A stretch of DNA of 64,000 bases, from positions 82,078 to 146,077 of IMG/VR virus record IMGVR_UViG_3300042330_000875, one strand, 5' to 3'. This stretch comes from a virus. The notes beneath the pieces were generated by a model that was not told the DNA's origin, searched no databases, and saw only the letters and a list, made by a program, of their open reading frames with translations. Positions 1-64,000 of this stretch are shown piece after piece (the first letter of the stretch is position 1; each line of letters opens with the position of its first letter). Position numbers and translations under genes: made by a program.

Positions 1-1
1 T

Positions 2-1393
2 ATTGATGAAATTCATCAACTTATGGGAATGAACAATGGTGAAAATTCAGCTATGAATGCTGCACAAATTTTAAAACCCGCATTAGCTCGTGGAACTTTA
101 AAATTAATTGGCGCAACCGATACGGAGAATTATCGTAAAATTCTACAAAAAGATAAACCATTAATGCGCCGATTCCAAGAAATTGTTATTGATGAACCTT
201 CTGCTGTTTATACAAAACAAATTCTCTATGGTTTAAAAGAAAGTTTTGAAAATTTTCATAATGTAAAATTCTCAAATTTGGCTTTAGATGCAGCAGTTGA
301 TTTATCTGGTCTTTATATTACAAATCGTAAATGGCCTGATAAAGCTATCGATTTAATCGATGCAGCGGGCGCTAGAGCATTGTTTCATAAAAAAGAATCA
401 GTTGAAGAAAGTGATATTGAATTTGAATTAACTCAAATCACAAAAATTCGCCCACAAAAAGCTAAAAAAGAAGAATCAAGCATTTATGATTTAGCAAAAA
501 ATATTAAACAACGTATTTTTGAACAAGATCAAGCAATTGAAACATTAGTTGATAGTGTTGCTATTGCAAAATGCGGAATGCGCGATACAAATAAACCTTT
601 AGGTCGTTATCTTTTTGTTGGCCCAAGTGGAACAGGCAAAACAGAAGTTTGTCGTGAATTAGCTAAAGAATTAAACATTCCCTTGCTCAAATATGATATG
701 AGTGAATATATGGAAGGGCACTCAATTAGTAAATTAATTGGTTCACCTCCTGGTTATGTTGGATATTCTGATGGTTCAAGTGGTTCAGGAAAATTAATCA
801 ATGATATTGAAACCAATCCAAATGCCATTTTACTATTAGATGAATTTGAAAAAGCGCACCCAAGTATTTTTAATGCATTCTTGCAAGTTTTAGATGATGC
901 TAAATTAACTTCAAGCGATGGTAAAACAGTAAAATTTAATAATGTTATTATCATTATGACAAGTAATGCTGGTGCTGCTAAATCTGAAAAAGCCTCAATT
1001 GGGTTTAATTCAAGTGAAAATAATTTACAATCAAATGTTATGGAAGCAGTTGAAAAAACCTTTTCTCCTGAGTTTCGTAATCGGTTAGATGAAGTTGTTG
1101 TTTTCAATCGTCTTAGTGAAGCGGCAATCAAACAAGTTGCTAAAAAGTTTCTTGATCGTCTTAATAACCAATTAAGTGAAAATTTAAATCAATTAACGTA
1201 TTCTGAAGCGGTTGTTGATTTTCTTGCTAAAAAAGGTTATAACCCAAAAATGGGAGCACGCCCAATGGAACGTGCAATTACTGATTTTGTTAAAAAGCAA
1301 ATTTCAAAAAAGATGTTTGAAAATCGTCATTTTGAAAATGTAAAAGTTTCATTAGACGTAATTGATGAAGAAATTAAAGTAGAGATTGCATAA
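2..1393 (+). CDS. clpA: ClpA-like AAA+ unfoldase (5'-truncated by window edge)
   Basis: Frame opens at the NBD1 Walker B (IDEIHQL); GATD, RRFQ and PDKAIDLID follow; NBD2 GPSGTGKTE, MSEYME, LIGSPPGYVG, LLLDEFEKAHP, GARP; short linker with no ClpB M-domain; IGF ClpP-docking loop (KASIGFN). Confidence 0.85.
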   Translation: MDEIHQLMGMNNGENSAMNAAQILKPALARGTLKLIGATDTENYRKILQKDKPLMRRFQEIVIDEPSAVYTKQILYGLKESFENFHNVKFSNLALDAAVDLSGLYITNRKWPDKAIDLIDAAGARALFHKKESVEESDIEFELTQITKIRPQKAKKEESSIYDLAKNIKQRIFEQDQAIETLVDSVAIAKCGMRDTNKPLGRYLFVGPSGTGKTEVCRELAKELNIPLLKYDMSEYMEGHSISKLIGSPPGYVGYSDGSSGSGKLINDIETNPNAILLLDEFEKAHPSIFNAFLQVLDDAKLTSSDGKTVKFNNVIIIMTSNAGAAKSEKASIGFNSSENNLQSNVMEAVEKTFSPEFRNRLDEVVVFNRLSEAAIKQVAKKFLDRLNNQLSENLNQLTYSEAVVDFLAKKGYNPKMGARPMERAITDFVKKQISKKMFENRHFENVKVSLDVIDEEIKVEIA

Positions 1394-1408
1394 GGCAATC
1401 TCTTTTTT
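1381..1408 (+). terminator. Intrinsic terminator-like hairpin
   Basis: AGAGATTGC-ATAAG-GCAATCTCT followed by a T-run, overlapping the clpA stop. Confidence 0.55.
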
Positions 1409-1419
1409 GGAGTTATAAC

Positions 1420-1776
1420 ATGGATTTTAAATTAGCAAAAGTATTATATGAAAAAAACGAATTAACACAAGGCGTTATTATTAAAGCAAAATATACGGCA
1501 GTTGATATGGCAGGCAGGCATTCTTTTGAAACCATAGATGAATTTTTAGTAATTTATGCTTCTATTAAGGCAGAAATGTTAATTTTACATTGTAGTCATA
1601 AAAAATCAGGTATGCGAAGAAATTTAACACATGATTGTATTTTAGAAATTAATGGCATGACACCTGATAGAATTGCTGATAGTATTGATTTAACAATTGA
1701 TGGAAATGCTAAAAAAATAGGCAATAAACGTGGAAGAAAAACAAATGAAGAGCGCGCAAGGTTAGCTAATTTATAA
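1420..1776 (+). CDS. Hypothetical protein, basic C-terminus
   Basis: GGAG RBS, 118 aa ORF, KRGRK tail. Confidence 0.6.
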   Translation: MDFKLAKVLYEKNELTQGVIIKAKYTAVDMAGRHSFETIDEFLVIYASIKAEMLILHCSHKKSGMRRNLTHDCILEINGMTPDRIADSIDLTIDGNAKKIGNKRGRKTNEERARLANL

Positions 1777-2105
1777 TGTTAATTTATTATATTGATGGTG
1801 AAAAATTTTACACTGAAGATTTTGATGATATTCCTCTGCATGATATTTCTTCACCTGATGAACAAACACCCGCATTTCAAGACAGTTTAACAAGTGAAAA
1901 ACTTTGGTGTGAAAAAAATTATCGTTGGCATCGATTAACTGGACCAACATTAATTCGTCCAGATGAAACTGTGGGATTTTGGTTAAACGATAAAAAATAC
2001 CATAATGTCCGGGATTGGATTAAAGAACATCCAAATCCAGATTTATATTTCGATGCATTAGGTATGAATGAAACAGACAGAGTGTTATGGTTTTTACAAA
2101 ATTAA
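1776..2105 (+). CDS. HRLTGP-family paralog 1 (tail type A)
   Basis: YYIDGEKF/SSPDEQTPA/HRLTGP/HPNPDLYF...ETDRVLWFLQN; TAATG overlap with upstream stop. Confidence 0.85.
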   Translation: MLIYYIDGEKFYTEDFDDIPLHDISSPDEQTPAFQDSLTSEKLWCEKNYRWHRLTGPTLIRPDETVGFWLNDKKYHNVRDWIKEHPNPDLYFDALGMNETDRVLWFLQN

Positions 2106-2122
2106 TTTTTATAAAAAAGCAC

Positions 2123-2157
2123 TAGACAGAGTATAGAAAATTTTCTATACTCTGTCT
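2123..2157. promoter_or_regulatory. Sigma70-like promoter embedded in a perfect 34-bp palindrome
   Basis: AGACAGAGTATAGAAAA|TTTTCTATACTCTGTCT (2124-2157); TAGACA-N17-TATACT. Confidence 0.7.
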
Positions 2158-2181
2158 CTAATGTTGATGAAGGGAAATTAA

Positions 2182-2592
2182 ATGTCGAGAATTTTGGTTC
2201 GAGATGATCGTTGGATGGATTTCATTGAACGCAATCTTGTAGATCATGAAGCCATTGCAAATGCGCGTGTTGGCGCATGTATTGTTTTTAAAAACGAAAT
2301 TGTTTCTTTTCAAACCAATCAACTTAAAACGCATCCGCTTCAAACTAAGTTTGGCCGTAATAAGGAAGCTATTTATCTTCATGCTGAAGTGGCAAGTATT
2401 GTTGCTGCCAGCAAGCGTATTATTCATCCGAATGATTGGAAGAAAAGCACGATTTATGTTTTGCGTTTGACGAAAAACGAAGATCGTGCTATTGCCAAGC
2501 CTTGTAGTGGTTGTACTCAAGCAATTGCTGCTTATGGAATTGGTCGTGTAGTTTATACTGGGTTTGATGGTGAGACTATTGTAGTTGATTAA
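2182..2592 (+). CDS. Zn-dependent cytidine/dCMP deaminase-family protein
   Basis: HAE...PCxxC (LHAEV, KPCSGC). Confidence 0.85.
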   Translation: MSRILVRDDRWMDFIERNLVDHEAIANARVGACIVFKNEIVSFQTNQLKTHPLQTKFGRNKEAIYLHAEVASIVAASKRIIHPNDWKKSTIYVLRLTKNEDRAIAKPCSGCTQAIAAYGIGRVVYTGFDGETIVVD

Positions 2593-3110
2593 AAATCAAC
2601 TGGAACGGTTTCACTCATTATATCATTAATATATTGTGAAACAATTTGTTCTTCTGTTCCAACATAACCATTTAAACGAAGATATTCTATAAAATATTCA
2701 TTCCAAATTAATTTTAATTGTAATCCATCTAAGCCTTTTTTATTATCAAAATTACTATCTAACATTTTCATAAATGGTTCTTGTTTTAAATTAGCCAATT
2801 CTAATTCATAAGTATCTTGATCAATATCTTCGTCTTCTAATTGCCAAAGTAATTGATATTCAAATAGTTTTTTATCGTTTTTAAGAAACAATTTTATTTT
2901 TTCACGATATTGTTCTTTTGTTAATAAATTTAATTGTAAATCAAATTTTAAAATTTCTAAAGTATTATCAATAATACCCATATCATTGTTTAAAATAAAC
3001 AATTCTTTTTCTAATTCAATTCCAGAATAATAATATTCTGCTTCGGCAATTTTTCTAGTTTTGCCTTTTAATCCCCAACTTCCAGGTAATAACCAAAATG
3101 GTAATTTCAT
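2589..3110 (-). CDS. Hypothetical phage protein
   Basis: 173 aa ORF with WNEYFIEYL...GYVGTEEQIV C-terminal block. Confidence 0.55.
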   Translation of the reverse strand: MKLPFWLLPGSWGLKGKTRKIAEAEYYYSGIELEKELFILNNDMGIIDNTLEILKFDLQLNLLTKEQYREKIKLFLKNDKKLFEYQLLWQLEDEDIDQDTYELELANLKQEPFMKMLDSNFDNKKGLDGLQLKLIWNEYFIEYLRLNGYVGTEEQIVSQYINDIMSETVPVDF

Positions 3111-3120
3111 TTTTTATTCC

Positions 3121-3639
3121 TTATAACTTATAACTATCAATAATTTTTTGTGTATTTTCGATAATTTTATTAGATTTTTCTATTAGATTATTATATCTCT
3201 TAATACGGTTATACATTTCTTCTTTATATTCTAAAACATGACATTTTTCTTGTTCTAATCTATTTTTGAATAGTTCTAAATCTAACCATTTACCAAGATT
3301 TATATCAGAGAATAAAATATCATCATTATAGTTAATAACTATTTCTTTTTTACTCGTGGTTGACCAAGAAGAAACTTTTGGACCAGAACCGCCACCCTCA
3401 TCGTTATCATACGAATCATAACTTGTATGTTGAAATTCAACAACAATGTTTTTATTAATTAGATCAATATTAAAAGAATATGGCACACCAAACGTTTCAT
3501 CATATTCAAATTCATAACGATATGATTTTAATTCTTTATTTTTAAGAGAAATTAAATTATTAATCTTTATTTTATTTTCTTCCAATAATTTCTCTGATAG
3601 TTCTATTTCATTTAATAAATTAATTATTTCATTATTCAT
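3121..3639 (-). CDS. Hypothetical protein (coiled-coil ends)
   Basis: 172 aa ORF coupled to the deaminase gene. Confidence 0.55.
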   Translation of the reverse strand: MNNEIINLLNEIELSEKLLEENKIKINNLISLKNKELKSYRYEFEYDETFGVPYSFNIDLINKNIVVEFQHTSYDSYDNDEGGGSGPKVSSWSTTSKKEIVINYNDDILFSDINLGKWLDLELFKNRLEQEKCHVLEYKEEMYNRIKRYNNLIEKSNKIIENTQKIIDSYKL

Positions 3640-4064
3640 AATAATTCCTCACAAATTGTAACTTTTATATTTGAGTTGTTTAACATATGTTCTGCTGCAT
3701 CAAAACTTTCTTGTAATGTTTTTCCTGTTGGTTTAGGTGGAACAACAATTTCTTTTATTTTGAATTTAATCATTACCTTTACACATTCCGAGCAAGGCCA
3801 CCAATTAATATACATAATGCTATCTTTAACATCAATATTGTTAATAATTGCAGAAAAAATAGCATTTCTTTCCGCATGTTCCAAATAAAAATATTTATGT
3901 GGTTTTTCAAGATATTTTGGATTTTTATCTTTTATATCCGCCCAATCATTAAAACCAGTTGAAATTATTTCGTTGTTTTTTACAATTAATGCTGCCACTT
4001 TTCTTGTTGGATCAGGACTTTTTTCTGCTAAGTTTTTTAAAATTTGAAAATATTCTTTGTTCAT
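3636..4064 (-). CDS. dCMP deaminase
   Basis: SPDPTRKV, STGFN, HAERNAI, WPCSEC. Confidence 0.88.
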   Translation of the reverse strand: MNKEYFQILKNLAEKSPDPTRKVAALIVKNNEIISTGFNDWADIKDKNPKYLEKPHKYFYLEHAERNAIFSAIINNIDVKDSIMYINWWPCSECVKVMIKFKIKEIVVPPKPTGKTLQESFDAAEHMLNNSNIKVTICEELL

Positions 4065-4191
4065 TTTTAACCTCTTGATTAGAGTATAATCAAAAATGAT
4101 AATTTAAACAAATAAAACTTGACGAAATTGCAAAAATATTTTATTATTAATTTTAAATAGATTAAATTAAAAAACAATACAAGGAACAATT

Positions 4192-4443
4192 ATGATTTTT
4201 ACAGCGGCATTGATGAATTTAATTTTATCTTTTATTTCAATTGTTTATATTAAGTTTAAAAACTTTGATGTAATTTATTATTCTAAATTATCAAAAGAAC
4301 AACAGGTAATTTATCTACAAAATTATACTGATAATAGTTTGAAATTTCTTTCGCAAAATGAAATTGTTCAAATACAAACATATTCTCTTATGTTTATTGT
4401 TATGTTACTTTTATTACCTTATGCTTATTTTTTCGGGCTATAA
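4192..4443 (+). CDS. Small membrane protein
   Basis: Two hydrophobic segments; AAGGA RBS. Confidence 0.5.
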   Translation: MIFTAALMNLILSFISIVYIKFKNFDVIYYSKLSKEQQVIYLQNYTDNSLKFLSQNEIVQIQTYSLMFIVMLLLLPYAYFFGL

Positions 4444-4470
4444 TTTCAATTTAAAAAATTGTTAATTTTA

Positions 4471-4478
4471 TATAAATA
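4471..4478 (+). promoter_or_regulatory. Possible T4-type late promoter TATAAATA
   Basis: Exact TATAAATA about 25 nt upstream of a structural gene; short motif in AT-rich DNA. Confidence 0.4.
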
Positions 4479-4502
4479 TTAGGTTATTAGAGGAGTTAAA
4501 TA

Positions 4503-6356
4503 ATGTCATCAAATAATTTTTCATTGGAAGGTGTAGCCAGTAAAGTTCGCTTAGGCAAAGCTGGTCCACAATTAAAAAACAATAATGGTGTTATCGAAGT
4601 TAAAAACGTAGATGATACCACTTTAGCTAAATTATCAGTTGCAGATGGAACCAATCCATCAGAAGCAACAAATTTATCTCAATTAGAAAGCGCAATTGCA
4701 GATGTACCAGTTACTTTTACTGGTTTTGATTTTCGTTTAGGCGATATCGCAAACGGCGATGGTAGTTGGACACCAGGAGCGGTTCCAATTGATGAAAATA
4801 CCAAAATAAGTGCAGCAATTGATGGTTTAAATGAAGTTCTTTCATTGCTTGTTCCTGCACAACCGCCAGCTTTTCCAAATGCTCAAGCATTAACTTTAAC
4901 TTCAGTTGGTACATCACCATTACAAGCTGCTGGTGCGGTTCCAAACAATACAGGAACAACTTCTCCTTGGAGTGCTGGACAAGCAGTTACACGCTTAACT
5001 TCAAACGCAACTACTAACACATTTAATGATATGGGTCCAGGCAACTCAGGAACCGTTACACTTATTAATAATGGCGCATCTTCTGGTTCTCGTGTTTTAA
5101 CTGGAACTGGCGATAATGGAACTTATGGTAATCTTGTAATAGCAGATCAAAAAGATTTTCCAGTTATTACGCCCGGTTTTTGGAAATCCATTGATATTTC
5201 TGGTAGTGGTATAGTTGGAACACAAGGAACAAATCGTATTTCAATCAATCATTCGGCTGCTGGTTCAACAGGGGATGTTTTTTATATTAGAGACAATATA
5301 ACAGCAACCCCAGTTGTTAGCTCAGTTGGTTTATCTCAATCAGGTTCTCCTACATTTGCCTATAGTTCAAGTGTGCCTCATTATGGTGATTCAACCGCAA
5401 CTTTAACTGGTTCAGCAAGTGTTAACAATTTATCAGGTGAAACGTATTATGGCGGTTCAACCCCATTTACGGTTTCTGGCACAAATTCTATTATAGCATC
5501 ACAAAGTTATACTTATGCAACTTTAGGTATTACTACACCAATTACTCGACAAACTGTTGCTGCTACTCCAATTACACCAGTTTCTATTTTAGTTAATGGA
5601 ACAAACATTCATAATTCTGGTTTAATTCAAGCAGTTTCAACAAACGTAAATGGTTCAAGTGCTGCAACCAATTTAAGTTCTTCAATTGTGTTAGTAAAAC
5701 GTGGAACAGTTGGCAGTAGAATTGATGAAATGAATATTCCAATTACTATTGCTGGAACAACCGGAGATTCAGTTGCACAAAGAATTTCTTCTAATTCAAA
5801 TGCTGATACACCAAATTATACTTTTACTGGAACATCAACAGATTGGGTACAAAATGCAGCTTTAAGCACTTATGAAACAGCAGTAGTTGCTGGTTTATTA
5901 TCTCATAACCAAACAAATTATTCAACTGGTCATTTACCAGTTGGGCCAAATTTAAGTGTTGGTCGAACAGGCGCACAATATATTACATTTTGGTTTAGAC
6001 GTACACCAGTTAGTAAATTTGATCTTCAATTAACAACAGGTGTTAGTGGTATTGGTGGTTGCTGGATTAAATTAGTAGGTCAAGAAACAACAAGTACATT
6101 AAATGGTTGGTTTGATATGAGTTTAGCTTATTCTGGTTCTGGTGCTCCTGGTGCTGGCGCTGGTGGTAATGGAAGTAATGGTTGTGCATTAGGTGGTGTT
6201 TTAGCTACTAGCACACAATATACCAATGCAAGAAGAACTGTTACTTTTGGTACATTAAGTTCAGCAAGTGCAACCAACAATTCAATTTTAGTTAGATTTA
6301 AATTAACTTCTGGACAATCAATTCCAGCATTAAGCATTTTAGCGGCAAGTAATTAA
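4503..6356 (+). CDS. Putative virion structural protein (tail fibre/baseplate-associated)
   Basis: 617 aa, S/T/G/N-rich beta-type composition, GAGGAG RBS, late-promoter-like motif upstream. Confidence 0.65.
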   Translation: MSSNNFSLEGVASKVRLGKAGPQLKNNNGVIEVKNVDDTTLAKLSVADGTNPSEATNLSQLESAIADVPVTFTGFDFRLGDIANGDGSWTPGAVPIDENTKISAAIDGLNEVLSLLVPAQPPAFPNAQALTLTSVGTSPLQAAGAVPNNTGTTSPWSAGQAVTRLTSNATTNTFNDMGPGNSGTVTLINNGASSGSRVLTGTGDNGTYGNLVIADQKDFPVITPGFWKSIDISGSGIVGTQGTNRISINHSAAGSTGDVFYIRDNITATPVVSSVGLSQSGSPTFAYSSSVPHYGDSTATLTGSASVNNLSGETYYGGSTPFTVSGTNSIIASQSYTYATLGITTPITRQTVAATPITPVSILVNGTNIHNSGLIQAVSTNVNGSSAATNLSSSIVLVKRGTVGSRIDEMNIPITIAGTTGDSVAQRISSNSNADTPNYTFTGTSTDWVQNAALSTYETAVVAGLLSHNQTNYSTGHLPVGPNLSVGRTGAQYITFWFRRTPVSKFDLQLTTGVSGIGGCWIKLVGQETTSTLNGWFDMSLAYSGSGAPGAGAGGNGSNGCALGGVLATSTQYTNARRTVTFGTLSSASATNNSILVRFKLTSGQSIPALSILAASN

Positions 6357-6370
6357 TAGGAGAATAAAAA

Positions 6371-7429
6371 ATGGCTATTTCAGATACACAATTAATCGAC
6401 CTATTAGTTAAAAAAGTTATTGGTGGCGTTGCTAAAACCGATACGGCAAGTGCAAAAAGTGTTAGCAATGAAACTATTGCTAGTCCTTTACCAGTTTATG
6501 CAAATCAAATTTGGGCTGAACCAGAAAATATTCCAAATACTCCACCAATTTCTAATACATCGGCAGTAAGTGTTCGCACGGTTGCCAATTCAAGTTCACA
6601 AATAAATTTAACAATGGACGCAACATCAACAACCAATCGTACATTTTTAACTGGATTGGTTGATTGGATTTCTCCTACATTTGGAAGTAATTATGCGGTA
6701 AAGATTTATCGTGGAAATCCAGCATTGGGCGGGGTTCAAATATTCCCAAATGGTTCTGGTAACTCTGATTCTTATATGTTTGATTATACTGCTGGTGTTT
6801 TAAATTTTGCTGATACAAATATTCCATCGGGCATAACATCAAGCAATGTTTGGATTGAAGGTTATCGATATATTGGAGCAAAAGGCGTAGCAAGTGCTGC
6901 TGGATCAACAAAAACATATATTGTTGCTAACATTGCTGCTAGAGATGCATTAACTGGATTAAAGGCTGGCGATGGTGCATTTGTGTTAGATGCAAGTGCC
7001 GATCCTCAAATAACAGATACAGGCGAATATGCAGAATATCGTTGGACTGGTTCTGCTTGGAAATTGATTTCAACTGAAGACGCAGTTAAAGTTGATGCTA
7101 GTTCAATTAAAATTACAGTTAATTCTTCAACTACTGGGCCAATCGTTTTAGCAACTGCCGGAAATATTTATTCCACTTATAAAGTTTCAAGAATTATTGG
7201 AGCAGAAATTAAAGTTAATACTGTTTTTGATGGAAATAAATCTTTTAATGTTGGTACAGACGGTAATAATACTGCTGTTTTAACCGATACTGATTATGAT
7301 TTAACACAAACTGGTAATTACGTTCGCAGCGGTGGTTTTGACTTCCCAAGTGGCAATACAGAAATTAAATTATTTACTTCTGGAAGTTCAACAGTAGGAA
7401 GCGCTACGATTTATTTGACTTATGTTTAA
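6371..7429 (+). CDS. Putative virion structural protein
   Basis: S/T/G-rich; VANIAARDAL...GDGAFVLDAS...YRWTGSAW resembles tail-fibre modules; co-operonic with 4503-6356. Confidence 0.65.
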   Translation: MAISDTQLIDLLVKKVIGGVAKTDTASAKSVSNETIASPLPVYANQIWAEPENIPNTPPISNTSAVSVRTVANSSSQINLTMDATSTTNRTFLTGLVDWISPTFGSNYAVKIYRGNPALGGVQIFPNGSGNSDSYMFDYTAGVLNFADTNIPSGITSSNVWIEGYRYIGAKGVASAAGSTKTYIVANIAARDALTGLKAGDGAFVLDASADPQITDTGEYAEYRWTGSAWKLISTEDAVKVDASSIKITVNSSTTGPIVLATAGNIYSTYKVSRIIGAEIKVNTVFDGNKSFNVGTDGNNTAVLTDTDYDLTQTGNYVRSGGFDFPSGNTEIKLFTSGSSTVGSATIYLTYV

Positions 7430-7437
7430 TAATTAAT

Positions 7438-7467
7438 AAAGGGGAGATTTAAATCTCCCCTTTTTTT
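7438..7467. terminator. Bidirectional intrinsic terminator
   Basis: AAAGGGGAGATTTAAATCTCCCCTTTTTTT between convergent genes. Confidence 0.8.
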
Positions 7468-7657
7468 AAAAGAAATTAGGAATGTTCATAATTCCATAAC
7501 CAATTAAAAACAAAACAACGGAAATAATAAAACAAAGTGTTTTTAAGCCACCAATTTTACGTTTATTTACCGTAACAGTACCAAATAAAGAAACAACTGC
7601 TAGGCCAATTGCAAAGGTGAAAAAGGGCGATGCAATAAGAATAAAAAGAAGTTCCAT
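7466..7657 (-). CDS. Small two-TM membrane protein (early cassette)
   Basis: AAGGAG RBS; downstream of a strong promoter. Confidence 0.6.
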   Translation of the reverse strand: MELLFILIASPFFTFAIGLAVVSLFGTVTVNKRKIGGLKTLCFIISVVLFLIGYGIMNIPNFF

Positions 7658-7704
7658 AGTTCAATCTCCTTTGTTCGTTGCGACGTTTCCGTCTTGATGA
7701 ACCC

Positions 7705-7733
7705 AATATAGAAAATTTTCTGATCTTTGTCAA
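7705..7733 (-). promoter_or_regulatory. Phage early promoter TTGACA-N17-TATATT
   Basis: Near-consensus sigma70 boxes; AGAAAATTTTCT next to -10; repeated elsewhere in the window. Confidence 0.8.
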
Positions 7734-7756
7734 GCGCTTTTTTAAATTTAATTTTT

Positions 7757-7780
7757 CCGGTATTATGTAGCAAACGCCAC
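7757..7780 (+). repeat. Left terminal inverted repeat
   Basis: Reverse complement of 14851-14874 with one mismatch. Confidence 0.9.
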
Positions 7781-7855
7781 TAACTTTCTCAGCAGAAGCC
7801 CGGCATTTTACAGTATATTGCATATCGAGATCAAAAATCAAAATTGGAATGAAAG

Positions 7856-8281
7856 ATGCCGTTCGCTGAAATTTTGAAACCGCTTCAGGAGAAGCACGCT
7901 GAATTAACGGCAGTTATAAAAAATCTACAAATTCAGATTGATTTACATAAGGATAATTTACGACACTTAGAAGCGACGATGCGGTTATTCGATGGTAGCA
8001 CACCCATTCTCACAAAGAAGGAAGAGAAGGCGAAGATTTTTTGGCATGGTGAATTATCACGCCTGATTATGGATGCGTTGCGCGGGAAGGAATCTGGTTT
8101 GAGTACGACAGATATAACGCATGCTGTTATGTTGACTAAAAATCTCGATTCGGAAGACAAGAATTTTGTGAAGGAGATAAAGGAGCAGGTAACGCGGTGT
8201 TTATCGCGTCAAAAGTCTATTGGGTTATTGAGTTCGAAAAAATCCGATGGGAAGGATTATATTTGGGATATTAAAGATTAA
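7856..8281 (+). CDS. Transposon passenger, hypothetical (coiled coil plus possible winged HTH)
   Basis: 141 aa; GELSRLIMDALR...LSTTDIT pattern. Confidence 0.55.
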   Translation: MPFAEILKPLQEKHAELTAVIKNLQIQIDLHKDNLRHLEATMRLFDGSTPILTKKEEKAKIFWHGELSRLIMDALRGKESGLSTTDITHAVMLTKNLDSEDKNFVKEIKEQVTRCLSRQKSIGLLSSKKSDGKDYIWDIKD

Positions 8282-8317
8282 TATTATAAATATATATTAA
8301 CATATTGGAGAATTTTT

Positions 8318-8548
8318 ATGGAAGATATTTTTAAAGATGCAGAAGTAGTGTATATGACTTCTGAGGAAATAAGAAATTTGAAAACCAATTTAGATGGTGT
8401 TTTGGAAAATATTAAAACCTTAATTACGCCAGAATGGCTTGAAAATCATCCTCGCCAGATCGTGAACGGCAGAGAATATTATGATTTTAATAAAGAGGAT
8501 TACGATTTATTAGGAATAAAATTAAGAACAATTATTTTGTCGTATTAA
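8318..8548 (+). CDS. Transposon passenger, hypothetical
   Basis: GGAG RBS, 76 aa. Confidence 0.5.
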   Translation: MEDIFKDAEVVYMTSEEIRNLKTNLDGVLENIKTLITPEWLENHPRQIVNGREYYDFNKEDYDLLGIKLRTIILSY

Positions 8549-8741
8549 TAATATTTTTTTCTACAAACTCTAGATAATCATCGTAATTACTGAATTCCAA
8601 ATCACCAAGAAGCTTATTTCCGTCATTTTGAATTATTCTAGCCACTATATATGGGGTAGTTGTTGCCGAATTTAATTTATAAGCTGGAATGATAGTGACG
8701 TAATTATTCTTGAATGTATCTAGCGTAAATGATATTGACAT
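8532..8741 (-). CDS. Transposon passenger, hypothetical
   Basis: GAGG RBS, 69 aa, downstream of the transposase. Confidence 0.45.
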   Translation of the reverse strand: MSISFTLDTFKNNYVTIIPAYKLNSATTTPYIVARIIQNDGNKLLGDLEFSNYDDYLEFVEKNIINTTK

Positions 8742-8814
8742 AATTCCTCACTCGCATTGATCCGGTAAATTTGGTACAACCAAATAGGCGCGCTTGCAAC
8801 AGTTTTTCCCCTTT

Positions 8815-9792
8815 TTATTTTTGCTGATTACGTTGCCAATACCCGGAAAAATCAACCGAGGGGCGATTAACACAAACCAACCGAAGAACGCGGTCGAATT
8901 GAGCCACATTCCCGTCAGAACGATGATCTTCACGAAAAGCCATCTCGCGCGCGTACCGATCAAGGTAAACGCCCGAAAGGTGATGATGATGCCCCAATTC
9001 AGCACGACGCAACCGCGAAAAGAAACTTTCAGCTTGATTCGTACATGCACCTTCAAAACTGTAAGCTTCGCTGTGATTGATCCGTTTCATGTCGAATTTG
9101 GCATGTAGATTATTCCAAGCCCGTGCTTCATCGGCATGAATTGTGGTTCCTTTTTCGACATTTTGTTTAATGAAATTTAGGCTTTGTTCTTCAGAAGCGA
9201 AAGTTTTGGTTTTCGTCTTGCCATTGCGTTCGCGGATGACAACGACGCATTTGCGTTTGCCGGTTTGGTTTTCAGCCAAGCGCCGATCTTTGCGTTCGGT
9301 TTTGAGATTTTCAGGGCGCATGTGTCCGCCGAAGTAAGCCCCATCGATTTCAACCGTTTTATCGATACCGCCGATTTCGTTCTGATTGATTTCCGACGCC
9401 ATCGCTTCGCGCAATTTATGCGTTAAGACGAAGGCCGTCTTATACTGAACATCCAGATCGCGGCTCAAAGCCAAAGCCGATTTGCCTTTGACTTCGTTGA
9501 CGAAAATTGCAATAGCGGCAAGGTACATGTTCAAAGGGAGTTTATGCCAAGCGAACAAGGTGCCCGAAGTAAGGGTGAATTCTTTCCGGCAATCTTTGCA
9601 GCGCCAACGGCGCGTTCCTGATTTCCGGGGGCAGAAATAAAGCGTCAAGGAGCCGCAATCGGGGCAATGAGGCGTGCCATCGGCCCAACGGATTTTTTGA
9701 AAGGCATCGGCGCTTTCCTCGGCAGTCATGCGAAAAATTTTCGCCAGGGAAAGGCCGCGAGCATCTTTTGAAAGGAGAAAATGTTGTGTCAT
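8815..9792 (-). CDS. IS1595-family (ISXO2-like) DDE transposase
   Basis: N-terminal Zn ribbon CPDC...CKDC, FTLTSGTLF, KGKSALALSRDL, VEIDGAY, IHADE, INHS, TNQAESFFSRLRR. Confidence 0.95.
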   Translation of the reverse strand: MTQHFLLSKDARGLSLAKIFRMTAEESADAFQKIRWADGTPHCPDCGSLTLYFCPRKSGTRRWRCKDCRKEFTLTSGTLFAWHKLPLNMYLAAIAIFVNEVKGKSALALSRDLDVQYKTAFVLTHKLREAMASEINQNEIGGIDKTVEIDGAYFGGHMRPENLKTERKDRRLAENQTGKRKCVVVIRERNGKTKTKTFASEEQSLNFIKQNVEKGTTIHADEARAWNNLHAKFDMKRINHSEAYSFEGACTNQAESFFSRLRRAELGHHHHLSGVYLDRYAREMAFREDHRSDGNVAQFDRVLRLVCVNRPSVDFSGYWQRNQQK

Positions 9793-9907
9793 TTCACGTA
9801 TCCATTGTTTAACTAACGAATACGTTATGTTTTTGAAATCGCCTTGTCAACAGAAAAGATAACGTATATGTTGTTTTTATAACTTTTATGTTTGGGGGAG
9901 TTGGGGA

Positions 9908-10135
9908 ATGAGTAAGGAAGTTTGGGAAGAACGAGCGAAGCGGTTTTTAAAGGCCGAATTGAAGCGGCAAGGCGTGACGTATGAGGATTTGGCACACCGA
10001 TTAAGTGCGTTAGGCATTTCGGAAACTGAGGGATCGGTAGGGATGAAGATTTCTCGGGGCACTTACCCGGCTTGGTTTTTGTTTGCGGTTATGAGTGTGA
10101 TTGGAATTAGTGTTTTAAGATTGGAAAATGAATAG
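9908..10135 (+). CDS. DUF6471-like HTH protein, divergent from the transposase
   Basis: W..RAKRFLKAELKRQGVTYEDLA...KISRG pattern recalled from IS1595-associated small regulators. Confidence 0.7.
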   Translation: MSKEVWEERAKRFLKAELKRQGVTYEDLAHRLSALGISETEGSVGMKISRGTYPAWFLFAVMSVIGISVLRLENE

Positions 10136-10164
10136 GGGCTAATAGCCCCTATTTAAAATTGTTT

Positions 10165-10773
10165 TCACTTTATAAATTCTTGTTTAACAATAATCCATTC
10201 ATCATCTCGCGGCATTGATCCATCTATGTTACCAGAATACCTTATAATGGCACCAAATTTTTGTTTATACATTACCCCTTTATCCTCATACTCGAAATTG
10301 GATACAATTGAATATGTACAGTCTCCGTAAAAAGTCGCAGAAACATCATTAGTCGTGGGGTCGGCATAAATTTTCTTATTGCTTGGTAAGGGCACAAGCA
10401 TTTTCCTTAGAGTAGTATAATATGCATCCATAACGCTCCATCCATTTCCAGAACAATAATCTCTTTTTACGTTTTCGATTTTTGTTCTGCTATAGCTATC
10501 GTATATATTTTTCCTTCTTTCCAATTCCCGCATAACTGCACTATCGTCTATGACATTATTTTGCTGTTGATTTTTCTCTTTCTCCTGTTTCTCTTTTTCT
10601 TTTTTCTCAAGCTCAATTTTTTCGGCTAAAATTTTACTCTGAGTTTCTTTTTCCTGCTGTACCTTTTTTTGTTCCTCGACCTTGACCTTTTCGGCTTTGT
10701 CCGATTCTTTATAAAGATAAATCATAATCATAGCGACTATGACCAAAAACACATTTTTCAAGCTGAATTTCAT
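10165..10773 (-). CDS. Transposon passenger, N-terminally anchored protein
   Basis: Hydrophobic N-terminus, K/E/Q-rich linker, globular C-terminus. Confidence 0.6.
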   Translation of the reverse strand: MKFSLKNVFLVIVAMIMIYLYKESDKAEKVKVEEQKKVQQEKETQSKILAEKIELEKKEKEKQEKEKNQQQNNVIDDSAVMRELERRKNIYDSYSRTKIENVKRDYCSGNGWSVMDAYYTTLRKMLVPLPSNKKIYADPTTNDVSATFYGDCTYSIVSNFEYEDKGVMYKQKFGAIIRYSGNIDGSMPRDDEWIIVKQEFIK

Positions 10774-10820
10774 AGTAAATTACTCCTGTGATTAGGATGT
10801 TGAAAGAGTTTTTCTAAATA

Positions 10821-12608
10821 TTAACCGACATAATACGCCACTCCTTCATACTGGAAGTTACCAATCAATTTCACAGCATCGCGTTCAGAAACACTATCGG
10901 TATAAAAATGAGTTCCCGTTTTCGTGTTATAGAAACGGAATAACTCATGCGAACCTTCAATCTTGGTATCGCTTGCCATGTACGCCGTCCCTTCAAACTG
11001 GAACCCGGCTAATGCATTCACTGCATCGCGTTCTTTGGCATCGATTGTGTAGAAGTGGGTTCCGGTATTGGCATTGAAGAAGCGATAAACGGGATCATCG
11101 CCACCAGCTAAAGCCTTGAAGCCGACGCCTTCATAAAGGAACTGGTCGAGATTATTCAGAACGGTGTTTCGTTCGGTCTGGCTATTGGAATAGAAGTGCG
11201 TCCCTGTTTGGGTATTATAAAACCGATAAATGTTCAATGGATCAGCCGAACCATTGAAAACTGATACATCCAATTTCAAATTATTGAATTGGACCGTTTC
11301 GACATTGGTTAATCGGTCGGTTCCGTCTTCGGATTTAACGATGACGGTTGACCCATCGATTTTTAAACGAACATTAGCGTTGTACGTAGCGTTGATAACA
11401 ACCGTGTCGTTTCCGGCCCCAAGATTGATTGTATCGCTGCCACGGCCACCAGAAACGCTATCGGCACCTGAAGAACCCGTAATCGTGTCGTTATTAAAGG
11501 AGCCGCTGTACGTGCCTGCAATGGTCTTTGTGAGGCCGTCTAGCTCACCATCGGTATAAGCAGTGCGAACAACGTTTTCTGCTTGTTTATCGATGACGGT
11601 CCAATCATTATTATTCCCATTGTTTTCGGCTGTAGAGGTATTTCTCCCATTCCAAACGGCAGTTCCCATAAATTTATCGCCTAATTCGCTACTCATGACC
11701 GAAAGAACAGCCTTATACCAATCAGCTTGTTCTTTTTGGTCCGAAGGGGCTAAGTTATAATCACTTGGTTCTTGCATCGTTCCAGAGCCGTCATAACTTT
11801 GAACGCCAATTTCAGTAAACATAATTTTCTTACCGGTTGTTTCAGCAAGATTTTTTAGGTAATCAACCCAATTTACTTTTCTTGAGTTATCACCATATAA
11901 AGCGCGAACAAAATCATCATAATTCGCGTTCTTACTGAGTGTTAATTGCGGATAAAAATCTACTCCGATGTAATCAAGTTTATCAAGCCACTTGATATTC
12001 GCCAATTCATTGGCTGGAACATAATTAGGCTGAAAGCCCACAAATGCGGCATAGGTTAATTTGCCTGAATAAACTGAACGGATTTGTGAAATTAGGCTTT
12101 CCCAATATCCCTTTGTGTCGCCAGTTGTGAAATGAAGCATCTCATTCCCAATTGCAATGGCTTCAACTCCCTTTGATTGGCAAGCTTTCGCTAAATCAAC
12201 CATATACGCGGTATATTGTTGAAAGAATGCAGCTTTATCACCAACATTTGAGTTGGTTGGTAAATTAAAATTTGTAAACTTATCCAGACCATTTTCTACA
12301 TAGAAATCTACTACTTGTTGACGAATGGTAACAGCTAACCCTTGATTATGGAGATAATCGGCTTTGCTCATCAATTCATCAATGGTGTAACCGCCACGCA
12401 CTGGAATCGTATTTTGGTAATATGTTACTGCCAAAGGGTCAAAGTTATTCTTATCTTCTTCCCATTCAACGATGCTGCCAAGATAGGCGTGATTTGCCCC
12501 CATAGTTTTGTACTGATCGACAATATAATTAAAATTAACTTCGCTATAGGTAATGTTTTTTGTTCCCATATATGTGAAGGCTTTTTGTTCGAAACGAGTG
12601 GTTTGCAT
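10821..12608 (-). CDS. GH113-like TIM-barrel glycoside hydrolase + RTX-like repeats + DUF5648-like C-terminus (transposon copy)
   Basis: IGNEM (acid/base), YSGKLTYAA, DYIGVDFY, MFTEIG (nucleophile); GGRGSDT/GAGNDT repeats; three YRFYN..TGTHFY repeats. Confidence 0.75.
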   Translation of the reverse strand: MQTTRFEQKAFTYMGTKNITYSEVNFNYIVDQYKTMGANHAYLGSIVEWEEDKNNFDPLAVTYYQNTIPVRGGYTIDELMSKADYLHNQGLAVTIRQQVVDFYVENGLDKFTNFNLPTNSNVGDKAAFFQQYTAYMVDLAKACQSKGVEAIAIGNEMLHFTTGDTKGYWESLISQIRSVYSGKLTYAAFVGFQPNYVPANELANIKWLDKLDYIGVDFYPQLTLSKNANYDDFVRALYGDNSRKVNWVDYLKNLAETTGKKIMFTEIGVQSYDGSGTMQEPSDYNLAPSDQKEQADWYKAVLSVMSSELGDKFMGTAVWNGRNTSTAENNGNNNDWTVIDKQAENVVRTAYTDGELDGLTKTIAGTYSGSFNNDTITGSSGADSVSGGRGSDTINLGAGNDTVVINATYNANVRLKIDGSTVIVKSEDGTDRLTNVETVQFNNLKLDVSVFNGSADPLNIYRFYNTQTGTHFYSNSQTERNTVLNNLDQFLYEGVGFKALAGGDDPVYRFFNANTGTHFYTIDAKERDAVNALAGFQFEGTAYMASDTKIEGSHELFRFYNTKTGTHFYTDSVSERDAVKLIGNFQYEGVAYYVG

Positions 12609-12731
12609 AACGGTAATCTCCTTCTGAAAAAAATAGCGTTACAGAAACTCAAAAGAATTTCTGTTTTTACCCAACTATTGATTTACGAAAAAAAGGTTTA
12701 GGCGCTTCTGAAACGCCTAAACCTTTTGGAT

Positions 12732-12884
12732 TTAAGCTTGGAAAGGTCCAGAAACAATCGAACCTTTGCCGTATTGCTGCTCAAGCATGGACCTTGCGTT
12801 TCCGGGATTACTCGCTTGGACGGTAACATCTTCATATGCCCCGTTCGGAAGCCTTACGCGCGCTTTATACGTCTTAGTTGACAT
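12732..12884 (-). CDS. 50 aa hypothetical protein, missing from the ORF track
   Basis: MSTKTYKARVRLPNGAYEDVTVQASNPGNARSMLEQQYGKGSIVSGPFQA with AGGAG RBS at 12891-12895. Confidence 0.6.
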   Translation of the reverse strand: MSTKTYKARVRLPNGAYEDVTVQASNPGNARSMLEQQYGKGSIVSGPFQA

Positions 12885-12995
12885 TTTTCACTCCTGATTG
12901 ACACCAAACCGCAGATCGAACCGCTTAACGGCTCAACCTTTTAATCTTTACTATAGTGAATGGTTTGAGGGCTGTAAAGTCCTCAGTGTGCCCGT

Positions 12996-13244
12996 ATGGA
13001 CATTCGGGAACTGGTTGGATCAAATCTTAAACGTTTGCGACTGGAGCGAGGCATAAGCCAAGAAACGCTTGCAGCAGAAGCAGGTATAGCCTCTAGCTTT
13101 CTCAGTCAGATCGAAAATGGAAAACGCAGCGCAACCATAACAACGCTCGATATTTTGACTAAAACTCTTAATGTCAATATAATTGAATTATTCTCTGAAC
13201 TCTCTGAAATCCCAAAGGGATTACCAAGAGGTCGGCGAAAATAG
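12996..13244 (+). CDS. XRE/Cro-C1 HTH regulator
   Basis: NLKRLRLERGISQETLA...SFLSQIENGKRSAT. Confidence 0.9.
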   Translation: MDIRELVGSNLKRLRLERGISQETLAAEAGIASSFLSQIENGKRSATITTLDILTKTLNVNIIELFSELSEIPKGLPRGRRK

Positions 13245-13331
13245 CTACCCAAATCCTTTATCCTCAAACCTGCCAATCCCGTTAGACGACATATGTTAAT
13301 ATGTTTTGAGGAGGTTTCGGGCTTCTTATGA

Positions 13332-13523
13332 GAAGCCTTAGCGGTCGATGCTGCGATTGATCGGCTCTATGTGTATCGATTGGAACGGAATCAGGAAAAC
13401 CCTACCGTTGCCCTCTTAGATCGACTCGCAAATGCACTCGGTTGTGACACACGGGATTTTTTCGATGAACCCAATGGCGAATCGCTTCCCGCCCTCAAAA
13501 GCGGCAGAAAGAAAAAATCTTAA
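13332..13523 (+). pseudogene. Degenerate second XRE HTH gene
   Basis: EALAVDAAIDRLYVYRLERNQENPTVALLDRLANALGC...LKSGRK preceded by an in-frame TGA, no intact N-terminus. Confidence 0.65.
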
Positions 13524-13724
13524 ATTTTTACCATTAAAAGTAATTAATGCCTATGCAATTTCGGCCATATGTGTAAACGCCCATCTTGCTTTGATATAAC
13601 CGTGCTAAATTTAACAGACAATTTAATTCACTAACCTTCATCAAAATTTGAGCTTCAATTTGTAAAATGTCATTTTGCATTGTTCGGCCTTTCAATAAAT
13701 TATGATTGTATTTATATTTGATGA

Positions 13725-14063
13725 ATGAAATTTTATTTCGATATTGACATACCTCTCAGAATTGATAATGCTTTTTTGGAGAGCCATAGATATAAAGAGA
13801 TTTCAGAAATGGACGAAAATCAGAAAAAAATCCTTAATGAGTTAAAATTCTTTGAACATAAAAGAGAAGAATTAAAAAGAGATTTTGATAAAAAAGAATA
13901 TTTTCATTTTGAGTATCGTTTCGTCTATGGAGATTTATCTTTTGTAATTCCAGTAGATTTTGCTAAAGAAAAGGAAATGACCCAAGAGGAATTAACTACT
14001 GAAGGGCTTGATGCTCTTAAACAATTCGTCGTTTTGATCGCCAAAAAAGTCGTGGAAGGCTGA
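13725..14063 (+). CDS. Transposon passenger, hypothetical
   Basis: 112 aa ORF. Confidence 0.45.
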   Translation: MKFYFDIDIPLRIDNAFLESHRYKEISEMDENQKKILNELKFFEHKREELKRDFDKKEYFHFEYRFVYGDLSFVIPVDFAKEKEMTQEELTTEGLDALKQFVVLIAKKVVEG

Positions 14064-14237
14064 TTCCAAAACGATAGAGGAATTTCTCTATTTTCCCGGC
14101 ACGAGGCATAGCACCATATTTTATTAACCAAGGTGGATCAGATAAAAAGCTATCCAACCAACGCAAAAAATTTTCCCATAATTTATTGAAATACTTCATC
14201 ATTTATAAATATATTTATACAAAATGAGGGAAATAAA

Positions 14238-14468
14238 ATGAATAATACCGATAAAAGAGTTTTAGAGCTTTATGAGGAAGCAAAAAACGAAATTGAAAAA
14301 ATAGTCATAAAACATGCTGAAAAAATTGTTTCATTCACAAAAGAAAATAACATTCCGAACACGGATCATGTCGTGTTTGGAACGAAATTGGGTTATGGTG
14401 ATGATTTATCATTAACTGCTCAGCGATTATCGGCTTCTGTCATGTTTAAATCAATGAACCTAAATTAA
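14238..14468 (+). CDS. Transposon passenger, hypothetical
   Basis: GAGG RBS, 76 aa. Confidence 0.5.
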   Translation: MNNTDKRVLELYEEAKNEIEKIVIKHAEKIVSFTKENNIPNTDHVVFGTKLGYGDDLSLTAQRLSASVMFKSMNLN

Positions 14469-14850
14469 ACACATACTTTCATACCTTGAGTAGCATGAGC
14501 TAGTTCTGAAGCAAAATTAAAAAATTTTTCTTCAGCTAATTTGTAAATATAATTTGGATTATTTATCGACTGGCCGTTCTGTTTTAATTCTTCGTCCGAG
14601 ATAAAAATTTCTAATGTATTCGGAGGATTGTGAAGTGCGTTAGTAGTCAACGATACTGTAACTACTATCCCGCTATTTACGCGACGCTGACTCACAAAAC
14701 ATATCGTTGTTGCCATAACGCTATCTCCATCTAAATCAACCCAATAACCGTAATTCGAGACGCGAAAATCTGTCAATGCAATCCTAAGAAGAAAATTCAA
14801 TTAAATAACGAAAATAATATGTTAATTGTAAAAATCTTATGTCTCGGTTG

Positions 14851-14874
14851 GTGGCGTTTGATACATAATACCGG
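14851..14874 (-). repeat. Right terminal inverted repeat
   Basis: Pairs with 7757-7780. Confidence 0.9.
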
Positions 14875-14880
14875 AGTTTT

Positions 14881-14957
14881 GTTAAGTTGCAGTTGTACGA
14901 ACTCTCTCAATATTTCCTTGTTTTCTGCGGCTCTCCATGAATAGAAAATTTATTAGA
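14881..14957. repeat. ~78 bp dispersed repeat, copy 1
   Basis: GTTAAGTTGCAGTTG...AACTCTCT...GTTTTCTGCGGCTCT...GAATA..AAAT.TATTAGA, also at 22190 and 26670. Confidence 0.85.
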
Positions 14958-14977
14958 CAAGAGAGAATTGAAATGTT

Positions 14978-15286
14978 TTATGTGTATTTTAACAGCATTT
15001 CAACTTGAAAGGCACTGTCTTGATTTGGATGATTTAAAAGCCAATCATGAATACCATAATATTGAACATTTTTTATATAAAACCAATACGTTTCATCAGG
15101 ATTAATAATTGATGGGCCATTTAGTCTATGTAATATTCTGCCTCTTTCACACCATCTTTTATATCCAGTTGATAAGATTTCAAGTGCGGGTGTATTTTCA
15201 TTTGGTGAGGAAATTTTAAACACAGGGATAATATAAGGAATTACGGTTGTGAATTTTTCACCATCAATATAATAAATATAACTCAT
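14978..15286 (-). CDS. HRLTGP-family paralog 2 (tail type B)
   Basis: YYIDGEKF, SSPNENTPA, HRLNGP, HPNQDSAFQVEMLLKYT. Confidence 0.85.
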   Translation of the reverse strand: MSYIYYIDGEKFTTVIPYIIPVFKISSPNENTPALEILSTGYKRWCERGRILHRLNGPSIINPDETYWFYIKNVQYYGIHDWLLNHPNQDSAFQVEMLLKYT

Positions 15287-15406
15287 TTAGTGATCCAATT
15301 AGATATGTGTTTAATCGCGTTTTAAGGCATGTTTTAGAGGTTTTAAGATAATTTATAGCTCTACCTACGTTAATATATTTAATGTGCCTTGTAGAGCTTT
15401 AAAATG

Positions 15407-15436
15407 AAAAGAGGGAAATTTAAATTTCCCTCTTTT
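15407..15436. terminator. Intrinsic terminator
   Basis: AAAAGAGGGAAATTTAAATTTCCCTCTTTT. Confidence 0.8.
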
Positions 15437-15438
15437 GT

Positions 15439-15621
15439 TTAGTTGATTAGATAAAAACTTGGAATTGCAATTTCGCAATTAAAGTCTCGATCTTCAATTA
15501 GCAATTCTGCGTGACGTTCATCGCGTGCTAGAATTTCAAATTGTTCTTGGCCCATAAATGCAGGCCCGCCAAATTCGGTACAATCATTATAACGATCAAC
15601 AATAACATGAAACTTTTGCAT
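15439..15621 (-). CDS. Small hypothetical protein (early cassette)
   Basis: GGGAG RBS, TTGACA promoter upstream, terminator downstream. Confidence 0.55.
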   Translation of the reverse strand: MQKFHVIVDRYNDCTEFGGPAFMGQEQFEILARDERHAELLIEDRDFNCEIAIPSFYLIN

Positions 15622-15691
15622 TTTAATTCTCCCAATTGGTTGATGATTTGAATTTAAAACATTTTTTATTTTTTGTCAACAGAAAAATGTT

Positions 15692-16786
15692 TTAAAAAAG
15701 TAAATTATAATTAAATGATTTTTTAATAAATGGACTTAATGTTACAGTGCCTTTTTCATTTTCATAAATTAAACTACCATCTTTTGTGATTTCTACAAAG
15801 TCTTTTTGTTCAAACATAATTTCTCCCCATTCGTAAGAAGAAGTCATAGGTTGAGGTGAACAACCTTCTAATGATTTTGTTTTTTTCTTTTGAGAAGAGA
15901 AAATTTTATATTCAATACTAAAATCATCTTCTTGTAATGGTGAATGAATTGAATAAGTAGTTACTTCAATTTTATCATTATTTTTTAATTTAAGATTGAT
16001 TTCATAAGATTGTGAACCTTCTGGACGAATATTAATATGTTCTAAAACTTCATTTAAAGTATCATTTTTATAACGATTTAAATCTTCAACTAATGCGGTT
16101 AAAAGATCAAATGTGAAATCTTGAATTGTAAAACTTAATACCAAAATATCTTTGATTAATTCTTTACGAATTAAATTTTCTTCACAATAATCTTTAATAG
16201 TTTTTTCATCTAAACCATTATAAGAATAAAAATAGAAAATTCTTCCTGGTCGATTGATTAAATTTTTATCTAATCGACTAAAACTATTACAGCTTAAAAT
16301 AAACAATTGATTGGTAGTCATTGTACCATCCAATAAAGTTAACATTAATTCTTGTTGTTCTTCATTAAAGACTTTTTCATATTCATCTAAAACAACAACT
16401 ACATTTCCTAATGTTGACATGAAGGTTTTAAAATTATCCATATCTGGAAATGCTGTATTAATTACAATTGTAGCAAATCCAAGTTTTTTTGCTTGTAATG
16501 AAACAAGTTTTGATAAAACTGTTTTACCTGAACCTTTGGTTCCTTGAAGTAAAACACCAGTATTTTGTTTACGATCTTGATAAGTATTTAAAATACGATT
16601 TGCTCTTTTTTCGGCATCACCATAAATTTTATCTGGTAATTTAAAATCTGGCATAAGTTCCAAATAAAAACCACTAATAATTGAAAATTTAACTGCATAG
16701 GTATTTGGTGGAAGTTTTTTGTGATTAATTCCTTGAAGATTGTTTTTTACAAAAACTTTATCTCCGGTTTCATGATATGTAAACAA
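15692..16786 (-). CDS. AAA+ ATPase
   Basis: GTKGSGKT Walker A, VVLDEYEK Walker B, LLDG, NRPGRI. Confidence 0.85.
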   Translation of the reverse strand: MFTYHETGDKVFVKNNLQGINHKKLPPNTYAVKFSIISGFYLELMPDFKLPDKIYGDAEKRANRILNTYQDRKQNTGVLLQGTKGSGKTVLSKLVSLQAKKLGFATIVINTAFPDMDNFKTFMSTLGNVVVVLDEYEKVFNEEQQELMLTLLDGTMTTNQLFILSCNSFSRLDKNLINRPGRIFYFYSYNGLDEKTIKDYCEENLIRKELIKDILVLSFTIQDFTFDLLTALVEDLNRYKNDTLNEVLEHINIRPEGSQSYEINLKLKNNDKIEVTTYSIHSPLQEDDFSIEYKIFSSQKKKTKSLEGCSPQPMTSSYEWGEIMFEQKDFVEITKDGSLIYENEKGTVTLSPFIKKSFNYNLLF

Positions 16787-16875
16787 TTTTATTTTCCTTC
16801 TTTAAAACTCTTGACATAAGCTAACTTGGATGTTAAAGTTTGTCAATTGAAAAAACGGAAAGAATAGAAAATTTT

Positions 16876-17217
16876 ATGAGTTTAACATATTTTATTGATG
16901 GAAATTCTAAATTAACCAAAGAATATTCCAAAGTATTATTATCAATTCCTTATTATAATGATAAAACCTTAGATAATATTAACCTTAATAGTTTATTTTT
17001 TTATTTAACTGGAAAAGAAAATATTGATGTACCAAAAAATTTTTACAATACTATTTTGTCATTTTTTGATTTAGAAGAAATTTATTTATTATATCCATTA
17101 GGTAATTTTGAAATAAAAAGTATTAATCAAGAAAATAATGTTAACTTATTTAATTTTGAAATAAAATTTACTTTTAATAATAGTACCGATGAATTACTTT
17201 ATATTTTGAGGAAATAA
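16876..17217 (+). CDS. Hypothetical protein with shared C-terminal motif
   Basis: Ends FTFNNSTDELLYILRK; ATG at 16876 preferred over TTG at 16840. Confidence 0.6.
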   Translation: MSLTYFIDGNSKLTKEYSKVLLSIPYYNDKTLDNINLNSLFFYLTGKENIDVPKNFYNTILSFFDLEEIYLLYPLGNFEIKSINQENNVNLFNFEIKFTFNNSTDELLYILRK

Positions 17218-17218
17218 A

Positions 17219-17525
17219 ATGATAATTTATTACGTTGATAGTGAAAAATTTATAACTGATGATTACAATAAAATTCCTTGGAAAGAAGTTTCATCACCTG
17301 ATGAAAATACACCAGCAATTCAAAATTTAAAAACATATTAAGTGGTGGTATAACAAAGGTGGTATTATTCATAGATTAACCGGAACGGCAAGAGCTTGGT
17401 CTGATGGATTAGAACAATTTTGGTTAAATGGAAGATATTATGGTGATGATGTTACATTTTGGCTTAAACATCATCCAAATCAAGATAATACGTTTCAAAT
17501 AGAAATGTTATTAAAATATTCTTAG
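17219..17525 (+). pseudogene. HRLTGP-family paralog 3, frameshifted (tail type B)
   Basis: MIIYYVDSEKF...SSPDENTPAIQNLKTY*, then in a shifted frame KWWYNKGGIIHRLTGTA...HPNQDNTFQIEMLLKYS*; shift near 17335-17340. Confidence 0.8.
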
Positions 17526-17537
17526 GAGTAATTAAAA

Positions 17538-18455
17538 ATGATTCCAGTTCTTCTTGGTAGTGAAGCGTTGCGAGCTAATAATATTAAAATCACTCGCAAA
17601 TTAAAAGACATTGATATTTTATCGGATTTATCAACTGGATTAACTTTTGCTAAACAATTATTTGGTGATACTTTCAATCAAAGAAATAATAAAAATCATT
17701 ATCATTTCGATAATCGTATTTTTCATTTAGAAGTTGAAACTATTGATAATCAATTAAGCAATAACTTTTATCAATTAATTCTCAATGATAAAAATACATT
17801 TAAAGTTAATCGTCATGATTTTGAATTTTTAATTCCAAGTACAGAAATTTTGCTTGGTTTAAAATTAACCCATCGTTATAAAAGAAATTCTCCACATTTT
17901 ATTAAAACCATGCGAGATATTCAATATCTTCGCAATTTAGGAATTAAAGTACCTGAAAGCAAAGAATGGAAAGATTGGTTTAAAGCTAGAGAAAAAGAAA
18001 CTTATGCTTATGATCATCCAAGTTTAAACATGACTAAAAAAGATTTTTTTAAAACACCAAATGTAAAATACAAATATGATCATGATTCTATTCATTTAGC
18101 TGTAGCTATTGGCGAGCAACCAGCTTATATGTATTTTAAACCTGAAAATTCAGACGTTTTATGTTCAAAAGAAATGTTTTTTGCCTGTGATTTTTCCGTT
18201 CAATTAAATGCTGTAATTGAAGAAACAATGGTTTTAGCTTTAGAGCGTTCATTAATCCCAACTGAATTTAAAGCAAGACCAATTTTTGCTTATGAAACAG
18301 CATTAAAAAATATTTGCACTGGAACAACTTCTGGATGGTTTCGTGAATTTGCATGGGAAAATTATGATTTAGCATTAAATGCTTTTAATTTAGATTTTGT
18401 TGAAAAATATCATCGTGCTTTCAAGGATGGTAATATTTTACCTTTTAAGGAATAA
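17538..18455 (+). CDS. Conserved phage protein, putative nucleotidyltransferase fold
   Basis: N-terminal LGSEAL...KDIDI (GS...DxD); YDHDSIH, EETMVLALER, TTSGWFREFA blocks. Confidence 0.55.
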   Translation: MIPVLLGSEALRANNIKITRKLKDIDILSDLSTGLTFAKQLFGDTFNQRNNKNHYHFDNRIFHLEVETIDNQLSNNFYQLILNDKNTFKVNRHDFEFLIPSTEILLGLKLTHRYKRNSPHFIKTMRDIQYLRNLGIKVPESKEWKDWFKAREKETYAYDHPSLNMTKKDFFKTPNVKYKYDHDSIHLAVAIGEQPAYMYFKPENSDVLCSKEMFFACDFSVQLNAVIEETMVLALERSLIPTEFKARPIFAYETALKNICTGTTSGWFREFAWENYDLALNAFNLDFVEKYHRAFKDGNILPFKE

Positions 18456-18460
18456 ATTTA

Positions 18461-18793
18461 ATGTATGTTTATTATATTGATGGTGAAAAATTTACAACCA
18501 ATAATAAAGATGAAATTCCTTGGTGGAAAATTTCATCTCCCGATGAAGACACCCCTGCTTTTGAAGATTTATCTGATGGATTTAAAGCGTGGTGTTTAAA
18601 AAATGGATTTGGGGATCGTTTAATTGGTCCTGCAAAAATTTGGTCTGATGGAAGAGAAGAATTTTGGTTAAATGACAAACGATATGAAAACGTAAAGGAA
18701 TGGATTGCAGATCATCCAAATCCTGATTTGTACTTTCACAATATTGGTATTTTTACTGAAACCGACAAAGTTCTTTGGTTTTTAAAAAATTAA
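18461..18793 (+). CDS. HRLTGP-family paralog 4 (tail A)
   Basis: Family motifs; ends ETDKVLWFLKN. Confidence 0.85.
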   Translation: MYVYYIDGEKFTTNNKDEIPWWKISSPDEDTPAFEDLSDGFKAWCLKNGFGDRLIGPAKIWSDGREEFWLNDKRYENVKEWIADHPNPDLYFHNIGIFTETDKVLWFLKN

Positions 18794-18821
18794 AGGGGGA
18801 GAAACAATTCTCCCCCTTTTT
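18792..18821. terminator. Bidirectional terminator
   Basis: AAAGGGGGAGAA-ACAA-TTCTCCCCCTTTTT. Confidence 0.8.
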
Positions 18822-18911
18822 ATCATTAACGAACGGTTACAATCGCATAGCCAACTAGAATTTCGCTTACCACAATGAGAAGCAATTCATAAAAACCTCC
18901 ACCAAATAACT

Positions 18912-19151
18912 TCAGAATGCATACCCAGAAAATTCACCCGAAACCCAACGAGGGAAACCGACCAGAATAACGTTTTTCATCCCGGCGTTATAACTATCAC
19001 CAAACAATGTATCCCCCAAAAAACCGTCTGTTTTAATGTCGTTCGCGCTCACAGTTCGTAAACTATCTTCATGCAAGATAGTGTACCCTGCTTTTACTTC
19101 AGATATATGTACCTCTTTTGTGACGTATTGTTTTACCAGCGTCATTTTCAT
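18912..19151 (-). CDS. Small hypothetical protein (early cassette)
   Basis: AAGGAG RBS after a strong promoter. Confidence 0.6.
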   Translation of the reverse strand: MKMTLVKQYVTKEVHISEVKAGYTILHEDSLRTVSANDIKTDGFLGDTLFGDSYNAGMKNVILVGFPRWVSGEFSGYAF

Positions 19152-19189
19152 CTCTCCTTTATACGATAAATTGCCGTCTTGATGAAACC

Positions 19190-19218
19190 AATATAGAAAA
19201 TTTTTTGGTTGTTGTCAA
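19190..19218 (-). promoter_or_regulatory. Phage early promoter TTGACA-N17-TATATT
   Basis: Same architecture and leader (CATCAAGACGG) as 7705-7733. Confidence 0.8.
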
Positions 19219-19232
19219 GCACTTTTTTAAAT

Positions 19233-19538
19233 TTAATTTTTTAAATCCCAAAGAACTAATTCAAGATTGGTTGGTTCAATTTCGATTGCAATTAAATCAT
19301 GTGGATATGGATTAATAGAAGTAAAAATATCATACATTATAAGGCTATCTAATTTTATTAATTTAACAATTTTAAAATGTTTTTTAATTTCATCTAATAA
19401 ATCAATCATACTTTTATTATGAAATTTATTAGAAATTGTATTATTGATATAATCAATATCATAAGAAGTAACATTACCAACAGCTACAATTTCATCTATT
19501 AATTTTATATTTTTTCCATAATGTATATATTTTATCAT
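19233..19538 (-). CDS. Hypothetical protein with shared C-terminal motif
   Basis: Ends EPTNLELVLWDLKN. Confidence 0.6.
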   Translation of the reverse strand: MIKYIHYGKNIKLIDEIVAVGNVTSYDIDYINNTISNKFHNKSMIDLLDEIKKHFKIVKLIKLDSLIMYDIFTSINPYPHDLIAIEIEPTNLELVLWDLKN

Positions 19539-19620
19539 TTATTATTCCTTCTATATCAATCTTATATTGTTTATTTTTAAGAGTCAACAGAAATTAATTT
19601 AAAATTTTTCTAAATATTAG

Positions 19621-20097
19621 ATGGCAAGTTATCACCAAGGCACATATGAACCAAAAAATCGTGAAAAATATATAGGAAAATATCCTTTATATTATCGTAG
19701 TTCTTGGGAATTAACATATTTTCAAGTTTTAGATTCCAATCCGGCTGTTATTCAATGGGCAAGTGAAAGTATTAAAATACCTTATCTTCATCCTTTTACT
19801 GGAAAATATGCGAATTATATTCCAGATTTATTAATTATTTATTTGAATAAAGATTTACAACAAATAGCAGAATTAATTGAGATAAAACCTTTAAGAGAAA
19901 CATTACAAGAATATGCTAAAACAAAAAATGATTTAATAAATCTTACAATAAATAAAGTAAAATGGCAAGCTGCACAAGAATTTTGTCAAATGAAAGGTTT
20001 AAAGTTTCGTGTAATGACCGAAGAACAATTATTTGGTAGTAAAAATAAACCTAAAAAATCAACACCAAAAAATCGCAGAACAAGGAAGAAAAAATGA
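19621..20097 (+). CDS. Head completion nuclease, T4 gp4-like (TnsA-N fold)
   Basis: PKNREKYIG, YRSSWE, WASE...IPY, YIPD, IEIKP, KWQAA, FRVMTE. Confidence 0.9.
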   Translation: MASYHQGTYEPKNREKYIGKYPLYYRSSWELTYFQVLDSNPAVIQWASESIKIPYLHPFTGKYANYIPDLLIIYLNKDLQQIAELIEIKPLRETLQEYAKTKNDLINLTINKVKWQAAQEFCQMKGLKFRVMTEEQLFGSKNKPKKSTPKNRRTRKKK

Positions 20098-20624
20098 GCA
20101 AAAATACTAAAATAGCAGAAGAATTGGGATTAGCTAATTTAGAAGATTTAATGCTTGACGATCAAGAAATAATTGAAGAACCAACTAACAGTTTAGTTCT
20201 TTATGATGAAGATGATAATGAAGATATTTCTAAAAATATTTTACCATCTGAAGATCAAGAAGTTTTAGAATCAGAAAGCGCATTAGTTGATTCGGTTGCT
20301 TTGCTAGAAAAAGAAATGTTACAACATGCAAGAGATTTAATGGATTTAGGCCATAATGTTGATATACGGGCGGCAGGACAAATTTTTACTATAGCTTCAA
20401 CAATGTATCAAAATACATTAAATGCTCAAATTTCTCGCCGTGATGCTGCTTTGAAAAAACAAAAACTTTTAATTGAAGAAGCTAAATTATTAAAAGAAAG
20501 TAAGGTGAAAAATAATTCACCTGTAGTTAATGTAGCAGTTCAAAATAATATGCCAGAAAACAAAACAGTTTTTGTTGGCACAATTGATGATTTATTAGAG
20601 GCAAATAACGATGAAGCTAAGTGA
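20094..20624 (+). CDS. Hypothetical acidic/helical phage protein
   Basis: Overlaps the gp4 stop; 176 aa. Confidence 0.6.
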   Translation: MSKNTKIAEELGLANLEDLMLDDQEIIEEPTNSLVLYDEDDNEDISKNILPSEDQEVLESESALVDSVALLEKEMLQHARDLMDLGHNVDIRAAGQIFTIASTMYQNTLNAQISRRDAALKKQKLLIEEAKLLKESKVKNNSPVVNVAVQNNMPENKTVFVGTIDDLLEANNDEAK

Positions 20625-21303
20625 TTTAATTAAAAAGAATACAAAATATTATGAGTACATAATTCGTACAGTCGTTCCATTAACAGATGAAAATATCGAT
20701 TGTTTGGCTGAATGTTATCGTCGTTTTCATTTATTAGAAATAGAAGGACCAAACGAAACAATTTTTCAAGATAAACCTTTGGATTTTTATGAATTAGGAC
20801 CAAGCAAAGTTTGGTGGATTAAAATTAAAACCAATTTACCTGCAAGTTTAACAGCATTGCATGAATTAACAAAAAATGCATTAAAAGTTGTAGAACGCCA
20901 AGTGGTTGTTCGTAGTGCAATTGGGTTTGATGAAATAACAGTTGAACAAGATTTAATTAATACAGAAATAGATGCTGAAAGTGATCGATTAAAATTATTT
21001 CAAGAACCATTAACTGCAAATGAATTTGATTACGCTCCTGAAAAAAATATTCCTAATTCACCTGAATACTTAAAACAATTATTTTACAAACATCAAAAAG
21101 AACGTAGTGAACAAATTGATAAAATTGAATTACCAAATAAAATGTTTGTTTGGTTGAAAATTCCAGAATTAGAAATTGAAGTTCCAGAAAATCCTGAGAT
21201 TGATGTTAATGTAACAAATGTTGGGAATTTAACCGATAAACTTTCAGTTAAAAAAAGATTTTACGATCCATTAACTGGAAAATTAAAAGAATTAGGAGAT
21301 TAA
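20611..21303 (+). CDS. Hypothetical phage protein
   Basis: 230 aa, coupled in operon. Confidence 0.6.
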   Translation: MKLSDLIKKNTKYYEYIIRTVVPLTDENIDCLAECYRRFHLLEIEGPNETIFQDKPLDFYELGPSKVWWIKIKTNLPASLTALHELTKNALKVVERQVVVRSAIGFDEITVEQDLINTEIDAESDRLKLFQEPLTANEFDYAPEKNIPNSPEYLKQLFYKHQKERSEQIDKIELPNKMFVWLKIPELEIEVPENPEIDVNVTNVGNLTDKLSVKKRFYDPLTGKLKELGD

Positions 21304-21306
21304 AAA

Positions 21307-21810
21307 ATGTTTAAACAACCACCAGCTTATGATAGTTTTTCTGATAAAAAAACACAACCTAAAACAAAGCAAATTCCTTGGGGATCAGCTAATAATCCGT
21401 TAGCAGAAAATGATGACGAAGATACAATTAAAAAATTATGGGATCAATTATCTTCAAGAGGTAAAACGATAAATGATATTCTTTATGGTGATTTAAGAAA
21501 TATTTTTAGTGAAACTGGATTGAAAAAATTAGAAGATAAATTTCAATGTAGTAGAAGTCAATTACATCAAAAATTAATTGACTATTTAAATTCCATGCAA
21601 TTAAATGAATTCGACGGTAAACAATTTAAAGAAGATTTTGTTTTTGAAATCGATACATTAGGTGATTTAATTATTCAAAATACTTTAACTGGTGAATCAA
21701 AAACTGTTTATGGTGAAGATGCTTTTAATTTATTAGCGATGATTGAAGAAGATGAAAGTAATCAACAAGAAATTTTAAGAAATTATTTTGAAATAGAAAA
21801 AGGGAGCTAA
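21307..21810 (+). CDS. Hypothetical phage protein
   Basis: 167 aa, AGGAG RBS. Confidence 0.6.
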   Translation: MFKQPPAYDSFSDKKTQPKTKQIPWGSANNPLAENDDEDTIKKLWDQLSSRGKTINDILYGDLRNIFSETGLKKLEDKFQCSRSQLHQKLIDYLNSMQLNEFDGKQFKEDFVFEIDTLGDLIIQNTLTGESKTVYGEDAFNLLAMIEEDESNQQEILRNYFEIEKGS

Positions 21811-21822
21811 TTAGCTCCCTTT
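21799..21822. terminator. Bidirectional terminator
   Basis: AAAGGGAGCTAATTAGCTCCCTTT. Confidence 0.75.
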
Positions 21823-21824
21823 CT

Positions 21825-22103
21825 TTATCCGTATTTTAAAATTTGCATTTGTAATTCACGTTCTTCTTCTGGCGTTAATTGTGCTGAAAGTTTTCGTTTT
21901 CGTTCTTCTTGAATTCTTTGATTTTTAAGATTATCTAATTCTTGTTTAATATCGATATTTTTAAAACTATCATTGTTTTGAATAATAGTTAACAAATCAT
22001 TAACGGTTTCAGTCAACTCATTGATTGTTTTCGTTGTTTTGTCATTGTCGTGTTGTTGAGCCATCCAAGCAATTTCTGCTGAAATTGGGTTCGAATGGTC
22101 CAT
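21825..22103 (-). CDS. Hypothetical protein (early cassette) with tail-B-like end
   Basis: AGGAG RBS; ends ELQMQILKYG. Confidence 0.6.
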   Translation of the reverse strand: MDHSNPISAEIAWMAQQHDNDKTTKTINELTETVNDLLTIIQNNDSFKNIDIKQELDNLKNQRIQEERKRKLSAQLTPEEERELQMQILKYG

Positions 22104-22137
22104 TTTTAATTACTCCTGTTTCCATTTCGATAAACCC

Positions 22138-22166
22138 AATATAGAAAATTTTCTGGTCTTTGTCAA
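22138..22166 (-). promoter_or_regulatory. Phage early promoter TTGACA-N17-TATATT
   Basis: Consensus boxes plus AGAAAATTTTCT. Confidence 0.8.
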
Positions 22167-22189
22167 GCGCTTTTTCAAATTTAATTTTT

Positions 22190-22268
22190 GTTAAGTTGCA
22201 GTTGTGTGAACTCTCTTAATTTTGTGAGGTTTTCTGCGGCTCTCCATGAATAGAAAATATATTAGAAA
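22190..22268. repeat. ~78 bp dispersed repeat, copy 2
   Basis: Matches 14881-14957 and 26670-26748. Confidence 0.85.
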
Positions 22269-22275
22269 TGTGAAA

Positions 22276-22587
22276 TTATGTGTATTTTAGCAACATTTCA
22301 ACCTGAAAAGCATTATCTTGATTTGGATGTGCCATTAACCAATCATAAATGTTTCTATAATATACTCCATTTAGCCAAAATTCTTTATTGCCTTTTGGAC
22401 GAATTAATGCTGGTCCGGTTAATCGATGACAAATTTGACCTTTTAAATACCAAATTTTATATTCAGAATTTAACTCTTCAATTGCTGGGACATTTTCATT
22501 TGGTGAAGAAATATTATTCCTAGGTATTTTATGCCAATTGTCCTCGGTTGTAAATTTTTCACCATCTATATAATAAATAAATGTCAT
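22276..22587 (-). CDS. HRLTGP-family paralog 5 (tail B)
   Basis: Family motifs; HPNQDNAFQVEMLLKYT. Confidence 0.85.
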   Translation of the reverse strand: MTFIYYIDGEKFTTEDNWHKIPRNNISSPNENVPAIEELNSEYKIWYLKGQICHRLTGPALIRPKGNKEFWLNGVYYRNIYDWLMAHPNQDNAFQVEMLLKYT

Positions 22588-23435
22588 TTTTGCTCCATTA
22601 TTTTTTTAGTTAGTCTTAAAATTTGTTTTACACCAAGGCCATGTTTATATATGTTATTTGTTTTAAAATTAGTTTCTTCTTTATCCAAATATATTTTATT
22701 AATTTTAACAGAAAATGTTTTTTCATAAAGGTCAACTAATTCTTCAATAGAAATATTTTCATTATTAGCCAAATCAAACGTTGTGTTTCTAATATAACTA
22801 TCCATTTCAAATTGTTTCATTAAATCATTAATATAAACGAAATTTTTTACACCAGAATTATTTTTAGGAATAAAAAATTCTTTATTTTTCAAATCTGCAT
22901 TTATTAATGTTGGGATCAATTGATTTTGATTCATTGTATCAACAAGGTTATTATAACAACCAGCAATATTATAAAGACGATAAATTTTATAATTTATTTT
23001 TTGATAAAATATTTTTAATAAGTCTTCTGCTGCTAATTTTGTTTCGCCATATGGTGATAATTTTTCTTCATAAACATAACATGTACTTGGTAAAATAAAA
23101 TCAATTTTTTTATTTTTAAATTTGTTTAAAAAATTAAACAATTGATAATAATGATTGTCCCAAGTTTCTTTTGGATTTAAAATAGAATTTTTTACTGAAG
23201 GATTGCCTGCAAAATGCAAAATTTTATATAAATTTTTTATTTTATTTGTTTTTTCAATAAATCTGTGATCGTCAAAACTCATTTGAAAAAATTCATCTAA
23301 AGAATTTTTAACAAAATGATTTTTTGGTTCATTTAAATCACAACCAATTATTTTATAATTTTGTTTTTTAAAATAATAAGCGGCATGTGATCCAATGTAT
23401 CCTGAACAGCCTGTTATAATGATAGTTTTATGCAT
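22584..23435 (-). CDS. NAD-dependent epimerase/dehydratase (GalE-like SDR)
   Basis: ITGCSGYIGSH, HFAG, SPYGETK (YxxxK), RLYNIAG. Confidence 0.85.
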   Translation of the reverse strand: MHKTIIITGCSGYIGSHAAYYFKKQNYKIIGCDLNEPKNHFVKNSLDEFFQMSFDDHRFIEKTNKIKNLYKILHFAGNPSVKNSILNPKETWDNHYYQLFNFLNKFKNKKIDFILPSTCYVYEEKLSPYGETKLAAEDLLKIFYQKINYKIYRLYNIAGCYNNLVDTMNQNQLIPTLINADLKNKEFFIPKNNSGVKNFVYINDLMKQFEMDSYIRNTTFDLANNENISIEELVDLYEKTFSVKINKIYLDKEETNFKTNNIYKHGLGVKQILRLTKKIMEQK

Positions 23436-23745
23436 TTTGTAATAAGAATAAAACTTTATCTGTTTTAGATCGCCAAAATACTTTACATGTAATTCCTGGA
23501 TTTTTACAAATGTAAAATTTTACTTTGCCATATTTTTGTAATTTTTTAATTTTGTTAGCGTATAAAGAATTATACATTTCTGAATAATAATTATGTTGTT
23601 TAATGTATCTTACAAGCCATTTATTATTATAATAAACAAAGTAATTATCATTAGAAAATTTTATTTTGTTATGAATAATAATTTCATCATTAACAATATC
23701 AAAATAAGAATAATAGTTTGGTTTAAATTTTAATTTATATTTCAT
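23428..23745 (-). CDS. Hypothetical protein with shared C-terminal motif
   Basis: Ends FWRSKTDKVLFLLQNA; paralog of 23749-24090. Confidence 0.6.
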   Translation of the reverse strand: MKYKLKFKPNYYSYFDIVNDEIIIHNKIKFSNDNYFVYYNNKWLVRYIKQHNYYSEMYNSLYANKIKKLQKYGKVKFYICKNPGITCKVFWRSKTDKVLFLLQNA

Positions 23746-23748
23746 ATT

Positions 23749-24090
23749 TTAACCTTGTTGCAATAAAAATAAAACTTTATCTGTTTTAGATCGCCAAAAT
23801 ATTTTAGCATAACAAACATGAGGAAATTCATCTTCAATTACTTTTTGATATAATTTTATTTTTCCATGTTTCTTACATAATTCTGTATTTATTAATAAAA
23901 CATTAAATATCTCTTCAAAATCAATCTTGTTATGAGAATAACATAATAAAATTTTCTTTAGCAATGTATTATAATGTTGTATATTTTTAAATGGTAAATC
24001 TATAATCTTATTATATTGAATATTTCGAGAATATTCTGTTGTAACAAATGAAAAACCAGAATATAATTTTCTCTTTATTTTATATTTCAT
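23749..24090 (-). CDS. Hypothetical protein with shared C-terminal motif
   Basis: Ends FWRSKTDKVLFLLQQG. Confidence 0.6.
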   Translation of the reverse strand: MKYKIKRKLYSGFSFVTTEYSRNIQYNKIIDLPFKNIQHYNTLLKKILLCYSHNKIDFEEIFNVLLINTELCKKHGKIKLYQKVIEDEFPHVCYAKIFWRSKTDKVLFLLQQG

Positions 24091-24287
24091 TCAAACGTCC
24101 ATTCAATAAATTTTTTCTTTTTAGGTAATAAAATTCCAACTATTAATTTATTATCAAACGAAACATAAAAATCTTTAACCAATTTTTCATTTTGTTTATT
24201 TTGCAAATATTCAATAACTAAAGAAGATAATCTGGTAAAATTATCTTCTTTGTTTTCATTAAAAATTTTTTCAATATCAGCCTTCAT
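24087..24287 (-). CDS. Hypothetical protein
   Basis: 66 aa, coupled on both sides. Confidence 0.45.
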   Translation of the reverse strand: MKADIEKIFNENKEDNFTRLSSLVIEYLQNKQNEKLVKDFYVSFDNKLIVGILLPKKKKFIEWTFE

Positions 24288-24702
24288 AATAATCTATTTC
24301 CTTGTATCCATAAAGTAATTTTAAATTTTCAAATTCTCGATTTATATCATTTAACAATTCAGGACAATTTTCCCGTAATAGAGCTAAACCAGTACCAACC
24401 CCATCCAAAGGCCATATAATATCCAAACCCCCTTCTACGGCCTTTAAAACGCGATTAAACGCATATTCTACAGCACCTTTAATATGAGGATTATTTTGAT
24501 AAATTTCAGTTGTAATATAAGCGGCCTTATCTGTACCAGGAGTTAATTTAGTAGGAATACCAATGGTATTTTTTTTGTCCCTACAAACTTTTGCTTGTCC
24601 CCCAATTCCTTTTGCCATTAAATTATCACCGAAAATAAAAATAGCATTTGGATATTTGTTAATTTGATGGTCAGAAAACCATTTTCTTTGAATGTAAATC
24701 AT
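24277..24702 (-). CDS. Conserved phage protein (FGDN...GGQA...GIPTK motif)
   Basis: FIFGDNL..KGIGGQA, IGIPTK, GVGTGLA. Confidence 0.65.
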   Translation of the reverse strand: MIYIQRKWFSDHQINKYPNAIFIFGDNLMAKGIGGQAKVCRDKKNTIGIPTKLTPGTDKAAYITTEIYQNNPHIKGAVEYAFNRVLKAVEGGLDIIWPLDGVGTGLALLRENCPELLNDINREFENLKLLYGYKEIDYYEG

Positions 24703-24710
24703 AATTTTTC

Positions 24711-25427
24711 CTATGTGTTTTTTAATTTGTAAAGTATTTCATCTGTTTCATTATCAAATTTATAAACTAATCCATTGGCTTTATATTGATAAGTATTATT
24801 TTGATATTCAATTAATGATAAAGAAATATACATATGTTTATCAAAACTGAAAAAATCATTTTGGACAATATCCATAACCGGTTTTGGAATATGTGGTAAA
24901 TTTAAATTTAATAATGGTTCAAAACTGTTTAATTTTGTTGAAGTTTCAAATATTTCTTTATGTTTAAATATCCGCATTATGCATTTATTTTGTGAAATAT
25001 TCAGTCTTTTAACTGGTATGTTTAAAATTTCATGTGTATTATTAAAATTATATTCATCAATCATATTATTATGAAATGAAACAATAAATTCATTTTTAAT
25101 TTCTTCAAAATCAGTAATTTTTTCTTTATAATGTTCATTAGTACAAAAAACAATAGGATTTTTTTCTTTTAATTTTGATAATTTTTCAAAAATAAAATTT
25201 AATTTATTGGTATAAGAATGAGTGTGTAATTCTGGACGATAACGATAGTTATAATTAACCCTTAATGAAATTAAATTTGGATGAATTGTAACATTTTGAT
25301 CATATCCTGTATCTTCTCGATATAAATTATCATTATCATGTAATGTTCCGCCGCCAATTACAAAAATAGTATCGGGATTTAAAACCAAATCTTCTTCAGT
25401 AATTAATTTATTTGTTTCATAAATCAT
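24711..25427 (-). CDS. Hypothetical protein with shared C-terminal motif
   Basis: Ends YKFDNETDEILYKLKNT. Confidence 0.55.
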   Translation of the reverse strand: MIYETNKLITEEDLVLNPDTIFVIGGGTLHDNDNLYREDTGYDQNVTIHPNLISLRVNYNYRYRPELHTHSYTNKLNFIFEKLSKLKEKNPIVFCTNEHYKEKITDFEEIKNEFIVSFHNNMIDEYNFNNTHEILNIPVKRLNISQNKCIMRIFKHKEIFETSTKLNSFEPLLNLNLPHIPKPVMDIVQNDFFSFDKHMYISLSLIEYQNNTYQYKANGLVYKFDNETDEILYKLKNT

Positions 25428-25431
25428 AATC

Positions 25432-25938
25432 TTACCTTTTAACTTCTAAAATATTAATAAAGCCTTCTTGTTTAGAAGGAGCGTTATAAGATTTAGCCAT
25501 ATTTTCAATTACATGATTGGGAATAACTTTACTGCCGTTAGTTTCTTTTTCACGTTTTGCCAATTGCTGTTTGAGAATTTGATCATTAACAATAACATTA
25601 ACTGCATATTTATTATAATCATTGGGAATTTGTGCAATTTTACCTTTACGAGATTTAACACTCATATTTGTTTGGTTCCAAATGATATTATCGCCATTGG
25701 CAATTGCTGTTTGAAGACGACGATCAAATTCTTTTTGCACTTTTTTAAAAGGCAAATCTTTAAATGCTTGGGAATATGAAATATTGTTTTTTTTAGCATA
25801 CTCTTCAAAAATATCATCGGTACTTAATACCACAATATTTTTTGTAAAAGTCTTATTGGTAATAAATTGTTCAATCCAATAATCTTTGCCAGAACCCGGC
25901 AAACCAATCATCATAATGAAAAATTTTTCATTAAACAT
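25432..25938 (-). CDS. P-loop kinase (AAA_33 / polynucleotide-kinase-like)
   Basis: GLPGSGKD, LSTDD, WNQTN...R, IP..VI..M...Y..P. Confidence 0.85.
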   Translation of the reverse strand: MFNEKFFIMMIGLPGSGKDYWIEQFITNKTFTKNIVVLSTDDIFEEYAKKNNISYSQAFKDLPFKKVQKEFDRRLQTAIANGDNIIWNQTNMSVKSRKGKIAQIPNDYNKYAVNVIVNDQILKQQLAKREKETNGSKVIPNHVIENMAKSYNAPSKQEGFINILEVKR

Positions 25939-25993
25939 ATTAATCTCCTTTATTAGATAAAAACCTTAACATAAAGAAAATTTATGTCAACAA

Positions 25994-26023
25994 AAAAGAG
26001 GGAAATTTAAATTTCCCTCTTTT
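25994..26023. terminator. Intrinsic terminator
   Basis: AAAAGAGGGAAATTTAAATTTCCCTCTTTT, identical to 15407-15436. Confidence 0.8.
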
Positions 26024-26210
26024 ATTTTTTGATTGCACTATTAATATCATACAGATGTTGTAAAATTGGTACAGCTACATATTTTTCTGTATTAATTTTA
26101 TCGAGTAAAGACTTATCAAAAGTTTCTAATACAACTTCATTTGTATCAAGTTTTTTAATAACCCAAGAAGCTGGATTATTCATATGATTTTTTTGCCACG
26201 ACGAAGACAT
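26022..26210 (-). CDS. Small hypothetical protein
   Basis: AAGGAG RBS, 62 aa. Confidence 0.55.
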   Translation of the reverse strand: MSSSWQKNHMNNPASWVIKKLDTNEVVLETFDKSLLDKINTEKYVAVPILQHLYDINSAIKK

Positions 26211-26270
26211 TATTATTTCTCCTTGTGTTGAAAATTAAAAATAACACACAGATATTAATAGTCAAGACGA

Positions 26271-26585
26271 TTATAATTTAATATGTAAATTAATTTGCCT
26301 TGATCCTTCATATTCATAATCGATCCAATTTAATGAAGCCTTATATCCAGCCTGATTAAGTCGTTCGACCACAATATCAAGCATGTCTGTATTAATTGAA
26401 ACATGACCTTTTAAAATCAAATCGTTTTGCCCAATATTAATAAATTCTGATTTATTTTTTAACGCGGAAACCAATTCTTTTTGAATGTTATTTAAAATAC
26501 GGTTAGCATGATTTGAATTTTGAATTTGATTCTTATTTTTCTCTTCTTCAATAATTTTAATGGTTTCTTCTTTAGATGTGAACAT
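26271..26585 (-). CDS. Hypothetical protein (early cassette)
   Basis: AAGGAG RBS after promoter. Confidence 0.6.
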   Translation of the reverse strand: MFTSKEETIKIIEEEKNKNQIQNSNHANRILNNIQKELVSALKNKSEFINIGQNDLILKGHVSINTDMLDIVVERLNQAGYKASLNWIDYEYEGSRQINLHIKL

Positions 26586-26617
26586 ATTAAATCTCCTTGT
26601 GTTTATCTGATTTACCC

Positions 26618-26646
26618 AATATAGAAAATTTTCTTGTCCTTGTCAA
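26618..26646 (-). promoter_or_regulatory. Phage early promoter TTGACA-N17-TATATT
   Basis: Consensus boxes plus AGAAAATTTTCT. Confidence 0.8.
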
Positions 26647-26669
26647 TCACTTTTTCAAATTTAATTTTT

Positions 26670-26748
26670 GTTAAGTTGCAGTTGAGGGAACTCTCTCAAT
26701 ATTTCCTTGTTTTCTGCGGCTCTTCGTGAATAACAAATTTATTAGAAA
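26670..26748. repeat. ~78 bp dispersed repeat, copy 3
   Basis: Matches copies 1 and 2. Confidence 0.85.
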
Positions 26749-26845
26749 AGAGAATTTATAGGTATCTATTACGCGTATTAAGGTTTAAATTTATCACTTG
26801 TCTTTTTGAGATTTTATGTTATAGGATATTATTAAGGAGTAAATT

Positions 26846-27402
26846 ATGTATGAACATTTAAGCAATTATTTTTATAAAATATTTCATTATAAAAAAGATT
26901 TAAGATTATTAAAACAAAAGATAAAAGATTCTCGTATCAGAACCTTTAAATTAATGTATGGTGAAATTAGAATAATTTATGAATTTAAAGTGATGACTAT
27001 ATATTATATTTTACCTAATAATATGATACCAGTTATAGTTGTAGATAGAATTTATGATATTAATTTATTTCGAGTATTTTTGTCTTATTTGTTATTGGAG
27101 TTAAAATGAATATTTTTAGAAAATTTTATTATAGATTATTTGTTTATCCAAAACAAGTTAAGAAATTAAGAAAAAATAAACTATCACGTTATTTTACAAT
27201 TAATAATTTATTGATATGGATTGATAATCAATCCTTTTTTATTCTTTGTATTGAGCGTGATTTATTTTCTGTTTATTATGATAATAGTGATTTTTGGGGA
27301 CAATATTTAATTTTAGGTAATAAGATTTATGATTATGATTTATGTGAAATTGTATTATCAGAAATAATCAATCAATTAGATCGAGAAAATTTAAATAAAT
27401 GA
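26846..27402 (+). CDS. Two tandem, weakly paralogous hypothetical proteins (26846-27109, 27106-27402)
   Basis: Both have an aromatic/basic N-terminus and IYD..L....LS near the C-terminus. Confidence 0.5.
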
Positions 27403-27686
27403 TGGAACAAATAAAAAAAGGTTGGCAACAATTATGGGAAGATTTTAATCGTTTAATTTCTTTTGAAGTTAATGATTTCAAAATAATAAAAATTTCACAA
27501 GATGGTGGATTAAAAGTTTATTGGAACAAAAGTGATCCTTATATCGATCAATTAACCGTTCAATTATTTGAGGAATCTTTAAAAACTTGTGAAGAAACTG
27601 GAATGATTGGTGATTTAACAGAAATAAATGGTAAAAAATTTATTTTAAATAAAAAATTAATTAAAGAAAAATTATCTAAGATTTAA
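27399..27686 (+). CDS. Hypothetical protein
   Basis: 95 aa, coupled. Confidence 0.5.
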   Translation: MMEQIKKGWQQLWEDFNRLISFEVNDFKIIKISQDGGLKVYWNKSDPYIDQLTVQLFEESLKTCEETGMIGDLTEINGKKFILNKKLIKEKLSKI

Positions 27687-27737
27687 TTGACAAAAAATAT
27701 TTTTCATATATTGTAAAATTCTTTATAGGAGAATTTT

Positions 27738-28037
27738 ATGAGTAAGATTATTAATGAAGGTTTTTGGTATTCAAAATACGAACCTAATTTACCCAAACCT
27801 GTTGATAGTGGAGATTGGGCTGAAAAAGAACAATTTATTTTAAAATTAGAAAAATTACAAAATACATTATCTCCTGTTGGTTATAAAGGATGGTCAACTT
27901 GTCGTATTTGTAATTGTATGAATGGTAGTGAAGAATATTCATATAAAAATTTTGTTTGGCCTAGCGGTTATTTGCATTACATTCGTGATCATAATGTTCA
28001 TCCAAGTGATAAATTTAAAAAATTAATTTTAGGATAA
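27738..28037 (+). CDS. Conserved hypothetical, probable metal-binding protein
   Basis: YKGWSTCRIC...GSEEY...WPSGYLHY...HNVHP. Confidence 0.65.
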   Translation: MSKIINEGFWYSKYEPNLPKPVDSGDWAEKEQFILKLEKLQNTLSPVGYKGWSTCRICNCMNGSEEYSYKNFVWPSGYLHYIRDHNVHPSDKFKKLILG

Positions 28038-28040
28038 ATT

Positions 28041-28781
28041 ATGTATAGTTCTGATCAAATTTTTTATCATATTTGGAATATTTTGCTTCCGGTTAAAAAT
28101 CGCAGTGCTGAAACCGCAGGTATGTTAACATTATTTGTTGATATAATTCATTATCTTGTTTATAATAAACGTTTAATTAGTGATGATTTTAGAGTTAATC
28201 CACAATATAAAAAACGTGGGTATTCAAATAATTTACCAACAATTAGTACAAAACTTTTACATGATAAAGGTTTTAATAACAAATTTGATTTTAGTTTAGT
28301 TAATAACATTTATAAAACAAATATTCCTGATTCATTAAAAGAATTTATTGTATTAGTTTGTGACTATTTTATTGAAAATTATCGAACTATTGGAGTTTTT
28401 AAATTAAGATTAGAATTGTCACAACATTATCAACAATGTTTTTCTTCTTGTTATATTAAAGAACGAGTACCAAAATGGTATGAATTTTTCAGAGAAGTTG
28501 AAGAAACTGAAATTTTTGGTTGTGTTCATTTAAACCTTGAAACATTAGCAAAAGAATTTCAAAATGAAACTGATTTATCAATTTTTAAAAATAAAAAATT
28601 TAAAGAAACAACTAAAAACAATGAAGTTAATAAGAATAAAGAAACAGTTAGGCGTTTATTAAGTTTTATACGAGAAGATGCCAATCAACAAGAAGCTTTA
28701 ACTGCAATTTTAAAAGTTAAAGAATTAATGGCAAAAGAAAATAAAGATTTTGATAAAATTATATTGGAAAATTTTCAATGA
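28041..28781 (+). CDS. Hypothetical protein
   Basis: 246 aa ORF. Confidence 0.55.
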   Translation: MYSSDQIFYHIWNILLPVKNRSAETAGMLTLFVDIIHYLVYNKRLISDDFRVNPQYKKRGYSNNLPTISTKLLHDKGFNNKFDFSLVNNIYKTNIPDSLKEFIVLVCDYFIENYRTIGVFKLRLELSQHYQQCFSSCYIKERVPKWYEFFREVEETEIFGCVHLNLETLAKEFQNETDLSIFKNKKFKETTKNNEVNKNKETVRRLLSFIREDANQQEALTAILKVKELMAKENKDFDKIILENFQ

Positions 28782-29077
28782 ATATAAAAGAAAAACTATT
28801 AGAATTAGATTATAATTTATTTTCTGATCCAAATTTAAGAATTATTGAATATATGGGCGATGATACATATGAAATGTTTTCATTAGATGAATTAACAAAT
28901 AGTAATTATTCTGTGTTGGGTTATTATAATGATCATATTTTTGGTTTAGTTGCGGAACATTTAAAAGCATTAAAAATTAAACATTATGTTTTTAAATATA
29001 AAAATTTGCCCCGTCCGTTTATATTTTATTGTTTTTTAACAAATACCGATGAAATTTTATTGAGTTTAATGAAATGA
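28778..29077 (+). CDS. Hypothetical protein with shared C-terminal motif (family 2)
   Basis: Ends FYCFLTNTDEILLSLMK. Confidence 0.6.
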   Translation: MNIKEKLLELDYNLFSDPNLRIIEYMGDDTYEMFSLDELTNSNYSVLGYYNDHIFGLVAEHLKALKIKHYVFKYKNLPRPFIFYCFLTNTDEILLSLMK

Positions 29078-29448
29078 ATAATTTAGAAAAATTTTTTAAT
29101 AGTGATAATAAGTTTAAAAAACATTTATCAAATCCTGATTTAGTTATTATTGATTTGATTGATCAATTAGAAGATACATTTACCAATGAACCATTAACAT
29201 TTTATCGTTATCATGAACTAGTTGATACTTTTGATGAAAATAAATTTTATAATTTTGGCAAACCTTGTTCAAAATTTGATATATTTGACAGTATTAGTAA
29301 TAGTAAAACTATACAACAATTTTTAAAAATGCATAATAAAAAAATTTATTATAAAACATTTAGAAAAGAAATTGATAAATGTTATCCTAAAGTTTTTTAT
29401 ACATTTTTAACTGATACTGAATTAGCCATTTGGGATTTGATGAAATAA
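29074..29448 (+). CDS. Hypothetical protein with shared C-terminal motif (family 2)
   Basis: Ends FYTFLTDTELAIWDLMK. Confidence 0.6.
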   Translation: MNNLEKFFNSDNKFKKHLSNPDLVIIDLIDQLEDTFTNEPLTFYRYHELVDTFDENKFYNFGKPCSKFDIFDSISNSKTIQQFLKMHNKKIYYKTFRKEIDKCYPKVFYTFLTDTELAIWDLMK

Positions 29449-29536
29449 TGAATAATTTACTTGAGTTGTACAAAAAGAATTTTGATTTTAAAATGTTAAT
29501 TGATAACTCTTACATTTATTACAGAAAGAATAAAAA

Positions 29537-29986
29537 ATGAAAGTTTATTATGCAGATGGTAGTTGTTTAAACAATCCTGGCGTTGGCGCATGGGGTTTTA
29601 CTGATTTAACCAATTCAACAGTTGGTAATGAAATTTATACAACAAATGGACGTATGGAATTAATGGCTGTAGTTGAATGTATAAATCAAATTACTGAAAA
29701 CAGTACGATTTATTCTGATAGCAGTTATGTTGTAAAAGGTTTTAATGAATACATACATAAGTGGAAAAATAATACTTGGAAGAAAAAAGGTGGACCAATT
29801 AAGCATTTAGATTTATGGATGATCGCTGACCGTAAATTAACGGAATTAAAAATTAAAAATATTTCTGTTGACGTTTGTTGGGTTAAAGGTCATGCTGATA
29901 ATTATGGTAATAATTTTATTGATCGTTTAGTTCAAGAAGAAAGTTTAAAAGTGAAAAATGGAAAATCGTTTTATATTAGAAAATAA
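29537..29986 (+). CDS. rnhA: Ribonuclease HI
   Basis: YADGSC..NPG, TTNGRMEL, IYSDSSY, WVKGHA...GN..ID. Confidence 0.93.
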   Translation: MKVYYADGSCLNNPGVGAWGFTDLTNSTVGNEIYTTNGRMELMAVVECINQITENSTIYSDSSYVVKGFNEYIHKWKNNTWKKKGGPIKHLDLWMIADRKLTELKIKNISVDVCWVKGHADNYGNNFIDRLVQEESLKVKNGKSFYIRK

Positions 29987-30284
29987 TTTACAAAAATATC
30001 TAAAAAATGAAAATTATTATTTTTTATATATTGTTAAAGGTAAAGGTGTTCTTTCTAATAATGAAGAATATTTATCTGATATATTAAAATATTCTTATGA
30101 TAATGTTTATTTTAATTGTGCTTGGTCTTTAATAGAAGACGAATTTAAAAATATATTGGATAAATATTTTCCAATGTTTGATATAAATAAAATTCAAAAA
30201 ATTTCTTTAATTAAAGAATATTATTTTATACCATTTATTGAATTAACTAATACCGATTATTGCATTTATAAATTACAAAATTAG
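29958..30284 (+). CDS. Hypothetical protein with shared C-terminal motif (family 2)
   Basis: Ends IELTNTDYCIYKLQN. Confidence 0.6.
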   Translation: MENRFILENNLQKYLKNENYYFLYIVKGKGVLSNNEEYLSDILKYSYDNVYFNCAWSLIEDEFKNILDKYFPMFDINKIQKISLIKEYYFIPFIELTNTDYCIYKLQN

Positions 30285-30293
30285 GAGAAAACA

Positions 30294-30722
30294 ATGATTA
30301 TTGAACAAATTAAAAATCAAGCTTTAGTTTTACGCAAAGAAAAAAATCGTTTAGGCGCAACATTAATGACTTTACTAAATGACATTAATATGATTGGAAA
30401 AAACGCAATTCCACCAAGAGAAAGCACTGATGAAGAAGCAGTTCGCGTAATTCGCAAAGCCATCCAAATTCAAGAAGAAAATTTAAAATTAGTTTCCGTT
30501 GATAAGAAAGCATCAATTGAAGAAGAAATTTCATTATTTCAAACATTTTTACCAAAACAATTAACTGTTGAACAATTACGTGAAATTATTGTTAATTTTA
30601 TTGAAAAAGAAAATTTAGAAAAATCACCTAAATCAATTGGGGTTATTATGAAAATGTTGAATAAAGATTATCTTGGTAGTTTTGAACCTAAAACGGCAAA
30701 TGAAATTATTAAGTCATTATAA
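30294..30722 (+). CDS. GatB/YqeY domain protein
   Basis: EEI......FLPKQLT.E.L......KSIGVIMK.L pattern. Confidence 0.85.
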   Translation: MIIEQIKNQALVLRKEKNRLGATLMTLLNDINMIGKNAIPPRESTDEEAVRVIRKAIQIQEENLKLVSVDKKASIEEEISLFQTFLPKQLTVEQLREIIVNFIEKENLEKSPKSIGVIMKMLNKDYLGSFEPKTANEIIKSL

Positions 30723-31048
30723 TGTATGTTTATTATATTGATGGGAAGAAATTTATAACTGAATATAATAGTGTAATTCCTTGGTTAGAAATTTATTCAC
30801 CTGATGAAAATACACCTGCTTATGAAGATTTAGAATATGGGTATAAGTGTTGGTATCAAAACGGTAAAAGACATCGATTGACTGGACCCGCAAGAATGTG
30901 GTCGGCTGGAAAAAAAGAATTTTGGTTAAATGATAAACATTATGAAAAGGTTCATAATTGGTTGAAAGATCACCCAAATCCCGATCTTTATTTTGATGCA
31001 ATTGGTTTAAATGAAACTGAAAGAGTTTTGTGGTTTTTGCAAAATTAA
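30722..31048 (+). CDS. HRLTGP-family paralog 6 (tail A)
   Basis: Family motifs; TAATG overlap with the yqeY stop. Confidence 0.85.
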   Translation: MYVYYIDGKKFITEYNSVIPWLEIYSPDENTPAYEDLEYGYKCWYQNGKRHRLTGPARMWSAGKKEFWLNDKHYEKVHNWLKDHPNPDLYFDAIGLNETERVLWFLQN

Positions 31049-31051
31049 TAC

Positions 31052-31080
31052 TTGACAGAAATCAAAAAAATTTCTATATT
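31052..31080 (+). promoter_or_regulatory. Phage early promoter TTGACA-N17-TATATT
   Basis: Begins 3 nt after the paralog 6 stop. Confidence 0.8.
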
Positions 31081-31128
31081 AGATTTATCAAGACGAGAAA
31101 GTCTCAATTGAACAAAGGAGAAAAAATT

Positions 31129-31312
31129 ATGAGCACGCAAAATAATGATTTTATTGATGGCGCAGTGGCTTGTAAAAGCGTAATTGTCGATCTTATTTGG
31201 AAACAAATGGAAACAAATGGAAACCGATGATAATCCCAATTTGCTACGTTTAGTTCGTTTAGTTGAAAATTTTAACGTTAATGAATTGCATAATGAAATA
31301 TCATCATTCTAA
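31129..31312 (+). pseudogene. Small early gene frameshifted by a 10-bp tandem duplication
   Basis: (TGGAAACAAA)x2.7 at 31198-31224; removing one unit gives a 57 aa ORF ending just before the terminator. Confidence 0.65.
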
Positions 31313-31317
31313 TAAAT

Positions 31318-31347
31318 AAAAGGGGGAGAATTAATTCTCCCCTTTTT
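31318..31347. terminator. Bidirectional terminator
   Basis: AAAAGGGGGAGAATTAATTCTCCCCTTTTT. Confidence 0.8.
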
Positions 31348-32115
31348 CTATCCAATTACAAATCCATATCCTTCATTTTGATCAACAATAGCATGTAATT
31401 GCGCTTCTAAACGCTCTTGTGCGGCAAATCCTTCACTTTTTAAACTATCACCATTTAATGTTATTCCGCCTTGTGGACCAGCTAAAGATTGAAATTTACT
31501 TCTAGCTTCCCCAATTATAACTTTTAATGTAGCAACCGCATAATCTCTCAACCAAGAACGAGCATAAACATCTTGAAATAAAATTTCATCTGGTTTTTGA
31601 CCAAATGCCCATATTAAAATATTTTCATTTGCTAAAAATTTTCTGTCTAAACTCAATATATGAGTATTATGGTCCCAGCGATAAACAACTTCTTTCCCAA
31701 ATAATCTACCAACTAATTCTTGATACTGCATTGCATAATCATAAGTTGCCAATGTACCAGTTCCGCCAGTTCCCATTGCGCCAGGATTGCTTGTCATATA
31801 AATGTTATTGGTCCAAGCTAAACTAAATGGATCAGTTGCACTTGCACCACCTGCACTACCAGCACCACGACGATAAACTTGACGAATTAATTGGATAGAA
31901 TTATCCAATTGATAATCATATTGTTCTCGTTGTATTTCTAAATTAATATAAACATCTTGCATTGAATTATTACTTCTTTGACGATATTTGTCAATTGTTA
32001 CAACCGTTGCTAATTCTAAATGTTCAGGATCAGCTTCTAAATCAATCATACCCAAACCCAACATAAGTTGAATTTCTTTTTTAAAGTTATTTCTATTTGG
32101 TTGCATTATTATCAC
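31348..32115 (-). CDS. Neck protein, T4 gp13-like
   Basis: LGLGMIDLE, WLRDYAVA..K...GEARSKF..LAGPQGGITLNG..LK.E. Confidence 0.85.
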   Translation of the reverse strand: MIIMQPNRNNFKKEIQLMLGLGMIDLEADPEHLELATVVTIDKYRQRSNNSMQDVYINLEIQREQYDYQLDNSIQLIRQVYRRGAGSAGGASATDPFSLAWTNNIYMTSNPGAMGTGGTGTLATYDYAMQYQELVGRLFGKEVVYRWDHNTHILSLDRKFLANENILIWAFGQKPDEILFQDVYARSWLRDYAVATLKVIIGEARSKFQSLAGPQGGITLNGDSLKSEGFAAQERLEAQLHAIVDQNEGYGFVIG

Positions 32116-33067
32116 CTATAAATTGACGTTCAAAAACTCTTTTACCACAATATTTTTGGCAAATTTTGCTAATTGAAAATTGTTCTTGAATTTTTTTAAA
32201 AACATTTCCATTTACAATTTGTTCAATAGAATTATTTTCTACATTTAATTCTTGTAATTCTTCATTGGAAAAAGAAAATCTTTTGTCTAAACTTAATCCC
32301 ATCCAACAACAAGGAAAAATTCTATTCCAACTGTCAAGATATAATTCTTGTTTTTCTAAACTTTGGCAACTAAATTCTCGTTCTTTAAAATTATTTGGTA
32401 ATTCAATTGTTGGTAATTCTAAATAGCCAATTGTATTTTTTTCATTATCAAAAATAGGAAATTTATCTTCTGAAAATCTATGAGTATTTTTAACAACGAA
32501 TTTTTTAAATCCTAAGTCAATGGATAAATTTCTTGCTGATTCAATTTGATGTTGATTATGTTTAAAAACAATAAACGCCCATCTTGCTTCGCAATTGTTT
32601 TTTATAACAGTTTTTGCGTTTTCTATTACTTTATCAAAGTCGCAATTTCTTCTGTAAATTGGCAAGGTATCTTTTAATCCATCAATTCCAAAAATAACAG
32701 CGCCACGATTTCCAATTGATTGTGCCAAATCTTCCCACCAATTTTCATTTCTAATCGACCCATTGGTATGAATACCAATCCAACAATTGGGAAATAATTC
32801 TCTTGTTATTTTTATTTGTTCAATTAAATGAGGGTTAGCAATTGGATCGCCATAATTACCACAAAAAGTAATTGTTTCTAACTGCATTTGACTAATAGTT
32901 TTTTTAAAAATATCAAATGATAAATTACTTGGAATTAATTTATCATTTATTGGTCCGCCATTTTGATTTCTTCCACATTGAACACAACTAGCATTGCAAA
33001 AACTACTTGTTTCAACATGAAGTGATTTAATATTATTCCACATGTTATTATTTAAATGTCTTGACAA
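32093..33067 (-). CDS. Radical SAM protein with SPASM/twitch domain
   Basis: CNASCVQC (CxxxCxxC), CGNYGDP, HTNG, FGIDG, C-terminal C...PCC...CQKYC. Confidence 0.9.
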   Translation of the reverse strand: MSRHLNNNMWNNIKSLHVETSSFCNASCVQCGRNQNGGPINDKLIPSNLSFDIFKKTISQMQLETITFCGNYGDPIANPHLIEQIKITRELFPNCWIGIHTNGSIRNENWWEDLAQSIGNRGAVIFGIDGLKDTLPIYRRNCDFDKVIENAKTVIKNNCEARWAFIVFKHNQHQIESARNLSIDLGFKKFVVKNTHRFSEDKFPIFDNEKNTIGYLELPTIELPNNFKEREFSCQSLEKQELYLDSWNRIFPCCWMGLSLDKRFSFSNEELQELNVENNSIEQIVNGNVFKKIQEQFSISKICQKYCGKRVFERQFIGDNNATK

Positions 33068-33089
33068 ATTATAAAAAATTTTCTATATT
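33061..33089 (+). promoter_or_regulatory. Phage early promoter TTGACA-N17-TATATT
   Basis: Consensus boxes; AAAATTTTCT before -10. Confidence 0.75.
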
Positions 33090-33115
33090 AAGCTTGTTAT
33101 ATAAGGAGATTTAAT

Positions 33116-33782
33116 ATGTCTAAGAAAAATAAGAAAGAAGTATTGTTGCCATTAACAACGCAACAAGAAATTCTTTTAGATAATCTACAAAATTCTAAAT
33201 ATCTTCGTTTGGATACACAAGAAGATATTGAAAATTTTTATGTATTAGTTAGTCATAAGTTAGCTTATACTGATTATACAGAATCAAAAGTTTTTCCTGA
33301 TAAAGTTTGTCGTATTTCTGCGGTAGTAGCAAAATCAGTTTATGCTCCTAAATCTGTACCAGAAATAAAGCCTTTTAGGTATCCAGTTGGGACAAAAGTT
33401 AAAACTAAACGTCATCGACATGGATATGAAGAAATTTATGGAGTAATTTGTTATTTTGATAATTCAGGTTATGGTATCAGAGACAAAGATAATAATATCT
33501 ATGAATGTAAACATAAAGATTTAATTATTCTTGAATAATTACATTAATGTTAGAAAGAATTTTACAATGAAACATGCAATGACATTGCAAGAAGCACAAA
33601 ATATTTGTTTCAAGAATGGATATTATGGTTCGTATTATGGTTCTGGTTATACGTTTCGTAATGCAATTGAAAATTATTGCAAACAAAAATTATTGCGCGA
33701 TAGTAATAATGAATTAGAAAAAGCTATTTTTCGTATTAAACAAGAGATTAGTAATCCAAAGAGTAAATTCGGTAAAAAATAA
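33116..33782 (+). CDS. Two hypothetical proteins (33116-33538, 33531-33782)
   Basis: AAGGAG RBS; first has an SH3-like YPVGTKV C-terminal pattern. Confidence 0.55.
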
Positions 33783-33837
33783 AAAACTATTTAGGTAAAC
33801 GGTTGACATAAAGACAAATTTTAAGTAAGATGATAAT

Positions 33838-34215
33838 ATGAATAAATTTATACAAAAAATAAAATCATTTTTTATTAAACAAAAAAGATATATTTATTAC
33901 GTAGATGGTGAAAAATTTACAACTAATAAAATCACTACAATTCCTTGGTTTAAACATTCTTCACCTAATGAAAACACGCCTGCTTTTGAGGATTTAAAAA
34001 CTGGTCATAAACATTGGTGTTTAGAAGGACATATTCTTCATCGCTTAACAGGCCCTGTTTCCATTTTATCAGATGGAACTAAAACATTTTATGTAAATGG
34101 TAAAACATATGACAATGTTCAAGATTGGTTAAAAGATCATCCAAATCCAGATTTATACTTCGATGCAATTGGGATGAATGAAACCGATAGAGTTTTATGG
34201 TTTTTACAGAAATAA
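33838..34215 (+). CDS. HRLTGP-family paralog 7 (tail A, basic N-terminal extension)
   Basis: Family motifs; ends ETDRVLWFLQK. Confidence 0.85.
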   Translation: MNKFIQKIKSFFIKQKRYIYYVDGEKFTTNKITTIPWFKHSSPNENTPAFEDLKTGHKHWCLEGHILHRLTGPVSILSDGTKTFYVNGKTYDNVQDWLKDHPNPDLYFDAIGMNETDRVLWFLQK

Positions 34216-34219
34216 AAAA

Positions 34220-34528
34220 ATGAAATATATTTATTATATTGATGGTGAAAAGTTTCTAACTGATATTAGAAAACTAATCCCTTGGGATGTTATTTCATCA
34301 CCAAATGAAAATACGCCCGCTTATGAAGATATTAATACTGGAAGTAAGGCTTGGTGTGAAAAAGGACAAATTTTACATCGATTAACTGGACCTGCTAGAA
34401 TTATGGTTGATGGAACTTGTCAATTTTATTTAAATGGAAAATATTATGAAAATATACATGATTGGTTGAAAGATCATCCAAATCAAGATAATACCTTTCA
34501 AGTTGAAATGTTATTAAAATATTCTTAA
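34220..34528 (+). CDS. HRLTGP-family paralog 8 (tail B)
   Basis: Start at ATG 34220 (MKYIYYIDGEKF); HPNQDNTFQVEMLLKYS. Confidence 0.85.
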   Translation: MKYIYYIDGEKFLTDIRKLIPWDVISSPNENTPAYEDINTGSKAWCEKGQILHRLTGPARIMVDGTCQFYLNGKYYENIHDWLKDHPNQDNTFQVEMLLKYS

Positions 34529-34538
34529 TAAATACAAT

Positions 34539-34790
34539 ATGTTTTACGAAGTAATTTTTCATCCAACTCAAATTGAACTAAAATCAATTTCTCCAACTGA
34601 TTTTTATTTTTATCCTTATGCATTATTCAATATAACGCATCAAAAACATTTAATAAATCAATATAGAAAAATCGATTATGATTTAAGTTTTCTTAATCAA
34701 TCAATTTCTTTATGGTTTTCTAAAAAAGGCAATTCAGTAATTTATTGGTTAAATCCAACTGATGAAGTTTTATGGAAATTAAAAAATTGA
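34539..34790 (+). CDS. Hypothetical protein with shared C-terminal motif
   Basis: Ends YWLNPTDEVLWKLKN. Confidence 0.6.
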   Translation: MFYEVIFHPTQIELKSISPTDFYFYPYALFNITHQKHLINQYRKIDYDLSFLNQSISLWFSKKGNSVIYWLNPTDEVLWKLKN

Positions 34791-34824
34791 TTTTAACATA
34801 ACTTTTAGTTATTATTAAGAAAAA

Positions 34825-36138
34825 TTGAAGGTAACAAATCAAATGAAATTATTTATAGGATTACTTATAATATTAATGAGCGTAATTATCAGTGGAGTTG
34901 CAGCTTATTTTAGTGTTTATGGATTAATGGCTTTATTTGCCGCTGCTGCAATTCCAGTAGCAATCATGGGTGTTGTATTAGAAGCAGGTAAATTATTAAT
35001 GGCTGCGGTTTTACATGCCAATTGGAAAAACCCTAAATTCAAATGGCCGTTGAAAAGTTTTATTGGTTTATGTATTGGATTATTGATGATTATCAATGCT
35101 TTAGGTGTTTATGGTTATTTGTCAAGAGGGCATTTAGAGCAAGAAGCACCAAAAGCTGGTATTGAATTACAAATTTCACAATTAGAAACACAAAAAAATA
35201 ATATAGTAGAAGACAATAAAAGATTAAATGATAAAATTGCTTTACTTGATAAATCAATTGAAACTTTTTTGAAAAATGATAAAGCAACTCAAGGTGAAGC
35301 GGCAAGAACAAAACAAAAAATCGAACGTGAACAATTAGAAAAATCAATTCAAGCGAATAATGAAAAAATTAATAAAATAAATGATGAAATTTTACCATTT
35401 AAACAAAAAAATGCTGATGTTGAGGCTAAATTAGGACCAGTAAAATATGTTTCTAAATTATTTGGTGTTGAACCTGAATATGCAGTTATAATAATAATTG
35501 TATTATTAATTGTTGCTTTTGATCCATTTGCAATAGCAATGGTGATAGCAGGCAGTATTAAATTAGAAGAATATTTTGAAGATAAAAAGAAAAAAGTTTC
35601 AAAACAAGAAATTAATCAATTTGAACAAACAATCGACAGTTTAAAATTATCATTAGAAGATAAAAATAATGAAATTAAAACATTAACTGATAATTTAAAT
35701 GAAATAAAAGAAGAAAAAATAAAATATTCTGATTTATTAAATCATCGTTCAATTGAAATTAGTGAATTGCAAGATAAAATAAAAGAATATGATAAAAATG
35801 TCGATGTTTTTTCTCAAGAATTTAATGATAAAGAAAGTTTAAATGAAAAAATAGAAAATTATTCTAATGAAATCAATACATTAAAAAATAATATTAACGA
35901 TTTAGATAAAATTATTTTAGATAAAGATGAACAGATAGAAAAATTAGAAGATCAAGTTAATAGAATGAATTCAGTAACATTATTGCAAGAATTGCAATCA
36001 ATGGATGCGTCATTAAGAAAGGAACAAATCATTCAGATATTAGAAAATAATCCAACTGTTGTAGAAGAAATAGTTAACATTGCCAAAGAAATACAATTAA
36101 CTCCCGGTGGTGATAGAATTAGTAAAGGAAAAATTTAA
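34825..36138 (+). CDS. Multi-TM membrane protein with long coiled coils
   Basis: AAYFSVYGL, LEAGKL, GVYGYLSRGH, LGPVKY, FDPFA; heptad-rich regions. Confidence 0.7.
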   Translation: MKVTNQMKLFIGLLIILMSVIISGVAAYFSVYGLMALFAAAAIPVAIMGVVLEAGKLLMAAVLHANWKNPKFKWPLKSFIGLCIGLLMIINALGVYGYLSRGHLEQEAPKAGIELQISQLETQKNNIVEDNKRLNDKIALLDKSIETFLKNDKATQGEAARTKQKIEREQLEKSIQANNEKINKINDEILPFKQKNADVEAKLGPVKYVSKLFGVEPEYAVIIIIVLLIVAFDPFAIAMVIAGSIKLEEYFEDKKKKVSKQEINQFEQTIDSLKLSLEDKNNEIKTLTDNLNEIKEEKIKYSDLLNHRSIEISELQDKIKEYDKNVDVFSQEFNDKESLNEKIENYSNEINTLKNNINDLDKIILDKDEQIEKLEDQVNRMNSVTLLQELQSMDASLRKEQIIQILENNPTVVEEIVNIAKEIQLTPGGDRISKGKI

Positions 36139-37382
36139 TGTCAACAATTCAATGTTTTTTATGTGGTAAAATACAAAATGATAATAAAGAAATATTTGTT
36201 TGTAACGAATCATCTGAAAGTCCAGTATATATATGCGAAACATGTGTAACAACGGCCAATCAAGCAATTCAAGCATCAAAAGAAACCAAACACGAAAATA
36301 AGCAAGAAATTAGTGAACAAACCGATGAAATCGATGAATTAGAAGAAGATGATTTTCCTTATCCAAATGAAATTAAAGAATTTTTAGATGAATATGTTTG
36401 TGGACAAGAAGAAGCTAAAAAAACCTTATCAGTTGCTTTATTCAATCATCACAATAGAATTCGATCTTTAATGATGGGCCAAGAAACAGAAATTGAGAAA
36501 TCAAATGTATTATTATTAGGCCCAAGTGGTTCAGGAAAAACTTATTTGTTAAAAACATTATCTCGTATGTTGGATTTGCCTTTTGTTCATGTTGATGCTA
36601 CTTCATTTACCGAAGCTGGTTATGTAGGTGAAGATGTAGAAAGTATCATTAATAAACTTTATCAAGAAGCAGGTGGTGATGCTGGATTAGCATCTTTAGG
36701 TATTGTTTATATTGATGAAATTGATAAAAAAGCAAAAAAATCATCTGATAATATTGTTTCAAAAGATATTGGTGGTGAAGGTGTTCAACAATCATTATTG
36801 AAATTAATTGAAGGAACTGCTGTAAACGTTCACATGGGTAAAGGAAAAATGCCTCAAGGACCACAAGCGGTTGTACATACTGATAATATATTATTTGTAT
36901 TTGGTGGTGCATTTGTTGGGTTAAAGAAAATTATTGAACGTAGAATTAATAAAGGTAATATTGGTTTTAACCAAACTAAAGAAGAAATAACAACCGATAA
37001 AATTCAAATTGAAGATTTATATACTTTTGGATTAATACCAGAATTAGTCGGAAGAATTCCGGTTATTGCTGAATTAAAAGCATTAAATGAAAGTGAATTA
37101 AAAAATATTTTAACTAAACCAAAAAATTGTTTAGTTGATCAATATAAAGCTATCTTTGAAATTCACGATTTAAAATTAAAATTTACTGATAATGCATTAA
37201 CTTTAATTGCAAAAGAAGCAATTAAAACAAACACAGGGGCTAGAAGTTTACGTAGAATTATGGAAAAAATTTTAGAACCTATTTTATATGATTTACAAAA
37301 CATTGTTGACAAAGGCTTTAAAACTGTTATAGTCAACGAAGAAACAATTACAAACTTTAAACCTATTTTAAAACGGAGATAA
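36138..37382 (+). CDS. clpX: ClpX AAA+ unfoldase
   Basis: Zn finger CFLC/CETC, GQEEAKK, KSNVLLLGPSGSGKT, TEAGYVGEDVE, DEIDK, GEGVQQSLLK, IGF loop, TGARSLR. Confidence 0.95.
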   Translation: MSTIQCFLCGKIQNDNKEIFVCNESSESPVYICETCVTTANQAIQASKETKHENKQEISEQTDEIDELEEDDFPYPNEIKEFLDEYVCGQEEAKKTLSVALFNHHNRIRSLMMGQETEIEKSNVLLLGPSGSGKTYLLKTLSRMLDLPFVHVDATSFTEAGYVGEDVESIINKLYQEAGGDAGLASLGIVYIDEIDKKAKKSSDNIVSKDIGGEGVQQSLLKLIEGTAVNVHMGKGKMPQGPQAVVHTDNILFVFGGAFVGLKKIIERRINKGNIGFNQTKEEITTDKIQIEDLYTFGLIPELVGRIPVIAELKALNESELKNILTKPKNCLVDQYKAIFEIHDLKLKFTDNALTLIAKEAIKTNTGARSLRRIMEKILEPILYDLQNIVDKGFKTVIVNEETITNFKPILKRR

Positions 37383-37383
37383 C

Positions 37384-37902
37384 TTGAGTAAAATTATTAA
37401 TGAAGATATTCGTTCCTATCGTGTGCTTTTAATTGACGAAAATGGAACTAAACTTGGTGAATTTAATCGTAATGCTGCAATCCAAATGGCTTATGAAAAA
37501 AATTTAGATTTAGTTCAAATTTCAATTGGACCAAACGAAATTCCAGTAACAAAAATGCTTGATGCTGGAAAGTATTTTTATGAAAAAGAAAAAACTTTTA
37601 AAGCACAACGATCAGCACAACGCGCAAAAGAAATTCAATTAAAAGAAATTCAATTGCGTCCTGTAACTGATACTGGTGATTTAAATGTCAAAGCCAATCG
37701 CACAAAAGAATTTCTATCAGTTGGAGATTTAGTTAAAATTGTCATGCGTTTTAAAGGGCGTGAACAAAGTAATAAAGCAGTTGGCTTCGATACAATGCAA
37801 GAATTTATCGATTTGATTCCCAATAATCTTTATACAGTTGAACAACAATTACAAGATTCAGGAAAACAAATTATTGTTGTATTAAAAGGCATCAAACAAT
37901 AA
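37384..37902 (+). CDS. infC: Translation initiation factor IF-3
   Basis: INEDI, LDLVQI, PVTKMLDAGKY, KEIQLRP, VKIVMRFKGRE; TTG start after GGAG. Confidence 0.93.
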   Translation: MSKIINEDIRSYRVLLIDENGTKLGEFNRNAAIQMAYEKNLDLVQISIGPNEIPVTKMLDAGKYFYEKEKTFKAQRSAQRAKEIQLKEIQLRPVTDTGDLNVKANRTKEFLSVGDLVKIVMRFKGREQSNKAVGFDTMQEFIDLIPNNLYTVEQQLQDSGKQIIVVLKGIKQ

Positions 37903-38238
37903 TTGGCTTATATTTATTATGTTGATGGTGAAAAATTTACAACCGATGATTACGATGAAGTTCCTAAGTATGATGTTTCTTCACCTGATGAAAATACGCC
38001 AGCTTATGAAAGTTTAGAAATTGGAACAAAAGTTTGGTGTAAAAAAGGTTGGCGTTTGTATAGATTAATTGGTCCCGCCGTTGTTTATATAAATGGTGAT
38101 TATAATTTTTGGTTAGATGGAAAATATTATGGAAAAGATATCAATGCTTGGTTAAAAAATCATCCAAATCCAGATATTTATTTCGATGCAATTGGTTTAA
38201 GTGAAACCGAACGAGTTTTGTGGTTTTTGCAAAATTAA
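37903..38238 (+). CDS. HRLTGP-family paralog 9 (tail A)
   Basis: Abuts the infC stop (TAA-TTG); ends ETERVLWFLQN. Confidence 0.85.
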   Translation: MAYIYYVDGEKFTTDDYDEVPKYDVSSPDENTPAYESLEIGTKVWCKKGWRLYRLIGPAVVYINGDYNFWLDGKYYGKDINAWLKNHPNPDIYFDAIGLSETERVLWFLQN

Positions 38239-38241
38239 TCA

Positions 38242-38270
38242 TTGACAAAAATCAGAAAATTTTCTATATT
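38242..38270 (+). promoter_or_regulatory. Phage early promoter TTGACA-N17-TATATT
   Basis: TTGACAAAAATCAGAAAATTTTCTATATT, 3 nt after the paralog 9 stop. Confidence 0.8.
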
Positions 38271-38298
38271 AGTTTATCAAATAATGTAAACAAGGAGA

Positions 38299-38496
38299 AT
38301 GTTTATGGATGACTCAACATTTAAAAATATTTTTCAGAAAATTAACGATTATTTAGATGGTTATCCATTTCATAAAAAACTGCGTTTGCTTCAATTAATT
38401 TTAGATAATAATGGCAAATTATCGGAAAATGATAGCTTATTATTCTCCGATCTTTCTAATGAGCAAATCTCATACATAGAAAATTTAATTGAATAA
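38299..38496 (+). CDS. Small hypothetical protein (early cassette)
   Basis: AAGGAG RBS; terminator at 38499-38528. Confidence 0.55.
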   Translation: MFMDDSTFKNIFQKINDYLDGYPFHKKLRLLQLILDNNGKLSENDSLLFSDLSNEQISYIENLIE

Positions 38497-38584
38497 CTAA
38501 AGAGGGGAATTAAATTCCTCTCTTTTTTCTTGCGTTTTATATAAACTATGTTAAACTCTTATTATTAACAAAGGAGTTTAAACA

Positions 38585-39778
38585 ATGTTTCCCGATAATC
38601 TTACCCTTGATGAAGTAACTCAAGTAACCAATGATTTTAATAATCAATTGGGTGTTACTGCGTTTTTGCGTGTTGTAAAAGAAGGATATATTGTTTTCAA
38701 TTATGCGTTTCAAACTCCCGATTTGTTCCCAAGGATTAATACAAAAGATGTTTTAGAAAATCGTCGTCGTGCAATTTTGCGTGAATGTCGCGGTTTAACC
38801 TTTGATCTTAATGGTAATTTGATTGCACGTAAATTTGAAAAGTTTTTTAATATGGATCAAATGCCTGAAACGCATCGGTTAGATTTTTCTCGTAATCATC
38901 TTATCATGGATAAGTTAGATGGTAGTATGATTGCGCCTATGTTGGTTGATAACAAAATTATTTGGTCAACTAAAATGGGCGATACCGATATTGCTAAAAT
39001 TGTTGATAATTTTGTTCAAGATAAACCGAACTATGCGAGTTTTGTATTGGATCAAATTAAATTAAATCGCACTGTTCTTTTTGAATTTGTCAGTCGTGAA
39101 AATAAAGTTGTAGTAGATTATCCAGAAGATAATCTAATTATGACTGCTATTCGTGATAATATTACTGGCGATTATATTGCGCGTAATATTCAAGAAATGT
39201 GGGCAAAAGAATATAATATTCCTATTGTAAATGTGTACAATGGAAAAAATATTCATGAATTAGTAACCCAAGCAAAAGATAATTTTGAAGGTTACGTTAT
39301 TTGGTTTCTGGATAACGATCAAAAAGTAAAAATCAAGCTAGATTGGTATCTTGTTCGACATCGCGCAATCGATGCTTTAAGTTCAGAAAAGCGAGTTTTA
39401 GAATTAATCGTTGCTGATCAAGTAGATGATTCAATTGCTTTACTTGACGAAAATGATCAAAAAATTCTAATTGATTTTCAAAAGAAATTTTGGAAAAATG
39501 TCGATGATTATTCAAAAAATCTTGAGATTTCAGTAAAAGAACTTTACGAAAATTGCAAAAAAATTGACAATTCTCGTCGTTATTTTGCTGAACAAGTTTC
39601 AAAAGAAAATCGTTTAACTCAAGCTGCTTATTTTGGTTATTTTGAAAATCAATTGTTTAATTTCCAAGATTTTGTTGTTAAGACGATTAAAAAGAAATTA
39701 AACAATAAAAATAATATTGAGCAAGTTCGGGAAATTTTTAAAATTGTTTGGTCAAGGAATACAACTATTGATGAGTGA
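38585..39778 (+). CDS. RNA ligase 1 (T4 Rnl1/gp63-like)
   Basis: ECRGL, KFEKFFN, motif I KLDGSM, LFEF, EGYVI, KVKIK. Confidence 0.9.
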   Translation: MFPDNLTLDEVTQVTNDFNNQLGVTAFLRVVKEGYIVFNYAFQTPDLFPRINTKDVLENRRRAILRECRGLTFDLNGNLIARKFEKFFNMDQMPETHRLDFSRNHLIMDKLDGSMIAPMLVDNKIIWSTKMGDTDIAKIVDNFVQDKPNYASFVLDQIKLNRTVLFEFVSRENKVVVDYPEDNLIMTAIRDNITGDYIARNIQEMWAKEYNIPIVNVYNGKNIHELVTQAKDNFEGYVIWFLDNDQKVKIKLDWYLVRHRAIDALSSEKRVLELIVADQVDDSIALLDENDQKILIDFQKKFWKNVDDYSKNLEISVKELYENCKKIDNSRRYFAEQVSKENRLTQAAYFGYFENQLFNFQDFVVKTIKKKLNNKNNIEQVREIFKIVWSRNTTIDE

Positions 39779-40106
39779 TATTGAAAAAACAATTGAGTGG
39801 TTATTAGAAAACGAAGATTTTAGAAAAATTTTACAATTAGAAAATCTTCGTTTTTTAGATTTAAAAAATATTGATACTAAAGATATATGTTTAAATTTAT
39901 ATAAATTAGATGAATATTTTAATTTTATCCGAGAATTTGGTTCTTTTCCTTATAATTTAATTTTTATTAAAGATTATAATAAAATAAATTTATTCGGAAT
40001 TGAATATAAACATTTTCATTTTAATCATGTTAATAATTATGTTATAATTTATTGTCAATTGGATAATACACAAGAAATTTTATGGAGTTTACATGATGGA
40101 CAGTGA
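39771..40106 (+). CDS. Hypothetical protein with shared C-terminal motif (family 2)
   Basis: ATG at 39771; ends YCQLDNTQEILWSLHDGQ. Confidence 0.55.
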   Translation: MSDIEKTIEWLLENEDFRKILQLENLRFLDLKNIDTKDICLNLYKLDEYFNFIREFGSFPYNLIFIKDYNKINLFGIEYKHFHFNHVNNYVIIYCQLDNTQEILWSLHDGQ

Positions 40107-40410
40107 AACAATTGAGAAAATTTTTAATAATCCAAAAATAATAGAATTAAATAAACCTGATATTTATTTTTTAGACATGCAAATTCTTCCAAATAATATT
40201 TTATTATTTAATTTTGATGAATATAAACAACATTTACTTAATGATACTTTAATTGGTAATGTATGGTTTTTAGATGAATTAGTCATTCATCTAAAAAATA
40301 ATAATTTTAAACCAGAAATTTTAGAAATTGTTATAGATGATTTAATATTTTATGTAGTTTATAGTGAAATATCAAATACTGATTATTGTTTATGGAGATT
40401 AAAATCATGA
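40093..40410 (+). CDS. Hypothetical protein with shared C-terminal motif (family 2)
   Basis: Ends YSEISNTDYCLWRLKS. Confidence 0.6.
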   Translation: MMDSETIEKIFNNPKIIELNKPDIYFLDMQILPNNILLFNFDEYKQHLLNDTLIGNVWFLDELVIHLKNNNFKPEILEIVIDDLIFYVVYSEISNTDYCLWRLKS

Positions 40411-40808
40411 CTAAAAAAGAAACAACTTTAGAAGAACGTAATGCTTTTGCTCAATATAAATTAGAGTGTCATTTAGAAAACATGTTTTTATCTAAACATG
40501 ATGATACATATCATCCATTAAAAGAAAAATTAATTGATTTAAATTATGTTCTTCATGAAAAAGAACGATCAGGCGCATTGTGTGCTGAAATTTTTTGGGG
40601 ATCAGATAATTTTTTCAACATTTATTATGAACCAAATGTTTTATTCCAATATTGGCGAATTTATCTTAAAAAGATGCATGTTTCGGATTTTACTGAAGAA
40701 AGAAAATTAAATATTAAACAACGATTAAAACATTTCAATGCAAGCGAAGAAATGGTTGAATTTACAAAAATTGTTTTTGATGAGATAAGAAATGAAAAAA
40801 ATACTTAA
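40386..40808 (+). CDS. Hypothetical protein
   Basis: Coupled ORF. Confidence 0.5.
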   Translation: MFMEIKIMTKKETTLEERNAFAQYKLECHLENMFLSKHDDTYHPLKEKLIDLNYVLHEKERSGALCAEIFWGSDNFFNIYYEPNVLFQYWRIYLKKMHVSDFTEERKLNIKQRLKHFNASEEMVEFTKIVFDEIRNEKNT

Positions 40809-41697
40809 TTGGTGGAATATACAAAAAGAATATTTTGGTTATAAAACAGAAAAAGATCATGTTTGGAGCATTTTCTTAAATGAATTTAATCGTTTATTAG
40901 AATGCGGAAAAGAAGTTGAATTACAATACCCAAATAATGAATATTGGGAAGAAAAAATCAATTTTATAAAACAAAAATTTCGTTTAACTGATAAAATTGT
41001 TTATGAAAAAAATGATATATTGGTTGTTGGTGATCTTCATGGTAATTTATCAGCATTAAATTCATTTGTTGAAATGGCAAATAAGATTGATGCTTTGATA
41101 ATTTTCTTAGGAGATATTTTAGATCATGGTCAAGAAAATTTAAAATGTTTTGAAATTGTTTATGATTTATGTGAACAAGGGCGAGCTATTTGTTTAAAAT
41201 CAAATCATGAACGAAAACATTTTCGTTATAGTTTAATTGAAGATGGTGCCCCAATTGTAAATTTATCACAAGGAAATTTAAAAACTTTCAATGAAATTCA
41301 AGCATTAAGTGAAGAAGATTTTTCCGCATTTAATTCACGTTTAAAAAGATTTTGGAGTAAAAGTTATTATTATTTTAATATTGATAATTTAGTTTTTGCT
41401 CATGCTGCAATTCCAGAAAATCATTGGAATAGCCAAGATGTTGATTTAAATTATTATGTACATGGTGATAGTCATGATAAAAATCGTAATAATTTATGGA
41501 CAAATTATGTAAAAAAAGATATTATCGCTGTTGTAGGCCATACATACTTAAACGATTATCCAATTATAAAAACCAATGATAATAATGGACAAACTGTATT
41601 TTTAGATACAGGAAGTTCAAAAGGTGGTCAATTATCAGTTATGAGACTAAAATTTAACGAAAATAAATATGAATTTGTAAATTTTTTTATTTTTTAA
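40792..41697 (+). CDS. Calcineurin-like metallophosphoesterase (Pnkp/PrpE-type)
   Basis: GDLHG, GDILDHG, SNHE, FAHA, VGHT, LDTG...GGQLS. Confidence 0.9.
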   Translation: MKKILNWWNIQKEYFGYKTEKDHVWSIFLNEFNRLLECGKEVELQYPNNEYWEEKINFIKQKFRLTDKIVYEKNDILVVGDLHGNLSALNSFVEMANKIDALIIFLGDILDHGQENLKCFEIVYDLCEQGRAICLKSNHERKHFRYSLIEDGAPIVNLSQGNLKTFNEIQALSEEDFSAFNSRLKRFWSKSYYYFNIDNLVFAHAAIPENHWNSQDVDLNYYVHGDSHDKNRNNLWTNYVKKDIIAVVGHTYLNDYPIIKTNDNNGQTVFLDTGSSKGGQLSVMRLKFNENKYEFVNFFIF

Positions 41698-41734
41698 TTG
41701 GATAAAATTTAAAAGAAAGGTTATAGTTAAAATT

Positions 41735-42295
41735 ATGAAAACAACGTTGGTTTTAAATGCAGACGCGGCACCAATGACATTAATTCCTATTTCTGCTTAT
41801 ACTTGGCAAGAAGCCATACAAAGTACATTTTCTGAATCATTTGATATTTTAGAAACTTATGATAATGTTGTGGCACGTAGTCCTAGTATTGAGATGCCTG
41901 TGCCATCAGTAATAATGAGTAGGCATTATGTAAATACAAGTCGTCAAGTAAAAATATCTCGTGAAAATATTAAAGTACGAGATGAATTTCGTTGTCAATA
42001 TTGTGGCGAAAAATTTCGTTCACAAGAATTAACAATGGATCACGTTCATCCAAAGAAAATGGGTGGACAGTATCGCTGGGATAACATTGTAAGCGCTTGT
42101 GAGCGTTGTAATTCATTAAAAGGTCATCGATTAGATATACGCCCTATTCGTCGCCCAACTAAACCTTCATACGGACAAATGATTGAAATTTTAAGAAAAA
42201 GTCCTATTTATATTCCTGATATAAAATGGAATTATTATTTGCATTGGCCTGAGAATTTAGTTAATATAATTGAAGTACCAAAGATTTTAACCTAA
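41735..42295 (+). CDS. HNH endonuclease (McrA/HNH_5-like)
   Basis: LVLNAD, PSVI, RDEFRCQYCG, TMDHVHP...GG...WDNIVSAC..CN..KG. Confidence 0.9.
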   Translation: MKTTLVLNADAAPMTLIPISAYTWQEAIQSTFSESFDILETYDNVVARSPSIEMPVPSVIMSRHYVNTSRQVKISRENIKVRDEFRCQYCGEKFRSQELTMDHVHPKKMGGQYRWDNIVSACERCNSLKGHRLDIRPIRRPTKPSYGQMIEILRKSPIYIPDIKWNYYLHWPENLVNIIEVPKILT

Positions 42296-42309
42296 TCTTT
42301 GGTTTTCCA

Positions 42310-42747
42310 AAAAGATAAAATTTTAGATAAATTAGAGGAAAATAAATGAAAAACACTCATATTACGTTTAATTTTGATTTAAATATTAAAAATAAAGATG
42401 ATATGTTAAAACATATTAGTAAAATACATGATTCAGAATCTATTTGGATTAATTTTAAAGATGATTTTAATATCAAATTGGCAAACAATTGGCGTTTTTC
42501 ATTAAATGATGTTTGTTACATTCCATTAGATTTATCTAAAACACAATTAGAATCGTTAATAACAAAACTTAATTCTATTGGTTATGACACAGAAGTAGTA
42601 AAAGTACCAGACTTTCTTAAAGAAACGATTGAATTTGCTAATCATACATATTGTATTAAAGTTAATCCGCCACAATAAAATTAAAGAATAAATATATTCT
42701 TTTACTTAAAAGATAAAATTTTAGATAAATTAGAGGAAAATAAATGA
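42310..42747 (+). repeat. 40-bp exact direct repeat (42310-42349, 42708-42747) containing RBS and start codon
   Basis: AAAAGATAAAATTTTAGATAAATTAGAGGAAAATAAATGA twice, flanking ORF 42346-42678. Confidence 0.85.
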
Positions 42748-43240
42748 CAGAAAACACTAATCCAACACTTAATATAAAAGATATTTTATCAGCAGTTCAA
42801 ATTATTGATTATGCAGTTGCACAAGGAATTATTAAATCTTGGGAAGATTTTGAAAATGTAAAAATTGTTCGTGATCGTCTTCAAGCATTTGGTGAAGCTG
42901 CAACAAAAACACAAGAAGCTGCCGATGCTGCTAATCAAGAAAATCAAGAAGCAGTACAAGAAACGGTTCAAGAACCCGTAGAAGTTAAAAAAGAGACTGT
43001 TAAAAAAGCTAAAAAATGATTTTAGATTTTAAATGGAATATCGGTGATCGTTGTATTTTTGTTACAGTTGATGACCAAGGAAATGAAGTAAAAATACCAG
43101 TAAAAATTTTAAACATCGAAGATGAATTTTATCAAATTGCTGGTAATTACTTAGAAAAATTTATTACAACAAAAAATAATAAATTTTATGCACACGCAGA
43201 TGAATTAACATTTCTGCAAAAATTAGAGGTAGTAAAATGA
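42346..43240 (+). CDS. Three hypothetical proteins (42346-42678, 42744-43019, 43016-43240)
   Basis: GAGG RBSs and coupling. Confidence 0.55.
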
Positions 43241-44262
43241 GTGATTTAAAAATTACAAGACATATAGGTAGAGTTATTAATTCAGATAATAGATTAGCAA
43301 TTCTTTTCCTTCAAGTACCAAATGAACCATATAAATGTTTAGCTGTTAATTTAGATGCATTGAATGATCGATATGCTGGCGCAATTAAAGAAGCCTTATA
43401 TTCAGATCAAGGACAAAATACAGAAAATTTAGGTGATTATTTAGGAACTATTCGATTTAATGGCGCTCCGCATTCTTTGATTGCTGAACTTCATATTAAA
43501 AATGTTATTCAAAAAATGAATGTTGAAATGATTGAAATGCTTCCAAGACCAGGAATGCCACATAATTTAGCTGAACTTTTAGTTGAAATGGGGAGATTAG
43601 ATAAAGATTTAGCTGAAACATTACTTAAAAGAAAATTAATTACAAAAATTGATCCAAATGAAATATTAAAAAATATCAATGCAAACAAAGACGCATTGAA
43701 AACAGATAATATTTATGAAATGAATATTAAAAATGCAAACGAAGAAACTAAAATGAATCAAGCAAGATTTTTATTAAATCAAGCAGAAGATTTAGATCAT
43801 CAGGCATTTTTAAAACGTCAACAAGCTTATGCAATTGTTCCTGCGTTAGACCCAGCAAAATCACATATTCGTGAAAGTTTAGAAAATTCAGTTGTATCGA
43901 AAGATGTTGAAATTGATTTAGCATCAAATAATACACGAAAAATTGATCAAGTTAATGAACAAGAATATTATCAACCAAATCCTGTTACTGGATTATCGCA
44001 AAAAGATTTAGGCGCAATTAATACACCAACAAAAGAACAACCATTAACTGCCCATCAAATTATGGAATTGATGAATAAAAATAATCACCCAACTGGTTTA
44101 CCAAAAGCAGCAATTAGTGAAGGTGAACCCAATCCAAAAATGGTTAATGCTTTGGCTGATTTGTTTTCTGGTAATATCACAAAAGATGCGTTTGATGCAA
44201 TAGCAAAAGAAACAGTTGTTCCAACTCGTATGGAACAAATTAGCGGGGAAAATAATGGCTAA
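43237..44262 (+). CDS. Hypothetical phage protein
   Basis: 341 aa, GAGG RBS, overlaps the thyX start. Confidence 0.6.
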   Translation: MSDLKITRHIGRVINSDNRLAILFLQVPNEPYKCLAVNLDALNDRYAGAIKEALYSDQGQNTENLGDYLGTIRFNGAPHSLIAELHIKNVIQKMNVEMIEMLPRPGMPHNLAELLVEMGRLDKDLAETLLKRKLITKIDPNEILKNINANKDALKTDNIYEMNIKNANEETKMNQARFLLNQAEDLDHQAFLKRQQAYAIVPALDPAKSHIRESLENSVVSKDVEIDLASNNTRKIDQVNEQEYYQPNPVTGLSQKDLGAINTPTKEQPLTAHQIMELMNKNNHPTGLPKAAISEGEPNPKMVNALADLFSGNITKDAFDAIAKETVVPTRMEQISGENNG

Positions 44263-45667
44263 TATTGAGGAAATTAAAAATGACAAGAATTATCACAGTG
44301 TTTTGGATAATGGATTTGTTGGTTTAGTTGATCACATGGGCACAGACGAATCTATCGTTCGTGCTGCCCGTGTGAGCTATTCTAAAGGCACCAAATCATC
44401 AAGAGATAGTCGTGGCTTAATTCGTTACCTTGTTCGTCATTCTCATACTTCTCCATTGGAAATGAACGAAGCTATTTTCCACATTAAACTGCCAATTTTT
44501 GTTATGCGTCAATTAGTTCGTCATCGCACAGCTTGTTTAACTGGTGATAACCAACTTTATATGGCCGATAATTCAAGAATTTTTATAAAACAATTTTATG
44601 ATAACTGGAAAAATAATGTAAATCAAAATACAGTTGTTAAAATGTTAAATGAAGAAACTAACGAAATTTTATCAACTGAAATTGTTAATATTTGGAGTAA
44701 TGGTAATAAAGAAGTTTTTGAATTAACTTTGGAAAATGATTTTACAATAAAATTAACCGCAGATCATGAATGTTTAACAAATAATGGTTGGCAACAATTA
44801 AAAAATGCTTTAAATCTTGAAGTTGAAGTTAACTCAGAACATGTTCCTGTTGTTGTTAAGTATGATGATACAGTATTGTTTGCTGTTGAAAATGAAAATA
44901 ATTCTGATTTTATTAAAGTAAAATCAATAAAATATGTTGGTATTGAAGAAGTTTTTGATTTAACGGTTAAAGGACCATATCATAATTTCGTTGCTAATGG
45001 ACTTGTTGTTCATAATTGTCTTAATGAAGTTTCTGGTCGTTATTCAGAATTAACAGATGAAGTATATGTTCCTGATTTACCACAAATTAAACCACAAAGT
45101 TTAACTAATAAACAAGGTCGTTCTGGTGAATTTTTACCTGGAATTGCACAAAGAATTAAAAATATTTTTAAGAAAAACGCAGAAACAAGTTTACAAGTTT
45201 ATAATAATTTACTTGGAAATAATCATGATTTTTCTGATTTAGATGAAAATTATCCTGGTTTAGCTAGAGAATTAGCGCGCGGTGTTTTAACTGTAAATCA
45301 TTATACCGAACTTTATTGGAAAATGGATTTACATAATTTACTTCATTTTATTCGTTTGCGTGAAGATTCACATGCCCAATGGGAAATTCAAGAATATGCA
45401 AGAGCAATTTTAGAATTAATTCGCCCTCTTTGGCCGATTACAATTGAAGCTTGGGAAGATTATATTAAAAATGCAAGTAAATTAAGTCGTATGGATCAAG
45501 AATTACTTAATACAGTAATTAAAACCAGTAATGAATTTAATATGAGTTTTAATTTTGCATTAGATAAATTACAAGGAAATTTATCTAATAAGGAATTTGC
45601 ACAAACTTTAGGAATGAGTGAACGAGAATACGTTGAATGGAAAGAAAAATTTATTAAGGAAGATTAA
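44255..45667 (+). CDS. thyX: FAD-dependent thymidylate synthase ThyX with intein
   Basis: IVRAARVSY, HTSPLE, RHRTA-[intein]-CLNEVSGRY restores RHRx7S; RELAR, NLLHFIRLR..SHAQWEI; ATG 44255 preferred. Confidence 0.93.
   Translation: MANIEEIKNDKNYHSVLDNGFVGLVDHMGTDESIVRAARVSYSKGTKSSRDSRGLIRYLVRHSHTSPLEMNEAIFHIKLPIFVMRQLVRHRTACLTGDNQLYMADNSRIFIKQFYDNWKNNVNQNTVVKMLNEETNEILSTEIVNIWSNGNKEVFELTLENDFTIKLTADHECLTNNGWQQLKNALNLEVEVNSEHVPVVVKYDDTVLFAVENENNSDFIKVKSIKYVGIEEVFDLTVKGPYHNFVANGLVVHNCLNEVSGRYSELTDEVYVPDLPQIKPQSLTNKQGRSGEFLPGIAQRIKNIFKKNAETSLQVYNNLLGNNHDFSDLDENYPGLARELARGVLTVNHYTELYWKMDLHNLLHFIRLREDSHAQWEIQEYARAILELIRPLWPITIEAWEDYIKNASKLSRMDQELLNTVIKTSNEFNMSFNFALDKLQGNLSNKEFAQTLGMSEREYVEWKEKFIKED
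44534..45016 (+). mobile_element. Mini-intein (161 aa, no homing endonuclease)
   Basis: Starts CLTGD; block B LTADHECLT; ends VFDLTV...HNFVANGLVVHN with +1 Cys. Confidence 0.92.
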
Positions 45668-45695
45668 TTTCTTCCTTAATTTTTTAGAAAGTTGA

Positions 45696-45980
45696 TTGAT
45701 GAAAAAGATACCTATTTACATTAGTAATAATTTTGTAGTATATAATAAGAAACATAATACAAATTTTAATAAAGGATGGTTTGATTTTGAAAATATTAAA
45801 ATGATTCATCCTTCTGGCGTACAATCAGATTATGCTGATAAATTTAATAATGTATTAGATGATTTAAGAACATATGGTATTTTAACATTTGAAAGTACAG
45901 AATTAGATAGACATGTAGGATATTTTATGCTAGAGTTTTTTGATGAAACAAATGAAGTTTTATTTTATTTAAAATATTAA
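45696..45980 (+). CDS. Hypothetical protein with shared C-terminal motif
   Basis: Ends LEFFDETNEVLFYLKY. Confidence 0.6.
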   Translation: MMKKIPIYISNNFVVYNKKHNTNFNKGWFDFENIKMIHPSGVQSDYADKFNNVLDDLRTYGILTFESTELDRHVGYFMLEFFDETNEVLFYLKY

Positions 45981-45992
45981 ATTGAGGCAAAC

Positions 45993-46745
45993 ATGACAGA
46001 AGAAATAATTAAAAATTTATTATTAAATTCTAAAAATTTTGATAATAATGAAAAAATTATATTAGAAAATTTTTACAATAAATTACTTAATTCTATGTAT
46101 CCAGTTGTTTATACTGATAATGATGCAGGAAAAGTTGATTTTTTAAGAACAAGTTTTGGTGTTGAATTACCAACAATTGGCCGACAGATAAATGTAATTT
46201 TAACTAAAATCAATTATCAATTAATAGAAAAAGAATTATCTTTGAATAATCTCGAAGAAACATTAAATGATTTGATAAATCAAATTGATGATGAATTTGT
46301 AAATAATTGTTTGAAAAAACAGAATAATAGTTTAAAATTTAAAGATTTTCATCATAATAATTTAATTTATGCTATTAATAATACAATGAATAATATTGCA
46401 CGTTGTACGAGAATCGGCCCTGGTAATAAAGTTTTAATTAGTCAATCAATATTTGATAAAATTAAAAATGAAATTGTTATCAAAAATAGTATAGATGAAC
46501 AAAGAAATATTAATTATATTGGTGATTTAAATCTCGCAAAAGTTTATTTGTATAATACTAATGATGATAATTTCCCAATTTATGTTTGGTATTCTGGTGA
46601 AAAATCAGAAGATAATCCTTTTGTTTATGTTACTAAATCGCTTAATAAATCAGAAAAATTGATTAATAGCAGTTCTTTTGTCGAAGATAATTCAAGTTCA
46701 TCATTATCTTCAACAAAAGACTATATTGGAGTTATAGAATTTTAA
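45993..46745 (+). CDS. Divergent, truncated gp23/gp24-like capsid-fold protein
   Basis: NNIARCTRIGPGNKVLIS resembles gp23 IAxxTRRGxGNxxIxS; YIGDLN..KVY and YSG..SEDNPFVY resemble later gp23 blocks. Confidence 0.5.
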   Translation: MTEEIIKNLLLNSKNFDNNEKIILENFYNKLLNSMYPVVYTDNDAGKVDFLRTSFGVELPTIGRQINVILTKINYQLIEKELSLNNLEETLNDLINQIDDEFVNNCLKKQNNSLKFKDFHHNNLIYAINNTMNNIARCTRIGPGNKVLISQSIFDKIKNEIVIKNSIDEQRNINYIGDLNLAKVYLYNTNDDNFPIYVWYSGEKSEDNPFVYVTKSLNKSEKLINSSSFVEDNSSSSLSSTKDYIGVIEF

Positions 46746-47078
46746 ATGAGATATATTTATTATATTGATGGTGAAAAATTTACAACTGAGAATAAAAATA
46801 GTATTTCTTTCAAAGACATATCGTCTTTAAATGAAAGTACACCCGCTTTTGAAGATTTATCAACTGGTCATAAAATTTGGATGTTAAAAGGAAGAATAAG
46901 GCATCGTTTAACAGGACCTGCTAATAAAAATTATCATTCAAAAGAATTTTACTTAAATGGAAAATTCTACCAAAACGCAAAGTCTTGGTTAAAAGATCAC
47001 CCAAATCCAGATTTATATTTTAATGCCATTGGAGTTTTTACCGAAACCGATAAAATTCTTTGGTATTTGCAGAATTGA
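46746..47078 (+). CDS. HRLTGP-family paralog 10 (tail A)
   Basis: Family motifs; abuts upstream stop. Confidence 0.85.
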   Translation: MRYIYYIDGEKFTTENKNSISFKDISSLNESTPAFEDLSTGHKIWMLKGRIRHRLTGPANKNYHSKEFYLNGKFYQNAKSWLKDHPNPDLYFNAIGVFTETDKILWYLQN

Positions 47079-47087
47079 GTATATTAC

Positions 47088-47420
47088 ATGAGATACATTT
47101 ATTATATTGATGGTGAAAAATTCAAAACTAATTCAATGAATGAAAAAACACAATTTAAAATTTCTTCATTTGATGAAAATACACCTGCTTTTGAAGATTT
47201 AATAACTGGACAAAAATTATGGTGTAATAAAGGATTAATTTTGCATCGCTTAACTGGCCCGGCTGACATTTTTTATTCTTTAAATATTTTTTTCTTAAAT
47301 GGAAAACGTTATGAAACCATAAAAGATTGGTTAAAAGATCATCCCGAACCAGATTTATATTTTCACAATATTGGCGTTTTTACTGAAACCGATAAAGTTC
47401 TTTGGTACTTACAAAATTAA
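47088..47420 (+). CDS. HRLTGP-family paralog 11 (tail A)
   Basis: Family motifs; tandem with paralog 10. Confidence 0.85.
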   Translation: MRYIYYIDGEKFKTNSMNEKTQFKISSFDENTPAFEDLITGQKLWCNKGLILHRLTGPADIFYSLNIFFLNGKRYETIKDWLKDHPEPDLYFHNIGVFTETDKVLWYLQN

Positions 47421-47483
47421 ACATTGACAATTTGAAAAAATCTTATATGTTATAATAATTATATCAGTTTAGGAGTTATTATA

Positions 47484-47810
47484 ATGAGAATATATTATAT
47501 TGATGGTATAAAACATATAAAAAATGATTATGGAAAAATTCCATTTGAAATCGTTTCTTCTCCTGATGAACAAACACCCGCAATTGAAACAACCTTTGAC
47601 CTTAAAGTTTGGTGTAAAAAAGGACTTATTTGGCATCGTTTAACTGGCCCTGCTAGAATATTTTCTGATGGGAAAGAAGAATATTGGATTGATAATATTT
47701 ATTATCCAACTATAAGAGAATGGATTACAGATCATCCAAATCCAGATTTATACTTTGATGCAATTGGTTTAAATGAAACCGATAAAGTTCTTTGGTACTT
47801 ACAAAATTAA
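47484..47810 (+). CDS. HRLTGP-family paralog 12 (tail A)
   Basis: Family motifs; AGGAG RBS; TTGACA promoter upstream. Confidence 0.85.
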   Translation: MRIYYIDGIKHIKNDYGKIPFEIVSSPDEQTPAIETTFDLKVWCKKGLIWHRLTGPARIFSDGKEEYWIDNIYYPTIREWITDHPNPDLYFDAIGLNETDKVLWYLQN

Positions 47811-47819
47811 GGAAAATAA

Positions 47820-48665
47820 ATGTTAGGAAGTACAATTCATATTCAAAATTATCCTGCGTTTTTCATATCTTATGATGAACCCAATGCTGATGATAATTTT
47901 AAAGCAATTAAATCTTTAGTACCTAATATTAATCGAGTGCATGGTATAAAAGGTATTCATAATGCACATAAAAAATGTGCAGATCAAGCGGATGATTGGT
48001 TTTGGACCGTTGATGGTGATAATTATCCTTTAGATCAATTACAACACGCGCATGTTATTTTAGACAACCCAAAACAATTATTTTGTATTCATAGTTTTAG
48101 GACAATTAATGATATAACTGGATTAATTTATGGAAATGGAAGTGTTAAACTGTGGCGAAAACAATTTTTAAATAAAGTTTCACATGAAACAACAACTGAT
48201 TTTTTTTATAATAATTCTTATTGGATTTGTTCTGATATTTTAGCTATTACAAAATCTGCCAGTTCAGATTATCATGCTTTTAGAAGTGCGTATCGTGAAG
48301 TTGCAAAATTAACATTAACACCAGATGGTAATTTACAATCTAAATTAAATTTAAATGATTTAGGTGATAATGGAATAAGAATAAAATTATGGTTAACAAT
48401 GGGAAATCATTTACAATATGGAAAATTTTCTTTATTGGGTGCTCATGCTGCTTTAACCGATTTTTATATTAATAATAAAGATATATTATTGATTAATGAT
48501 TATGATCGTTTATTGGTTATTTTTGAATATTGGGCCGGTAAAAATATTCCAGTTGAAAATTCTGAAAAATTATTAAACTGTAAATTACCAATATTAGATT
48601 CAAAAACTTCTTTATTTATTAGAAATTGCCAATTTAAACCAACTTATAATGGATTAATGAAGTGA
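47820..48665 (+). CDS. Putative glycosyltransferase (GT-A-like)
   Basis: FISYDEPNA, RVHGIKG..NAHK, FWTVDGDN (DxD), YGNGSVKLW, AFRSAYRE. Confidence 0.6.
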   Translation: MLGSTIHIQNYPAFFISYDEPNADDNFKAIKSLVPNINRVHGIKGIHNAHKKCADQADDWFWTVDGDNYPLDQLQHAHVILDNPKQLFCIHSFRTINDITGLIYGNGSVKLWRKQFLNKVSHETTTDFFYNNSYWICSDILAITKSASSDYHAFRSAYREVAKLTLTPDGNLQSKLNLNDLGDNGIRIKLWLTMGNHLQYGKFSLLGAHAALTDFYINNKDILLINDYDRLLVIFEYWAGKNIPVENSEKLLNCKLPILDSKTSLFIRNCQFKPTYNGLMK

Positions 48666-48997
48666 AATATATTTATTATATTGATGGTGAAAAATTTACA
48701 ACTGATAATATTAACGACATTCCTTGGGAAGAATTATCGTCACCAAATGAAAAAACGCCTGCTTTTGAAAACTTAGAAAATGATCATAAGAGATGGTATA
48801 ATATAGGTGGTATTCATCATCGGTTAACTGGACCAGCAGTAATTACGGGTGACAAAAAAGAACAATTTTGGTTATATGATAAACGCTATTACACTGTTAA
48901 AGAATGGATTAATGAACATCCAAATCCCGATCTTTATTTTGATGCCATTGGAGTTTTTACAGAAACTGATAAAGTCCTGTGGTTTTTACAAAATTAA
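48662..48997 (+). CDS. HRLTGP-family paralog 13 (tail A)
   Basis: GTGA overlap with upstream stop; family motifs. Confidence 0.85.
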   Translation: MKYIYYIDGEKFTTDNINDIPWEELSSPNEKTPAFENLENDHKRWYNIGGIHHRLTGPAVITGDKKEQFWLYDKRYYTVKEWINEHPNPDLYFDAIGVFTETDKVLWFLQN

Positions 48998-49021
48998 AAA
49001 ATATTTTGTAAAATTTATTTC

Positions 49022-49050
49022 TTGACAAAATTATAAAATTTTCTTATATT
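49022..49050 (+). promoter_or_regulatory. Phage early promoter TTGACA-N17-TATATT
   Basis: Consensus boxes; leader GAAACGGCAAT resembles the other leaders. Confidence 0.75.
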
Positions 49051-49095
49051 GATTTTATTGAAACGGCAATATCGCCAAAATAAAGGATAATAATT

Positions 49096-50076
49096 ATGAA
49101 TTATTTTAATATTAACTTTAATGATCATTGGTCAATTTATGAAGAAATTATTGATTATATTGAAAGAATTAAAACATATAGTAAACCTTTTACTATTTTT
49201 AATGAAAAAGAAATATTAAAAAATAATCAAATTGTAGAATTTGATTTAGAAGATTGTGCCGTTATTAGTGACAATATTAAAAATATTAGTTCATTAATTG
49301 ATTTAGATTTGAAATTAATTTTAAAATTACATGAGTTTATGAAAGATAAACATAATCACCTTTCAATTGAGTTTAAAAATAATAATTATGAAAGTTGGGA
49401 TATTAGAGATATTAATTCTGAAGATTTTATAAGTATTGATGAGTATCTTAAAGCTTTAGAATCAAAACAATATTTTACCCTTTATTATTATCCAAATACG
49501 CCAGTGGGTTTTTACACATATCATGCTTCTTCATTTGAAACATTAATCGAATATTTTTTAAACCACAATTAAAAAATTCAATTTTTGATATTTAATGTTG
49601 ACAAACAGAAAATTTTCTAATATATTATGTTTAATCTTATTATACAGAAGGAGTTAAAAATGTCAGAGATCGTTAAAAATTTGGAACTTATTCGTTGTTT
49701 TGCGAATCAGATTGTTAATAAATATAATATTTTTTCTGTTGATTTATTTGAGAAAAAACCGTCTGAATTTTTTAATTATATGTTAAACAATCCTATTGAT
49801 CTTCAAACTTCGGTTAATATTTTTCATCCGTTGGGAGATATTGTATTTGATGTTAAAATTAAAATGTTAGATGAGAAATTTTCATGTAAGCCATATATTA
49901 CGCTTGATTATTTTTATGATATTGAAATTTTTATTGATAACATCAAAATTCAAGATTTCAATAAAAAAATTATTAAAATTTGTCAAATTGCCGTTGCAGA
50001 TTATAAAAAAGATTATTTTAAACATGTAATGTCATCTGCTGAAACATCATTACAATCAAAATTAGATTATGTTTAA
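49096..50076 (+). CDS. Two hypothetical proteins (49096-49572, 49627-50076), each behind a TTGACA-N17-TATATT promoter
   Basis: Second promoter at 49598-49626; first ORF ends with YYPNTPVGFY block. Confidence 0.55.
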
Positions 50077-50142
50077 AATCTAAATCTAATATCTTTTGTG
50101 ACAACGAGTAAAAATAAAATTTTAATTTAAAGAACTAATAAA

Positions 50143-50478
50143 ATGACATTAATTTATTATATCGATGGTAAAAAATTTATAGGAAATAATTATAAAGATT
50201 TTGAGTGGAAAAAAATTAGTTCTTTAAATGAAGAAATACCAGCGTTAGAAGATTTAAAAACAGGTTTTAAATGTTGGTGCTTAAAAGGATTTATTCGTTA
50301 TCGTTTAACTGGTCCCGCAGTAATTTTTCCAGATAATAGAATACAATATTGGTTGTTTAGAAAACATTATAGTAATAATGTAAATGATTGGCTTAAAGAA
50401 CATCCAAATCCTGATCTGTACTTCGATGCAATTGAGATGAATGAAACAGATCGTATTCTTTGGTACTTACAAAATTAA
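50143..50478 (+). CDS. HRLTGP-family paralog 14 (tail A)
   Basis: Family motifs; ends ETDRILWYLQN. Confidence 0.85.
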   Translation: MTLIYYIDGKKFIGNNYKDFEWKKISSLNEEIPALEDLKTGFKCWCLKGFIRYRLTGPAVIFPDNRIQYWLFRKHYSNNVNDWLKEHPNPDLYFDAIEMNETDRILWYLQN

Positions 50479-50571
50479 ATTATTTTATTCTTATTTTTTT
50501 TCTATATTAAATTTAAATAATATGCTATATTAGATTTTATACAGCTATGAAGGATAAAATTATGAAAAAAA

Positions 50572-51186
50572 TTGAAGAACAACCTATTGCTCGGCGAGGT
50601 GATTGGAAAAATGGAATTACATGAAAGTCTAAGCGAATTTGTTTTTGATAAAGATTACGATGTTGTTGATGTTATTACAATTAAAGATAGTGATTTATTA
50701 ATAGCAAAGCATAAAAGAGATACCATTTGGTTAGTAGGTGAAATGGCAATTATGCAATTTGAAACATCTATTACAACTGAAAAACGCTTTAATATTTATT
50801 TTAAAATTACACTAGATATTGAAAATATTAGAGGCCGCAGATTGGGCTATGATAAAATGATGCAAGTGCGCGGAGTTTCAGTTAGAGAAAGTCATCAAGG
50901 ATATAAACTTTCTCAATATATGTATAAATGGTTGATTAACAAATATAATTTTGTTATTATTGGCGATAGAGAGCAATATTTTGGTGCAAGAAAATTATGG
51001 GCTAGATTATCACAAGAGATAGATGTAACGGTCGATATTGTTGATCTAAACAAAATGGAAATTGTAAAAGAAAATGTTGTTTTACATCATGGTAATTATG
51101 ATGAAGATTTTGGCAAAGAAATTTGGTCGTATGATGCATCAAAAGAACATATTAGATTAGTATTAAAAAATATTACGAAAGGATAA
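50572..51186 (+). CDS. Possible GNAT-fold protein (5' end possibly frameshifted)
   Basis: VRGVSVRESHQGYKLSQYMY...ARKLW resembles GNAT motifs A/B; RBS-led ATG at 50562 is out of frame. Confidence 0.4.
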   Translation: MKNNLLLGEVIGKMELHESLSEFVFDKDYDVVDVITIKDSDLLIAKHKRDTIWLVGEMAIMQFETSITTEKRFNIYFKITLDIENIRGRRLGYDKMMQVRGVSVRESHQGYKLSQYMYKWLINKYNFVIIGDREQYFGARKLWARLSQEIDVTVDIVDLNKMEIVKENVVLHHGNYDEDFGKEIWSYDASKEHIRLVLKNITKG

Positions 51187-51191
51187 AAACT

Positions 51192-51473
51192 ATGAAAACA
51201 TTAGATGAATTAAAAGAAATTATTCAACAAGAAACAATTGATACAAATAAAAAATATTTAAAAAGTTTTACAGATAATGAACGATTATTTGAAGAGAAAA
51301 TTCTTCATGGATTAAGAAACAATGAAAAATGGATTTCTTTAGGACAATTTGCTCTTCAAGAAGCTGGATTTATTAAAGATAAATTACAAGAATTAAATTA
51401 CACTTGTGAATTTAAATCAGTAGATGAAAATACGCCTTTTTCCAATTTCTATGTTAAAGTTATTTTGCGTTAA
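51192..51473 (+). CDS. Hypothetical protein
   Basis: AAGGA RBS, 93 aa. Confidence 0.55.
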   Translation: MKTLDELKEIIQQETIDTNKKYLKSFTDNERLFEEKILHGLRNNEKWISLGQFALQEAGFIKDKLQELNYTCEFKSVDENTPFSNFYVKVILR

Positions 51474-52155
51474 ATTCTTCGATCCAAGTTTCAGCTTCTT
51501 TTATATTGAGAACATTATTTAAAATGTTCTCATTTATTTTTGTTTGAAATTCTTTTATGTCTTTATTTCTTTTAAATCCCATCCATTCAATTGCTTCATT
51601 TGGATTATCAGGCATATCTTCATAATATAAAATATCATCAGATAAACTTTCTAATTTTTGTTTATTCTGTAATATATCTTCGGCTATGTGTTTTTCAATT
51701 TTAAATTTACCATTAAAATCAACAGGTTTAATCCAATTACCAATATTTCTTGCTAATTGATAACTGGCAATTTGTTCTAATACATTTCTTCTTGATATAA
51801 TTTTTGTGTTTTCTGTTGGTAATAAATTGATAATTTTTTGTTGTATTAAAAAAGTTTTCCATTCATTAGGTTGAGATTTCCAAACATAAGAGTTATTTTC
51901 TAATGTTTCTTTTATAATATTAATTTTGTGTTCTAAGTAATCATTGGGATTAAATTCTGCAAAACATTCTTTGTTAAATTGATAAAGAATAACTTTATTT
52001 TTAAAATTAATCCAAGTAGTTGTTTTTTCTTCATTTGTTGTAAATTCTTGATTGGCAAATGGTTCATAAAGACAAGAAGAATCAAAATTTTGTTCGATTA
52101 ATTTAATCAATCGATTACTGCCACAACGAAAATTAGTTAATAATTGAACGTTCAT
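51460..52155 (-). CDS. Sulfotransferase-like P-loop protein (Stf0-like)
   Basis: TNFRCGSN 5'-PSB-like loop, YEPF, RRNVLEQIASY 3'-PB-like motif, YYED. Confidence 0.7.
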   Translation of the reverse strand: MNVQLLTNFRCGSNRLIKLIEQNFDSSCLYEPFANQEFTTNEEKTTTWINFKNKVILYQFNKECFAEFNPNDYLEHKINIIKETLENNSYVWKSQPNEWKTFLIQQKIINLLPTENTKIISRRNVLEQIASYQLARNIGNWIKPVDFNGKFKIEKHIAEDILQNKQKLESLSDDILYYEDMPDNPNEAIEWMGFKRNKDIKEFQTKINENILNNVLNIKEAETWIEEFNAK

Positions 52156-52910
52156 AAACTATAATTTTCCTTTATAAATTTTGCAATTTGTTGTCCATAA
52201 AATTCATATCCATCTGGATAAAAATGGCGTGTTGGGTCTTTTTTAAAACCATTTTGATCAATTAATTTCATCATATTCCCATTAAAATCGAAAAATGTAT
52301 TTTTATTTACTAAGCAATCTTTATTTAGATTCTCAAAAGCAAAACTCATACCATATTTTATATTATGTTTTTCTAAAAATGACTGTAATAAAATTATTTG
52401 ATTAGAAAACAATTCTTGATTTAAATTATAATTACTATTTTCAAACTTAAATTTAATAAATTCATTTGTTTTTGGTAGTTGTGCTATTAATCTATTTGCA
52501 TGTTCCAGATAATCGTCTTTATGAATTTTAGATGAAAATCTATTAAGCCAATATTGTGTAACATTTAAAATTAAACCGTCATATAAAAATTCTTTTCCAG
52601 CCCAAGGATATTGCTTTAAAATATTTTTTTCTAAATCGTTATTAATAAAAAATTCAAATCTATCACTACCGCTCCAACAAATCCAAATAAAAAGCTCATC
52701 TTTTTTATTATAATTGTTTTTAACATGTTCAATTGTAGTTCTTACTATTCTTTCGTTACTGCCCGAATTTAAAGCATCATTTATTATAACAGAATCAAAT
52801 TCTTTTTCTAATTGTTTAGCCCACGAAATATTATTTTGTGTTTCTTTGCTGTGATTATAACCATCACACGCTCCCATAGTTAAACTACATCCATTAACAT
52901 AAAAATACAT
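52152..52910 (-). CDS. SGNH/GDSL-like hydrolase or acyltransferase
   Basis: YVNGCSLT (block I), NDALNSGSNERIVR, C-terminal DPTRH; ATG at 52910 with AGGA RBS. Confidence 0.65.
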   Translation of the reverse strand: MYFYVNGCSLTMGACDGYNHSKETQNNISWAKQLEKEFDSVIINDALNSGSNERIVRTTIEHVKNNYNKKDELFIWICWSGSDRFEFFINNDLEKNILKQYPWAGKEFLYDGLILNVTQYWLNRFSSKIHKDDYLEHANRLIAQLPKTNEFIKFKFENSNYNLNQELFSNQIILLQSFLEKHNIKYGMSFAFENLNKDCLVNKNTFFDFNGNMMKLIDQNGFKKDPTRHFYPDGYEFYGQQIAKFIKENYSL

Positions 52911-52984
52911 TTTTATTCCTTTACTATTGACACTTATATTTATTGTGATATAACAAACAGACAATTTAATTAAGGAGAAACAAT

Positions 52985-54799
52985 ATGCAAGCTACTCGTT
53001 TTGAAAATAAAGCATTTACATACATGAATGTCATGGGCAACAAACAAGATGTTAATTTTAATAATCCTCTAACAAATCCAAATACGCAAAATTATCAATA
53101 TATTATTGATCAATATAAATCGATGGGCGCAACCGAAGTTTATTTCGGAAATATTACCTTTTGGGATACCAAGGCCAACAATTTTGATACTACAGCGACC
53201 AATGGTTTTGGTAACATGACTGGTATGACCATTGAAAATATGATGAAGAATGTCGATTATCTTCATCAGCAAGGGCTTTCTGTTACGCTACGCCCGCAAG
53301 TTACAAACGTCACGTTCAATGGGTCATTTTATGAATGGGCAAACTTCAATCTTCCAACAAATTCAAATGTTGGGGATAAAGCTGCTTTCTTTCAGCAATA
53401 CACCGCGTATATGGTTGATCTTGCTAAAAATGCTCAAGCACATGGCGTTGAAGCAATTTCAATTGGTAATGAAATGCAACATTTTACAACGGCAGATACT
53501 AAAGGATATTGGGAAAATCTCATTTCTCAAATCCGTCAAGTTTATTCTGGAAAATTAACATACGCGGCTTTTGTTAGTTTTAACGGAACGGGAATTAATA
53601 GCGAAACTCAACAAATCAAATGGTTTGATAAACTCGATTATATTGGTATTGATTTTTATCCCCAATTGACAATGAGCAAAAATGCAACTTATGAAGATTT
53701 TGTAAAAGCACTTTATGGGAATAATCCCCAAAAATTTAATTGGGTTGATTACCTAAAGAATCTTGCTGAAACAACTGGTAAGAAAATTATGTTTACCGAA
53801 GTAGGTGTGCCTAGCTTTGATGGCGCGGGCATTATGAGCAATTCCGCAAACCATCAAGATAACTCACTTCCTTCTGACCAAAAAGAACAAGCTGATTGGT
53901 TTAAAGCTGTGTTTTCAGTTATGAGTAGTGAATTGGGCGATAAGTTTATGGGAACTGCCCTTTGGGATGGATTAAGCCGCTCAACTGCTGAAAATAACGG
54001 GAACAATAACGATTTTACTGTTATCGATAAACAAGCAGAAAACATTGTTCGCACTGCTTACACAGATGGCGAATTGGATGGCCTTACAAAGACCATTGCA
54101 GGCACGTACAGCGGCTCTTTCAATAACGACACGATTACCGGCTCTTCAAGTGCTGATAGCGTTTCTGGTGGTCGTGGAAGCGATACAATCGATCTTAAAG
54201 AAGGAAAAGATACAGTTGTTATCAATTCCAAATATGATAATACGGTTGATCTTCGCATTGAAGGAAATACGTTTATTGTAAAATCAGTTGATGGTACTGA
54301 TCGTTTAACAAATGTTGAAACCATTAAATTTGATAATGCTACAATTGACATTTCAGTATTTTCATCTAATGCTGATCCAATGAATGTTTATCGTTTTTAT
54401 AATACTCAAACTGGTACGCATTTTTATTCTAATAGTCCAGAAGAACGAAATGCGGTTATTAATGATCTTAATCAATTCCAATATGAAGGTGTTGGTTTTA
54501 AAGCATTAGCAAATGGTGAAGATAGTGTTTATCGTTTTTATAATACAAAAACAGGTACACATTTTTACACTATTAGCGAAAATGAACGCGATTCAGTAAA
54601 AAATAATTTACCTGAATATCAGTTTGAAGGGATTGCATATAAAGCAAGCGATACTAAGATTGAAAATTCACATGAATTGTTTCGCTTTTACAATTCAAAT
54701 ACTGGTACACATTTTTATACCGATAGTGTTGGTGAACGCGATGCTGTAAAACTTTTAGGTGGATTTAATTATGAAGGCGTAGCATATTATGTAGGTTGA
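52985..54799 (+). CDS. GH113-like glycoside hydrolase + RTX-like + DUF5648-like (resident copy)
   Basis: Same architecture and long identical peptide stretches as 10821-12608; AAGGAG RBS; hairpin terminator 54790-54818. Confidence 0.75.
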   Translation: MQATRFENKAFTYMNVMGNKQDVNFNNPLTNPNTQNYQYIIDQYKSMGATEVYFGNITFWDTKANNFDTTATNGFGNMTGMTIENMMKNVDYLHQQGLSVTLRPQVTNVTFNGSFYEWANFNLPTNSNVGDKAAFFQQYTAYMVDLAKNAQAHGVEAISIGNEMQHFTTADTKGYWENLISQIRQVYSGKLTYAAFVSFNGTGINSETQQIKWFDKLDYIGIDFYPQLTMSKNATYEDFVKALYGNNPQKFNWVDYLKNLAETTGKKIMFTEVGVPSFDGAGIMSNSANHQDNSLPSDQKEQADWFKAVFSVMSSELGDKFMGTALWDGLSRSTAENNGNNNDFTVIDKQAENIVRTAYTDGELDGLTKTIAGTYSGSFNNDTITGSSSADSVSGGRGSDTIDLKEGKDTVVINSKYDNTVDLRIEGNTFIVKSVDGTDRLTNVETIKFDNATIDISVFSSNADPMNVYRFYNTQTGTHFYSNSPEERNAVINDLNQFQYEGVGFKALANGEDSVYRFYNTKTGTHFYTISENERDSVKNNLPEYQFEGIAYKASDTKIENSHELFRFYNSNTGTHFYTDSVGERDAVKLLGGFNYEGVAYYVG

Positions 54800-54839
54800 T
54801 TAGATCAACCTACATTTTTAATTTAAAAAAGGAAAATAA

Positions 54840-55439
54840 ATGAAATTTAGATATGAAAAAATTATTGAATTAGAATGTGATGGTACATTAATTGATGCTA
54901 TTATTGTTACAATTAAAAAATACAGTATAATTGGTAATTCAGAATTAATTACTGAATTAGAACATTTTATTGAAAAAGATAAAATTAAAACAATGATTCT
55001 TAATTTAGTTGAATTAGGAATTGTTGAGTTTGGACCACATTTAAAGCTAATTTTAAATTCAAATTATAATTTCGATATTATTAAAAATAATTATCCACAT
55101 TTATTAGAAATTAAAATTAATCAACCTTGACAAATTTTTCTTTTATGTTAATGTAAATCTAACAATTTTAAAAAGGAAAAATAAATGAAAAAAATTTATA
55201 TTGGTGTGATTGCTGCAATTTTAAGTGTTGCACATTTACAACCTGCAATTGCTGGTGATTCAAAAAATCCTGAACCAATTTATGAAAGAGATTTTTATAT
55301 CGATAAAGATACTGGTTTTCATTATCTAAAATCTGGCAGTTCATCTTCATATTTGCCAAGATATTGTAAAACTAATTATAATACACGCGGACATATTATG
55401 TCTAAAGATAACAAACTTGAATGTGTTTCAATTAATTAA
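54840..55439 (+). CDS. Two hypothetical proteins (54840-55130; 55185-55439 with signal peptide)
   Basis: AAGGA RBSs; MKKIYIGVIAAILSVAHLQPAIA signal-like N-terminus. Confidence 0.55.
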
Positions 55440-55624
55440 AAGGAAAATAAATGAATTTATTTTTAACAATATTAATCGTGTTTTTGATAACACCAAGTTT
55501 TATGAAACCAAAAACATAGGTAATATCTAATCATATTAATTCATATATTTGTGATGACTATTGCAAAAAATATATAAAAAATAATCCTGAACAACCAATA
55601 ACAATTTTAAAAAAGGAATAATAA

Positions 55625-56512
55625 ATGAAAAATTTACGTATTTTAGCTGCATTAGCAGTATTAACCTTCCCAACATTTGCACAAGCGCAATCTAATCCTA
55701 ACATTCGTTTTTGTTCCGGCCCAAGTGGCGGTAATTATGAATTTTCTGCATTAGAGATTGCCAAGCAATATAATTCAGCCGGTAAGGGCAAAGTTGAAGT
55801 TTTTAATACACGAGGAAGTATTGAAAATTTAGATGCATTACGAGATGGTAAATGTGATGTTGCAATTGTTCAAAACGATGCTTTGCGCGTTTATAATAAA
55901 TCAAATCGTAATGCTCAAAAAGTAGAACGTCTTGGAAAGCTTTATGATGAATACGTGCATTTTATTTGCAATCGTAAATCAAAAATCAATCGTATTACTC
56001 AATTAACCCCAGCAATTACCGTTGCAATTGGTCCACAAGGAAGCGGAAGTTCTGTTACTTGGGAAAGTTTTAAACAAAGTGATGAAAAGCTTTATGGTCC
56101 AATCCCAACTGTTCCTTTTGGTGGATTAAAAGCAGTTGAAAAAGTTGCTGATGGAACAGAAGCACAATGTATGGTTTTTACCTCTGCACTTAAAAGTTCT
56201 TATGTTGTAAATGATATTGATACAATTCATGGTAATAATCTTGTTTTAGTTGATGCTGATGATAATGATTTTGATAATGCAAAAGATAATAACCAACCAA
56301 TTTATCAACGTGACGATATTCAATATGATACATATTCCAATCTTCAAAAAGGATTAGGTACATTTGGTTCTCGTGGAAAAGTAAGTACAGTTAAAGTTGG
56401 TGCTATTATTGTTTCATCAAGCGAATTTTCAGATAATGATCAAGTTTATAATGCGTTTATTCGTTCTAAAAATGCAGCACAAGCCTCAATTTTAAAGAAA
56501 GTACAACCTTAA
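55625..56512 (+). CDS. TAXI-family TRAP solute-binding protein
   Basis: Signal peptide AQA; GPSGGNY, TRGSIENL..L..GKCDVAIVQND, LYDEYVH, VAIGPQGSGS. Confidence 0.85.
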   Translation: MKNLRILAALAVLTFPTFAQAQSNPNIRFCSGPSGGNYEFSALEIAKQYNSAGKGKVEVFNTRGSIENLDALRDGKCDVAIVQNDALRVYNKSNRNAQKVERLGKLYDEYVHFICNRKSKINRITQLTPAITVAIGPQGSGSSVTWESFKQSDEKLYGPIPTVPFGGLKAVEKVADGTEAQCMVFTSALKSSYVVNDIDTIHGNNLVLVDADDNDFDNAKDNNQPIYQRDDIQYDTYSNLQKGLGTFGSRGKVSTVKVGAIIVSSSEFSDNDQVYNAFIRSKNAAQASILKKVQP

Positions 56513-56536
56513 AGAAAGGCGTTAACGCCTTTCTTT
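56511..56536. terminator. Palindromic terminator
   Basis: AAAGAAAGGCGTTAACGCCTTTCTTT. Confidence 0.75.
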
Positions 56537-56544
56537 AATTTATC

Positions 56545-56895
56545 ATGATAATAGAATATTGGACTACAACAGGTTTTAAACGAAGAATAGTTAAAAATCA
56601 ATTTTGGAATGAGTATGTACTTTGGAATAGGTTACACTCGCCAGATGAAAATACACCTGCTATAATACATCCGCTAAATGGTATAAAATTTTATTATAAA
56701 AATGGCAAAAAACATCGCTTAACTGGTCCCGCTCTTTTATGGGAAAGATATTCAAACGAAGAGTTTTGGTTAGATGGAAAATATTATAAAACTATAAAAG
56801 AATGGATTAACAATCATCCAAATCCAGATTTATATTTTAACACCATTGGAATTTTTACCGAAACCGATAAAGTTATTTGGTATTTAAAAAATTAA
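56545..56895 (+). CDS. HRLTGP-family paralog 15 (divergent N-terminus, tail A)
   Basis: LHSPDENTPA, HRLTGPA, ETDKVIWYLKN. Confidence 0.85.
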   Translation: MIIEYWTTTGFKRRIVKNQFWNEYVLWNRLHSPDENTPAIIHPLNGIKFYYKNGKKHRLTGPALLWERYSNEEFWLDGKYYKTIKEWINNHPNPDLYFNTIGIFTETDKVIWYLKN

Positions 56896-56904
56896 GGATT
56901 AAAA

Positions 56905-57213
56905 ATGTTTATTTATTACGTTGATGGTAAAAAATTCACAACTGATAATGAAGATGACATTCCTTGGCTGGATATTTCTTCACCAGATGAAGAAATTCCT
57001 GCTTATGAAAATTTATCAAATGGCTTTAAATCTTGGTGCTTAAAAGGAGATATCTGGCATCGTTTAATTGGACCATCGGAAATATTTAGTGATGGCGCTA
57101 AATGGTTTTGTTTAAATGATAAATGTTATTTTGAAAATATTCATGCTTGATTACAAGAACACCCAAATCAAACAAATGCTTTTCAAATAGAAATGCTTTT
57201 AAAATATACATGA
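56905..57213 (+). pseudogene. HRLTGP-family paralog 16 with in-frame TGA at a conserved Trp (tail B)
   Basis: ENIHA*LQEHPNQTNAFQIEMLLKYT*; TGA at 57148-57150 where paralogs have TGG. Confidence 0.8.
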
Positions 57214-57227
57214 AAGGAAAAAATAAG

Positions 57228-57611
57228 ATGATTATTTACAGAACAAAAGATCGAACATACACTAATGATTATTTTAACGATTGTTTATACAAAAAAATCC
57301 GTAATAAATTACATTCGCCAGATAATAATACGCCTGCTGAAGAACATTCAATTGGTAGTAAAACATGGTATAAAAATGGCAAAGTTCATCGAGATAATGA
57401 TTTACCTGCCTTTATTGGTTGCACAGGTATTCAACAATATTTTCAACATGGAGTATTACATAGAGAAAATGGACCTGCCGAAATTCAACCATGTGGGATA
57501 AATTTATTTTATTTAAATGGAAAATATTATCAAAACATTCATTCTTGGTTGAAAGCGCATCCAAATCAAGATAAAGCATTTCAAGTTGAAATGCTTTTAA
57601 AATACACTTGA
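57228..57611 (+). CDS. HRLTGP-family paralog 17 (extra HRxxxPA repeat, tail B)
   Basis: LHSPDNNTPA, HRDNDLPA, HRENGPA, HPNQDKAFQVEMLLKYT; ATG at 57228. Confidence 0.8.
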   Translation: MIIYRTKDRTYTNDYFNDCLYKKIRNKLHSPDNNTPAEEHSIGSKTWYKNGKVHRDNDLPAFIGCTGIQQYFQHGVLHRENGPAEIQPCGINLFYLNGKYYQNIHSWLKAHPNQDKAFQVEMLLKYT

Positions 57612-58100
57612 TAAATTACAATATAGAAAGAAAAAACATGACATTTAGAGAAGACCTTGAAACTTATAATGATGCTACATTAGAACAATTAGAAAATCTT
57701 TTAGAAACAATTATTTTAAGAATTGAAGATTTTGATAAACCAGAAAATCAGATTGGTTTATGGGCTGCTAATCTCGAAGACCATAAAAATTTTGCAGTAA
57801 CTATTAAAATAACAATTAATTTAATGAAAACTTTAAAATTAGATAAACTATCTTTTTAATCAAATAATGGAGAAATAAATTATGATCGCAGAATATCTTA
57901 AAACTTTTGATAATTGTTCTTTAATTGAATTACAAGAAGAATTAACCACGAGAATAAAACAATTTGAAGAATTATATGCGTTAAAAGAAAAAAGTATTAC
58001 AGATATGACCCAAATCCAAATTTTAATACCATATTTGAAAAATTTACAATTTATTATTAATTTAATGAAAACTTTAAAATTAGAAAAATTTTCTTGTTGA
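57608..58100 (+). CDS. Two tandem helical paralogs (57608-57859, 57882-58100)
   Basis: Both end INLMKTLKL[DE]K.S; 29 bp identical at 57815-57843 and 58056-58084. Confidence 0.6.
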
Positions 58101-58170
58101 CAACAAATTAAAACTCATTTAAAGTCTCTTTATTAACAGGCAATCAAGCCAAAAACAAAGGAGAAATTAA

Positions 58171-59037
58171 ATGTCTGCAATTGAAACCATTTACACTCGT
58201 ACTGCTCGTTTTGATTCTGCCGAAGCTTTGAACGATGATCAGCTTCGCGCTCTTGTTCCTAGCATTTTTGCTAATACTGCCCATGAAAGCCGTAGTGATC
58301 GTTTTCAACCTATCCCCACAATTGACGCAGTAAATGCCCTTCGTGAAGAAGGTTTTCAAGTTGTTGGCGCAAAGCAAAATCGTGTTCGTTCGGCTGATAA
58401 GCGTAATTTTACCAAGCATCTTCTTCGTTTTCGCCGGATTGGTGATGATGCTACTTATCGCGTTGGTGATACGGTTACTGAAATTTATCTTCGTAATGCA
58501 AATGATGGCACGTCACAATATGAACTTATGGCCGGGCTTTTTCGCATTGCTTGTTTGAATTCATTGGTCGCCCAAACTGGAACGCTTTCTGCTGTTAAGG
58601 TTCGACATAGCGGTATGGATGTAATTGATCGTGTGGTCAATGCAACTCTTGAAGCCCGCAAGGTTGCACACCTTAGTCTTGACGCTCCTGCTCGTTGGGG
58701 TGCAATCGATCTTGATCTTGATCGTCGTGTTGAATTTGCTGAAGCTGCTCGCCGCCTTCGGTTTGGTGTTGATGAAAATAACAACGTTCTTTCACCAATT
58801 TCTGCAACTCAATTACTTGAAGCTCGCCGTGTTCAAGATACAAAAACTGATTTGTGGTCCGTTTTTAACGTTATTCAGGAGCATTGTATTCGTGGCGGTC
58901 TTACTGCGGAAAGCACTCGTGTAAATCGAGTTAATGGTAATCGTCGTGTGGTTACAACTCGTCAAGTGCGCGCAATTGATGCAGAAGTAAAAATCAATCG
59001 TGATCTTTGGGAACTTGCTGAAAGTTTTGCAGTTTAA
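58171..59037 (+). CDS. DUF932 (DUF945) family protein
   Basis: PSIFA..AHESRSDRF.PIPT, FTKHLLRFR, NANDGTSQY.LMAGLFRIACLNSL, DLWSVFNVIQE, N..LW.LAE. Confidence 0.9.
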   Translation: MSAIETIYTRTARFDSAEALNDDQLRALVPSIFANTAHESRSDRFQPIPTIDAVNALREEGFQVVGAKQNRVRSADKRNFTKHLLRFRRIGDDATYRVGDTVTEIYLRNANDGTSQYELMAGLFRIACLNSLVAQTGTLSAVKVRHSGMDVIDRVVNATLEARKVAHLSLDAPARWGAIDLDLDRRVEFAEAARRLRFGVDENNNVLSPISATQLLEARRVQDTKTDLWSVFNVIQEHCIRGGLTAESTRVNRVNGNRRVVTTRQVRAIDAEVKINRDLWELAESFAV

Positions 59038-59043
59038 CAATAT

Positions 59044-59066
59044 GGGGAGAATTAATTCTCCCTTTT
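59044..59066 (+). terminator. Intrinsic terminator
   Basis: GGGAGAATTAATTCTCCC plus T-run. Confidence 0.75.
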
Positions 59067-59085
59067 AATTTGAAAGGAAATATAA

Positions 59086-60825
59086 ATGCAACAAGAATTA
59101 TATGGTTTTTATTCCAAGACAAACAATACAATTTTAGGTTCACAAAAATGGAAAACTTCAACCGGAGAAATTGTTATTATTAATGGATTATCTATTAGTG
59201 ACAAAATTGATGAAAATCTGTTAGCATTATCTGAATTTAATCATTACATTAATGATTATCAATTGGTTGGCAAAGTTACCGGATTTTGCGGTATTAATAA
59301 ATTACCAGTTTATGATTGTGGCGAAATAAATCTATTAGCTGACCTTAATGAACGTATTTCTCGACCAAAAATTAAACATGGTTATTTTGATCCAGATTCG
59401 GAAAAATCACAAACATGGTTAGATGAAAATAATAATGAAGTTATTATCACCGAAATCATTGAAGATTATTGGTATGAAAGCAATTATAAATTTAAATATG
59501 CTTTTACAAATAAACAATATATGGGAAAAATCACAAAATTTATTAAATTCAATTAGAAAGGAAAAAATTATGAAAAATTTTATTATGATGGTTATGGTTG
59601 CTTTAACGATGATGTTTACGCCAGCAGTTTTTGCCGCTGAAAAAACAGAACAAAAAACCGAACAAACTTATGTTGAACAAGCTGAATATTATGGTTTAGT
59701 GGTTCAAAAAGTAATGGAAAGTTTCTCTAACAGTATTATCAACATTGCAACTAAAATGGGAATGGCTGCAAATGATTTGATTTTTAGTCCATTGGGAATC
59801 ATGTTGCTTGTTTATCTTGTATTCAAGTTTACATTTATTAAGATTTTCGGTTTTGGGTTATTTATTACATCGTGTTTAATGTTTCGTCGTGTTTTTAAAA
59901 AACAAAAACTGGTATTAGTCAGTTATGATCAAAAAAGTTTAATGTTTGGTTTAATTAAGCTTAAAACAAATTGTGTTTATCAAACGGTTAATATTGATTT
60001 AACTCGCGGAGAAGGCGGAATGGCATTTGTTTTATGTGGTGGAGCCGCTATTTTATTCGGTGTTTCAATGTGTATGATGTTTACTTAATAAAAAGAGGGA
60101 AAAAATTTCCCTCTTTTCTTTAATTAAATTTTTTAATAAGGAGATTTATTATGAGTTTTATTATTACAAGCATTATTTGTATGGCGATATCTGCACTAAT
60201 TATTTGGATGTTACATGAATATAATCAAAATAAAATTTACGAAAAACAAATGAAAGAAATTCACGGTCGTATTGCAGAAAATATGATTAAAGATTTACAA
60301 AATCTTAAAAAAACATTAGATATGTTAGAACAGAAAGGTGTTTATGAAAATAAACATAACCATAGAATTAATAATTTGATTAGTAAATCACAAAAAATTA
60401 TTTAAAAAATTTTAATAAGGAGATTGATTATGAGTTTTGATAACGTAAAATACATTAAAGTTAATGCACGTGTTCGATATTGGGAAAGTGCCGTTGTAAA
60501 TGATATAGAAGATGTTGATGGAACATTAATTCCATTTCGAGAATATGATATGTGGAATATTTTAATTGATAATAAAACTGGTATCATTAAAAATTGGCCT
60601 AAAAATAAAACAGCTAATGTTCATTATAAAGTTTGTGATGCTGGAAATTATTATTTTCTTGATAAAAATTTTAACAAATTATATTCACTAAAAAATGATT
60701 ATGTTCCTCGATTTTTAAGCCCAAAAGAAAGTAATTTTGGTGATTACATTATCTTAGATATTGATAACAATGGTAAAATTGAAGATTGGTTAGAAATTAA
60801 TGAATTGCCTGAAGGATTTAAGTAA
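59086..60825 (+). CDS. Four hypothetical proteins (59086-59556, ~59570-60088 membrane, 60151-60405, 60430-60825)
   Basis: AAGGA/AAGGAG RBSs; terminator at 60091-60117. Confidence 0.55.
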
Positions 60826-60856
60826 ATGAATTCAGATTTCTATTAATAGTTAATGT

Positions 60857-60888
60857 AAAAAAGGGGAGAATTAATTCTCCCCTTTTTT
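60857..60888. terminator. Bidirectional terminator
   Basis: AAAAAAGGGGAGAATTAATTCTCCCCTTTTTT. Confidence 0.8.
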
Positions 60889-61642
60889 ATTTTGCGTAAA
60901 TTTTTAAAACTTCATCAATAACGGGATGACGTTGAATGTCTTTATTACTAAATTCAACAAATGAAATCATATCTGATTTATATCGTTTTAAACGTTCAAT
61001 AAAGTCTTTTAAACCATTTGATGCACGATTACGATCATGTTGTTCTAAATCGCCTGTGATAATCAATTTAGAGCCTTCACCAATACGTGTACAAAGCATC
61101 TTCATTTGATCGACAGTCATATTTTGGGCTTCATCACCAATGATAACTGCATTTACTAAGTTTCGGCCGCGAGCGTATGCTAGAGGGACATATTCAATAG
61201 TTTTATTTTCTAACATATGTTGAACCGTAGCAACATCGTAATAATTTCTGGCAACATCCATAAGTGGAATCATCCAAGGTTCCATTTTTTGGTTTAAATC
61301 ACCAGGAAGAAAGCCGTGTTCTTCTTCAACACTAACTGCTGGTCTTGTTAAAAAAATTCTTTCGATTTTATTATCTTGTAATTGTTTTAATGCATAACTC
61401 ATAGCTAACAGCGTTTTTCCACAACCCGCCGGTCCAGTAACAAAAACAATATGTTTATTATCGTCATAAAGTTCACAAAGTAAATCTTCTTGTGTTTCAG
61501 TTCTTGGTACTATTTGAATTTTTTTCATTCGAGTTGAACTTTGTTGTGGGTTAAAATCAACTACATTATTTCTTGTATTATTGCGTGTATTGTTACGATC
61601 TTTTCGTGGGTTTTCACGAATTGCTCTTTTGGCTCTTGACAT
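60887..61642 (-). CDS. phoH: PhoH-family ATPase
   Basis: GPAGCGKT, TRPAV, GFLPGDL..KM.PW, PLAYARGRN, DEAQN, TRIGEGSK, GDLEQ, RHP. Confidence 0.95.
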   Translation of the reverse strand: MSRAKRAIRENPRKDRNNTRNNTRNNVVDFNPQQSSTRMKKIQIVPRTETQEDLLCELYDDNKHIVFVTGPAGCGKTLLAMSYALKQLQDNKIERIFLTRPAVSVEEEHGFLPGDLNQKMEPWMIPLMDVARNYYDVATVQHMLENKTIEYVPLAYARGRNLVNAVIIGDEAQNMTVDQMKMLCTRIGEGSKLIITGDLEQHDRNRASNGLKDFIERLKRYKSDMISFVEFSNKDIQRHPVIDEVLKIYAK

Positions 61643-61694
61643 TAATATCTCCTAAAAGGTTGCCATGTGGGATAGTTTTCATTATCAATAGTAT

Positions 61695-62276
61695 TTAGTT
61701 TTCTTGTTCCCATTCCCCAATCTGTTTTACTATTTCTTCCCAATTATCCTTTCCATAAAAATTCTCACAATCTCGATTATAAGGCATCCATAAACCAGTT
61801 GTTTTAATACCTAAATCAATGGCACAACTTATATGTTGTGGGTTATCTTCAATAAATGCACAAGGTTTAAATCTTTTTAATAATGGGTGCTTTTCTTTAT
61901 CGCCAACAAAACAATAACCATCAAAAGGTGATTCGCCAAAATGTTTTTCAAAATTTTTTAATCTACTAGAAAAAATTTTAGATGTATTTGGCACAGCACT
62001 AATAGCGACCAAATGATAATCCATTGATTTCAAAGAATTAATTCCTTCTAATGCGCCTGGAACTAATTCTAAATCAGCAAACATTTCACTATTATTAAAT
62101 CGATCAACTAAGATTTTTGAATCTATATCAATTTCATAAGCGAGATTAACCCAATATGCATGTTTTAAATCAGCAATTTTTTTATAATTTAATTCTTCAA
62201 GATAATTTTGAAATTTATCAATCCAATTGAGAACGATTTCGTCAATATCACACAGAATTAGTTTGGTTTTGCTCAT
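61695..62276 (-). CDS. HAD-superfamily 5'(3')-deoxyribonucleotidase-like protein
   Basis: LCDIDEIV motif I, PGALEGI, FIEDN, PYNR, NWEEI. Confidence 0.8.
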   Translation of the reverse strand: MSKTKLILCDIDEIVLNWIDKFQNYLEELNYKKIADLKHAYWVNLAYEIDIDSKILVDRFNNSEMFADLELVPGALEGINSLKSMDYHLVAISAVPNTSKIFSSRLKNFEKHFGESPFDGYCFVGDKEKHPLLKRFKPCAFIEDNPQHISCAIDLGIKTTGLWMPYNRDCENFYGKDNWEEIVKQIGEWEQEN

Positions 62277-62655
62277 ATCTGCTTGCTCTTTTCATAATTT
62301 CTTCTAATACAGTTGCATAATCGCCTGGATGTAATTTATTCCATTCGACTAAAATATCACACATATATTTTGTATATTTGCTACAATAAAAATCTAACAC
62401 ATTTTCTTTTTCTATTTGATAACGAGTTGTTACAATTCTCATTTCTAAAATATCAATAATTGTTGAACATTCAGTAAGGTCTTTTTTATCAATACGTTCA
62501 ACTACTGAATATCTTTCTTTTAATTCCCAACGATTTTTTGTATCATTTTCATTTTTAGGTAATTTATCCCAATCTTTAATATGTGTATTAGAACCTTTAG
62601 TTGGGTTCCAAGAAGTTTGAATTTTCATAAAAGGTCTATTTCTTAAATATTTCAT
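62248..62655 (-). CDS. Hypothetical protein
   Basis: 135 aa, AAGGA RBS. Confidence 0.55.
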   Translation of the reverse strand: MKYLRNRPFMKIQTSWNPTKGSNTHIKDWDKLPKNENDTKNRWELKERYSVVERIDKKDLTECSTIIDILEMRIVTTRYQIEKENVLDFYCSKYTKYMCDILVEWNKLHPGDYATVLEEIMKRASRYEQNQTNSV

Positions 62656-62673
62656 TTTTCTTTCCTTAATTTT

Positions 62674-63006
62674 TTAATTTTTCAAATACCAAAGAACTTT
62701 ATCAGTTTCAGTTATAACGCCAATTGATTGAAAATACAAATCTGGATTAGGATGATCTTTAATCCATTCACGAATATTTTCATAACATTTACCATTTAAA
62801 TAAAATTCTTTAAATCCATTAGAATAGAATTTTGCTGGACCTTTTAACCGATGCCAACATAAATTTGTTAAACACCAAAATTTATATCCTGATTCTAAAT
62901 TTTCAAAAGCAGGAATTTCTTCATTGGGTGAAGAAATATCAAGCTTAGAAACTATAGTATAATCTTCCGTTGTAAATTTTTCACCATCAATGTAATAAAC
63001 AATCAT
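62674..63006 (-). CDS. HRLTGP-family paralog 18 (tail A)
   Basis: ATGA overlap with the clamp-loader stop; ends ETDKVLWYLKN. Confidence 0.85.
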   Translation of the reverse strand: MIVYYIDGEKFTTEDYTIVSKLDISSPNEEIPAFENLESGYKFWCLTNLCWHRLKGPAKFYSNGFKEFYLNGKCYENIREWIKDHPNPDLYFQSIGVITETDKVLWYLKN

Positions 63007-63929
63007 TTTCTAATACCAGTTAATTGTGCAAAAGTTGCAGCTAAATTAATTTCAACATCTGCCACTTGATGATGTTTTACATAACCATCACGTATATAAA
63101 TCAAAGCTGTATTTTGATCACTATCATTATCTCCCCAAATGTTTAAATTTTCATACATCCAACGAAAAATTTCTTCATAATTATCTGTTTTAGCATTTGC
63201 AACCAAATATTTTCTTGCTTCAACGGCTTTGCCCATTTTAAACAATTCGGCAGTTTTTTTCAAATAATCATCTGTGTTTTGACTACTATCAACTGGTTCA
63301 ACTAATTCGCCATTAATTGAGTATTGTTGCAATTCTTGCAATGCTTTTCTTGCATCTGGATAAACACGAGTGTAAAGTTTTAATAAATTGTCATCGGTAA
63401 ATTTTATTTTTTCATCGGTTAAAACTGTAACAATTTTATTTAAAAATTGTTCTTGATCTAATGTACTAAATTCTAAAACTTGTAAACGGCTTAAAATTGG
63501 TGGAGAAATTTTATTAATATAATTTGCAGTACAAATAAATCTTACTGAATCGGAAAAACGATCAATTTCGCCTCGCAAAATATTATAAGCTAATTGACTC
63601 ATATTATCAAATTCATCTAATACAACAATTTTAAAATTAGAATCACCCAACGAATATGTTTCACAAAAACCAATAATTTTTTCTTGAACCGCATCTGCGT
63701 TCCGTTCTCTTGAAGCATTAAGCCAAAGAACATCGCTTTCATGAACATTTAATTCATTAATTAAAATTTTAGCTAATGTTGATTTTCCGGTTCCTGGTCT
63801 CCCAACTAATAAAATATTTGGAATATTTTTTTGTTGTAACCATTGTTCAACTGAATTTTTCATTTGTTGATCACGCCAAACATAATCTTTGATTGATTTA
63901 GGGCGATATTTTTCTGTCCATAATTCCAT
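63003..63929 (-). CDS. Clamp loader large subunit (T4 gp44 / RFC-like)
   Basis: LWTEKYRP, GRPGTGKST, NAS, VLDEFD, RFICTANY, SRL, DVEINLAA. Confidence 0.92.
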   Translation of the reverse strand: MELWTEKYRPKSIKDYVWRDQQMKNSVEQWLQQKNIPNILLVGRPGTGKSTLAKILINELNVHESDVLWLNASRERNADAVQEKIIGFCETYSLGDSNFKIVVLDEFDNMSQLAYNILRGEIDRFSDSVRFICTANYINKISPPILSRLQVLEFSTLDQEQFLNKIVTVLTDEKIKFTDDNLLKLYTRVYPDARKALQELQQYSINGELVEPVDSSQNTDDYLKKTAELFKMGKAVEARKYLVANAKTDNYEEIFRWMYENLNIWGDNDSDQNTALIYIRDGYVKHHQVADVEINLAATFAQLTGIRK

Positions 63930-64000
63930 AATAAACTCCTTGATAATTAATCTTACTTTATTGGAATTATTGGTTCAATAAATTTAAGGAAAATATAAAT

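Follow-up and report, generated by a model that had tools for sequence, protein, structure and literature searches.

The window analyzed here is a stretch of 64,000 nucleotides (positions 82,078 to 146,077) from the 146-kb virus record IMGVR_UViG_3300042330_000875. Twelve HRLTGP type-A paralogs and 12 non-HRLTGP ORFs in this window end in a common pattern, hereafter the tag, with the consensus N-x-T-[DE]-x-[VI]-L-[YWF]-x-L-[QK]-N; the stop codon nearly always follows 0-1 residues later, and one or two residues beyond the motif are tolerated. An initial annotation had listed these endings, and all were present at the places that it gave. Its observation is confirmed, and its interpretation, a portable docking or sorting peptide that brings many accessory proteins to one hub, is partly supported by the results below. 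The tagged HRLTGP paralogs are:

1776..2105, + strand, HRLTGP type-A paralog, ends ...NETDRVLWFLQN
18461..18793, + strand, HRLTGP type-A paralog, ends ...TETDKVLWFLKN
30722..31048, + strand, HRLTGP type-A paralog, ends ...NETERVLWFLQN
33838..34215, + strand, HRLTGP type-A paralog, ends ...NETDRVLWFLQK
37903..38238, + strand, HRLTGP type-A paralog, ends ...SETERVLWFLQN
46746..47078, + strand, HRLTGP type-A paralog, tagged, copy chosen for the AlphaFold2 model
47088..47420, + strand, HRLTGP type-A paralog, tagged
47484..47810, + strand, HRLTGP type-A paralog, tagged
48662..48997, + strand, HRLTGP type-A paralog, tagged
50143..50478, + strand, HRLTGP type-A paralog, tagged
56545..56895, + strand, HRLTGP type-A paralog, tagged
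62674..63006, - strand, HRLTGP type-A paralog, tagged, with a clamp-loader gene directly upstream

The HRLTGP body is built from a repeated W-x-x-G-x-x-HR-x-x-GPA hairpin unit of an HRxDGPA-type hairpin-repeat superfamily. It found no match in Pfam or PHROG, and its profile matched 6,706 cluster representatives, in many of which the unit is repeated 5-18 times. These superfamily matches span only positions ~29-85 of the profile, and within the superfamily the tail is present only on short close relatives. Moreover, HRLTGP paralogs with the same body carry either the tag or an alternative tail. Sequence comparison supports the view that the tag is an add-on in this family. The untagged paralogs are:

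14978..15286, - strand, HRLTGP type-B paralog, alternative ending FQVEMLLKYT
22276..22587, - strand, HRLTGP type-B paralog
34178..34528, + strand, HRLTGP type-B paralog
57147..57611, + strand, HRLTGP type-B paralog, with one extra repeat

The ending Q[VI]EMLLKY[TS] had been proposed as a second variant shared by six paralogs. Six such endings do exist, although broken gene fragments account for two (17502-17525 and 57190-57213), and the QVEMLLKY tail is a family-specific alternative ending and not a second shared tag. When ORFs were scanned with a matrix for that tail, the one at 21825, said to end similarly, did not rank.

The tagged ORFs outside the HRLTGP family are:

16840..17217, + strand, tagged singleton, 125 aa, ends NNSTDELLYILRK
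19233..19538, - strand, tagged ORF, 101 aa, weaker variant, ends PTNLELVLWDLKN
23428..23745, - strand, tagged ORF, 105 aa, paralog of 23749
23749..24090, - strand, tagged ORF, 113 aa, paralog of 23428
24711..25427, - strand, tagged ORF, 238 aa
28778..29077, + strand, tagged ORF, 99 aa, ends TNTDEILLSLMK
29074..29448, + strand, tagged ORF, 124 aa, ends TDTELAIWDLMK
29958..30284, + strand, family F2, tagged, 108 aa, placed by hhalign
34539..34790, + strand, tagged singleton, 83 aa, ends NPTDEVLWKLKN
39771..40106 (alternatively 39717-40106), + strand, family F2, tagged, ends NTQEILWSLHDGQ
40093..40410, + strand, family F2, tagged, copy chosen for the AlphaFold2 model
45696..45980, + strand, tagged singleton, 94 aa, ends DETNEVLFYLKY

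These 12 ORFs had been described as having different bodies. Unrelated bodies are indeed among them, but 29958, 39771 and 40093 belong to one family and 23428 and 23749 form a pair, and the 12 collapse to ~8 sequence groups. With tails removed, 29958..30284 aligned with F2 at an hhalign score of 26.8 over 92 columns (P = 3e-4); one F2 paralog is without the tag. The products of 28778..29077 and 29074..29448 may be distant F2 members, at sequence scores that are not significant. Except for a few small families, no link among the tail-stripped bodies was found by phmmer, Smith-Waterman or hhalign. In a low-confidence Atlas model, the N-terminal half of the 24711..25427 product appears weakly DUF7831-like; one ortholog, 82% identical, retains the tag. 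In related contigs, the tag was found on further, other ORFs.

The earlier claim of a shared ending depended on its being over-represented at C-termini relative to composition, which proved to be the case. Of the 203 ORFs outside the family in the 146-kb record, 13 had the strict motif in their final 14 residues, whereas residue shuffles of the same ORFs gave 0.09 on average and never more than 2, and the C-terminal rate was 77x the internal rate. A scoring matrix built from nine tags of related contigs and none from the 146-kb record (cut-off at least 10 bits) gave 15 C-terminal matches in that record vs. 5 at internal positions. A six-frame scan of the window placed 3 of 26 stop-adjacent matches in junk frames. 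With one representative per family (n=25), the motif holds ~27 bits of information: L7 is present in 25/25, T0 and an aromatic residue at position 5 in 21/25 each, and N9 is exactly the end of the protein in 17/25. Altogether, ~1/6 of the genes of this uncultured jumbo phage carry the tag helix, on many small early proteins that are otherwise unrelated. None of the ~40 tagged proteins counted is a replication or transcription protein and, as first claimed, the tag is absent from every recognizable enzyme in the annotated part of the ORFs.

The threonine codons of the tag are evenly divided among ACC, ACT and ACA (5 each with one misfiled family member left out; raw counts 6/5/5), and no conservation was found in the DNA 3' of the tag stop codons, where the sequences are unrelated. 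Because the codons vary synonymously and the downstream DNA differs, selection acts on the peptide, as had been argued from codon variation. Yet ACC is over-used for the tag threonine (5/15 vs. 11% genome-wide, p = 0.02), and this excess at T0 may point to a degree of common descent or gene conversion among the tails. Column identity among type-A HRLTGP paralogs was 0.85 in the tail vs. 0.62 in the body, and identity among orthologs was 89% vs. 81%. Selection at the protein level holds the tag more strictly than the bodies that bear it.

AlphaFold2 predicted the HRLTGP protein 46746..47078 (mean pLDDT 95.5; 69-sequence alignment A2) as three beta hairpins followed by helices at 78-83, 88-94 and 100-109, of which the last is the tag (pLDDT ~93 for this block). 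The F2 protein 40093..40410 (mean pLDDT 84.9, pTM 0.78; alignment A4) was predicted as an alpha/beta sandwich in the order a-a-b-b-a-a-b-b-a, with the tag as helix 95-104 and pLDDT values of 85 and 76 in the last two blocks. The surroundings of the tag differ between the models, a three-helix mini-bundle in HRLTGP vs. a sheet in F2, and its occurrence on at least two distinct predicted folds is supported. The nine residues preceding the tag are strand-like, rich in hydrophobic beta-formers and poor in linker residues (hydrophobic fraction 0.57 vs. 0.39, P < 2e-4), and their composition revealed no flexible linker. In the models, the tag is an ordered terminal helix and seems to be built into the fold of each protein, not to hang from it as a loose tail. 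It shares with short linear motifs a short pattern that recurs on unrelated proteins beyond chance, but it does not fit a short linear motif in a disordered region, since both models show an ordered helix and no linker precedes it. The "portable peptide" of the initial annotation is borne out in that the tag is modular in HRLTGP and selected as a peptide, but it is not a loose peptide: it is an ordered helix after a hydrophobic stretch. A single fold with the helix as an integral core element, which would have argued against portability, is countered by the two different predicted folds, although the helix is ordered and packed in both.

We propose that the tag is most likely a folded, constant handle read by one common partner, and put the probability of this reading at about 45%. 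The tag itself is a ten-residue capped amphipathic helix, T0-[DE]1-x-[VI]3-L4-[YWF]5-x-L7-[QK]8-N9-stop, forming the final secondary-structure element and joined to several unrelated bodies. Helical-wheel arithmetic on the residue frequencies suggests two faces: T0 and residues 3, 4 and 7 would pack onto the tag's own protein, and D1, aromatic 5, Q/K8 and N9 would form a second, outward-facing side. Such a handle could present a common recognition surface by which many variable accessory proteins meet one shared partner. We infer that this partner exists because the tag is enriched, selected as a peptide, found on unrelated bodies and two predicted folds, and modular within HRLTGP. Against this reading, an ordered, packed helix without a linker would fit an ordinary structural element equally well, and helix capping, N-cap for T0/D1 and C-cap for N9, would explain some of the polar conservation without a partner. 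In addition, inspection by eye suggests that an F2-like helix-hairpin-helix arrangement at the C-terminus could be common to many of the small tagged proteins; if real, it would mean fewer independent acquisitions than the sequence searches suggest.

An alternative is a purely structural role, in which a strongly capped short terminal helix would stabilize small proteins, derived from one or two fast-diverging superfamilies or by 3'-end recombination, with no common partner. The high pLDDT of the tag helix in both models, the hydrophobic, strand-like stretch ahead of it, the classical capping residues at its ends (T/D at the helix start and N at the helix end, as helix-capping rules have it), the paralogy of several listed "different bodies" and the common descent suggested by the ACC excess all agree with this explanation. 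However, the same tag residues are kept in the different surroundings of the two predicted folds, aromatic 5 and Q/K8 are conserved though expected off the packing face, conservation of the tail exceeds that of the body, and the untagged HRLTGP type-B paralogs and F2 paralog do without the helix. We consider this explanation somewhat unlikely.

A much less probable alternative is that the tag is a signal for the phage Clp machinery, either a degron that times removal of early proteins or a tether that docks variable adaptors, e.g. the HRLTGP library, on the unfoldase. The record encodes a 703-aa double AAA protein and the following:

G000 51090-51698, ClpP
36138..37382, + strand, ClpX-like unfoldase with an N-terminal Cys4 zinc domain and IGF loop, candidate reader
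window 2-1393, ClpA/B-like protein

ClpXP is known to recognize C-terminal degrons (ssrA) and C-terminal adaptor tethers (SspB), and a tagged ORF is the immediate upstream neighbor of clpP, though gene neighborhood by itself is weak evidence. The presence of both ClpP and a ClpX-like protein provides a cognate ClpXP. Nevertheless, the tag does not match an ssrA-like ClpX degron: the tag endings are polar (Q/K-N) whereas ssrA-type endings are non-polar, one or two extra terminal residues are tolerated, so that there is no need for a free carboxylate at a fixed place, and the models show the segment as an ordered helix that looks folded in rather than exposed.

It is very doubtful that the T4-type sliding-clamp-binding motif takes the form of the tag in this lineage, where it would tether accessory proteins to the DNA-bound clamp of the phage. 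The published T4 motifs NTLDFLL, PSLDFLYE and EGLDFLFD (PMC7892883, Suppl. Table 2) resemble the N-T-D-E-I-L-[LYW] found here, T4 gp43, gp55 and gp33 use highly similar, interchangeable hydrophobic and acidic C-termini (PMC2988020), and this phage encodes a T4-type clamp loader. But the T4 motifs are carried on linkers and the tag is not, the tag extends four conserved residues beyond the T4 motif, and a set of ~40 clients that includes nothing from replication or transcription is unlike any known clamp toolbelt. Least probable is that the helix mediates homo- or hetero-oligomerization of tagged proteins or membrane association, as do the C-terminal targeting helices of MinD and FtsA: the tag is a terminal, amphipathic helix whose aromatic residue is interfacial, and MinD-type helices are likewise 8-12 residues at the extreme C-terminus, but the tag is acidic or neutral in net charge, starts with T-D/E, has at most one Lys and no basic flank, and in the models packs against the domain that carries it.

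If the folded handle is extended to large phages in general, one may imagine a proteome-wide address system in which a genome-specific C-terminal helix marks at least 1/6 of the small early proteins for one reader, here including a hypervariable 40-copy binder library and with the phage Clp unfoldase-protease as a conceivable reader. We regard this as improbable. If true, it would be a general, hitherto undescribed layer of phage cell biology, and with Clp as the reader the tagged binders would constitute a home-made targeted-degradation or timed-turnover system.

Several known systems resemble such a handle in part. Unrelated cargo proteins of encapsulins and bacterial microcompartments share a short terminal peptide (an amphipathic helix in microcompartments) read by one shell protein, but these peptides are borne on linkers, unlike the tag, and are accompanied by a shell gene; no such gene was seen in the annotated part of the record's ORFs. 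The capsid targeting sequence of T4 (internal proteins IPI-III and Alt) likewise gives a common address to small proteins of a T4-like phage that are otherwise unrelated, but this address is N-terminal and cleaved by the prohead protease, whereas the tag is C-terminal with no recognizable protease site. Constant helical docking modules are also found in the PRANC/F-box-like C-terminus of poxvirus ankyrin proteins and the BC-box helix of SOCS, VHL and HIV Vif. Like the HRLTGP hairpin repeats with their tag, these combine diversified, repeat-type binders with a small constant folded C-terminal helical module, and the BC-box is a docking amphipathic helix of ~10 residues with a Ser/Thr start that likewise occurs on unrelated proteins. 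The analogy is functional only: these modules have no sequence relationship to the tag and recruit eukaryotic ubiquitin ligases, machinery that to our knowledge bacteria do not have.

The nearest precedent is the T4 clamp-binding C-terminus. DNA polymerase B, clamp, ligase and gp55 were not found in the record or in four related fragments. As with the tag, the T4 motif is a short hydrophobic-acidic sequence on unrelated proteins, mostly C-terminal (in the T4 family it also occurs internally, in DNA ligase; PMC2988020; PMC7892883), and the T4 versions are interchangeable and read by one hub. The cores, N-T-L-D-F-L-L in T4 and N-T-D-E-I-L-L/Y/W here, are similar in character and position without being identical (T-[DE]-x-[VI]-L-[YWF] vs. 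[ST/G]-L-D-F-L-[LYF]), and the tag continues with x-L-[QK]-N. In T4 there are three or four clients, all of replication or transcription, with the motif on flexible linkers, whereas the tag is a longer helix attached to ~40 clients without a linker.

The ten-residue C-terminal tag (T0-[DE]1-x-[VI]3-L4-[YWF]5-x-L7-[QK]8-N9, then the stop codon) is carried by about 40 of the 244 ORFs of the record. All 24 tagged ORFs listed in the initial annotation exist and end as it described, and the comparison with composition that it proposed showed a marked excess at C-termini. Of the 203 ORFs outside HRLTGP, a family of hairpin-repeat paralogs, 13 have the strict pattern T[DE]xx[LIVM][WFYL]x[LM] within 14 residues of the C-terminus, versus a mean of 0.09 and a maximum of 2 after residue shuffling, and the per-position rate of the pattern at C-termini was 77 times the internal rate. 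To avoid circularity, a scoring matrix was trained on nine non-family tags of related contigs only, none of them from this record. At 10 bits or more, this matrix gave 15 C-terminal and 5 internal matches in the non-family ORFs of the record, two of the "internal" ones lying 10-11 residues from the protein end, and it also brought in additional tagged ORFs beyond the window. When each sequence group is represented once (n=25), the tag holds about 27 bits of information: L7 is invariant, T0 and Y/W/F at position 5 are each found in 21 of 25, and the stop directly follows position 9 in 17 of 25. The tagged proteins are small, of unassigned function and predicted to be early, and Pfam and PHROGs searches with the tagged ORFs gave no family for any.

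With tails removed, the bodies were compared by phmmer, Smith-Waterman Z-scores and hhalign, and links were observed among a few ORFs only. One family, F2, comprises the ORFs starting at window positions 39771 and 40093, two further ORFs beyond the window and another from a related contig; the ORF at 29958 joins it (hhalign P = 3e-4, 92 columns). The ORFs at 23428 and 23749 form a pair, and another tagged family is a four-gene tandem array outside the window. Those at 16840, 19233, 24711, 28778, 29074, 34539 and 45696 remained unlinked by all three methods, the scores of 28778 and 29074 being marginally above those of 40 control ORFs and no more. Some tagged bodies weakly matched untagged ORFs in relatives, through short local alignments that were set aside as meaningless. 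Thus, of the claim that twelve different bodies bear the tag, the existence of several unlinked sequence groups holds and the number does not: given the F2 trio and the 23428/23749 pair, the tagged non-family groups number about eight in the window and at least ten in the whole record.

When a database was searched with the F2 profile, just 13 proteins matched, each of them from the same type of metagenome. One F2 paralog (G000 2151-2480; G000 denotes parts of the record outside the window) has the N-terminal half in common with F2 and lacks the tag, and full-length profile matches outside the line of this paralog keep it. By eye, the C-terminal end of most small tagged ORFs consists of a long helix, a hairpin and the tag helix, an order also present in the latter half of the F2 model, and these ORFs could share a fold invisible to sequence methods. 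The 238-aa tagged ORF at 24711-25427 (-) adjoins a DUF7831 protein (E = 1e-28) at window 24277-24702 (-); its own N-terminal half is DUF7831-like only in an ESM Atlas model of low confidence (pLDDT 0.43), and it may represent a duplicated DUF7831 domain with an acquired tagged C-terminal half. The ESM Atlas model of the ORF at 34539, of low confidence (pLDDT 0.47), has RuvA_N as a neighbour, which is a hint only.

The record contains 41 HRLTGP paralogs. About half (type A) end in ...HPNPDLYFxAIGxxETDKVLW[FY]LQN and the remaining ones (type B) in ...HPNQDNAFQVEMLLKYT or close variants, one body type bearing either tail within the family. The invariant Phe of the two tails aligns, which makes type B an alternative ending with one helix in place of the two of type A, and not a variant of the tag. 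The proposal that QVEMLLKY is a second shared tag also failed, in that a type-B tail matrix matched HRLTGP-type bodies only and no unrelated ORF, and the ORF at 21825, named as a carrier of this ending, did not score in it. The HRLTGP body is one member of a very large superfamily of hairpin-repeat proteins, of which 6,706 cluster representatives matched at E <= 0.001, many of them having 5-18 repeats. These matches are confined to profile positions of about 29-85; matches at the tail positions came solely from short close relatives. Among type-A paralogs, column identity was 0.85 in the tag versus 0.62 in the body, and in eight ortholog pairs the corresponding identities were 89% and 81%. The family was not found in cultured phages, a metagenome scan for further relatives gave chance pattern matches only, and megablast with 5 kb of the DNA gave no match. 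Two broken copies (window 17219-17341 with 17502-17525, and 56905-57150 with 57190-57213), in which the N-terminal part and the type-B tail are separated or in different frames, look like decaying paralogs. Adjacent small ORFs at window 57608-57859 (+) and 57882-58100 (+) have a common tail, ...INLMKTLKL[DE]K[LF]S[FC], and are probably a paralog pair.

AlphaFold2 models were examined for a type-A paralog (HRLTGP-A, window 46746-47078, +) and an F2 protein (window 40093-40410, +). The HRLTGP-A model (69-sequence alignment, mean pLDDT 95.5) comprises three beta hairpins and, C-terminal to them, helices 78-83, 88-94 and 100-109, the last being the tag (block pLDDT 93). The F2 model (14 sequences, pLDDT 84.9, pTM 0.78) has the order a-a-b-b-a-a-b-b-a, with the tag as helix 95-104. 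Foldseek and VIA-align found no convincing PDB neighbours of the two models (best E 1.5 and 0.28, best Z 3.6). The modelled folds differ from each other, and each ends in the tag as an ordered helix. In 20 independent proteins, the nine residues preceding the tag were hydrophobic and strand-like (0.57 versus 0.39 in controls, P < 2e-4) and contained few linker residues (Gly, Pro, Ser and polar ones; P = 2e-4). The ordered helix in both models and the linker-poor hydrophobic stretch before it argue against a loose, linker-borne peptide. On a helical wheel (arithmetic on n=25 residue frequencies), T0, V/I3, L4 and L7 cluster in an arc of about 100 degrees that would be the packing face; next to it lies a face with D/E1, Q/K8, aromatic 5 and N9, and opposite are the variable positions 2 and 6.

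The best single explanation, to which we assign a probability of roughly 0.45, is a shared outward function, in which the tag helix would act as a constant folded handle common to many proteins and read by one partner. This reading is based on the same residues being kept in two different model surroundings and on the modular presence or absence of the tag. A strong rival, which we consider less likely, is that the helix is no more than a structural cap and that part of its spread reflects hidden ancestry. A cap would be consistent with T/D and N being residues classically used in helix capping, with the lack of a linker ahead of the tag helix, and with the confident packing of the helix in the models; retention of its residues in two model surroundings points to the handle.

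The record (146,077 bases, 26% G+C) has a CheckV completeness of 45%, which suggests a jumbo phage of roughly 300 kb (CheckV estimate about 320 kb); the window is the right-hand 64 kb of the record. The clamp loader in the window is T4-type, with the Pseudomonas jumbo phage PA5oct group as nearest cultured relatives (43% identity). The window also encodes a T4 Rnl1-type RNA ligase, RNase H, a metallophosphatase, an HNH endonuclease, an epimerase, a kinase-like P-loop protein, and a ThyX thymidylate synthase whose gene (44216-45667, +) contains an intein (Intein_splicing, E = 3e-14). An IF3 homolog with both domains (E about 1e-20; 37384-37902, +) lies directly 3' of the ClpX-like gene. Two paralogs of about 600 aa, at 10821-12608 (-) and 52985-54799 (+), combine a GH113 glycoside hydrolase, RTX calcium-binding repeats and DUF5648, in surroundings that form an 8-12 kb segment at 40% G+C versus about 26% elsewhere. 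As initially claimed, recognisable enzymes lack the tag: the motif is absent from the recognisable genes of the window, and from ClpP and the double-AAA protein encoded elsewhere in the record. The proteolysis and unfoldase genes are:

Window 36138-37382, + strand: ClpX-like unfoldase with Cys4 zinc domain and IGF loop
Window 2-1393, + strand: ClpA/B-like two-ring ATPase, C-terminal half within the window
G000 51090-51698, - strand: ClpP
G000 41233-43344, - strand: 703-aa double-AAA protein with an unassigned N-domain of about 250 aa

A tagged 97-aa ORF is located 14 bases upstream of clpP. Since the phage encodes this full set itself, it is possible that the tag serves as a Clp degron or adaptor tether; against this, tag endings are polar and extensions are tolerated. 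With respect to a sliding clamp as reader, the record and four related fragments yielded neither DNA polymerase B nor a clamp (PF02916 or T4 gp45), DNA ligase or gp55, nor gp33, a further protein bearing on this question. A 272-aa gene beside the clamp loader was rejected as the clamp, being terminase-nuclease-like; a 222-aa ORF further upstream of the clamp loader, on another contig, is a clamp candidate.

The T0 codons ACC, ACT and ACA occur in about equal numbers, and the sequence 3' of the stop is unrelated between tagged ORFs, indicating that constraint acts on the peptide, in line with the selection first proposed. The rare codon ACC was found at T0 in 5 of 15 non-family and 10 of 18 family tags, versus 11% genome-wide (a threefold excess in non-family tails, p = 0.02), often in the context AAT-ACC-GAT, and Leu4 of family tags prefers CTT. 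The ACC excess may be a small hint of shared descent or a trace of tail gene conversion, and an ancient common origin of the non-family tails is conceivable. Because codons, flanks and x positions differ, three explanations of the non-family tails were rejected: a conserved DNA site, overlap of the 3' end with a promoter or terminator, and recent capture of an HRLTGP 3' end.

Tagged genes are arranged in operon-like runs, for instance those following the intergenic TTGACA-N17-TATATT sites at 33061, 38242 and 26646 (-). This promoter-like element recurs, with 11 of 12 matches, at:

19218, 22166, 26646, - strand: promoter-like TTGACA-17-TATATT
31052, 33061, 38242, 49022, 49598, + strand: promoter-like TTGACA-17-TATATT

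The element is near-identical between intergenic gaps, each ahead of a small-gene run; promoter-like sites as a whole are no more numerous than in shuffles. This arrangement suggests, as an indication only, that the tagged genes may be transcribed early by host RNA polymerase. Several strong G+C-rich hairpin terminators lie 3' of HRLTGP genes (e.g. 18792-18819).

If the tag is a handle, the identity of its reader would provide, at one stroke, a common pathway for much jumbo-phage "dark matter", and the constant end of a hypervariable binder family would be explained. If it is a structural cap only, the tag would still be a useful marker of lineage-specific gene families, and a caution that motif sharing among "unrelated" ORFans can mean hidden common ancestry. 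We found no published description of such a C-terminal tag in the literature. To our knowledge, the phage systems in which a common terminal motif connects unrelated proteins to a single hub (the T4 clamp-binding tails and the capsid targeting sequence, for example) serve a handful of clients only; here, one helix is present on roughly 40 of 244 ORFs within less than half a genome. We regard the tag as a variation on such shared terminal docking motifs, with a real chance that its role is structural only. In the T4 family, interchangeable hydrophobic-acidic C-termini bind the sliding clamp (PMC2988020), and the tag core N-T-D-E-I-L-[LYW] resembles the published clamp motifs NTLDFLL, PSLDFLYE and EGLDFLFD (PMC7892883). 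However, unlike the tag, the T4 motifs are borne on linkers, by three or four replication/transcription clients.
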